A DNA stretch of 58,571 bases from Kudoa neothunni (lineage: Eukaryota > Animalia > Cnidaria). The notes beneath the pieces were generated by a model, which saw only the letters and a program-made list of their open reading frames with translations, did no database searches and was not told where the DNA came from. The stretch covers positions 11,763,708-11,822,278 of the forward strand of contig OZ199839.1 in assembly GCA_964304625.1 (NCBI GenBank), in the 5' to 3' direction. Every line of letters starts with the position of its first letter. Position 1 is the first letter of the stretch. Below are positions 1 to 58,571 of this stretch, piece after piece. The position numbers and the translations under genes were made by a program.

Positions 1-228
1 GTGTGCCGACAATTTGTTTAATTCCGTATAATATAAATTGTTAAAAAATTTACGACAACCGTTGGTTGCTTGTTGGTTGTCTTGGGTGACGAAATAATAA
101 AAATAAATAAAATGATTCATTTTTAATTTTTGCGTTTGTCTAGATTCTAGAAATAGAGATTATTATGTAAACTTCACATTCAAAATGAATTCTTTTAATT
201 ATGAATGTTTCCATTCATGATAATCGGA

Positions 229-1774
229 AATATACGCCTCACCAAATTTAATCTTTTCCGAATGCTCGACGATCCCGATTTTATTCCAAACTTGTTTTAC
301 ATTATTTTTAAATATTGAGTGAACAGAAAGAACTCAAAAATCATCACCTTAAAAAATGACAACATCTACCCTTCGGGCTAAATCGGAACGCGCGCGCGAT
401 TACGCGCATTTGGAGTTTCCGTTGTTTTCAACTTTATATGATCATTTAAACAACTTTAATACAACTAGTTTCGTTTAAATTAGACAATCATGACCATATT
501 CTAAATTAGCTAATACAATTAAAATTTACCCTGTTGATTATTTTAATTTTTTTGATTTATCGGTGTTTCAGCATCACTAGGTTACTTTCGGCGTTATATT
601 TATTATCAATAATAGATGCTATAATATATTATGTATGAAACCCCTATTCCCGTGCAGCTGTTTCATCAAACCTCAGATTTTAACCGATCGAATAAAACAT
701 TCTGAGCGATATGATGTTTTCTAAATTTCATTAAGCAGATTTGCAGAAAATATTTTTTCAGCGTTAAATTTTATAACTAAGTATTAAAGTTAAGGGAATG
801 TATTGTTAAAAATAACTGTTTATTTGGTATAAATGATTAAGCGTGAATAATTTTGTTGAGCATGGAAAAATTAATTACATCACGAAGTGAAAACTAGTAT
901 TTACAATAATATATATTGACACTTAATTTCAATCGTATAAATGATTCCAAAGTTAACATTGCCACATCGTATTAGATTTATGCAACAACTGTATTATGAA
1001 CCATTTTGATTACGTTTTTTTTAATTTATTCATTTTTTCCGTCTGATAACATAAATTTATTGTTTAACATGTATCAAAATTTATGAATTAAAAATATTAC
1101 AACGCATTCTCTCTTACAATTTTGTTACGTAATAACATCAAAGTGATTTGAGTAATAATGTATTTTGTAAACATAATTATAACATCGATATCTAGAGGTG
1201 TTTTTTAACTCTAACATTAAAAAATGTAATTATTAGATATTTATAATCTAGAAAAAAATAATTTCTAACATAAAATTCCGACAAAAATAACAATAAAAGA
1301 AACATATAATCACATGTTATTGTAATTACATGTTTATTTCGCCAACAACCATTATCAAGATATCAAAAAAATATATAAACTAAAACTAATTTCTTGAAAT
1401 TTCGCAGTAAATTTTTAATTTTAGGAATTGAAATCTAACATACACAAATTGCATTTTCTTATTAAACATTTTATGTATATACAGCATAACAATAATTGGC
1501 TGTTTTACATTGATTAAAAAATAATAAAAAGAAACTAGTCGTATTAAAGTTGTTTAAATGATCATATAAAGTTGAAAACAACGGAAACTCCAAATGCGCG
1601 TAATCGCGCGCGCGTTCCGATTTAGCCCGAAGGGTAGATGTTGTCATTTTTTAAGGTGATGATTTTTGAGTTCTTTCTGTTCACTCAATATTTAAAAATA
1701 ATGTAAAACAAGTTTGGAATAAAATCGGGATCGTCGAGCATTCGGAAAAGATTAAATTTGGTGAGGCGTATATT
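229..1774. repeat. Long near-perfect inverted repeat (arms 229-472 and 1531-1774, ~244 bp) around a ~1.06-kb non-coding AT-rich spacer; foldback or non-autonomous MULE-like element, or inverted duplication
   Basis: The arm aatatacgcctcaccaaattt...caactagtttc is the reverse complement of gaaactagtc...aaatttggtgaggcgtatatt; one mismatch seen by eye. No ORF inside and no clean target-site duplication. Confidence 0.9.
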
Positions 1775-2738
1775 CCCCCACTACCCCATTCAATGATTGT
1801 ATTTTCCATTATACAATAATTTATTAAATAATTTCAAAGTTTTAATGTATTACAAATATGAGGAATATTTTAATAGTTATAGTAATATCACAATTATTGG
1901 CACCATTTCAAAAATAAACCACTAAGAAAATTTTACAAGCTAAAGTTAGTTGGTTTTGACATTTCTAATCAACAAACTTTTAATTTTTAAAAAATTTTTC
2001 TGGGTAAAAGTTAATTTAAATTCAAACAAATTATCCAAATCTATTACTGTTGAGTCAATTACGATTTTCACAAATAAATGCTATAATATGACTAGTTTAG
2101 AGATAATGATGGCCTCAAAGTTGTATATATGTAGAAACTTAGGGAAATAACGCGTAAAAAAGCGCCAAGTTGTGCGTACGCTACGATAATGACCGAAGCT
2201 GCATTTTTATTGATTTTTTTTAACTTGATATATTTAAAGATATTTGTGATCACTCCATATTTAAAAAATGTATAAAGGCGTATATAATAAAATCGGTAGG
2301 TTTGTATAAGCGCAAAGGGCGGATTTTTGGAGGAGGATACTCCCTCATTACCAAAATATATACAAATAAAAAATTATCAAATATTTAGGTCACGGCTGCC
2401 TCCAGCCTCCTATATATAATACACGTAGATGCGCGTAACTGGCACGTGCGGTGCCTCTCCATTGTTTGTTCTGTCCAGGGTATGTAAACTAAATTCTGCA
2501 TACCCTGTGCAGTCACATAACAACACGCAGTAACGAGAGCCGATTTGCGTCTCTCATACATGGAATTCTAGTTATTTTTTGAATGATGAAATATTTAAAT
2601 CTTAATCAGTGTCTCCAAAATGTTATGATAAACTTCGGTAATATTTCAGAGAAAATGCGAGTTACACATAAATTATTCCTATACTCTATTTTGATTATCT
2701 GTTGAAGTGTTTTTTGGTTTTATCACGTTATTTCCAAC

Positions 2739-4165
2739 ATGGATAGTCACTATCTCAAACAGTTTTCAAAACTTCCCTATGCAGAAAAGATAAGAATCTT
2801 AACTAATGGTAGATCAACGGTATGGAGAAAGATTACAAGCGCAAATAATGAAAAAAACTCATTTTTAACGCATATTAACTGCACAAGAGCAGCTAAAGGG
2901 TCCAGGATGAGTGGAAATTCAAATAAAGATATTATTATGCCCAAGACTACCAAAAATACCGACATGATGCTTTATAAAGATTATTTTTACGTCAGAGATT
3001 ACAGAAAAAATGAAATTCAATATTGGAGATGCCAAGTTAGACTGTGTAGAGGAAGATTAAGAATAACAGCTCTTGATGATATGGAAAACATTGAAAAAAC
3101 TGGATTTCACAATCACGTCGTATCGAAGGAGGTCAAAAATAAAAAAATATTCCACAATAAAATAAAATTCTTAGCAGAAACTACTTTACATCCTACAGAC
3201 AAGGTGTATAGTATTGCAACCAGAAAAGAAAACATTAGTGAATTGCCGATTATACCCAAATCTTTTGTATACAAAAACATAAGAAATTTAAGAAAAAGAA
3301 ACAATATTCAAATAAATCCAGCGACAAATCTTTGTAATGAAATTAAGACTCTGAGAGATGAATCCTTTTGTTTTTTAGATTCAGGTTCTGATGACGAAAA
3401 CAGAATAATCATTTTTTCTACAGAGAAAAACCTTTTACATCTGAAAAATTCAGATTTTTGGATTGCGGATGGAACTTTTTACGTTTCGCTCAAGGATTTT
3501 TTTTCAGTTATATGCTATACTCTATTCACAGTAATGTATTCAACAGGGTTTTTCCTCTAGCTTTTGTTTTAATGTCGGAGGAGTCGGAGAAAAATTACAC
3601 GAAGATTATTGAAATAATCAAGGAGAAGGGTAATATGGAGTTACCGACATCAATAATTATTGACTTTGAAGTAGCAGCATATAATGCTTTTAATAAAGCA
3701 TCAAAACATGATGTACAATTTTGTTTGTTTCATTTCGAACAATGTAATTACCGAAAATTTCAATCATTTGGACTTTCCGAGGAATACCAAAATAACCGTG
3801 ATTTTAAAGTTTTCATTAAATGCGTTATGTCACTCGCATTTGTTCCTAAAGATTGTGTTGAAGCTGAATTCAAAAAATTGTGTACTTCTGCTGAAAAATT
3901 TCAGATTCCTAATCTTCAATTATTCTTAATATACTTTCAAAAAAACTTTTTTAGAAGCAAAAAGTATCCCATTGAATCATGGAATGCATACCAAAGAGTG
4001 CTGAACAATGTAAAACTAACATCTAACAACGCAGAAATATTCAATCGCCACTTTTATTCCCACTTTGACCAACCACATTCAGGATTAGTCACACTCATCA
4101 CAAATCTAAAAGAGCAACATAGTTTGATTGAACAGGAAATTATGTATCAGCGACTCCATAAATGG
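2739..4165 (+). mobile_element. Mutator-like (MULE) transposase pseudogene with FLYWCH-type zinc finger
   Basis: YWRC..RLCRGRL...HNH (FLYWCH-like), FWIADGTF (first D), IIIDFEVAAYNA (second D), FCLFHF, TSNNAEIFNRHF (E). Split into ORFs 2739-3560 and 3458-4198 by a frameshift near a T-run at ~3497-3520. The 3' end is cut by a Gypsy fragment. Confidence 0.9.
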
Positions 4166-5028
4166 TTTTTACATATCCTCAATTCTTCCCAATTTTGATT
4201 CTATTGCGGATGCCGAGATGCTGTTGATTTTTAGTAAATCTTTCTTGAAATTTATCAGGAAATTATTTGTTCTCAGGAAATTTATTCCCAAGATGCCGTC
4301 ATATTTGATGCCAGCGACGGGGAATTCCTCGTTGACTCTTCTGTGCGCTATCTTCGTCGGCAATTTAACTTTACCTAATACTTTACATTCGCACCGTCGG
4401 CATTAGTTAGCCGAGTTAATGCGCTCGAGGTTATTTTGTTAGGATCTACATGTAATACCTTTATTACATTAACCCTTGAGCCCGAGTCGATCAACATTAA
4501 ACAATTCTTTCCATCTATTTCTATGTTAGTTGTGGGCATAACGCTAGAAAAAGACACTAATAATTTTTATCGAAACGTTTGTAACAAGTTTGGGCGCCAT
4601 GTCCTTGTTTTTTACATATTTTGCAGATTATAAGAGTTTTCGATCTAATTGATTTTCTAGGATACGGATTTGATTTGGGCGCTTCTTCAGTTACTTTCAG
4701 TACACTTGTTAACAATGAGCGTTTAATCATAGTATTCTCAATGCTCCCACGAATCTGATGACGACCATATTAGTGTAAGTGATAGAATCCATAGTCGGGT
4801 AAGCCAACTTGGAAATTAATAACAACTCATCCATGTGCGAGTCATAGGATTCTTCTGCCAATTGGTTTCGGCGTGGGAACCTTTCCTGTTCTAAGTATGT
4901 GTCCGTAGGTTTATCATCTCTTTGAGATATGAAATTGGCCAGGGCTGTATATTCTGAAGTGGGCGATAATCTATTAGCTTTGATGACGTCATACGCCTTA
5001 TCCTCTATTATCAGTTAAAGATTCGTGG

Positions 5029-7210
5029 GGTTAAACTACGGTTTAGTGGGTAACCTTCGGCATTTTTCTCTAGCGCGTCGGCAAAAACATAAACATAATT
5101 AAAAACGGCAATAATCAACTCTAATGTTGATACATTTGTTTATAGTTTCTATATTCGAAGAAAACCGATTGTTTTTATTTTTTTTTTAAATTGGTAGTCT
5201 GCCAAATAAAAACCTACCGGGTTTTTCATCCAAAACCGGAAAACGTGACGATCAAAACCGGACAATTTTACTAAATTGACCTATAATTCAAAATTCTATA
5301 TTGCATTTCATATAAAAACACGCATTAAATATAATTAATAAAATAGAGAGATATATATGTTCAATGGGATCAATCTCTAGGAACGTCCTCTAAGGTGTGG
5401 CAATAACTGAGAATGGTTTCACTATGTTTAAAATAATTTTTTAAATTATCTTCAGTCACTGATTGGATGGAAGCTGTCATCCTTTCGATTAGGTCGTTAT
5501 TACCTCGAACTGGACCATCCTTACGGGTGTTGTTTTTTATTTGAGAGAATACCTCTTCGCACGGGTTTAAAAATGGAGAATATCGAGGTAGTTATTTAAT
5601 CTCATATGGGTAATCATCATAGAATTCCATGTTAGAATGATGGAATCAGACGTTATCCATAACAATAATGAAATCCCCACTTCCCAACACGTTATTTACT
5701 TCCTTTAGAAATATTTGAAACACCACGATTTATGCCCCCAGTAATGATTTCACGGTGTACTACACTTATGGCTCTCACCGTAAGTATCATAATTACGTTA
5801 GGGCCTCTACTGTTAACTACCACAGGATTAGGAACTGTTCCAATAAGAGAGCGCCCATGTGAGCGTAGCAAATGGAGCGAGAACGGGCTTTCAATAATAT
5901 CAGTTTTTCATACCGCACATTTATTGGAAGACTGGTATACCAATCGGCGTAATTCCTTCTTTCGTACTTTACTTCAAGAGAATTACAGCTTTGAGGTATT
6001 TGCCTCGTCATTTTGAATGTGATACCCATTTTTTTGAGCCATCTCCATATAGACGTTTGGTACACGTCCAAGCTAAGGCGTTCGATCATACGTTGTAAGG
6101 TGATTGTGCAATCGTCGTTAACCAGCCGAGGCAACTTGGTTTTTGTTTCATTTGTAATTTTGGCACGTCGTGGACCATCTCTCACACCTTTTTCGTACGT
6201 TTTATGGAGTTTTTTCCTTTTCACCATATCACTTAGATTTGATTTAGGTATACCTAAATTGCGCGATACTAAACTAAGAGGTTTTCCCTCATCAAGTACA
6301 AGCATAATGGCCCTCTTTCTTAAATCATTCAACACACTCTCTCTTGGCTTTATAACATTTTAATTATACTAACTGCCACGCTTTTATTTGCTTAACAAAT
6401 GCGCCGTCCGGTTTTGGATGAAAAACCCGGTATTAATTCGGATTTCTTATTGGTTATACGGCGAAATTTTCGTGTAATTGTGTCCCAAATTGCTTCAATT
6501 TAATGAGTATGGACGCCATCGCTAGTTTTAAATTGAATGCTGTGGTTCGCAGATTCGTGCTTGTAATCAAGAGATTCAAGTGAATTATAACCAGGCCATT
6601 TATCTGTCCATATTATTATTCTCATCAACCCCGCCAACAATCCAAACGTTCTGGTTGACGAGAACCCTTCCCCTATGATACTATCTTTTACAGATGTTGG
6701 ATTCATCGACCTGCACAATGACATCCACTCCTCCGATTCGAATCCTGTACAAATTGAAATATTCTACATAGATTTTTCGGATTAACTATCGTTTCTTTGG
6801 AACCGATTTTTAGCTGCCCCATTAGCATACAATATGACATTTGAATGTCAAAAACATCCAGATACATTAAAAAAAATATTTGTCATAGGAGAAGATTGGA
6901 ACCTTTGAAAAATGTTCTCTTATGTAGACTTATTCTTCTCTGACATTTATTACAACGGAACCCATAACCATAAACCACAATATCTTTTTTTAGATCCATC
7001 AATAAATTGCATTTTTTGCAAGTTCTCTCTTTTGGTAGAAACCCTAAGTCTTGCATACAAGAAATAAATTTTTCATGATCTTTCATGAGAACATATAAAT
7101 CTTCTAAAAGCATTGCATCAATGTTTAAGAGTGAAAAATCCATTTCTATCGCACACCAGCGAAAATACAAGGAAAATGTTGAAGGTTACCCACTAAACGG
7201 TACTTTAGCC
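5029..7210 (-). mobile_element. Merlin (IS1595/ISXO2-like) DNA transposon, degenerate
   Basis: Imperfect ~38-bp TIRs ggttaaactacggtttagtgggtaaccttc / gaaggttacccactaaacggtactttagcc; 9-bp TSD gattcgtgg (5020-5028) vs gattcgttg (7211-7219). ORF pieces show a zinc ribbon (CKKC...FRCNKC..RISLHKRTFF), QVDES, IWTDKWPGY and NHS..F...DGVHT. Confidence 0.88.
5217..6430 (-). mobile_element. Tc1/IS630-type transposon, full length and decayed, nested in the Merlin
   Basis: Perfect 24-bp TIR ccgggtttttcatccaaaaccgga (5217-5240 and 6407-6430) with TA on both sides. HTH ORF 5817-6335; catalytic remnant VMDNV*FHH...LPRYSPFLNPCEEVFSQIK at ~5540-5665. Confidence 0.92.
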
Positions 7211-7439
7211 GATTCGTTGTTTTGTTGGAGTCAGCAATACCATGAGCTCCCATAAGCAATTCAAACCTCTCTAACCAGTTACGTATAATTCATTCCCTCC
7301 TTAAAATTTTCGAATTTTGGAGAAGCATTCACTAACCATCTTACGCGATAGAAACTCCATGAGACAATACAATAATAATAGTACACTTGATTAATGCTAA
7401 TCTACTGTTAAAATTAAAGGTGCAGTAAATACACCGCCA

Positions 7440-9229
7440 CAGTGTGGCAGCCCCCCTTTTGAGCCACTCAATAGTATACGTATAACATTGAACTTCACCA
7501 AAAATCTTCAATTTATTAATTAAATTCATCAAATTTTAACTTCAAGTTGAATATTCTAGCCACTATGCCTGGTCCGTCTTTAGGTGCTTGACCAGAAAAT
7601 AACTCTTCACTAATTTCGCCCCAAAATAGATTACGTGTGTATGTTAGAAATAGGTTTGGCCCTCCAAAACATCGAACGTAGGTCATGTCACCTTGCAACT
7701 TCACGTTCATATAGCATGGTGAACCTTCAAAAGTCGACGGTTAAGTATACATAAAAGCGTCCCCGCCCATTTATTTCACCGTCGCTACGAATGCTATCAA
7801 TTTAATTGATGTAAAAATCAACACGAAGTACATCTTGTTGGGGTCTGATGAAACAGCCTCTGATTCCATCTTCGCAAACACATCTACAGCATATTTTTGG
7901 AATAATGTCCCAAAACGATGTAGAATGTTAAAACTATTTTCCTTTATCATAAAATGAAAAGAATAAAAATCCTTACATGAAACACTTTTGTTCATGCCAA
8001 TCTATGAAATACTAAAATGGTAACCATCTTGACCATAGACATTAATTAATGGATATTGTAATACATCATACGATCTGTGTTTTGCTTATTCTTTGAAGTC
8101 TATTGGCCATACTACTCACAACAATATCCCTCCTACAATACTGCTCGTCCGACATTACAATGGCCACTTCACTGCATGTTGAGACTTTGTATCTTCTCTC
8201 ATGTTCTCTCTGTGGACGGTTGTTAGCGTTTATAATTATATTAAAATCAGAAGATGGGTGTATTTCCAAAGCGTACTTAAAACTGTGGATGTGGCTATTG
8301 TGCCTGTGTATCGTATCTTGAAGCGATAAGATAATATCATGCCTAAGCTGGGGATACATGTTAGATCAATTGTGAGCTTGAAAATGCATCTCTTCTATGA
8401 AATATATTTACAGGAATTTTGGTTGCACATTTTTAGAAAACAATAACGATCCAATTCGACGACAAATTTGACCGTGAATCTTAAAAGTAGGCATGAATCA
8501 GTCCCTATTAATTACGTTCGCTACAAAAGATGTCATCTGGAAAGCGCAGTTGTATCTTCAGATATTTTGTAGGAAATGTTTTGAAATTTCGGATTCCCTG
8601 GTGAGGAGTCTTTGTAGAAAATGAGGAGGATCACGTATTGTGTCCAAAATAACCTTACCGCCGGAATAACACAAACCCACGAATTCGTCTACCTACTTCT
8701 TAGCACGACATTTTCTGCAAATTTTGGACATTTTCCAAATCGTAATCTTTCCATTTTCATAGTTGTACCAGGGGTCGTAATGCAAAACGACCATATTCCA
8801 AGTATCATCAGACATACTTCGTGCTTGTTGACTTAATAGAACAGGAGTGCAGTAAGGTTCAGGTATAAATTCACTACTTGATCATGTGTTGTACTCACGT
8901 ATAGGTGACACTGCAGGACTCTGTTGAGTTGCCTTACGCACACGTCGATTTCTATTGCTTACTTTATTTGCTTCTTGTGTTCGTTCTCTTCGCTCGTCGG
9001 TTTCTTGTGAAAAGCGTAGACGTCGACAATTCTGTCGTGAGTGTTGGCGTGTCTCCTGAGAAGAAGAAGTAGAAGCAGTTGGATTTCGATTTGAAATATG
9101 CATTGATTGCGATTCTAAATCACATTCCCGCCATAATGTTGTTTCCACAGCCCTTCTCTCTTCTATTCGTTTATTTCGTCGTAGTGTTGAACGATTCGAT
9201 GAATTGTGCATATTATATTGTTTATCCAT
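7440..9229 (-). mobile_element. Helitron Rep/Hel N-terminal and Rep fragment, degenerate and 3'-truncated
   Basis: Fragments ILHRFGTLFQKYAVDVFAKMESE, MTYVRCFGGPNLFLTYT..W.EI, IVARIFNLKLK and KIFGEVQCYTYTIEWLKRG match Helitron Rep motifs (PDLFITFTCNP; EWQKRGLPH). The N-terminus is R/E-rich. Confidence 0.88.
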
Positions 9230-10651
9230 GTGAACAATTTATTCGAAAGCGCGGTTGAGTGTGGGATGTGTTGGTGCGTATAATAAAAAATAAGATTAAC
9301 TCTGTAATCAATTAGGTATGCGATCGAATGATATAGTTTACTTGCCAACAGCTAATTCACAAACAAATGTTTTGAGGGAGAAAAGAAGAAATTTCAAATG
9401 CATAACATAAGAGAAACTAATCTTAATCATCTATACTAATGTGATCGGATGCGGATGGTTTTAGACGAAATAATTGTCATGATCGATTATTTAGTTATTT
9501 ATTTATCTAATGCGTAAGAAGTAGGCGGAATTTAAAAATTGTTCAGTTGGTGTTTCTCTCTGCAGCGAATTATAGTTAAAAAACAAACAAATAACTACAT
9601 CATGTGTACTTAAGAGCACAAGCATACCGACAGTCCTCCTCTATATACAGTCGAACCCCGTTTATCCGAAAATATTGGTGCCTGACTTTTCCTTTCGGAT
9701 AATGAAATTTCAGTTAAACCAAATTCTATATAATGCGTATATGTCGCGGGGAAAATTGTAGGTTGTTTACATACATTATTTTTCATTATTCAATGTTTGT
9801 TTTATATTTTTAACGAAGAATCTACTATATATAAGTTATACTGGTGAATACAATGTAAAAACAATAGTTTAAGGCACAGTAGTTCTAGATCTAACCTAGT
9901 CGGCGCACGTATAATACTGATATGTACGACAAAACTCCGCTGCGCCAAATTAGAATGATACATTCTAGATTCTAAAAAATGAATTATTATTAATTTGTTT
10001 ATAATTTCTTCCTTATTTGTATATTGTGAGTTGTACTAATACTTATGGTAAGAATAATAGAGTAACAATGAGGAGTATTTTCCCAGAATTCTCCATAACG
10101 ATGCTTAGAATTTCCTCATTAATTAATATATGTCATATTCCAATAATTTAATATTGATTAATGATTGTTAAGACTCATTAAAACTTAAGTGGAGGTGTTA
10201 TGGGAAAAAACTGATGTGTGAACATTGTTGAATTGAGTCATTTCCGTGGATAAATTGGTCTTATGAAGTCACTGCTAGTTCGTGATTAAGTAATCCAATG
10301 AATTCCATTTCTGTGTTTTGTTTCTCATGAAAGATATATGGGAGTTTGTGTTTACCCAACATTTATCCCTTCATCATGAACATAGTTGCATTTTGAACAC
10401 AAAATATGATATTACCTACGTTACGCTATTTCTGTTAATCAAACAAACTAAATTTGAATAAATAACGAAATATATTATGTGGGAACATTCGAAATAATAG
10501 AATTTAAGGATGTCCTTTATTCAATAAAACGATCTAATTGAAAAAGGACGTGATTCGTTTGATGTTGCTAAAAGCTTTAATAATGCACTAATATTAACTC
10601 GATTATATGATAGCTCCGTGGCGATTTTATCATCTACTCATTCTTGTAGTG

Positions 10652-10830
10652 TGTTAAATTGAATGCTGCCACAGAAACACCTTTTACTTAACTAACAACC
10701 ACACTACTACGATAATAATATAAAGTTAATTAGATATGTAAGCTGCGCCAGTGGGTGACATATTGAAGATTCATTCTCCTAATAGTATACTACGAAAGTG
10801 GAACGACAGCATGTCCTAGATAATCCAACA
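10652..10830 (-). repeat. copia 3' LTR (179 bp), with adjacent polypurine tract cgaagggagg at 10831-10840 (minus strand)
   Basis: tgttaaattg...ctagataatccaaca, a direct repeat of 14684-14867. Confidence 0.93.
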
Positions 10831-13800
10831 CCTCCCTTCGCTTCAATGTCGGGGAATAATATCTGATTGAATTTATCGTCTTTACATTTGGTTAAGCAAT
10901 CGGCCAAAATATCATCAATAGGAATGTATTTAATGTTACATTGTTCGTGTAGCAAATGTAGTCTAAGATCTATATGTTTGCACCGTTAACCGCTTCGTCC
11001 TTCGGTCAAAGATATAGCAAACATGTTGCTACAAAATAATTTTATAGGTAGCGGAATTTTGATCTTTAAATCTTCACACAGGTTTCTAAGGAAAAGAGCC
11101 TCCTTAGTGCTATATATTCGGATTCACAAGTAGACAAGTAGACAATGAGATGCATCGTTGTGTTCTTGATTTCCAACTAATGGGACTTGAATCAGCACAG
11201 AGTCTAAAAACGTAACCGCTTATGGAATTTCTATCTGTTTCATCGTTAGTACAATCAGAGTCGGAGAATCTATATAGATTAGGTATAGAAGATTTGTAAA
11301 TAAGTTGATAATCTTGGGTAGTTATGAGATAACGCAGTATCGTTTTTATACATTCAATGTGTAACTTTTAGGACTACTTACTTTCTGAGCTAACATGGAA
11401 GTAATATAGCATATATGGGGTCAAGAGATGACGGAGATGTACATTAAATTTCCAATCGTCAAACATATCAGTAGACTTCAAATTATTAATAAAATTACTT
11501 CCATTCAATTGCCTTAGGGGTTTACAATCAGACATAGTAAATCTTTTATGGATGAGGTTGATAAGGTTGGATTGGTTCATAGACCATGAACCATCATTGT
11601 GTTTTTTGGAATCAATACCGAGGAATTTTTTTTTGATAACATCTTTGTCTTGAAGTTTGAATTTGGAGCCTAGGTAGGTTTTGATTGCTTGGATTAGATC
11701 GAGGCATTTTGAGAGGGTAATGATGTCATCAACCCATACAATTAACGTCGTCATTTCTCCCTATTTAGTTGAAGAGTATACAAGTGCACATCTGTCAGTT
11801 TTTGATTGTATAAATCCAAACTCAGTTAGCTATAAGGAAATCGTACAATACCATCGTCTATCACTCTGTTTTAATCCATATAGGAGCTTATTTAGATATT
11901 CTCCATTCTTTCCATGAGTGGTATATCCCTCAGGTTGTTTGACGTATATTACGGCATCAATAGGAGCGTTAAGATATGCGGTACTAAAATCAAGTTGATG
12001 AATAAACTTTTTCTCAATAGATGCCTCTTGGATGAGTAATCAAAGTGTTGTCGTTGGAGAATACGTTTCGTTGTAGTCTATTCCTTGTATTTGGGAGTAG
12101 CCGCAAGCTACGTACCTCGCTTTATATTTTGGAGTACCATCGTCGTTCTTTTTAATGGTATACACCCATTTACCTTTAACTTCATTCTCCTCCTTTGGTA
12201 GAGCAGTCAGATTGAACACGTTGTTAAGTTTCAAAGATTCAATTTCGGAATCCATTGCCGAAATCCAATTCTGTTTGTTAGGGGAGTTGATCGCTTAATT
12301 GTAGGACTGAGGAACATTGGTACCTTCAATGGCACAGACAAAGTCAATAAGTTATTGCGGCCGTTTCTTTTTACGATTTGACCTTCTGAGATTATTAGTT
12401 GAAATATTATCACTCAACTCGTCTATCATCACGTCGTTTGGTTCGTTTTATCCAGGTTTCGGTGTATCTTCTTCGGAATTCATCAAATCAGGACAACTGT
12501 CGCCGTCGTCATCATCGTCAGTGAAGCACGTATAATTAGTAGCATAGTTTTCATACTGTATACTTTGTTGTGGATCATTTTGTTTTGTGAGCATGACATT
12601 CCCTGAAATTAACGCTCTACCCTTAGCATAAACAAGATAATCGCCAGACTTTTCATCAATTCCCAGAAATTGTCCGAGCTCAGCTCTGGACTCAAGCTTT
12701 AACAAGTGTCCTTTCTTCCGAATCTAACAGTCCGAACCAAATTTCTCACATTTGACAGTATTCGGTTTAGGTTTCGTGAATAGTTCATATGGGGTTTTAG
12801 TTTTATCTTTCTTTGGTACTCGGCTTCTAATATAAGTGGCGTACTGTACTGCAGCTTCCCAATACTCATTTATCACCGCACTGTCTTGGAGCAAACATCG
12901 AGCTATTTCCAACAATGTTCTCCAATTTCGCTCCGCTTTTCTATTTTGGTGCGGGGAATATGGGCATGTAAATGATTACTTTATTAGACAAGCATTTATC
13001 AGTGAATTGTTTAGTTTTAATTCTCCTCCATTATCGCAATAGAATTCTATCAGTTTTCCAAATACAGACGTATTGGCCAAATATTGTAACAAACTTTGAT
13101 ATGCCTCATGCCTCACCTTTGGATATTAATAAGTATGAGACCTTAAAGCTCGAATATTCGACTACAAAATTCATAATGTACACGATCCCTTTGTATCTTG
13201 AAGGGTTTATTGGACCACATAAATCAATATGTACCATACTTAGAGGTTCCTTTATATCACGTAAGTTGTTTGGGGATTTTACAGGCTTGTGAGTTGATTC
13301 CTGCTGAATGCAAGTTCTGCAACTTTTGGGTGTGGCGTTCGATATTTGCATCTCTTCCACTCAACTAACCACTAACCATCCGTTGCAGATCTTTGAAATT
13401 TGTGTGGCCAAGTGTCATGCCACTCATCAAGCGATTTGGCTTTATATGCTTTATAAAAATTTGGCGATAAGCAATACAGACGGTCTATAAGAATAATGTC
13501 GAATTCTCTACCACCATTGGTAACAAATTTTTCGCTATTTTTATCAAATTGGAAACGAGCATCATGCTTTGTTGCCGCATTAACAGATAGCATAATATTT
13601 TCAATTGATGGTGCGAGAAGAGCATTTTCTAACTTGATATCGATCAAGTTGTGATCATCATCTCTGATTGTTAGATGAGCTGTCCCTTTACTAATGACAA
13701 AATCGTTGAGTTTCTTTCCATCCACCAATTCGATGTAGTGATCAGAAGGATTGTATTTATTATCCATTTCTATGAATAGCTTCGGGTCATTTACAATGTG

Positions 13801-14683
13801 GCAAGTCGCACCACAATCGACCAAGATGTTGTTTATTGATTGACTGAGATCTTACCGGCACTTTTGGTATCATAAGCTAAAAACATATTCCATTTTGTTT
13901 GACGCACTGTGGGTACTGTGTCGTTTGAAACATCAATTTATTTAGTGGCCATTCTTTTCGCAGTTTTTACAGTAGAGGCTTTGCTTAATTTTGCATTCCA
14001 GTGATTTATGGTCATGTCTCCCACAAGCGTGACACTTTGCATTATTATTCTTAAATGTTGCCGCTGTATCGTATTGTTTTGGGATAAGTTTATGAAACTC
14101 CATCATGGTATAACTTTGTAGGTTTCTTTTGAATTCGTTAAGATTGGGGGTTAGGTTAGTTCACGTATAAATAACTACGAATGGAGTGAATTGGTGGGTA
14201 AGGCCATTTATTAACATTGAAATTAACATTCCCTCCGTAATCGTCTCTCCGGCATTTCTTAGTGCAAAGTAGGTTCGTTCGGCACGTAATATAGTCACTT
14301 ATGTCTTCGGAATCTTTTAATTTCGGGGAACTCAGTTCATTATATAATGTAACAACTATTGCTTTGTTGCTACTGGCATAATATGATCTTAGGATCGTCA
14401 GCGCTCTCTCATCGCTGCAGTTTATTTCACTGGTTATTAACTGAAAGGATTTATCGTCCAGGAACTGAATTATTTCAGAATAGACCATTTCATCTTTAAT
14501 TTGAAGTATCACACTATCTTAGTCTTCAGAAGTATCCAATGTAGTTCTTTTAAGGCCCCTTGTATGTAGGTATGCCAAGAGACGAATTTCCCATAAATTA
14601 TAATCGTCCACTATGTTAGTAAAGTGGAGTTTGGAATTCTTATTGTCGTCTCTATTCAATGATGTGGAGCTAGACTCATAACC

Positions 14684-14867
14684 TGTTAAATTAAATGCGG
14701 TCATAGAAACACGTTTTTCTAAACTAACAATCATGCTACTACAATAATAATATAAAGTTAATTAGATATGTAAGTCGCGCTAGCTGTTGACATTGGAGAT
14801 TTCGTTCTCCTAATATTATGATTATGCTCCGAAAGTGGAGCGGTAGTATGTCCTAGATAATCCAACA
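14684..14867 (-). repeat. copia 5' LTR (184 bp), with adjacent primer-binding site ggttatgagtctag (14670-14683, minus strand)
   Basis: tgttaaatta...ctagataatccaaca. The PBS resembles the copia half-tRNAiMet site GGTTATGGGCCCAG. Confidence 0.93.
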
Positions 14868-15969
14868 TAGTGAACCTGTATCGACTGTTAATAGATATGA
14901 TAGGCGGCAAAAAACGCTTTAAAGTCGAGTGCCCAGCTGTTTTATCGAAATATAACAAATATATGAGTGGTGCTGATTTATCCGATATGTGGAGGTCATT
15001 ATATAGATTAAATCACAAATGTAACAAATTTTACATGAGGATATTTTTAGGGGATATCGACACCGCTATCACTAATTCGTGGCTATTGTATCGTAGATAA
15101 AATAACATGAATAATGTTAACAAGAGTAAAGTTCTCGATTTACTTTCGCTCACATAATCAATCTATAAATCATTGTTGTATAAAAACCAGGCGTTAATAC
15201 AATCTCGAAAATGTGGTCGTCCGATTAATGATTCTAATTCACAAAACATAATGGGATCTACTACATCAAAACGCAAAAGAAATACTCTTTTATCCAATAA
15301 TATTAGATATGATAATGTTAGCCATTTTCCAGAAATGGTATCTACGCCAGGTAGGTGTAGAAATTGTGGGTGGAACACTCAAATAATTTGCATGAAATGT
15401 GGCGCTCCTTGCTGCCTTGTAAAAGGTAGAAATTGTTTTTATGAGTATCATAATACTTAAAATTATTGTTTTGTAGATTACCCCATCTGTTGTTGTTTTC
15501 ATAAATTCAAATTTTCGTTGCATATTCATTTTACCACCATGTCCCATCGTTCAGTCTACTAAACAAAACTTCTAAAATAAAAATATTAGCCCAAAAAATT
15601 TTTTTAAAGATAAAAATTCAGGCGTGAAATGGTTAAAATCCCTTGTTGAAATTTTAAATGCATGCAATTGCTAAGAAATCTAAAATCAATTATATATTTA
15701 AGTACACAAATCATGTTTAAATTATTCTCGTCAAATACAACCAGGTTAAACACAAAGTTAGATTCAAACTACCAATTCAAATATATTTCGATTAATATCT
15801 TTCATTTCATATATTGAAACTTTTGCGTTAAAAGAAAACTCTAATTAATCTTATTCGTTATATTAGGCACAATTTATAGTCCAAGCGAAGAAATAAACAA
15901 TCTACTAATGCAACACTAACGTAATCTAAATATAGAGCCAATATAGTTATAATTCAGTGTGGCACCTTT

Positions 15970-18900
15970 TCATGCTTTAACATACATATTTTCGCATTTT
16001 TTGTAAATTGCTCTCTTTTTAAGATTTTTGTATCTTAGTATTGCACCTCCAACTACCAAGCAAACAGTTGCTATAACAGCAGCTGCTATTATATATTTGA
16101 AAACATCCGTTGAGGCGATATTTTTTGATTGTCCCACAACTGCGCTGTATTGTTCTCCGTTGGTTGTATCATCTTCGGCGGTAACAACTGTTTCTTGTGT
16201 AAAACTTTCATTAACCTCAGTTGTCATTTTCGTTTCTCTTCCTAATTTATTTTTCTCTAAGGTATCTGAAAACTCCTTGTCTTTTGCAAATGCAGTTTCA
16301 ATTTTTTCAATGTGTGATGAAAGATTGGTTGGGATGGTAGCTTTGATTTCCTCTTTGAAATCATTTACTGTAAGTTCTTTGTTATTTTCAAGGAAACTAT
16401 TGATATCTTTAATAAATGTGGTTAATCTTTCTTTTAGATTAACTGTTCCAATATTTTCGATATTATCTGATTTAGTATAATATTCGATAAGAGTATCGAT
16501 GTTTGTTAGCAAGGTAGTTGATTGAGTATTTCGGCTAGAATATTCGTTTTGGAGTTTTGAACTCTCATGTTCATAATGTAATTTTCCATTGGATGCAATA
16601 GTTGAAATACTATTAATTTGCTCGTCAAGATTACCATCAATTATAATTTGCTCAGATGCGAGTTGAACATATTTATTATTCAAATTGGTGGTAATATCAG
16701 TTAATTGAAGGTTAGCTTCACGATTTACTTCTTCATGGAACTTCTTGTATTCTTCGAATTCTTTTGAAAGTTTGTCTTTTGCTTCCTTAAGAAGTGAATT
16801 TTCCTTTTCGAAAGAATTTTTAATTTTTTGTTCACCGACAGAAATTATATCTTTGTTTTTGGTAAATTGTGATTCTAACGACGTTTGGAAACGAGTAAGT
16901 AATCTCTTCTTCGCATCAAATTGTGTGGTTGCATCATTAATTATACCAGCTATTCCTTTAAGCAAACGTAGCCTTCGGAAATATTCTACAGTGGATTCTT
17001 TAAATCCATTAATAAGATCCATTTCACGTTGGATATCTTGAATTTTTTGGGTGATATCGTTAGTCAAAGTTTCGTCCACACGTTCTAAATCAGTCAGTTT
17101 TTGATTCATTGAATCAGTTGATGATTTAGATATTTCATATTTTTTCCCCAATTTTGAGATAGCATTCAATAATTGGTGAACTGTTAAATTATTTGAAAAG
17201 GCAGAATCATCATTTTCATATTTATCATAAATATCAAGAAGTTCTAGAATATCTCTATAATTATTTCCATGGGTTTCTTTTGCCTTATCATAGTCATTCG
17301 CCAATTTTTCATACTTATCTTCAAGCTCATTTAGTCTAGATTCACCAGCTGAAATCAAATTTCCATGTGTCTCGACCAACAGTTTTAAACTACCAAATGT
17401 TTTATCCGCCGACAATTGATTCTTAATAAGATCTTTCAATTTTTCATTCTTATTAATTTGTTGTATTTCTCCAATCAAGTTCATAGCATCAATGAAGGAT
17501 TGTGAATAGTTGTTTTGTTCACTATTTTGTTTCTCCTTGTGTTGTCTAAATTGTTTCTTATACTCATCCAATACATCATCAAGTTTATTTTTTAAATGTG
17601 TATATTTATCTTGATCCATGTTTCTGACTGAATCCAGACCAAGAGTAAGGGATTCAACCATACTTGAATGTGTTTTTTTCTATATTACCAGTTTTCGTTA
17701 CAGCGACATTAGCTTTAGTAATTAAATCGTCAACCTTGCCATTAATTTCATTGATCTTCGTTTCAATGGAGGCAACAGCTTTTCCATAAGCATCATTTGA
17801 TGCATTAATCTTTGGAATATCATCTGAAAATTTCAAGTTTAAAGTACTGATCTTGTCATCAAACAAAGACTTAAATTCTTTGTATGGTTTATTGAGGTTA
17901 CTTGATAATTCTGCTTCGACATTTTGAATCGCAGTATATTCATTGATAATTTTTGGTCCCATGTTATCAACTTGATTTAAACCATTACGATTGGTTTTAA
18001 TACTTTCTATAACATCATCAATTTTTGATTGCAAGTCAGTCACTTTAGAGTACATTAATTTGATTTCCTCCGTGGATTTACCGACTTCAGTGGAGAAAAA
18101 TTTTGACAGTTTGTCTCCATGGGGTTCAAGTGGCATGTTTTTTTTTCTGGATAAAAATATTTGGAAATTACTATTCGCGAGAGTTACTTTATCTAGTGTA
18201 GTACTTGCGGATTTCAAACTTCCAGTTACAGTGGCGAATAAATCAGCATTAAGCTGAGTTTCTTTTGAAACCAAGGTGTCTAATAAGGATTGTTTCTTTT
18301 GGCCAATTTGTGTAAATTGATTAAATGGATTTTCAATCTTGCGAATTTCGTTCATATGTTGAGTCTTTAATTGTTTCTCATAAGCAGGAATATCAGTCAA
18401 AGATAATTGTTTTATAGTAGATTGAATTCGTGCATAGTCTGAAATAAAAGTGTATTTCGTTGATGACAACTGCTGTGTATTAACTGATTTGACTTCTAAG
18501 ATATTACCGCTGGTCTCTGAGACTAATTCATTGATCGTTTCATTTTTCGCCACTAAATACTGAGTAAGAAAGTTGTTGTTTTGCTTTAAAAAGTTGTATA
18601 TCTCCAAGTCTAACTCTTTGCAAACAAATACATAATCTTTGATGTCAAGTTCTGATTGGCCTTGATCCATTTTAGATATTAGTTCGGTGGCTTTTTGTTT
18701 TATTGGGGTTAATTCAGTCATCATGTTTGGAATAATTGTCTCCAATTCATTTGTGTTTTTAACAATTTTTTTAAATTTCAAGTCATATTTGTCAACTATA
18801 AAATTGTGTTCTCTAATTGAATACAATTGTTCCTGTAGTTCCTCGGTTATTCTCAGCAACGAAGCCAACAGACTCGAGGACAAGTAACCTTTAGTGTAGC

Positions 18901-19799
18901 TTAACAATGCTTCTGTTTCCTTAAGAAGGCTTTCTGCTTCCTCCACGTTTACGACTCTATAATCAGAAAACTTCAGGGTGTTTATTGTATATGTATCACG
19001 TTTGAAACCATTTATATATTTTTTGTATGAATTGGAAGTGTCTACAATATTTTGCAATTTGGTTCTGAGTGTTTCAAAATAGGGCTTTATTTCAGTCAAC
19101 ATGTTTTGATAGAATGGATTAATAAAACCATCTTTGATTGGTTCTAGTTTTATAATCCTTTCAATAGGATCATGATCGCATCTGAATAATTTTCTTTCTT
19201 TTTGTTTCAGCTCGTGTATATGTTTGATGATTTTAGGTTCTTTAGCCTCGATTTCTTTAATTTTTCGTAAAATTTCACTTGAATCAATCATACTATCACA
19301 TTTGGTTTCATCGTTTCTCGATAAATATTCATGTAGTTGTTGTGTCGATGTTAAGAAAGCAACACTTCTCTTATTGGCATCATTCAACATATTGATAATC
19401 TGAATCGAATCCAAGAAACTTGAATAACATGAACCAGCTCTCGTAACATTGTAGAATGCAGAATATCCTTTTGTTAACAAGGTTAAACCCAGATTTTTAA
19501 ATTGAGTATTATTGTATATTGGATATGTATCCATCTTAATCTCGGTATACTTCAAGCTGACCATTGGGCGGATTTTTTCAAGAGTATATTCTGGGCGATT
19601 AGTTTCTAAATTTTCATTTATTTTATCAACCAATTTCAATTGTTTCGTAAATTTTGTAGTTAATTTGGTTAACTCCTCATGTTTTAGTAGATATTTGGTC
19701 CTCTTTTCGCCATATTTATCGCATTTAGTATGCTTTTGTTGAGCACCAGAAGTATCTTTTGTTGTAATCAAGATTGCGAAAACTAATATAATCAATCAT
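15970..19799 (-). CDS. Large (~1,280 aa) intronless coiled-coil type-I membrane protein: signal peptide, helical stalk, TM and short basic tail. Interrupted by +1 lesions at the start and at ~17675 (possible pseudogene or assembly indels)
   Basis: ORF 17654-19795 starts with hydrophobic LIILVFAILITTKDTSG. ORF 15970-17661 ends with TM YIIAAAVIATVCLVVGGAIL followed by RYKNLKKR. Both are K/E/N/L-rich and heptad-like. Removing one A from the minus-strand GAAAAAAAC at ~17672-17680 fuses them. Confidence 0.8.
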
Positions 19800-20801
19800 T
19801 GGAGGAAAGTGGCCAACAAATGTTACCAAACCAATATTTTATTGAGATATTTTTCATCAAGATCATAACTACTGGAAATTAGTTGTCTTATGCTTTCGAC
19901 AAAATAGGTTATTATAACTACGATAATGATAATTATTAATCTCTCCACAACGATCATAACTTCAATATAATAAATATAGATGATTTGAATAAATTAAATG
20001 AATTGTAATTCATACAAATGTATAGACTTACCTCAATTCTATTTTCACTCCATACAATGAATAAATATCCAATAGACTACAAGGAATTATGTAGTAATCT
20101 TTCTGAAAGTAATAGTTACCGATATAAATTTTCAGTTTAAATGTAGAATAATGGCCGTAATTCAAAACAGCCACCACGATAAAAATCGAACCTGTTGATT
20201 ATTTTAATGGTTGTATTTATCATTGTTTCATCATAAATAGGTTATTTTAGGTACTGTATTTGTTATCAATAATAGTTGCTGTAATATATTCTTTAATAAC
20301 TGTTAGTCTCTCGCAGTTATTTCCAAAGGCAATATCATTTAATCGATCGAGTAAAGATTGTGTTTATTTATTCTAAATTTGAGTGTGGCAACTATGATTT
20401 TTTCTCAACCGTTATATTTCATCCTTATCGATTGCCTACAATTAATTAAATGTCTATAAGAATAAGAAATTCCTATTTTCTGAAAGAAATAGGTGTTAAA
20501 TTGTATCAAATACATAATTTTAATATTCAAAATTATTTATTATAATTAGTCCTCTCATTCCTATTATTAAATGTTCAACAAATTTCGTACTAAGTTGATG
20601 TAAAATATTCAGGATTAATGACCGAACTAATTATAATCTTTAATCTGTACATGCGTACATTATTCTACATTTTAATCGAATTATTGTATTAAATGTAGTC
20701 TTGATTAAAATACAGAGTATTGGCCACATATACCGATTAAAGATTATAATTATATGGGGCATCAATCCTATATTTTTTAAATCACATTACAGTAGTGCAG
20801 G

Positions 20802-23020
20802 CAGTGTTTCCCATCCTTTTTTCTATTGCGCTCCAACTTTTCTTGAAAAAATATCCTTGTCCAACCTTTTTCAAAGACAATGATTTTTACTTAAATTTCT
20901 TACATCTTTGAAACAAGGTTCATTTCACATTAAAAGTTGTTGTTTTTAATAGAAAACTCAAAAGTTACTAATAAACATTAACTTCACAGAATAATAATTT
21001 TAATCCTAAACATTTTTGTCTGGTTCTTGACGTCTTTAAGTGAGTTCAATATAAAAAGTCTCTCAACAATATTAAATATTTAAAATTCTTAATTGCACAC
21101 AATAAAAAACAAGTAACATTATTAAAAAAATCCAAAGCAAATAAAAATATATATAATAAGTTTCATAAACAAATATTATACCTTTATATATTTTTCAAAC
21201 AAAATAGTTTAATACCTAGAACCGTTCAATCAGAACCCTGAGCTTGATGCAAGTAACACAAATTCATAATACCCGTGAAAATTTTCGATAATTTAAGCCG
21301 CAGACCTCCCCGCTTAGTTATATCAAGACGATTTCTTTTATTATCTAACAACGCTTCAACTGAGCTAAATCCGTATTCCATGAAATATGATGCTGGAAAA
21401 GGAAGCAAAAACTCTTTCCACATGAAGAAATCTTTGGATATTTCTTTTCAGCCTCGTCTGAAAACCACATATTCATGCCCTTCAGCTTAAATAACATTTT
21501 GATACTTGCATCTTTTTTTAGTTCGGATAATTCATATTGATACTCCAACTCCAACCCATTCTCAGAAAGATCACCTAATAAAGGTTGGGTTAACCAACTC
21601 GGGAAGTTCGATGTCGTTAAGTCACCAAACCTGTCATTAAACTCCTTAATTAGAGTATTCATATGATCGATAATTACGGTTAATGCATTATAAGAAATCT
21701 CACAGTTATTTAACCAGTAAAAATGACAAATGTTACGTTGGATCACATTTTTTCGATATATCTCTAGCGTCATGATATATACAGAAATTTTTTTTCCCAT
21801 CGATAAGTGTAATATTTTCACCTTGGATTGAAATATTCAAATTTTCAAGTTTGCTAAAAATGTCTGCCAAGTAACTGACAAAAGCTCTCCCATCATTAGT
21901 TAATAAGCGTCTCATCTCTGGTTTATTATTGAGATATCCACCAAGATGATCAAATAATTGCATAAATCATTTCAGACATATGCCACTTGATAGCCATCTC
22001 ACTTCCGTGTTAACAATAAACGAACATAGTCAGCATTCTGGTCCTTACAAAATTCTTTGAACATGCGTTCAGCTTAGGGGTTCGTCTTGATGTGACTGAC
22101 ACATCTGACTACATTCTTTAAGGTTTCGTTGAGAACAGGAGATAAATTCTTCGCAACCAAATCCTCTCGATGAATTACACAATGTACTATTATCATATTT
22201 AGAATCTCATCTTTCAGTAATTTTAAGCACCCATTTTTCGCTCCCATCATAGCTGGCGCACCGTCAGCGGCACATTACTATATATTTGGAATTGGAATTT
22301 CATTCGAATCCAAATAATTCTTAACTTTGGCATGAATGTCTTTCGCAATCATTGAAGTTTCTAATGGTTTGCAGAATAACATTTCTTCGCAAAAAACCTC
22401 ATCTTCAATGTAACCTACACAAGACAATAGCATAGCTTCGCTGTCCCTGAATGTTGATTGTTGATTCGTCCCATTGTAAAGAAAATTTTGGGGATTTCAA
22501 CTTTACAGTTAGTTAGTTAGTTAGTTAGTTGGATCTCGACATCATTTGCCATTTCGTCTATTCTGGACGAGACAATGTTATTGCTGAGTGCCATTACCCT
22601 AACATGTGTACCACCTTTTTGTTGAACAGTATTCAAAAAAATAGAAATAGTAGGTTTAATAAGCTTCTCTCCAATCATTTGGTTCTTGCCATTTTTGGCG
22701 ATTAACAACGATTTTTCGTAGCTAGCTTCGAGAACACGGTCATTGAGTGTACTTTTGGAGTTGAAGAAGGATGAATCTTTGGCTTGTTTTTGGAAATGTT
22801 CTTTCAGAGATACAAAATATTCCAAGCCCGAGTTCACATTATTGGGGTGTTTTACTCTTATGTGCGATTCCAATCTACCTGCCTTCATTGACTCATTACC
22901 CAGTAACTGATGGCAAAGAAAATAGAAAGGCCTTGTCTCATCGTTTCCATCAAGAATAAATCCAAATTTCAAAAAATCTTTGGAATATTGGCGAATTTTT
23001 TTCTTCCTCATGGTACTCAT
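20802..23020 (-). mobile_element. hAT transposon, Buster/Charlie group (ZBED8/SCAND3-like), degenerate
   Basis: KKIRQYSKDFLKFGFI..RP..LCHQLLGNESMKAGRLESHIRVKHP (BED finger), HCVIHRE, EVRWLS, and C-terminal LLPFPASYFMEYGFS..KRNRLDI..RGGLRLKLS..HQAQGS. TIR-like cagtgtttccca at 20802; the other end was not found. Confidence 0.9.
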
Positions 23021-23246
23021 TATTCTACTGTGGTGTGAATCGATTAAACCGCGAAATCAAACAAGTGCGGTCGAAGTAGTTTTGTTGATGTTCAAAGTCC
23101 ATTCCTTTAGCGATGTAAAATATTATCGTTGGATACTGTAACACTAGCGCCACTGCGAGAAATAGGCTCCAACATAAGATACAATACCGCTAATGATCTA
23201 AAATGCGATTATGTATCTAATGGCCTCCGATCGGTGGTGGTGACGT

Positions 23247-24752
23247 GGCTAAAAATACAATATTTAGAAAGAAAATTCACTTGGAATTTCAACTGTTGAA
23301 GTAAAAACTTTATTATAACTATTCGCTGGTACTCAATAATAATTTCATCCTTTACAAAAGCAGTTCTCAACCGTTTTTTAAATTTACCATCTCGACCTCG
23401 TAAAAAGTTCAAATTTACCACCTAAAATTAGAAACTGTAGTAAAGCGACAGTAACGACCACTATCGTAAATAATAACGAGATTATTATTGGTGAGTAACG
23501 TGACATCTCTGCAGAAACTATGTTAATTTCTACTTTATGATTCGATTCTGCTTCAGCTAGGCAGCGTTTACCGATGCATTTTAGTTCCCGTCTAAAGTAT
23601 TGTATATCGACGAAAGTTGAGAACGATCGCTCCTCTTAGTCCCGAAAAAAAAGAATTATTCTACGATTGAAATTGATGATATCCTTATAGAGGATGTATT
23701 TAATCTAAAAAAGACTGTTACGGTTGCAGCGTTTTGAGAAGAATGAGACATTTCAGACATAAGATAATAATTCCACTAATCTCTATCAAACTACCGCTTC
23801 CTGTTAATCAAGTTGTTATTGTTTGTTAATCTTTGTTATAAAAACCAACCCAAATTAATATTTTTATTGCAAATTTTTGGTTTTCTCCCAAAAATTCGTT
23901 CGTATGAAACTTGTCATTCAGATGTGCTACTCAGACCAGCAGGCAATATTGATTCATTTATTATAAATGTAATAAAAAAACATCACTCAGAAAAGGGACA
24001 TTTTTTGAAGGGGCATAACTTACGTTATGGCAAAAATTTTATCTGACTTTTGCAAACGTTAATGATATTTATATGAATTACAATAATAATATGATGAGAC
24101 AGTTGAAGATCTCCTCAAGAGAAACAGCTTGTAACTAGAGAAATTATATACGTCAAATCTACACGAAGTATCTTAATATCGAGAGTTCTTCAAATGGCGG
24201 TTGGGGTATAATTGTGCAAATCGATGAATCCCAAGTATGCAAGTGCAAATACCATCGCGGTAGAGTGCTTGTGAATTAAAATGAGAAGGTAGTTGGAGAA
24301 ATCGATGAAGATGGAAATATATTTCAAATGTTGATTGTGGTTAGAAATGAAACCACATTGGAGACGATTATCTCTCAATATGTCCTAGCGGGGTCCACCA
24401 TCTCGACCAATTTGTGGGGTGGCTACAATAATCTAAGCATGGTGTAATATCATCATGATAAAGTTAATCACAATATTGGAATAGAATCGTTGGATGGATT
24501 CCATACGAATAGAATTAAGACTATTTGGGTGCCATCAAACTCAAGTTCCGTTATATATCTGACAAAAAATCGGAATTAATTAATTCCTACTTGGCCGAAT
24601 ACCAATTTAAAAAAACATTAAAAATGATAGAATTTAAAAATATATTTGTCATTAATGAAATTTATTAACATTAATAAACGTTTTTTTATGCGACGAACTA
24701 ACCTAATGATCTCGAAATGTACCAACATTCGCCGCTATACTGTATTTTAGCC
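23247..24752 (+). mobile_element. Second Merlin (ISXO2-like) remnant
   Basis: VQIDESQVCKCKYHRGRVL (~24213), VLAGSTISTNLWGGYNNL, VNH, GFHTNRIKTIW. Candidate TIRs ggctaaaaataca / tgtattttagcc; no TSD seen. Confidence 0.78.
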
Positions 24753-24889
24753 CCTTTCCTCTCTGTTTTATTGCCTTTATATTATATTAAAATGTTACAA
24801 ATTACAAAAAAATTGGTTACGTAACAACATTGGACAAAGGCCTGAGAGTGAGGCAGGGTTTGCGCTAATTCAGAATATAGGCGAGCATT

Positions 24890-25860
24890 TATTGCTTCAC
24901 CTTCCAATAAATCTCGGTTTTTCAAATTTGATATTATTCACTAATAAAGTTAATTTTTCGCAGATCCAGACGAACAAGTTAAAACAACTAAAAACAGCAT
25001 TAATTATGTCCCTAATGGATACTTTGACGTTTCTCCACTTCTTTTATTCAAGACCGCATAACAAAATTTCTTGGAGTCATGCAACGGTATCATCATTACT
25101 ATCCAGGTCAAGTTCTATTTGTTAAATTTCCAAATTTAAATACTCGTCTTCAGCGATAATATTTGGAAATCTCATTGATGGGGGTATAATGGAATAGGGG
25201 TTTCCTTCATTGACATTTGCAGGATGTATTGCTTCAAATAGTTGTGAGGACGTCAATTTTTCAATGGTAAAAATCCTTTGAAATAGCAGCTACATCAGTA
25301 GTAAAGAGGAACCCAATGTTTTGATAGCAAAGTGAACAAGATCGTGAGTACTTATTCCAATGCTATTTTCATTCCAAAAAGATTCTACTTTCATTCCACA
25401 ATTAAACTTACCCCAATGAATATAACTAGAGGGGACCCTAAAATTTGTGCTCCAGAAGATGTTATTTTTGATCAGACACCTTCTTTTTAAATAATAAAGA
25501 TCATATTAATGTTAGTGTTAAAAGTAGTGGTTAGCTTAAGAACTCTAAAACTTTCACCTTGTAATTCAACGTTTAATTTCTTGAATATAAGTAAAGAGGA
25601 AACTGAAAAAACACGATAAACTTTATTTATGGTATAGGAGAGAGGTTCAATACTATTTTCTGGTGTTCCAACATCGAGAAACGTTGCAATAACCGTCCAT
25701 TCTTCCGATATTTTCTTAGTAACTTGTTCAAAAGACAGCCACCTTGCGCAGCAGAGATACAATATCTTCTGAGACTTCATGCGAAATAATTTTTGTAATT
25801 CATTATATTTATTTTAACGTTTTGAGCTATTTGAGAGATATATGTGATACCTCTCCTCAA
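24890..25860 (-). mobile_element. hAT transposase fragment (ZNF862/KIAA1586-like), highly decayed
   Basis: KILYLCCARWLSFEQVTKKISEEWTVIATF resembles the hAT TRWLS...V.R.LEQW..L motif; FKKLNVELQGE. Confidence 0.6.
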
Positions 25861-25932
25861 ATTTTTAACACATTAGTTCATTATGTGACATGTATTTAAA
25901 TAATTCTATATCGGAACTCATTGACCTTAATA

Positions 25933-28453
25933 CAGGGGTCGGGAACCTATAACTCGCGAGCCATATGTGGCTCTTTCGATGACTGAATATGGCTCTCCAA
26001 AAAATTATAACTTAAAAGAAAATATTTTCTATAATCGTTTGCGCATATGCGTTGCAGGCCATTAGAAATCCAATTCTCAATAATTTTAGAATGAGACAAA
26101 CATATACGTCGTTGTATCGTAGATTTATTTATCCATAAAATTCATGCAATGTAAATGCAGCACATACTACTCCATTAGGTTTGCAGCATTTTGTATCTTA
26201 AAATAGCGGTAGTTGTGCGCGTAGCAAAGGGGTTAGCACAAAGTCGTGTTATAAAATCTGGAAGTGAACTCCTCCGTTTCGGTCGCGTTTTAGTTAAATT
26301 CTTTTAGAAAATGGATAATAGAAAAAGAGGCGAAGATTATCGCACATTTCAGCAGGAGTGGACGCATGAATTTGCCTTTGTGGAAAGAGGATATTTGGCA
26401 GTGTGTCCAATTTGCAACGATAAAATTGCATCCATGAAACGATCAAATATAAAGCGGCATTTTAGCACACGTTATATGACATTTGCGTCAAAATACCCCC
26501 CTGGCGACAACCGAGAGAAAGCATGTCGAGAGCTACTTTTAAAAATGAAAGCTAGTCAACAGCAATTCCGTGTTTGGACCCAAAATGGCGATTGGAATTC
26601 AGCTAGCTTTGCTGGTACCTTAGCCATTGTGAGAAACGGGAAACCGTTCACAGACGGGGAATACGTTAAATCACTAATGCTTGATGTTGCCAATGAACTT
26701 TTTGACGACTTTTTGGATAAACAAAAAATAATCCAAACAATAAAAGATATGCCTCTGTCGGCTAGAACTGTTCACGACCGTACCATCTTGATAGCAAATC
26801 AAATTGAGGCAACACAACTAAAAAACATAAATGCAGCACCGTTTTTCTCTCTGGCTTTGGATGAGTCAACAGACATGAGTAATTTGTCATAATTTAGCGT
26901 AATTGCAAGATATATTGTCGGTGACAAATTGCAAGAAGAGAGCCTTGCAGTTTTGCCCATGAAAGGGACTACAAGAGGGGAAGATTTATTAAGATCGTTT
27001 ACCGATTTCGCCAAGGGAAAAGATTTGCCAATGGATAAACTTGTTTGAGTGTGTACTGATAGTGCTCCGTGTATGGTAGGTAAAAATAGAGGATTCGTAG
27101 CGCTTCTTTGTGAGCATGAAAAGAGAAATATTTTAAACTTTCATTGTATCATACACCAGGAGGCGCTTTGTGCTCAGGTGTTGGGCGAACAATTAGGTGA
27201 GGTGATGTCGCTGGTCATCCGGGTGGTCAACTTTATTGTTTCTCGAGCATTAAATGATCATCAATTTAAGAATCTACCGGATGAAGTTAGGAATAATTAT
27301 TGTGGCTAGCTTTTGCACAGCAACGTGCTTTGGCTGTCAAGGGGGAAGGTTCTCAGCCGTTTCGCGGCTTGTCTGAGCGAAATTGAGGCTTTTCTTAAAA
27401 TGAAAAATGTCGAGCATCCGGAGTTAGCTGACACCAAGTAGCTCCTGAAGTTCTACTATCTAGTGGACATAACTGACCATCTTAACCAGCTTTATATAAA
27501 AATGCAAGGCGTTCGAAATACGATCCTATCCCTGCAACAAGCTGTGTTTGCATTTGAAAAGAAACTAGAACTCTTCGTCGCTGACATTGCAACAGGTCGT
27601 CTATTACATTTTGAAAAACTGGGAGAGTTCATAGATGCATGCTCAAAAAATTACTCCGCTCAACATTTTGATCTTCAGCAACTAGCAGGCTTTACATCTA
27701 CTCTTATGCAATCATTTAAAGAGCGATTTGGAGAATTTCGCGAGCGATGTCGGCTGTTTAGGTTTATAACCCATCCACATGAGTGTGAAGTAGACGGTAC
27801 TGATTTGAGTTATATCCCTAGTGTCTCCATCAGAGATTTTGAATTACAAGTTGTCTAACTGAAGGCCTCAGACATGTGGGTAAATAAGTTCAACATAATG
27901 AATGACGATTTAGAAAGACTTGAACGGCAGCGAGCAGAGTTGGCGAGTAAACACAAGTGGGCAGAAATGAGAAGGCTTCAGATTGCAGATCAGCTGATCG
28001 CCGAAACTTGGAACGCGCTTCCTATCACATATTACGCATTATAGCGTGTGAGTATTGCTATACTAACAATGTTTGGCTCTACATATTCATGTGAGCAGTC
28101 CTTCTCACATCTAAACAGCATAAAAACCAACCTACGTTCACGTTTAACAGATGAAAGTCTCAACGCCTGCACTGCATTAAGATCAACCTGACTATAACGC
28201 CATCTCCAAAACAATGCAAAAACAAAAATCACATTAATTATGACAAATATTTTGTTTTGTTACAACATAAAAAAATATTATTTTGGTAAATATAAATCGG
28301 AGATTTTTGTACTTGTAATGGGTTGTAACCGTATAATACACTTGTATGCACTAGTGTTTTTTTCTTCGAGCATAGCATATGGCTCTCATGGAATGAGATT
28401 TAAAAATATATAGCATTTGTGGCTCTTTAGGTCGCAAAGGTTCCCGACCCCTG
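25933..28453 (+). mobile_element. Full-length hAT (Charlie/Buster group, GTF2IRD2/EPM2AIP1-like transposase), pseudogenised
   Basis: Perfect 16-bp TIRs caggggtcgggaacct / aggttcccgacccctg, and subterminal tggctct repeats at both ends. ORF pieces: RTFQQEW, FSLALDESTD, CTDSAPCMVG, HCIIHQEALC, WLSRG, MFGSTYSCEQSFS, with few stops. Confidence 0.95.
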
Positions 28454-28972
28454 GTCTAGTTGATCAATCCAACATTGTATATCTTGAGATCTATCGAATT
28501 TGATGAACTTCATTTTATCTCGTACTCGTCGCCAAGTTGTTGTATTCGCGCGAGGAAATAATTAGTGTTAAAGAATAATACAGCTACGTTATTATGGTAA
28601 AACGACGCTATGGCGATCACCCTGATTGTTGTTGTCTAGGGGATCTCCGCCCAGTAATGTAATGAGCTAGTGCAGAGCCTAGCTTCGGTTGATTGGGGGA
28701 TCACTACAAATGGGGTGGACGTTTTATACATAAAACACAACGTCTGGTATTTTCTTTTTTAATTAAAAAAACCTTTATTAGTAAAAAATTAAAATATTTA
28801 TTTAACATTACACATAACAAAACGTAAAACACGAAATTTAGAGTCACAATATTGGAAATTTCAGTAGCTCAAATTTTCTCCAAAGCAGTTAATTTTGTTA
28901 GGCCAAAAATCATTGATTACAAATATAAATTTCAAATTTTATGTGAGTTTGTAGATTTGAAGTTATTCCATC

Positions 28973-29033
28973 CCGTAACAATAGACAATCCCCGCAGGTG
29001 GATTAAATGGATCCGTAGCAATAGCCACTGCCT
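28973..29033. repeat. Dispersed ~60-bp motif (other copies ~40159-40218 and ~54515-54575; inverted partial copies ~52955-52976 and ~58151-58183)
   Basis: Consensus gttgcaatagncaatcc..cat.cggattaaa.ggatccgt.gcaatagcca.tgcc. Confidence 0.75.
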
Positions 29034-29109
29034 ATCTAAAATGCTTCTTCTCTTTTGCTTTTGTCCCAATAACGTATATATATATATATACCGTAAGAAT
29101 TTAAGAAAC

Positions 29110-29490
29110 TAAAATCTTATCATTATTCGTGGAATACTCTGAAGCAAATTTCTTAAATTGCCAAAAATATCCGAACGAATCTTGGAATGCTTATGAGAGA
29201 GTATTTAATGGTGTAAAATTTACGTCGAACTCAGCATAAAATTTCAGTCGACATTTCTATTCCCGATTTCAAAAACCACATCCTGGCTTATCCACATTCA
29301 TTGAGAAGTTAAAAGATCATCAAAGTGTAGTTGAACAAGACATAAACTATCGATTATGCTATCCATATTCATTATCGCCGGATAAGAAAACTGTACAAAA
29401 GATGAATACTCTTAAATCCATTGTTGAAAATTATCATTCATATTATGAATTATTCTATTTATAAGCTATTACATGTATATACGATTGAAA
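29110..29490 (+). mobile_element. MULE transposase C-terminal fragment, same family as 2739-4165
   Basis: KYPNESWNAYERVFNGVKFTSNSA*NFSRHFYSRFQKPHPGL aligns to KYPIESWNAYQRVLNNVKLTSNNAEIFNRHFYSHFDQPHSGL. Confidence 0.85.
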
Positions 29491-29716
29491 ATTAAAATAA
29501 ATATCCCCATGATATTATTCATTATAACATGGTATATGTGCTAATTCATAAGTATATAATGATCTATTTTCTGCACACGCTTCAGATTAATTCCGGCGAA
29601 AATTCTATTAAAAAATTTTAACAACGGAGAAATCGACTTCCATATCAAGAGTAAGTGTCTAAAAAATTTACAAAATTGACCTTCTATGTTAGCGAAAAAT
29701 TCCATCTTCTAACGGT

Positions 29717-30565
29717 CTAACGGGCTTGGGGTGAAAAATACCCCAGGTTTTTTTGGTTTAAATTTACTAAAAAAACAATCTTGAATTTACTTAAGAATTT
29801 TTAGTAGGCTCTATCGATAGAATTTGGAATATATTTACGTCGATTACAAAACTTAGTCTGGTTCGGCTCAATCATCGTGGATTATTTTCAGTGAATAATA
29901 AGGCCTTACGTTCAGTAGTGTAAAAACAAGTTATTATCTAACTCAAAAAGAGAGAGTGGATGTCATCAGAAAAATAATTGAAAGCGCTCATCTTAATTCA
30001 TGCACCGGAATGATCCAACTTGTCCACTCTTCTTGCTCAAATAATCCCACTTTCTACATAACCCAAATGGGCGCACAATTAAAATAAAATCTCCGAGGAA
30101 ATCTTCTTAAACATTCTGATTCAAAAATAAACTATTGTTAGATATTTAAACCCGATATATCTAGCAAAATCGATGTTTCTCCATCCATAAGATGGGAGAA
30201 CCTCAATATTGTACCAACAGAAGCTTTCGAGCGATCGACGAAGAATGCCGCATTGGGTTAGGCTAGATACTAATTGCAGATTGTTTTGGAATTTTATATG
30301 AGTTGCTCATTTAATTATTTATAATTTTCCATGTTAATACACGTGAACGAACCTTGTGATGTTTTCCACCCCAAGGTCGTTAGAGGCTGGAATTTTTTTT
30401 TTGGAACGACCTGAACTTATATTCTAATCAAGTTTTGGATATGCGTTACGATTAATAAATATAGGAGAATAGGGAGAATTTCAATTTCCCATGAGACGGG
30501 TGTAATATTTTATTCCCACTTTAAACGTGGTTTTGGGTGTAATACACCTCAAATCCGTTAGAGAG
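29717..30565. mobile_element. Probable non-autonomous TIR element remnant (piggyBac-like)
   Basis: The motif tctaacgggcttggggtg (~29718) recurs inverted at ~30367-30385 and ~30543-30563. No intact ORF. Confidence 0.4.
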
Positions 30566-32406
30566 TAAATGAAGAATTGGTAACGTATATTACAACTGGA
30601 TGGAATAAAGACTCTTATCCTATAAGAGTCTTTATTATTCTATTATAACTCTTTTTAAAACTAGCTTAGAGCGATAAGATTCAACTCACACATTGAAGTT
30701 TTGTTATATCAAATTATTTAGAATATTTTTGGTGATATTGATGGGCCACAAAGCCGGTTTGAGGAAGGAGTGTATAAAAATGTGTCGGAGAGGGGGTTAA
30801 TAATTTGAACAATAAAAATTAATCGTCGCAAGTTATCAATGAGTTATACATTTTTGTTTTTCTATTGATCACCCTAAAATTATCTGAATTTTAACTGCGC
30901 TTATCACAGTCGTTCAAAGTATGATGTTTTTAGAAATATCTATTTTATTTCATCTTTAGATTAGTTCAAAGGATTCATATTTTGATTTAATTTTTAAAAA
31001 TATTTAAAAAAAAATATTCCTAACCCCGTGCAAAGCTGGGAAGTTGGCGCTACTGATGGGGTACAAATAAAAGATTGATCCAATAAATAGTCATATTTGC
31101 AACGAATTTCTTTACCGTCATAACTATGTTGAGATTACGTTTAGAAAATAAGTTTTTCTTCTATTCTTCTCTTTATTATATTCATTGTGGTTCACTCAAT
31201 GGTTTTTTAGATGACGGAATCATTTATGAGGTTTATATAAAGCTATGAGTTTAAAGTGGTCTTTTATAAATTGAATGTAAATTAGGTCAAATATATCTTT
31301 GTTGTCGCTGTTATATACTTTGAAACAAACGTCAAATTGATTCAAAATTGTAATAACACTTAATAAATCGTAATGAGTAAGTTACAAATAGTGGAAAAAC
31401 ACAGAGATTAATGAATATTTCATCAACTTCTTTAAACCTATAATCAGTTGTCATTATTATTTGTGTTATTCTCGTATATTTAAAAAGAAATTAATAACTA
31501 ATGAGATTGTTTGTGTTTTTATCAATTTCTTCTATAATTTTTCCATTTAATTATTACTTTGAGTAAACGTTAATCCATGAGTTATCGAAGAAAGGTTGTT
31601 TAGAGAGTTCAGAGGGTTTAACCGAGCGTTATCAAGTTTTCGTTAACCAATCTTTTATTCAAAACCAATTCACAGTATATAATTATATATTCTTTAATTC
31701 ATATATCACAATTATATGAAAACATTATAATTTAGAATATAAAAATAACGGTTTTATATTTACTTCTACACTTACATACACATATTATAATGGTGATAGA
31801 AATAACGAGAGAAGAAATAATATGTAGAATGAATCATACTTCACCCATATTTTTTAAGGGTTATTATTATATAATGGCATCAACTATGAATAAAGTCTAT
31901 ATACATATAATCAAACAACTTGGGATCCTTGGTTTCTTTAAACTTAAAATGTTTTATTCAAAGTTAATAACGGTTGATTTCACATACGGAAATAACTTTT
32001 AATGTCGATTCAAACAATTAATATGATTATGTCGGTGTGAAAGTATTGTTTGTTGAATATGGTAATTCATATATGTTATTAAAAGTTTTTAAAAGAACAA
32101 ATTTACATGTATATTAAATTAATATATCTTAGGGTTGCGTCAATAAAAATAAATACTAATTCAAATTAAATAATTGTTTAAATGATAATTTGGTCATAAA
32201 TTTAAGCTTTTTTTAATTAATAAATAATTTAATCAATTAAGTGATATACTTTAATAGTAAAATAAGTAAATTCTTTCTGGTTTGAGATAAATATATTTCA
32301 TGGATCATAAAGATTATAGTAAGAAATCATTACCGAGTCATAATCGAAAACCTAGTAAATGCCCAATTCATCTATAGAATAATTAATTCATTATCTTAAC
32401 ACAAGA

Positions 32407-35400
32407 ATGATGTGGAAAAATATTTCTTTTACCGTTTTATTATTTATCACCTTAGCTTCAATAACTGGTAACAATTCTTAATTGGATAAATTTTAGTATA
32501 TTTTTTGACGTCATTATTACATAGAGAATAACATGGAAGAATGTAATATTCACTATGCATACAAGTCTAATTTGGATGTGTTGGATGTGTGGCTAAACAT
32601 TCCAGGACAACAAAAATATATCGAAATAAGCTGGAAGTTGGTAAATTCAATAAATAGAACTCCAATTCGTATGTCTCGGAAAAGTTTGATTAAATGTGAA
32701 AGTGACGGTGTTTGTCCAATGTCAATTTACGACCTGAGCAGATTAACACCGTACCTACTTTTCGTTGAAACAGACGTGTGTTTACAAAAAAAGCCGCTAA
32801 AAATATTTCGAAGTACGTAACCATATATTAATTTTAATTTGAATAAAATTAAATTTGACTATTTTTAGGTGAATTAAACATTGATATTGATTATAGTATA
32901 AATGAAGACTCAAAAATCGTACTTCAAAGTGAAATCTTTTCATCACAAAAGATATATGTGTCACATTGAAGTAAGTGAAACAAATTATCTCGGAATAACA
33001 AGTTATAAAATTCAATCTTTTTACAATTATTGTGATGAACCATCGTATAAAATACCACTGAATATGGATAGTGCTAAGTTGACCATAAAAATAAAGGGTA
33101 TGAGCTACCCCATTAAACTTAAAATTAACAGTGAGCCAATAAAAATTTCGATGGTGTTTCTGAATTGTTTTAGATGAAATATTTAAAGATAATCCTCATT
33201 TATATGATGGCAAACACAAAGATGGCTTCGTTATATATTTTAATAATGAAGCTATCGAAAATTACGATTTATATTTGATTAATCATTTCCATATTAACGA
33301 AGAAACATCTTTAGCTTATCAAATAGAAACCAAATGTGGAAAAAATAATGATTATCAGTGGGGGAAAAAATTTTTATGTGCTTATCGCGAAGGTTTTTCA
33401 AAGTTTCTCAGATTGGAGAACAATGAAAACAAAAGAAGTTTTCTAATACACACACATAAACGTGAGATAATTATTACAGTGTTTAATATATTTGAATATA
33501 GGTAATGAGGGCGACGATATAACTGTGATTAATGGATTCGGTCAGTTCAAATTAATTATTGATGACTCAAAATTTGATCTAAATAATACTGAATACATAT
33601 TGGATAGATATAATGGAAATAAAATAGAGAAAAGATTTAATTGCCAAAAAGACAACAGGAATGGTTGCATCGGATTTGTCGTTGATAATGCTATTATTTT
33701 TGAAAAGGAATTTTTAAAAACGTATAGAATGAAATTATTTTATGGCACTCAAGTTTTTGAAAAACTAATTCAATGGAAAACTACATCAATCAAATTTTAT
33801 CATTCAATTGGATCAAAAAATATTCATGTTTGGTCGAATATACCAGAAGAATACAACCTGAGTTGTTTATACACATTGACCAGGGTTGATACTTTGTGGG
33901 ATGGCTATCACGCGGCGGGAACATACGATTCGTATGGCCCACACTCTCATATTGGCTATAAATCATGCCAAAATTACACAATTGACCTTTCGTCTATCAC
34001 TCCCAAAACGTTGCACATATATATACCTCAGCTGAATTATGTGGATTCCATAAGAAATATATATGAAAAATATAATTTCCGAATTTCGAAATCCAATGAT
34101 GGTCTCAAAATAGCAACAGTTTTCAAAAAAGAACATTGTAATATAAAATTTGTTGACTTAAAGAAAAAACTAAAATACATGTATTCCAACAAAAGTATAT
34201 TCAGTCAAGGTGATGATGCATATACCTGTGAATCGAAATATTCGTATCCGTCAGGCGTTGATAAGAAAAATATTATTGGAATTTATTTAAAATCACTTGA
34301 AACAGACAGCGTCTTCTACATTGATCTACTTTACGGTAATAAACACAATATGATGTATGATAATTTATTAAAACATATATTAGACGATGAAGACTTCGAT
34401 GTACAAATTAATAAGTCACCCTCTGGCCAACTGAGCCTTCAATTTACAAAACCATTGGATATTACTTCATTAGATTATATAAAGATATTTCAAGTGGATG
34501 GTCATAAAAATGACTTGCAATTATTTCATAAGAAATCTAATTGGATAACTGATGGGACGGGAAAATTGTCCCAATTAGAATTGGGAGTATTATTAGCTAA
34601 AACTGTCTACTTGGAGATAAAAGATAAATCAGGTTCCATTTTTAACAAAATTCTATCATTGCGTAAGAAAAATTTGGTTGATGTATTTATATTAAATCTT
34701 ATTTTAGCTGACATTTCGGTGGATCCTTATGTAAAAGTTAATGAGGGAAATGTTGAAATTATTCCTCTGAATGTCACAAATGTTGAAGGAGAATGTAAAT
34801 TGGTGTTAAATTCTGACAATGGATCTGACGAATATACACCATCAAAATTAACTTATATCCATAAATGCAACGAAAAACTAGTTATTGAGAATTTAAAGGA
34901 GAGAAATGATATTTCTATCTACAAAGACAATCGACCGATTGTTAGACAATCCTTTACTTTATGTATGATTATATTATTCCATTAAGAAAGTTCAAAATAA
35001 ATATTTGAAATATAATAATTACTTTAAATATTTACTGAAATATAAAATATTAATTACACAATTAAATTTTCGTATTATTTATAATATTTGAATTACGTCT
35101 TATAATTGATTATTTAAAATTATAAATATAATTAATTAAAAATTATAATTTTGATGAATTGTAGATAACAACAATTTAATAACTGGAATGGAATACTATA
35201 ACAATACAATTTTGATTCGTCACAAAAAACAAGGAAATGAAGTCTCAAAATGCACGATTGAGGTTAAAGAGACTAATACGAACGGAAAAACATTATTCAA
35301 AAAATGTCATCCTGTTACAGATTCCTGTAATGCAATTGAAGATTGTGATAACATTACCATTGATATGGTATATAATAAAAATTTTCATCTTAAACTTTCC

Positions 35401-35774
35401 GTCAACGAAGATGTGGAAGAGATGACTGTACAAGAAAGTAATTAATGGAAATGAATAAAATGCTACAACTAATTATTAAATGATAGTTCCACTTGAGATA
35501 ATTTGGGAACACCAATGGGAGAACAACTCATTGAAAATATTCCACCGAATGGCTGGTATTGGTTTTAAATGCTGTTACAAACTCGAAGGTGTGACCGAGG
35601 GATCAAGCAATGAAAAATTAATTGGAGACGAAGATTTTAGCAATTGTCAACTTGCGCAATGCAATAATTTAAGTTTTACTCCAAAATCTTTTTCGAACTT
35701 ATCAGAAAAATATGTAAACTTAAAGTTTAGTTATCAAATTGAAGGGGAGAAAACTACTGAACATTACGATATAG
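32407..35774 (+). CDS. Modular secreted/surface protein, exon cluster 1: signal exon 32407-32467, then exons 32525-32812, 32869-33130 (contains a +1 frameshift), 33174-33461, 33502-34662, 34708-34962, 35165-35437, 35487-35774; optional terminal mini-exon 35806-35825
   Basis: Signal peptide MMWKNISFTVLLFITLASIT. All introns are GT-AG and phase 1 (40-57 nt, one of 202 nt) and join the short ORFs in frame. Modules are beta-rich with Cys pairs (CESDGVC, CQLAQC). Confidence 0.82.
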
Positions 35775-36105
35775 GTAATTATAATTATTAAAGCATTAAT
35801 CTCAGGCCTGCCCAGAAATATTTAAATAAAATCATATATAATCCTATATTTAATGATTTGATTTTACTATTATAATATACTAGAAAAATACTTTTTAATG
35901 AATAATATTACCTATTATTTTCAAACTTATAATTAAATAATGTATTTATATGAATGTTTTTTTAATTAAAAATAAAATATATAAATTTTACGTAATTAAT
36001 TTGATAGGAACACAAATATTTTTTTCTCTTGTTGTAGCTTGTAAATATTTTTTTACGTTATACGTAAAATGCTTCAATATTTATGAGTAGATCATTACTT
36101 ATTCA

Positions 36106-36145
<40 letters not shown>

Positions 36146-37528
36146 TGTCGATACCTCATTTAAAATATCATTTAAATATAAAAATGATGACGACAAATTT
36201 CATTACGTTTTTATACATTTATTATTTTATTTAAATTAAGGTATATAATTAAAAATTTTGTTTGTACATACCGCCATTTTGACATGTATTTTGATTTATC
36301 TAATGATTTAAATTATTTTTATTGTTATATCAAAATTTTTACGATGATAAATAATTATATAAACTTAATTTTTTCTTTCCTTAAAATAATTGATAATCCC
36401 GACTTAAATGAGTGTTTAAAAAGCACTTGGTTTGGATTTTAATGTCTTTAATTACTAAATATAAACTATCGTGAACAAACGGCTTTTCCGGGGATGGGCT
36501 AATTCAGATAAAAAAATATATTAATCCCTTTATTAAACCCCTTGTTGAACAGAATAAACTCATACTGTTTATTTTAATATCATCCTTTTGACATTCATGA
36601 TGAGTAAAATAAATGTTTTAATCGTGTTGTGATATTTGGATTCACCTCATGCAGAGATTATGTAGGTAGAAAAATTTTAAAGAAAAAAATATTCTCTATT
36701 TTTCAACTTACCGTCGGTTGATTAACCATTTCGTATCCAATTTTTTTATTTCCCTCCATAATTTTTTTAAATATATTATAAGCACTCATTATCCTCTATT
36801 TAATGATTTTATCGTGGTAAAAATTAAGTAGACATAATTTCAGCTGTTTTTAATGTGGGTACTAAGGTGGACGTTTGGCATGGGTGATACAACCACGATT
36901 TCGTGTATTAATTTTCTCACAATAAAAAATAAAATAAATTGGTAATTTTCTTAGATACCTGAAATATGATAACTTAAAAACAATCTCAATCTTTCACAAG
37001 ATGTGTAGACATTTCCTTGGCAATAGTCGGTGATATGATAAAATTTAGGATTATTGCTATTATCAAGTGAATCGATATTCTGTGCCACAAAAAAGCATAT
37101 AATATTTTATTATGGTATTTATTTTCGGATAGAATTAATGAATGGTCGCGGACGAGGTTCAAACCTCTGTGCCATAACTTAAAACGTGGTGGCGCCATAC
37201 CGCTGTATTGTCGATCGCGCATTAGTTGACTTTGGTTACAACTCTTATACCAGCAATTAAGGAGTTTTCTAAATCTTTAAATTGCTGTAAGGGCTCATAT
37301 TAAATCCCAAGAAAAACAAAAAATTAATTAAAAAATTTGTTACTCCAATATACGAAAGAGAAAATCAATGGAATAATTAATCGGATTAATTGTCGTTAAT
37401 CTATTGTGGAATAAATTCAAAAATAAATATTGCTTTTTACGATTTGGGTTCTTGTTTGGATCAAAAATTTTGATTTCGACGAGAGAAAATCATATTTATA
37501 ATAAATATATGAGGTTTAGAAAATAATA

Positions 37529-38808
37529 CAGTGGGTGACGGGTAATACGTAATCCCTTCGGGACTGGAGAAAAAGTGTGAATTAGCCAGCAAAGGTGGAT
37601 AATACACACTTTTGGAGTGCATGCGTGTATTCAAAATTCAATTATTTTTCGATTATTATTGTAATAACCTGCTCTAGAAAACAAATAATAGTTTAACTTG
37701 TTTGTTGTCCTCCATGTATACGTTATACAAATCTTCTTCTAAGTTTTAAGTGTAATTTTAGAAACAAATAGAACCATTTTTTGTTTAAAATTCCTTTATA
37801 AATTCGAGACATTTAAATGGTTTTTGTGATTTAGATATTTATTAATTGATGGGTTCTAAGTAGGATATACTAATGTGTCTTGGATAACTGGAAAATTTAG
37901 TTATTTTTTTCATCGTCTTTGTTTCGATATGTAATATTTTTTAAGTGATACTTCAATAATGTTTTAGGTGGTTGAAAATCGTCCTGTTCAACCGAATTAT
38001 TTCATTCTCTACTTTTAATATTTCCTGTATAGAAAATTGCAATAAAATTGAATCATGACTTGTCTTAGTTAAATTTCAACCTCATCTCGTGTTTATAAAT
38101 TTTCAGAGTTATTTTTAGGCGTACATTCACCAACGATTTTCGGATCTCTATAAGGGTTTAACCTACGCAGATTAAACTGTTGTTTAAAACCTTACAACCA
38201 ATCATTGCTAACATCACAGACATTTTACATAATTTTCTTCACAATTTCATCACATTTTTAAATAATTTCCTATGAGGAATAACTCTGAAATATTTGGCCT
38301 TATTCATGTAATCCGTCCGCGGATTTTTCATCGGATTCAACGTTTGCTCAGTTGTTTAATATTTACAGTTCCATTTTTATCAAATCGCATAATTCGTAAT
38401 TTCATGGATAGGTTATAATTCAAAATTAATATGAATATATCAACATAATTTTTAATGGTATAACTTTTAAGTTTGTTATATTAACTTCAATTATTTTATT
38501 GTTCTGTATTTTGTATTTATTATAAACATTTTATGAAGATTTATATCAACTATATATACAAATCTAATAGTTCCTGTGGGCGATTTTAAAGTCAATTTCA
38601 GGGAAAATTATGATGCGTATTACCCAACAATGCGTTTAAATTACAATATTTTATTTATTTTTTGTCTGGAAATCATTTTTCAGATGTAAAATCTCAATTA
38701 AATTAAGTTTATAAACGTCAACTTAAGTAATGTGTTCAGCAAGTTGTAAGCTCCATGAAATAGCGAATGTACGTATTAGCTGTACTGCGTATTAAACGTC
38801 ACCCACTG
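37529..38808 (-). mobile_element. pogo/Tigger-like element, highly decayed
   Basis: TIRs cagtgggtgacgggtaatacg / cgtattaaacgtcacccactg with TA on both sides. Minus-strand remnant VSNDWL*GFKQQF resembles the CENP-B HTH motif SxGWLxxFKxR. Confidence 0.78.
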
Positions 38809-40865
38809 TACAACAAATATCAAGTGAACTTTGAAAAACTATGTCTTATTTTATATATAAACCTTTGGCCGATAGAAAGTAGATTTCATTTTCAGATAGA
38901 AACGCACCTAATATAGGAATTTAAGAATTTTCAAAATATATTACTAAAAATACATCAATGTAGAAACAAATTAGTCAATTAGGGGTCTTGAAATACCCCA
39001 GTCAGTATCGGTAGGGTTAAGGAATCCAAGGACTGTTAGATCAGAACCCATAAGTCCTCTAACTGTCCATATTTTAGAGAGAAATTTTAATCCTATAAAA
39101 TTAATAAACAATCATGTATGATTATCTATGCTTTGTAACTATCGTCGATTTCGCGATCATCTATCGATTGGCCACTGCGTATTATACAAGTCTTCAAACT
39201 TGTCACTAGTAGGTAACTCGGATGAGGATGCTTCCGATTATTCATTCACCTGTCTCTTTACTTGCTTGATGTTTGATATCTGATGTTTATATGAGAAAAT
39301 TATATTAATAAACACAATTTCTTCGTTTATTCGGATGATTATTTCATACGTTATTATCGTATTTCTAATTATTCCCGTTGGTTTCACTTTTTACTTAATG
39401 CTAATTTCATCTTTTCAAATGATCATTTTATACGAATGTTTAATATTTTTTCTACTCCTATAACATTATTATCTCCAATATAGCTTCAAATCTTAATAGC
39501 AATTATTGAACTAAGGTAAAATTTACTGCAATATTCTGCTGAAGTTGACATATGTTGGTTTGTATAGATTTATGCATATACGAGTGCTTTGAATAAGGTT
39601 TGAATTTTTCTCGTAAAATTTCTTGAACTTATGCATTGACTAAATTTAGCATTATTATTAGTTGGAAAATTATATAGAATATAATCGCAGCCAGAAAATG
39701 TCTTTTTAAAAGAAAATAAATATTAATGTTTCTCACAAAAGATATAAATGCAAAAACGATAAATTGTTAACTTTATCAAGAAAATCTTAATAAAATCTAA
39801 AACCACCAATTTCATATAAAATTATTTATTTTAATTGAAATTTCATTGTAAAAAGTTTATTTACAATCACTGTTGCAAGCCAACCCCATTAACAATGGCT
39901 AACATGTTCTTAATTAACTTATCGTATATATCGATACTTTTTGTTATATGCACTCTAAACACTGTGAATTGAAAATCACTTAAATATGAATTTATTTAAA
40001 CAAAATATTAAACTATGATTGCATATTTGGTCGATTTGTTTGTAGAAGCCAGCTAAATTGTTTTCTTTTTAAAATTTAATTAGTCGTAACTTGATTATTA
40101 TTTGTATTTAAAAAATTAAAAGTTTTGGTGTAAGCGTTATTATGAAGGATATCCCCTTCCGTTGAAATAGCCAGTCCTCACATGGGGATTAAACAGATCC
40201 GTCGCTATAACCAATGCCTATTTTTAATCCTAAAGTTCATCCACACTTACGCAGTTCCCATTTTGAATCCCTGAAAATCCTATTTATAGTCGATTCATCA
40301 AGTTTATTTTTTAAAGTCGGCCGTATTTAATTATTCGTGATCATTAGATGCCTGTACTAGTGACAAAAAATAATTGAATACAATAAATATTACATTCACC
40401 TAGATATTATTATCAAGTACATTATCTACTTCCTTATTTGAAAGGATTAATATATTTTTTTGTTGTTTTTGTATGATTATCCATAATAAATATATCCATT
40501 CTGGGGTGAAACTGCATATTTTGTATTAATATTTAGTATTTTAATTAAACTAAAACGGTTGCCAATATGACGACAATTTAGAAAACTATGAGTTTAATCT
40601 GTTCAGCAAAAAATTACATAAAGAGACTAACACATTTATTATAATTTAAATTAATCAATTTCTAGACACGCGGGGGTCTTCGCGTTTGTATATTTATAAA
40701 AATATAATTAAACATATCATTTTAAATTAAAAAATTGAAATGAATGTAGTTAATTATTAACGCTTTATGCTTTATAGGATAAAATTGATTTCAAAAAGTT
40801 TATTAAAAAAATGGGACTGGTGCCTTAATTTAAATTCAACATGATATTTCTAAACTATACTTTAG

Positions 40866-41143
40866 GTCATACCAAACACGACTATGTTCTCACAAAAGCA
40901 AATGACTCAGTGTATTACAAACGTATTTTAAAACTAAAAAATGCTGCTTCACTAAATCAGAAGTGGTATTTACGAAAAAACGGAGTTATGACTGAAGTGA
41001 CTCAAAAAATTGGCCAAATTAATAGCGGTCCAGTGATATACAAATCTCTGAATCCTGAAATCGGGCAGGAGTACAAATTGGCTGTTGATGTGGGACCTGA
41101 CGATGCAAAATTATTAATTTACTACTATCCTGAAAAGAATTTA
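40866..41143 (+). CDS. Isolated ~92-codon exon (phase 1 in, phase 0 out), beta-rich module
   Basis: Acceptor tttag|gt cat acc at 40865, open frame HTKHDYVLTK...YYYPEKNL, donor |gtatgt at 41144. No convincing start exon of its own. Confidence 0.6.
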
Positions 41144-41438
41144 GTATGTTATGAATTTTATTAATCAATCTTTCCATAGTACTTAAAAAAAGGATGCCAA
41201 TATTCATTAATTATTTTTAACATTCTAAATAACTTGATAAGTTACACCACCCAAATAAAATTGGAATGTATTTCGATCCCACATTTTTTTAATATTTGCA
41301 TAGTAAATATAAATTAAACTTTTTATACAAATTTTAAGCGACATCCATTGACAAAGAATTCTAAAAGAGCGAAATAAAATTGCTAATATCGCATCGCGCG
41401 ATTAATTGGAGAATTCAAGTTTGGATGATTTAATTATA

Positions 41439-42356
41439 CAGTAGGTAACCAATTTCGCGCACTTTTTTAAAACCTATTTAGTTAGAATATTGATTGGTCA
41501 TTGTTTATATAATATGTTTCTTATAATATTTGAATCAAAATTGTTATAAAAATTATTTTAAAAAGTTGCTAAATAACGTAACTAACGGTCACGTGATTAA
41601 CCAATTTAACACACTTTTTTCGGGTACTTCTTGTTTATTATTTAGTTAAATCAATATTTAATGCCATAAAACTGCCAATGTATTATATTTTAAAATATCT
41701 ATTATCTCGACTCCTAATGGCATCCTAGAGATGAAAAATAAAATAATAAAAACCTATAAATGTTTGTAGAATCTAAAAATAGAAATCATTTGCATGCAAG
41801 ACAATTTAATTCTGTTGATGAAAATGTATGAGTGGATTGGGTGTACACGAAGCAGAAATATTGTAGTAAGCGAGGTCACGATAATCATCAAGAGAAATCA
41901 ATTGATCAAAGAAAAAGGTTTACCTTCGTGTGAAATTCGTGGTAGGTTTCGCTCTTTTATAAAAAGTTCCAACATTAAAAATTCAAATTTTATTAGCTAA
42001 TCTACTGTTGCTACATCTGAAACTACTTCGTTATAGACCAATTAAATCAGAACATTTTTAAAAGATACTCTGAAAATTATATTTACAATGTAGACGAAAC
42101 TGCCTTATTCTACCGATAGCAACAAGAAGAGTATTTCATAGATCGTTGAAAAATATTTTTGTGTTGTTAACACGTTTCTCGAGTTTTAAATATCGTTTAA
42201 AAATTAATTAGCCTTTATAAACGCAATTTAACTATTATTAAATGTCAATTTTTTCTGAAATGACTGCGCACGCGAGTGCGTGAAATTGGACGTGGCCGGT
42301 TTTACGTACTTTTTTTCTTGGTCCCGAGGGGATTACGTGAAATTGGTTCCTTACTG
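41439..42356 (+). mobile_element. pogo/Tigger-like internally deleted element
   Basis: TA|cagtaggtaaccaatttcgcg ... cgtgaaattggttccttactg|TA; the pogo catalytic motif IYNVDETALFY lies at ~42081-42113. Confidence 0.82.
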
Positions 42357-43389
42357 TATATGATTGTTTATTCAATGTTTTACGGATTAAATTTCCTTAA
42401 ACTTAAAATATCAATTTTATTTTTAACAATTTTACCAAAAGAAACCTGGGGTCGATTTATACTCCATTTTTATTTAGGTGTTTTTGATTTAAGTTGTTTT
42501 CTTTTTGAAAATACGAATACTTTATTATAATTTTATAAAGATCTCTATAATTTGGAAGATTACATGAAGTCAAAATCAGACTAACCTAAATATTTATGTT
42601 TAAAAAATGACCCTATAACATGTGTGGGGTCGAAATACACCCTATTTTGTTTAGAACGTCAAATGAATTTATCATTAATGGATTAATAAATAATGTACTT
42701 TTTGAAGTCACTTATTAAAATTAAAAAATATCATTTTGAAATAAGAACAAAAATGAATTCATTTACTTTCGATCAGGAAATTTAATTTATTCATAATATG
42801 CATATTAATTATCATAAATAAAAAAATGTTTTGAGATTAATATTAAATCATGATGATGTTTATTAAATTATATATATATATATATATAATTTGAAATTAT
42901 TCCAAAAAGGATGTCATATATTAGCATCAAAAAATAATCATTCTACTCTGCTTATAAAAATATATATTTTTTCTAAAGTTCTATAATATAAAAAATAATA
43001 TCAAATATGAACGAATCCCGTAATCTGCTAACAAGAAGAATATAAATAAAAAAGAATATTTTGAACTAAATCTGTGAATAAATAATTAGTCAACTACAGT
43101 AAACTCTCGATATTGCGTAACTTTTTTGAATGATGGATAAGTTATGATTTGGCAAGGAATTACTTAATAACGAGACTTTAGAGTGATTTATATTCCATAT
43201 ATATGTATATATAGAAATTCTTAATAAAAATATGTTTTACATTTTTAATTTCTAGAATTAGATAATATACAAATTGTATTAACTTTTCATTAATCGGGAA
43301 GAATAATTCTTGTATTGTTTTCATTAAATTTTTGACAAAATTTTATGGCAGTTGTTTACACAGAAAACTATTTATTTATGTATTTTTAA

Positions 43390-45045
43390 GGAAATGGTTA
43401 TCCTTACGAGACCGTATAATTCCTTATCGGTATAGTCTATTCTTAAGACAGTGGATATCTTTTTTCTGTTTTAGATATTTCAAATCAAAATTTAACAACG
43501 TGTGATTACATTTGTTTCCTATTAGAATTTGTTGGTTTTACAAATTATTACTATAATCCAACTAATTCAAAGTTTTGGGCATTATTCCTTCTTTCGATCA
43601 TTTACTAAGACCAAAAATCATTTATTTTTCTATTCATGGCAGTTTAGACATATTTAAATCAACAGCTTTTGATAATTGTGATAATGTAACTTTATTTGCA
43701 TACTATCCCATTGGTTCACGTGTCAATGATACGGCTTCATCAGATTATTGAGGGCCTGACTAAGTCTAATTTTAAATGCATTTAGACCTACAATGTTACT
43801 TATAAGGTTGATTTTTTAAAATTAATAATATAAATTGTTGTTTAGGTTTAAAATTTTTTTCACTCATCTTAGAAAATAATCCTTCCCCTATGGTATCCAA
43901 AAAATGACGCGTGTACTGATGGGTTCCAATTTGGACCAAAGATAAAATTAATTATTAAGAAAATAACGCGATATAATTTAATGGCAATTATAAATGTAAG
44001 TTAACTAAATCTATTCCTCTTGTGTAGTTATAAACGCAGATATTACACCATGATAAACTGATCGGGTTGGACCGACGTGGTAGTCACAACACAAATTTCA
44101 GCACCAATATTTCAATCACAATCATATCTATTGAAGCCGAGAGATAATTTTATTATAAATGTATTTCGTATGTAAATATATTAATTTCAGTAAAATAATT
44201 TAAATTAAGTTGATGAATATACTGAAGAAAAATAGGCATACTAACTTAATATTAAATGACAGCAATGTATTTACCTAAGTAATTGTAAAAAAAATGAATA
44301 AATCAAACAACAACCCATAATAAATATAAAAAATACTAACTTTGAGTCATTTATAATAATTTTTATAAAGATATACCCATTAAATCATACTTCAATTCTG
44401 TGGGAGTACCGAAAGGGGGCAGATTAACTACTGTTGGGCTTCCGATTGAACATTAAAAAAAGTTTTTAATAAATATTTGATAAAAAATTAATGGATTATA
44501 AAAATTACCAAACAAAAGTTCCTGATTATGTATTATGATTTATATTTTAATGTTAAATAACATTCATTATGATTTGGGTCATATTACTCGGCTAGGACTA
44601 TTTGTTTAAACTTTTTAAACAAATTATCAATATTAGCTAAATTATGATGTAAATATCTTATAAGATTGATTAGGTTTCATGCGATTAATTCATATGAGAC
44701 ACAACGTTTACACGTGAACCAATGAGTTCATGTGTAAATAAGTTATATTATCACAATTAGCGTAAGCTTGTGGTTGAAATATGCATAAATTGTTAAAAAT
44801 GTAAAAATAACTGGTCTGTAATCGTAATAATTATTTTAAAGCAAGGGTGAATACCAAAAACTTATGAACTGGGATAACTACAACATTATTTAAAAAAACT
44901 TAAAACTTTTACAGGACAAAAATATGATCATACGTTTTTAAATTAAGACCTGAAATATTTAAACTTAGAAAAAAGATATTCATTGTCGTAAGAATAGACT
45001 ATACCGAGAAGGCATTATACGGTCTCGTGAGAATAGCCACATCCT
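43390..45045. repeat. Diverged inverted repeat pair (~43390-43810 and ~44650-45045)
   Basis: acgagaccgtataattccttatcggtatagtctattctta matches the reverse complement of taagaatagactataccgagaaggcattatacggtctcgt; cattggttcacgtgt matches the reverse complement of acacgtgaaccaatg. Roughly 70-80% identical by eye. Confidence 0.8.
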
Positions 45046-45126
45046 ATTTTTAATTTGAATGTATTATTTCTATTTAAATAATTAAGTTGTGGATAATAAG
45101 GTAATTTTTTAAACATTATTTCATAG

Positions 45127-47757
45127 GAATCTTTGGTTGAAAAAATAACTGAATATAAGGATCACATATCAACTATAAAACTGGTCCCTGTAGAAGTTGA
45201 AAATCAGCCGAAATTCATAAAATATTATGTACTTGTAAATGGAATATTCAATGAGGACGAGAAATTGAAGAGACAAGTTAGGTGTCATAAGAGCCAACTA
45301 CCCGATCAAAAAGACTGTTCAATCGATTTCCATGTTTTACCAGATCAAATAGTTAAACTTTGTTTAATTGTAAATGAAAGTATAACATCTTGCAAAATCT
45401 ACAAATCCAGTAATTAAATATTACATTTTTATTTGATGATATCTCTATCATTGAATTATTTAGAATATTACTTTCAGAATATTCAATTATTATCAATTGT
45501 TGATAATCATTACAAAATTGCAATATCATTTAATTCGAGTGTTGAAACCAAATGTTATTTTTCATTTGATTTTATCGAAGAAAGAACCATATCTTCTAAT
45601 CCGATAAATTGTGTATGTGATGAGAACAAATATGAAATCACATGCTCTAGTTACAACCCATATTTGGTTGTTGGGCGCAATAGAATGATTATGTTTGTGT
45701 TGGATAATAAGTCTGAATTTTTTGGTACTCTCAGACTTTCTGTCCCAATGCCTCTCAGTATTTTATATTATTTCAATATATTATAAGCTCATAATAGAAA
45801 CATACTGGGATAGAAATGAATACTCAGTAATTCATTTGGAAAATCAGGAAAAAGCGATAATAAAATTTAATTCATTTAACTGTGAATATGCTGTTAATGA
45901 CAATAATTTGGATAAAAATAGCGAATATGCCCCTATCATCACGGGGGAAAAAATAAACGACACTACTGCTAAAGATGCTAGTCACCGTGATTTAACTTGT
46001 CCTAATATCTCAGCATCAAATCTACAAGACAATAATAAGATACGATTAAGTTATTCGTCCAATGGAAAAAATTATTTATTTCAATTAAATAGTAACTTTA
46101 CTTGATTTTATAAAATTTTCAAAATTACATATTTAGGGTTCATTAAATTACGTCTAGTCGATTATAATGCAATAATCTTAGGGCGTAGTGCTCATTTTTT
46201 TGGAATATTAAATAATTTTTTGGATTATAAATACACGTTTAATAGTGTTCTCTACTTAACTCAATCTGAATACTTTGAAGAACAAACAATAAGTACAAAC
46301 ATTCAAGATATAAAAATTGTTTGTGAAGGTTATTATTGTTCAAGTTTTTCCTCCAAAATGACTGATGCCAATTTCCTACAATATAATATATTTTTGAAGA
46401 TTTTTAATAGAATAATTAAATTTGAAAGAAGTATTATTTTTTATTAACATAAATTCTCTCAAATTTTTTTTAATAAAATAATTTTTTAGTCCCTACTCTA
46501 ATAAGTGTTGACGTCTTTGAAGTGAGCGAAAAACAGTATATGATACGTTATGGTATTGACCAGAATCTTAAAAAAATAACCATAAATGAAAAAGTTACCG
46601 ATGAATCAAACAATGTTTGTTATAGTAGTAAGGATAAAACTATTTTATGTGACCAAAAATCTTGTGAACAAAAAATCACTATCAACGACTGTATCACTCC
46701 ATTATGGTTACATATTGATTCGGAAGATATGGTTGGTTCAAGTTCTGTTTTTAAATGTAACTGAAATTAACAATTAGGAGTGATTTTATTTTCGTTATAT
46801 TTAGTTGAAGCTTTAAGAAGGACGATCCCGTTTGAGTATATAGACGACGTGGATCATAATAACTATAAAATAATATTAAAATTAAAACAAAATGAAATGA
46901 ATAAAAACTTTATTTCAAATAGTATTACGATTGGTAACAAAAAAGTAGAAGATACGTGTTTCAGTCTTGTAAATTTGGAAAGAATGGAATTGATAATGTT
47001 GGTGATAAAAGAAAATTGTTTACTTAAGGGAGAAAGAATTCGATACAAACAACCACTTGTATTGTATCCCCCTTATAGTGACACAGGTAACAATTATCTT
47101 AACGTAATAAATATAATAAATTATTTATAGATAAGTTATATACCTATGGAAAAGCGACTATTAACGAAACGTCTATAAAATTACATATTTATCTCCCAAT
47201 TCCAACAAATTCATTAACAGTGTCGTATATGAAGGTTACAGATTTGAAGACAAATAATATTGTTTTTAAACACGTCAAAGAAATAATTGTTAATTGTTCT
47301 GGAAAGACGTGCACACACGAAATAAAAATCGAAGAAGAAACTATTTCCGATGAACTTGAAATATATTTTAGTCTTAAGGAAACTAGAAATTTAAAGTTTT
47401 TCAGAAAAAGTACAGTTTTGATATCATTGAATAAAATATATAATTTAATTAGATTCAAATCAAAATCTAAATTATGTTGATTTTTCGTATAAAGCTGATA
47501 AAATATTCGTTTACTTGGAGGGTGATACAATTGTACCTGGTGTACCGCTATTCTTAGGAGAAAAAAACAACTCAACATATGCATCATCAACTATCCAAAC
47601 CAGTGATGGAAAATATTACTTCACGTTTTCTCAGAAAACCATTTTGGATGGAACATACTTCACATTTCCTGGTAGTGACAATAGAATAACCATAAAAAAA
47701 TATGAAGGTAGCTGTCATTTAATAATCACAGTTGTTCTTAATGTTATGACAGACTGA
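45127..47757 (+). CDS. Modular protein exon cluster 2: exons 45127-45409, 45464-45757, 45798-46091, 46137-46430, 46490-46756, 46805-47086, 47131-47409, 47453-47707 (optional stop at 47755-47757)
   Basis: Seven 40-59-nt GT-AG phase-1 introns join the ORFs in frame without stops. Exons are 85-98 codons with CxxxxC motifs (CEGYYC, CDQKSC, CSGKTC). The first acceptor is phase 0 and no intact start or signal exon is adjacent. Confidence 0.85.
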
Positions 47758-48235
47758 GATATTGAGTATTTATAATTATCAAATAGAAATGTTAAGATTT
47801 ATACAATTTTATGTTATTAATGTTAAATAAATTCTAAACTAAAAATTAAACTTCTTGCATATTAGTTAACGCGACAAGATAACTCGTAGTTACGCTTTAA
47901 CCCTCCAGGTCAGTGTTGGGTCAATTGGATCCCAGCGCATACCTTAAAAGTCTAAAGCTCGAATAAGTAAATAACAAATCTTATTCGTCCAAAATTCAAT
48001 GTATTTTTGTAATCCTTTTTTCAAAATCATGAACAACTTTATTCCAGAATTAAATAACAATTACACCACGTCGTTTTGGGATCCAATGGACCCCTTGATT
48101 TCCTTTTACAAAATATAAGGAAATATTATTTTATAAGATTTATTATATTTATGAAAATTTATATCGAGTAACTATTAAAAAAATAAAGAAAAACTCTATC
48201 AGTAATCCCTGGCTGCATGCACAAAATTCGTTTAA

Positions 48236-51200
48236 GGCGGGTGCGTGCCGGGGGTAATTGCTTTGGGTAGGCAGTCCGTGCCTTGGTATTAGACATTTTC
48301 AATCAAAATTTTTATTGTTTATATTTGCATATTGGAAACTAAAAAATATCTAAATTATAAATAATTTTCAAGAAAATTAATTTGGATTTAATGTTTAAAA
48401 ATTATTGTTCAATAAAATTTTTAGTAACTTATTTACCGGGAATTGTAATTCTTAGATTGTATTTGTAGGCTAAAGATAAAATATTAAAATTATATATCGA
48501 ATTTTTCAGGATTTTGAAATGTTTACTTAAGTAAATTAATGCTTATTCGTGAGAACGCAATTAGTTTAAATTCCTCAGATTTATTTGGAATGTGGACGTC
48601 TCTTTATCAAATTAAATGGGCTACAATAACAATTTAACGATATATTTTTATATATTAACGATTTATATATCATGAAATTAATAATACTTCATTCTTAATA
48701 ATTATTATGGAGATCATATCTAGTGAACGCCATAAAACATTCTTATTTTAAATTTGCAACCCTGTCCTATGATATATAAACATCTAAATTGGGTAATGAA
48801 GAGATTACTTTTACAATATTTTAGAATCCAAACCAATAATGTTTTGATAGGCCAAAATAAAGTGGATAAATTATTGCTATATGTTAAAATTATAAAAATA
48901 TTCGAAAGTGGGTGTTTTGTATCTTTCCACTTATGAAGGAAATACATTCTTCTTTCTTTTTCTGTAGCAAAAATATCAATCACCTTTTCATATAAATTAA
49001 AAGTTGGGTCTTGTTCCATCTGGTTAAGTCTTTCTTTTTCAATCGATATTAATGCAAGGGAAGAAAACCGTTGGTTGGCCATCCATTTTCTAGTGTAGCT
49101 TTTAATTCATTTCAATGCAGAAAACGACCTTTCCACAGAAATGGTTGTTGCAGGAATCGTCAAAATTAATTGTAACAATTTGACAACTTCAGAAAATGTT
49201 TGTCCCAGTTTATTTTGGAAGATAAAATCGAGAAATTTTGTAGGGGACTTTTCATTGAATACATGAGCATTATAGATTCCAGCCAAATCAGTTTTCAGTC
49301 TTAAAATGTCAACAAATTTTCCATAATTCCTTTGCAGACTTTCAAAGGTCCTCATGTCAATTTAGTACGATAAACTGTAAAAGTTATTTCCATTGATCAA
49401 TGAAATAAACTTGAGATTTTCGACATTATTAAATCTCGTTCTGAGATTCTTTATTATATCACTGACTATTGCATCAAATAACCTCGCTCTTTCATTCTTT
49501 ATGTCATGTTGAGTGCGAAGGATGGATCTAATTAAGTTATTTTCTTGGCAATATTATTTTTCGAAATTATAATACAATAATTCAAATTTTGTGTGCATAT
49601 TCTCAAGTTTCGTTACTGTAACATTGATTCTTTCAATACAATACGCAATGTCTATCTTTTTCGTGTGCAATATATTGACGAGCGCGCCAGTTAACACGGA
49701 AATTTCATTATATATCATCAGTAAAAAGTATGTTGAGTCGTTTTTATCAAATTGTAAAGTCCACTACTTCGAAGTAAAATGTCTGAATCCCATAAAGAGG
49801 GATCGCTGTTTATATTGCAGAAAAGATTGTGAAGATCACGGTGATACTCTAATATCATCTGCACTAATTTTGAATATGAATTCCACCTCGTTGCCGCTGC
49901 TGTTTGAATGCGTCTCCGCACAATCTCAGCAAGAAATTGGACCTGTTTAGTTTAATTTTTGAAAAAAGAGGAAAGTGCTTCATTGTTCCTGAAAAAGCTC
50001 ATACAATCAGGGATAAATTTGGCCGATTGTGACAACACAATATTTAACTTAGAGGCATAACAGTGAGTAATCAGCGCGGTCGATATCTTCTGTCCAACTC
50101 TCCACTGAACTCCGTACCTATCGCCCCGTCCTACGTTTGTGCGATTAATTTCTCTTCAATGTTGTATTTATATATGTTTTTAAATACATATTCCGTTACA
50201 CCATCCGCTGTTCTGCCACGAACAGTATGAAATCCAATGAAAACATCCTTAATTTCCGATCCCAATACGTATCTTAATATTGTTGAACATTGAGATGTGC
50301 ATGAGGTATCGGTCGTCTCATCCGATTCTGTCGCAGCGAACGGAGCCAGTCCTAATTCCTTTTTAATATTATTCTCAAAAACCACCTTTATAGCCTCAAT
50401 CAGATCATTTTGAATCCTGTTGGAAATGCCAGAAAAAACAGATGAATTCTATAAATGATACGATAATTTTTCGTCAAATTTTGCGGTATAATTCGACAAC
50501 TCCAAATAATTACCACGATTTAAAGGCAGCTTGTTTTCATTATCACCGCGAAAAGTAAGTTCTTACTTAATCAAAAAGCAAATTGCGCGGATCAAAATTT
50601 TCAATATCTTTCTGTTTTCCCTAACATTTTTATCGTGAAGTTCAATCGAAATACTCTTCTGTTTATCAAGAAACAATTCTACGCGTATAGATCCAAATGT
50701 TTTCCATAAAACTTGATTTTGATAGTGTGTTGCGGATTGCTCATGCTTATTTAAAGCGATTGGTAAATTATTTAAGTTGAAATATCCCACTTTGATCCAC
50801 ACACTTTCACTAGTCACTGAAAAAGGCAAACATGGGAAGCAAAAAAGCCTTATTGTTGTAGCACACCCACATAACCCCTCTTTTTTCTCATACCACGAAT
50901 TATTAAACGTCCTGATAATTGTCTTCCCTTTCAGTTGTTTAACTTCTTTAAGACCAGGAGTCAGACTACCATTTCTTATAATTTGTAATTTATCTCCATA
51001 AGGAAGTTTTGAAAACTCTTCAAGACATACATATTTGAAGAGATGAAATAAGATTAACAGGGGTACGCGCCCTTATGACAAGTAGGACAATAATTAGTAT
51101 TAACCTTAGGTTATATTCCTAGTATAGTTGTCATATGGATTATCTTATTTCAAAGATGTGCTTTAATTAAAATAAAGAAAAAGTTGAAGGAACATAATTT

Positions 51201-51554
51201 ATTTGAATAAATAATGCACGCACAACCGGGACGTTTAAAGCAGATCACGTGACCCAGCAGTAGGCAGTATAAATTCTGTCTATGGTCGGCCAGTAAAAAC
51301 GCAATGGTGCGCAGAATGAGGCGGCACGTGATAGTCAAGAACTTTTAAGCCGAATTAATTTAGCCATTAGAAGGCAGAGTCGACTCGTGCCTATCTTGCT
51401 ACTAATTCCTCGAATTTTTTGTAGTTTTATAAGAATATTTGAATAATTATTATGGTCTTGAGATAAAAGGGATTTTATCTTTATAAAATTAATTAATTTT
51501 TCCCCCAATTTTTATGCAACAAGATAGGCACTGCCTACCCTGACGGAACGTGCC
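48236..51554 (-). mobile_element. hAT transposon, ZMYM1/Tip100-like, decayed
   Basis: TTF-type finger (GCATTIRLFCFPC..F..SVW.K.G..KHEQS..H), FRGDNE..NRGNYLEL, DETTDTS..QCSTILRYV, TRWNSYSKLV, TIPATTISVERSFSALK, R.SSLALISIEK. The subterminal motif gggtaggcagt is inverted at both ends (~48264 and ~51530). Confidence 0.88.
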
Positions 51555-52678
51555 CAGCGTTGCCAAACTTGTCTGATTTCGGACAAATCAGCCAAAATTG
51601 TCCGATTTTTATTCTTGTTCTTCGAAATATTGAGTAATCGCAAAACAATGTTTCATAGATAAGGAGTTATTGAAAATTAACAAAAAATGGAATTTAATCG
51701 TTGATGATTACATTACGAGAAATCTTCGAGTAGATAATTTTATACTTGGAACAATGCTTTATTTCATATTGAGATATCTGCAATAGAAGTTCACCAAACG
51801 CAAGATACAATTAAAAAATTTATTATTTCTTAAAGCCCACCGAACACAAAATTTGAACATAAATAAACATGCCGAAAATTTATCAAAATGAACACATTTT
51901 TAAATTTTATGCTCCTGTTAAGACCGACATTTTGGATTTTTTACCATTATTAACGGCAATACACAGTTTTATCATGACCGTGAACCATTTTGGAATTATT
52001 ACGAAGATATTTTTGTGCTTGAATTAAAAAAAAGACTCTGATATTGGTGATATTTAATGCTAAGTTATCATTACAAGTGTTTGTTATCGATTTTCAAAAA
52101 TTCTAATTTTAAGTATTACGTAAACAAATTAAAATTTAACAAAATATTATCTACTTGGCTAATTTTTCTTAATTTGAATGAATGAATAAATGAATAAATA
52201 GTCGCACATAAAAATAAAACCTCATCTAGGTATAGTTGTTATGTGTTAGTCAAAAATAGAACAAAGACTGTAATATAATTGTTTGAAATTAAAGGAATCA
52301 AATAGTCTCAAAAACAAAGTTTGTTTGATTAAATTATTAACAATCGTCTTTTTGGCCATTGTTTATCCGCAAATAAATTTTAATTCTATCGGAAAATACA
52401 GCACATCTTTACTTGCTCTAGCTCTGATTAACGCTTCTCCTTAGAAAACATGTTCTCTTCTGGAATTATTGAAAATATCAGCGGAAATAGAATGTTGTGT
52501 TCTACATTAGATAATCTTGTTCGAATGAGGAAATTTTACAACACATCGACCAAATTATGTCATAAATTTGAAGTTTCTGAGTTAATTATAAATTAAAGTA
52601 ATATTTATAAATATAATAAAATATTGGATCCGTTTTTACAAATAATTATGATTTGTCCGATTTGGGGTGGCCATGATG
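51555..52678. mobile_element. Small decayed TIR element (hAT-like)
   Basis: cagcgttgcc...tcggacaaatc at the left and gatttgtccga...tggccatgatg at the right. No intact ORF. Confidence 0.4.
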
Positions 52679-54985
52679 CTGCACGTACCTAATTTAAACG
52701 TGCTATTCTTGTTTAATTACAGAGATACCTCATCAGATTCTGTTGACTCTTACATTGATTACTTAAAGTATGATGTACCCTCGTCAGTTCGCATATTTTC
52801 TCGTTGCGGAGAGCATAAAAAATATATCTGAAAATCGTTTTGTGAAATAATCGCTGTTTGTAATTATTTTGTGTTTCTTGTTGACATTACATCGCGTTGT
52901 TTACAATATGATAAATTGCCATAAAATTTTTAAATTATTTGTTTAGATTAAAAAAGGCAATGGCTATTGCAACGGGAGTAAATTACTCCCAAACTAACAT
53001 GTTTATAAAAATTTCAACTTTATTTTCCTAATAAATAATTTTTTCGCTTAATAATTTCTAATCTATGGGAGAGTATGGTGGAATTTTACAGGCTGTTACA
53101 GGAAATTGAGCCATTACATAACGTCATTTTGATTTGATAGATCACCGAAATAATAACATAAGCTTTCTGATACAATAAACTATTGTAATTGCAAAAATTT
53201 ACTGTAATCGTATGCTTTCTGTAATAGGAATTACCAAGTGCAGGAGCACGCGCTATTATGTAAGACTTAGTAAACTAATGGTATTGGTTCCTCTGTTGGT
53301 TAACATCTCTCTGATTTTATACGTTCTATTATTGAAAATTATAACCTTATTTCTTAAATATTTTTTTTCATAGTTTATAAGACGAATTATTTGTACTAAT
53401 GTATAACTCTTTCTATTTAAAGCTATGTTTCAATTTATAAAAACGATAATAATTTTGTATTTAGATTGATTTATGTTGAACAAGGGGATCTTAAAAATTG
53501 ATTATCAGCTAAACATATTGTAGTTATTAAGAAACAATAACAATAATAAGTTGGATGAAATTTTAAATTGATGTAATGCCACTTACTTAATTTTGTACAG
53601 TACATGTTTAGTATCTAAAAATTCCGGCGATATAAATGAAATCCAGTTAAGCGAAATATTCTCGAACAATAAATCTCTAAGCATTATTACAGCTAGTAAG
53701 TATTATATGTAAATGAAGATTTAGATTTATCACATAGAAACCCATTTTTATAAAACTAAAATAGTATTATTGAATTCTCATCAAATAAACCATCAGCTTG
53801 GTCTTAAGGCAAAAACAACCTATTTTTGGAAGAATAATTCGTAGTAAGCAAGAAAACCATTTCGAAATCTTAGGATGTGTATACATTATCGTGAGTTAAT
53901 TTATTATGATTTGGTATTATCTTGTCCATCTAAAGTAAAGAGCGCTGAGCGTCTACATTAATAACTGTTGGTATTTCTATAAAGAAGAAAAAATAAAAAA
54001 TTTGATTATATGCTTGAAATAACGATTCTCAATGGAAATAAAAAATTCCCTTTGTGTTATTAATAGCCGAATATATTGCAGTATGATAAAAATAATGTAT
54101 CGTTATATAGCGAAAAGATAGATCATTTTACATGTAGAATATTAGACTCTAAAAAGTAAAAATATACCATTTTAGGGGTTATGTAAACAATGCATTATTT
54201 ATTATCTTAGGAGTTATAACGCTGCTTGAATCATATGCATCCCAGTAAATTAATTTACATCAATAATTTTTGATATATCACTTTGTATTATACATATTAC
54301 TCAGAATTCGGAAAAAAATAATTACATTTATAAGTTAAAAATTGCTAATGGAGGAATTAAAAATAATTTTTTACCACCAAATTCATTACCATCAATAAGA
54401 AAATTTGATGTCTTGGATTTCTTTTATAATAGTTTAGGTTTTTAGGGAAAAATCATTTTTTAGGAAATTGAAGTTGAAATTTTTATAAACATGTTAGTTT
54501 AGGAGTAGTTTCCTCCTGTTGCAATAGACAATCCGAACATGCGGATTAAACGGATCCTTTGCAATATCCATTGCCATTAAAAAAACCACATCAATAAACT
54601 TACAAATATAATATTTCTAATGTAACGTATCAACGTGAAAATGTACGCATTCGCAAACAATAAGTAACCTTAATAATTGAATATTTATTCCAAATCTGCC
54701 AACTGAATTTTTCTCATATTTCATCAATTAGTGCTAAATAAATTTTTGAAAACAATTGTATGAAATTAAAACGTGTGGTGCATGTATACTCCATTTTTAT
54801 CCGAAGCGTGTAGATTTTTTAACTACTTAGAGTGTAAAGAATTTTGAGTTCATTATGTCTTGCAAAGATATTATATGAATGGGTTAAGATTTTTAATTTT
54901 ATAAGTCCATTCCGGATAAGGCCAGGATTTCGCGCTAACTATACATATATTTTTATGTTACTATTTCACCATCACTGTAATTTAG

Positions 54986-57655
54986 AAAGATTCAGCTATG
55001 AAATGGAATATTATTGGGATTCTCAAAACCTGAATATTAAATTGATACTAAATTCAACACAGACATATCCAAATTTAAATCTTAATATCTTATTGCGTGA
55101 GGAGAATCAAAGGAAAGAAAATGCAACACCGCTATACAAAGATATTGTTTGTACTACAAATATATGCAGCTGGGAATTGGAAAATGTCCGCTCAAAAAAA
55201 AATCTGATTTTAACGTTTTCTTCGGGAGAACTTATCAGTCCTGTTTCCTATTTTATCATGAATGGTAAATTATCACTAGTAGCATGTTAATATTTTTTAT
55301 TTCCTAAAATGTTTAGATACATGCTCATTCTCTGGTGTTAAGCAAAATTTTGGGTCCACAGGCGACGTTTCTCTAATAATAAATGTAACAGATGCTCAAC
55401 TAAATGAGTTAGAAGTCAATTTTTCTGTGTACGAAACGACTGTAGAGAACACAGAAGTAGTGCTAAAATCTACTGAAGTGATTCCTTGCAATAGATATGA
55501 ATGCATTTTGGATATTTCAAGCCTATCACACATAAAAATCTATGATGTTCTTTTAAGTATGCCGAATTGCAGCCATAAAATGAAGTTCAAAATAAAGAAT
55601 TGTATGATTTTTATAAAAATTTATTAATTAATTTTGTCTATCAGCCCCAAGCACTTACAAACTAGAATACAGTTATGACAATCCTATCTCCAATAAAGCT
55701 ATTCTTAACGTACAATTGGAACTTACATTGCCCTATGAAATAATTTTTTTGTATTGGACTTTAAAATCGAGTTCAAATTCAGTAATTGTTAAGAATTCAA
55801 TTACATATATCGATCTGATAAAACGCAACGGGGTATTTTCGTTTAAAATACCAGATATTGATATAGACTCGGAATATTACATTGATTTTTCATCTGATTA
55901 TCTTTTTGAAATGCCTCACCAAAATTTGATTGTTAAATGTATATTTACAAATTTATTTCATATTATAACTTTAATTAAGCGGAAATCGACTATGAAATAA
56001 TACCGAAATGGAACAATGGTCACTTCTCAATGGTACTAAAATTAAATGTGCCGATAAACAGATTAGACGTTAGTGGTGAATTATTCATCCTTAAAAGGAC
56101 GAATTCTAGCATAATTGTAAAAGATAAAATCACTTTCGATGAAGAATTATATTGTGATCAAGGCTTTTGCAACTATAACTTTGAAGAGGTGACCAAAAGA
56201 GAATATTTCAAAATCTCGGTCGATTCGTATTTATTAAAGCACAAGGAGCCATTTATTATCAATAAAGGTAAATTATTATTAAATAATTTGGATCTTCAAA
56301 AAATTTGTTTAGAACCTACCACGTTTAGTATTAACCACAAATACGAAAATAAGGAATTGTTGGTTGAGTTTACGATGGAAAATGAACTTGAAGAGGTATT
56401 TATGAAATGGAGCCTTTTGGACACAGAAAACAATTCGATCAGTATTTCGAACAATCAGTACAAACAGATGGAGGTTGACAATAATAAATTTACCTTAAAT
56501 CTTGGAGAAATGGATAAAACTAAAAATTACAAATTAACTATTGAATCCGAAGAGCTTAGTGGGGATAAAGAATTTGTAATAGAAAGTAATAACTAAGAAA
56601 ATTATTATATATTCTTGTTTTTAAAAATAACATTGATGAAATATAATGAAAATATATTATCTAATCTAAAAAAAATTTTCCATGTTGAATTATAAATGAT
56701 AATTTTAGAGAGATTTGAATATGCATTAAAACATAAATGGAATTATCACAAACTCCAAATAATACTAGAAATTTCTTCGAGTGTACCTCAAGCAAGTCTT
56801 ACTATCGACTATTCCTATTATGAAAAAAATAAAAATATTGGTGATGCGATTAAAGATAAAAAAACAATTATATGCGAACAAAATATATGTACATTTGAAA
56901 TTGAAAAAATAAACTACAAAGTTGATCACATATTTACATTACATGCCCCAAATCTAGTCGATCACCTTCAGTATGAAATAAAGAGAGGTGATTCAAAACT
57001 CAACAATGTGTTTCCGTTTTCTTAATTTTATTATATTTAGAACCATGCCCATTGTCAAGTATACAACAAAAGTCGTTTGAAAACAATAATCTCACTCTGA
57101 TAATTCAACTTTTATCAGCATACGAAGAGTTAGTCTTTGATTATTCAGTTAACGGAGCAGATGAGGATACTAGCGTACTCACTCAGGGTTCAAATCAAAA
57201 GATATTATGCAAGTTGACTGAATGTGAATTTTCCATCCCAGGCGTAATACTTACAAAGTCTTATAATGTTGCTGTGAAAGTACCACTGTGTGAGAATGAC
57301 AGTATTCTATCAATTAAAAAAGGTATAACATATCATTCATAAAAATAATAAATTGTTCTAGCTCGAAGCGATTATACATTAGCATACAATTATCGCAAAG
57401 AAGGGTTCAATGAAGTTACACTTACTCTACAATTGCAGCTTTCACTTCCTTATGATAAAATCAAGTTGGGATGGTCTCTGAAAACAGGTTTGAATTCAAA
57501 GGTCATTAAGAGTTCATCTTCGATGACTGCGCTGACTAAAGAGGTTTCCTTATTTTCATTATCTATACCAGAAGTTGATATAAATAATGAATATACAATT
57601 GAGTTCATTTCCGAATACCTTGTGGAAAAAATAAACAGAAATATCCTAGTAGAAG
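54986..57655 (+). CDS. Modular protein exon cluster 3: exons 54986-55264, 55317-55601, 55645-55938, 55980-56267, 56313-56585, 56709-56987, 57041-57322, 57362-57655; open at both ends
   Basis: All exon lengths are multiples of 3 (273-294 nt) and all introns are GT-AG phase 1 (39-53 nt, one of 123 nt), with no stops. CxxxxC motifs (CTTNIC, CNRYEC, CDQGFC, CEQNIC, CKLTEC). Exons 6-8 repeat exons 1-3. Confidence 0.88.
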
Positions 57656-58571
57656 GTATATAATAATAAAGTTGTTTATTTCATTCGCATCTAACTATTT
57701 AATTAATACTATATTCATGATCTAATTTTAATAATATTCACTAATTTTTCCAATTAAACAATTAAGTAATAATTAGAGTATAATTATTGGATTCATGTAG
57801 CAAAATATTTTAAAAAATATAACATATTCATTAATATATAACATATTGAAATATTTTTCCTTCTTCATAATTGGTTATTTATGATTTATAAATATAAATT
57901 GTCACTAGTTTAACTAAATAGTCGTATGAATGTCAAAAAATAATAGTTATATGTTTAAATGTATAAAGAAAAATTTGTTTAATAATGTAATTGACAATAA
58001 TCAATGAGTTTTTAATTCAAAGCTTAACGAAAAATATATGAGAATAATATTTTTTAACAAAGGAAATTAATACCATCTATAAAAAGTATTTAATTCAACA
58101 TTTGTTAGTGCACACTTTTTTGTTTGTAAATAAGGTGTGTAGTAAAAATGAGGCATTGGCTATTACCACAGATCCATGTAACCTTCATCTTCGACACGGC
58201 TGTCGATTTCTCCATAATTAAAAACTTTATAAAAATATGATTTCACAACTTTAATGTTTAATTTTTTCCCTACAAACTCAAAAATTTTCGACAATTGATA
58301 ACATTCAATATTTCAACTAGAAAACTGTTTATTTAGTTTTCAAAACAAAATTTAAATTATTAATGTCATTTTCCGTTGTTCCTATAGTATGGATTTAACG
58401 AATTATAGGTGCCTGCATAACTACATTACATCCAAAGTGCGCGCTTCCGTGAGATTCCGTCCAATGAGTTTTGGATTTCCGTCCAAACTTTACAGGCTTC
58501 ACTAAATTTTAATCTATAAATTGTTGTACACACAAAACTCGCCATAACAATAATCGTGTAATAGTAATGAA

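Follow-up and report, generated by a model that had tools for sequence, protein, structure and literature searches.

Which kind of protein is encoded by the long series of short coding exons located between positions 32407 and 57655 on the plus strand of the window, the 58,571-nucleotide stretch of the Kudoa neothunni genome analysed here? The initial annotation had described about 24 exons, nearly all of 85–98 codons and between phase-1 introns, and had proposed that they could yield variable surface antigens or adhesins. We indeed found 24 exons, consisting of one signal-peptide exon and 23 other coding exons, of which 19 are 255–294 nt long, a multiple of three and in phase 1 at both ends (phase 1-1), as had been described, whereas exons 3, 5, 8 and 9 depart from this pattern. 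The introns are all of the GT-AG type (23/23), again as annotated; 20 of them measure 39–202 nt, mostly 39–59 nt between modules, and the three long introns (5.1, 4.0 and 7.3 kb) each contain transposon debris. Stop-free stretches of ≥85 codons numbered 25 on the plus strand versus 6 on the minus strand, with a mean of 1.8 and a maximum of 7 in 100 dinucleotide shuffles, and the GC content was 30.4% in the exons versus 16.6% in the short introns. All 24 exons have collinear counterparts across three tandem paralogues (genes 1–3), and the exon junctions are predictions based on exon structure kept in the paralogues and in relatives, the latter found on three public contigs. The locus is present in three sequencing runs, all of DNA, and the one RNA run examined contained no reads.

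The array opens with a start codon and signal peptide (exon 1, 32407–32467; 20 codons plus one base, phase 1 out), a hydrophobic N-terminus being followed by a GTAAC donor, and a 95% identical copy of this exon heads gene 3. Exon 2 (32525–32812, 288 nt, phase 1-1) is a member of the fibronectin type III (FN3)-like family, grouping with the A-B-C-D-E modules described below in both BLASTP and HMM comparisons, and has a 65% identical counterpart on a relative's contig (L018). Exon 3 (32869–33130) has 262 nt versus 261 nt in the three tandem paralogues and its frame is broken, with a TTTT run (32937–32940) at the position of TTT in the paralogues, and the shifted frame reaching a TGA at 32967–32969. 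It is followed by a beta-rich module (exon 4, 33174–33461, 288 nt, phase 1-1), by exon 5 (33502–34962), which with 1461 nt or 487 codons spans about five module lengths and is also phase 1-1, and by exons 6 (35165–35437, 273 nt) and 7 (35487–35774, 288 nt), both phase 1-1, the exon 6 protein being 100% identical to its gene 3 counterpart. Exons 8 (40866–41143, 278 nt) and 9 (45127–45409, 283 nt), which begin in phases 1 and 0 and end in phases 0 and 1, respectively, are joined by a phase-0 intron, with a donor after TTA that reads GTATGT in the studied copy versus GTAAGT in genes 2 and 3, where the exon 9 acceptor is likewise kept and the two exons are collinear. Exons 10 (45464–45757), 11 (45798–46091) and 12 (46137–46430), each of 294 nt, 13 (46490–46756, 267 nt), 14 (46805–47086, 282 nt), 15 (47131–47409, 279 nt) and 16 (47453–47707, 255 nt) are all phase 1-1, and exon 16 is not terminal, more exons following it in the paralogues. 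The intron behind it is the 7.3-kb one, versus about 1.2 kb in gene 3, and holds a degenerate hAT transposon on the minus strand (48720–50829; Dimer_Tnp_hAT, E 2.8e-6, broken ORFs), which lies outside the gene product.

The last eight exons are FN3-like modules which BLASTP and HMM comparisons divide into five types, arranged as a super-repeat A-B-C-D-E in which neighbouring exons differ in type. The first copy comprises types A (exon 17, 54986–55264), B (exon 18, 55317–55601), C (exon 19, 55645–55938), D (exon 20, 55980–56267) and E (exon 21, 56313–56585), and is followed by second copies of A (exon 22, 56709–56987), B (exon 23, 57041–57322) and C (exon 24, 57362–57655). The initial annotation had proposed an Ig- or FN3-like beta-sandwich and suggested structure prediction as a check, and the one module modelled, that of exon 22, gave a seven-stranded beta-sandwich with AlphaFold2 (pLDDT 92.1). 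When this model was compared with 48,161 chains using VIA-align, the best 50 matches were almost all FN3 domains (Z 7.9–9.2, rmsd 2.4–3.4 Å over 78–92 residues), and Foldseek and Atlas searches agreed weakly. As modelled, the exon 22 module is a divergent FN3 sandwich, with the two cysteines of a C-x4-C motif on either side of a beta-hairpin turn; this cysteine pair and an early Tyr or Trp, both of which had been pointed out previously, are present in the alignment of the module family. Sequence comparison ties 11 of the 23 module exons to this family, among them exon 13 (HMM E 1.8e-5 to 3.5e-5, with 0.1 for the reversed control; hhalign P 6.5e-4) and exon 15 (HMM E 2.5e-4 to 4.9e-4), whereas the other module exons, such as exon 4, were not assigned to it. 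The module had not been recognised as a named family, in line with the Pfam fn3 models not matching any exon (best fn3_6, E 0.1). Searching PDB sequences with the module profile gave no match, an hhalign comparison with a multi-FN3 protein reached a probability of 3.7%, and the profile found 10 matches among 1.84 billion proteins, four of which are multi-FN3 proteins.

Exon 24 closes with a GTATAT donor rather than a stop codon, and the gene runs past the window, with further exons in the downstream contig (L004). Past a 200-N scaffold gap, this contig holds further modules, a GPS motif and a seven-helix (7TM) domain. The GPS is located on the exon before TM1 and scores just below the curated Pfam cut-off (E 3.5e-4, 21.5 bits versus 22.5), with that of a relative at E 9.8e-4; a W, a C and the stretch C-x-C-N-H-T-T-S-Y-A are invariant in 12 copies including one relative, and position −1 is T instead of the usual L (H-T/T versus H-L/T, the slash marking the presumed cleavage site). 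A profile of the TM5-7 exon from nine paralogues had 21 matches in the PDB, all of which were adhesion GPCRs, the best being ADGRF1 (E 1.8e-5, helices correctly placed) and the nearest solved 7TM structures ADGRF1, ADGRL3, ADGRL2 and ADGRG4, and a TM2-3 profile also matched adhesion GPCRs only, weakly. The 7TM exon of the studied copy by itself reached E 0.18 with 7tm_2, and the orthologous exon on a relative's contig (L037), which is collinear with modules and GPS, scored 24.0 bits versus a cut-off of 20.6. Two features of family B2, a 7tm_2-type seven-helix domain and a GPS before TM1, are present, and by sequence the domain is of the adhesion-GPCR type. Candidate GAIN exons at about 6020–6805 of L004 are of suitable size and composition, are kept in the paralogues and are 34% identical on L037, while matching no Pfam model. 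Given the GPS, the 7TM domain and the collinear paralogues, the earlier reading as a free-standing antigen or adhesin system was not supported, and the array is better described as an adhesion GPCR ectodomain. We consider it likely that the 24 exons make up the 5′ two-thirds of one giant adhesion GPCR gene of roughly 3,800 residues.

Such a receptor would consist of a signal peptide, an N-terminal block with a candidate head in exon 5, a rod of about 35 beta-sandwich modules, almost every one of which has its own symmetric phase 1-1 exon, and, past the end of the window, a GAIN/GPS region followed by a seven-helix domain of family B, with the last third of the rod probably formed by the divergent FN3 domains of the super-repeat. 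The N-terminal region of exon 5 is a candidate for the head, its first ~290 residues being the best-conserved part of the ectodomain: an alignment of five sequences at 45–87% identity has many invariant columns, and each paralogous 7TM is preceded on its own strand, at a distance of 11–38 kb, by an exon 5 homologue. The model of this head has a pLDDT of 58, and exon 5 had no match in Pfam or among PDB sequences. The exons may be spliced constitutively into a stalk, since module order is fixed and introns are near-minimal. The head would bind a partner on a cell, in the matrix or on the host, and pull or binding could be transmitted to the GAIN domain via the rod. The residues that follow the GPS site (T-S-Y-A-I/V...) would then be a candidate tethered agonist acting on the 7TM domain; their strict conservation speaks for this role, as well as for putative autoproteolysis at the GPS.

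The initial annotation had recommended a genome-wide count of family members and a comparison of paralogous exons for selection. The count gave at least 119 module matches, nearly all at receptor loci, of which the genome contains about 15, paralogous to one another. The comparison gave a pooled pN/pS of 0.65 over 17 exon pairs, which differs from neutral (chi-square p 7e-7). Indels between copies consist of one in-frame 9-nt indel in exons and 1-, 2- and 4-nt indels in introns, which, like the pN/pS, favours a coding status of the exons. The paralogues are fast-evolving and mosaic, with the duplication and conversion that had been suggested both visible between copies. The diversity of the family may be mainly genomic rather than generated via RNA processing, with exon-block duplication, conversion among the about 15 paralogues and fast amino-acid change as its probable sources.

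The studied copy could instead be a young pseudogene, a decaying receptor duplicate that yields no full-length protein, which we regard as unlikely, albeit the most serious of the competing explanations. The additional T in exon 3, with its early stop, may be an assembly error or a sign of such decay, and the adjacent gene 2 has plainly decayed, numerous stops interrupting its exon 5 homologue and A-B-C-D-E modules; the transposon insertions that enlarged three introns and the high pN/pS point the same way. Nevertheless, the ~7.7 kb of coding sequence within the window show no defect other than this T, which lies in a homopolymer, a type of sequence prone to assembly errors; the remaining exons are all open, which for a 95-codon frame has a chance probability of about 2e-4, and use of a weaker in-phase acceptor at 32930 could avoid the defect. 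The connection of the window to the GAIN/7TM end crosses the 200-N gap, and is probable from the collinear paralogues, of which gene 3 is gap-free from signal peptide to 7TM, and genes 1 and 3 are gap-free into the GAIN/7TM region. As the post-gap contig opens partway through a module exon, exons may be missing or the join may be wrong, and the window could represent a separate secreted multi-FN3 protein that scaffolding misplaced before the GAIN/7TM end of another gene. The window has 200-N gaps on both sides, and the post-gap contig matches the tail of gene 1 at 96.6% identity over 7.8 kb, whereas the part of the gene inside the window is nearest to genes 2 and 3. Yet we find misplacement very improbable, as the array finishes at a donor site, the same exon series continues into GAIN and 7TM in the gap-free genes 1 and 3, and the similarity to gene 1 ends with the coding sequence, which fits a duplicated or converted gene body and not a second copy of the locus.

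A different question is whether skipping or mutually exclusive choice of exons produces many ectodomains from one gene, as for Dscam1 and the EDA/EDB exons of fibronectin. The potential exists, in that almost all exons are symmetric (phase 1-1, confirmed here) and each of them encodes a whole domain, and it follows from the phases that the frame survives any single-exon skip; the homologous tandem exons of the five-type super-repeat and the fast change of the ectodomain also speak for combinatorial use. Dscam clusters contain many alternative versions of a half-domain, of which one is chosen with the help of intronic RNA pairing. The Kudoa gene resembles Dscam1 in being an Ig/FN3-type surface receptor with arrays of similar exons, but its exons are whole domains and not alternative versions of one domain part, adjacent exons differ in type and keep their order between paralogues, the 39–59-nt introns leave little space for docking or selector elements, and where paralogues differ in module number, they do so at the DNA level. 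The predicted anatomy of the array speaks against a Dscam-like mechanism, and we rate combinatorial exon use as improbable; Dscam-like clusters of same-part alternative exons were not found among the collinear A-B-C-D-E neighbours.

Under the preferred reading, a giant adhesion GPCR, what looked like an orphan surface-protein array becomes a receptor open to testing, with a defined signalling end (GPS and 7TM, with the strictly conserved candidate tethered agonist), a conserved head that is a candidate for binding, and an FN3 rod of great length. With known adhesion GPCRs it has in common the GPS directly before TM1, a 7TM whose PDB matches are all adhesion GPCRs, and an extensive ectodomain made up of adhesion-type modules; for holozoan adhesion GPCRs, FN3 already figures in the list of ectodomain modules (PMC12716839). 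It differs from them in its H-T/T site, ~35 Pfam-invisible modules and conserved head, and with a best E of 1.8e-5 is too distant to be assigned to any named subfamily. The giant adhesion GPCR ADGRV1 (VLGR1), of about 6,300 residues, likewise has ~35 beta-sandwich repeats before GAIN and 7TM, yet these are 35 Calx-beta repeats in a single conserved gene, whereas the Kudoa modules are FN3-like and belong to a fast-evolving, tandem-duplicated family of about 15 loci. One-exon-one-domain FN3 proteins include fibronectin with its EDA/EDB cassette exons, titin with its super-repeats, and usherin, which share FN3 domains on single symmetric phase 1-1 exons, a higher-order super-repeat and, in principle, frame-preserving skipping; the Kudoa modules differ by a C-x4-C at the hairpin, by falling outside Pfam fn3 and by being GPCR-anchored. 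For annotation, this means that receptors of ~3,800 residues can go unnoticed when their FN3 domains are invisible to Pfam, and for adhesion-GPCR biology the paralogues offer a natural series with a shared signalling unit and varied stalk length for models of force transmission.

Fast ectodomain change and segment exchange suggest that the receptors engage a partner that itself changes, for example the host. The about 15 FN3-stalk receptors might go further and form a diversified repertoire of a reduced parasite for host or self recognition, in which ectodomains varied by exon-block duplication, conversion and frame-preserving skipping are read out by a constant GAIN-7TM unit, which we put forward as a speculative and rather doubtful extension. 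The parasite genome is small (40 Mb), and devotes about 15 loci and >100 exons to this one receptor design.

The array lies in AT-rich eukaryotic DNA (~27% GC), and between window positions 32407 and 57655 we found 25 stop-free stretches of ≥85 codons on the forward strand versus 6 on the reverse strand, where a transposon is located; 100 dinucleotide-preserving shuffles gave a mean of 1.8 and a maximum of 7 such stretches. Scanning for phase-1 AG...GT frames gave one clear candidate exon at nearly every open stretch, resulting in a 24-exon model in which the splice sites are strong, with mostly TTTAG or TATAG acceptors (19/23 ending in TAG) and mostly GTAA or GTAT donors (18/23). Exon 1 (32407–32467, forward strand) opens with an ATG, codes for a hydrophobic signal peptide and has a phase-1 end, and 19 of the 23 remaining exons are 255–294 nt in length, multiples of three and phase 1-1. 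The others are exon 3 (262 nt), exon 5 (phase 1-1; 1461 nt or 487 codons, roughly the length of five modules) and exons 8 and 9 (278 and 283 nt), which share a phase-0 intron with donor and acceptor conserved in the paralogues. Twenty introns measure 39–202 nt, and three span 4–7 kb and carry transposon remnants, among them a decayed hAT element in intron 16 (48720–50829, reverse strand); the GC content was 30.4% in exons versus 16.6% in the short introns. The exon count, size, phase and motif proposed in the initial annotation were borne out by this model and by the module alignment. Every search, alignment and fold prediction was run on single exons.

The window is exactly one contig of the scaffold, flanked on both sides by gaps of 200 N (C2:11763508–11763707 and C2:11822279–11822478, C2 being the genomic sequence that contains it). 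On the same strand, the contig following the second gap (L004) continues with the tail of one module and seven further modules. Several short exons separate these from an exon that carries a GPS motif (Pfam PF01825, E 3.5e-4, slightly below the cut-off). This contig starts inside a module exon, so the assembly lacks some of the array's exons. The GPS exon is followed by three exons for helices 2–7 of a seven-helix membrane domain (7TM), the last of which ends in a stop codon. Run as a profile built from nine paralogues, the last exon matched 21 sequences in the PDB, all of them adhesion GPCRs and covering helices 5–7 (best match ADGRF1, E 1.8e-5), and the helix 2–3 profile matched adhesion GPCRs and nothing else, albeit weakly. 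The sequence C-x-C-N-H-T-T-S-Y-A was invariant in 12 of 12 copies. On an independent public contig from a relative (L037), a single strand carries modules, GPS exon and last exon in this order, with the last exon passing the Pfam 7tm_2 cut-off (24.0 bits versus 20.6). The scaffold and the analogy with tandem paralogues upstream argue that the window is probably joined to its own 3′ end in this way.

Each of the 24 window exons is matched, in unchanged order, in three tandem paralogues (genes 1–3) on the same contig, and the exon-by-exon analysis of paralogues covered these three. Gene 3 (C2:11743007–11762293) is gap-free, has a signal-peptide exon 95% identical to that of the window and runs through the same exon series into the GPS and 7TM exons; its equivalents of the three long window introns are only ~0.3–1.2 kb. 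Genome-wide, ~15 loci have a GPS-7TM unit that is preceded, at a distance of 11–38 kb on its strand, by a homologue of exon 5. A stop a few codons past the exon 7 donor, a stop after a hydrophobic read-through of exon 16 and a phase-0 start of exon 9 had raised the suspicion that the array comprises separate genes, a reading that was rejected based on the collinearity with genes 1–3 and the conservation of the phase-0 intron. Gene 2 (C2:11712144–11723908, L024–L025) has clearly decayed: stop codons are numerous in its exon 5 homologue and its super-repeat modules, although the GPS and 7TM exons remain open. In the window, exon 3 has TTTT at positions 32937–32940 where genes 1–3 have TTT, a one-base insertion that breaks its frame and, from the conserved acceptor at 32869, leads to a stop at 32967–32969. 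Either this is a homopolymer assembly error, or the copy became a pseudogene very recently, or splicing bypasses the defect via a weaker in-phase acceptor at 32930.

BLASTP united 47 module exons of this and a second cluster in one family, which contains exon 2 along with the window's eight 3′ exons. Their alignment displays a C-x4-C pair, a Y/W near the start and strands of alternating hydrophobicity, and the modules are arranged as a super-repeat of five types (A-B-C-D-E). By sequence alone the family is almost undetectable: searching the raw ORFs with Pfam gave no family, with fn3 lacking a match, and a sequence profile search of the PDB with the module family gave nothing meaningful. An AlphaFold2 model of exon 22, a type A module, based on the family alignment (pLDDT 92.1) predicted a seven-strand sandwich with the two Cys residues flanking a hairpin turn, and an exhaustive comparison of this model with 48,161 chains gave Z-scores of 7.9–9.2 over 78–92 residues, with nearly all of the top 50 being fibronectin type III (FN3) domains. 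Foldseek and the ESM Atlas agreed weakly with this assignment. Exons 13 and 15 joined the family by HMM (reversed-sequence control E 0.1), whereas for ten window module exons (4, 6–12, 14 and 16) hhalign and HMM iteration gave no tie to the FN3-like family (exons 3 and 5 were outside this test), and as the sequence tie is absent we do not claim a fold for these ten; an ESM Atlas look-alike search with exon 10 also gave nothing usable.

When compared with 1.84 billion proteins, the module profile matched only 10 at E ≤ 0.001, comprising four multi-FN3 proteins, with four of the others being short and exon-sized. For three of these exon-sized matches we examined the contigs (L018, L037 and L038, public metagenome and Logan contigs of other samples); these bear a collinear exon series belonging to this receptor family, retaining the exon-per-module layout at 27–71% protein identity and 19–28% GC, and are almost the sole relatives among the 1.84 billion proteins. 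The best conserved part of the ectodomain is the head, the first 290 residues of exon 5. Word-indexed protein searches with the whole of exon 5 and with its first 293 residues each gave one metagenomic protein; for the head, the ESM Atlas look-alike search gave nothing usable and the PDB sequence profile search nothing meaningful. Its AlphaFold2 model was poor (pLDDT 58), and the fold search suggested only a generic Ig-like sandwich, for residues 1–95, which we did not build upon.

The three sequencing runs holding the locus are DNA, with contigs passing through the introns and no exon joints, and the single RNA run examined had zero reads on the locus. The exon-per-module structure is conserved in the paralogues and in the three contigs from relatives, and this comparative conservation stands in for RNA evidence on the junctions. 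Between this gene and gene 3, the only indel in exons is an in-frame one of 9 nt, and introns have indels of 1, 2 and 4 nt. Pooled pN/pS was 0.65 over 17 exon pairs, which is below neutrality (chi-square p 7e-7) and represents weak constraint, with a value of 0.46 for the GPS and 7TM exons. The exons are no better conserved than the intervening introns, and a 39-nt intron (window 57323–57361, C2:11753943–11753981 in gene 3) is 100% identical in the two genes, its flanking exons being only ~80% identical. The family is mosaic: exon 6 encodes the same protein sequence as in gene 3 and the middle exons most resemble those of genes 2 and 3, while L004:201–7994 matches the tail of gene 1 (C2:11686038–11693839) at 96.6% identity over 7.8 kb including introns, with the similarity ending at the stop codon. 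That the part behind the gap is closest to gene 1, and the window part to genes 2 and 3, points to gene conversion, unequal crossing-over or an error of scaffolding. The number of super-repeat modules also differs, with 15 in gene 1, 10 in gene 3 and at least 16 in this gene, and together with the mosaic copies this demonstrates that diversity is generated at the DNA level. The combinatorial splicing envisaged in the initial annotation is conceivable, because skipping any phase 1-1 exon would preserve the frame, but the module types follow a fixed order, the exons are whole domains and the introns are near-minimal, and we therefore consider it improbable; a constitutive stalk, comparable to those of titin, usherin and ADGRV1, is a better fit.

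The exons show a secretory start and a rod of modules with true FN3 folds among them, followed by a GPS motif and the 7TM domain of an adhesion GPCR. By analogy with established adhesion GPCRs, the ectodomain would engage a partner, and this engagement or a pull may expose to the 7TM domain a tethered agonist, expected to be held in the GAIN/GPS region and to start after the GPS site; the strict conservation of the residues after this site fits such a scheme. Giant repeat-rich adhesion GPCRs are known. For holozoan adhesion GPCRs, FN3 has already been listed as an ectodomain module (PMC12716839). On both counts, the receptor is therefore not of a new kind. Its unusual feature is that ~35 modules undetected by standard models occur together with a conserved head of no recognised class and with H-T|T at the site, in a family that evolves fast, undergoes conversion and occupies ~15 loci of a parasite genome of 40 Mb.

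Elsewhere in the window, two long ORFs of 563 and 713 aa with an 8-base overlap are located at 15970–19795 on the reverse strand; they are rich in K, E, N and L, coiled-coil-like, with a hydrophobic segment at the end. Neither ORF matched a Pfam family, and the pair may represent one orphan gene for a membrane-anchored protein with a frame change. Transposon remains were found at 2739–4198 on the forward strand (FLYWCH and MULE transposase) and at 13372–13824 on the reverse strand (copia-like Pol beta-barrel domain).
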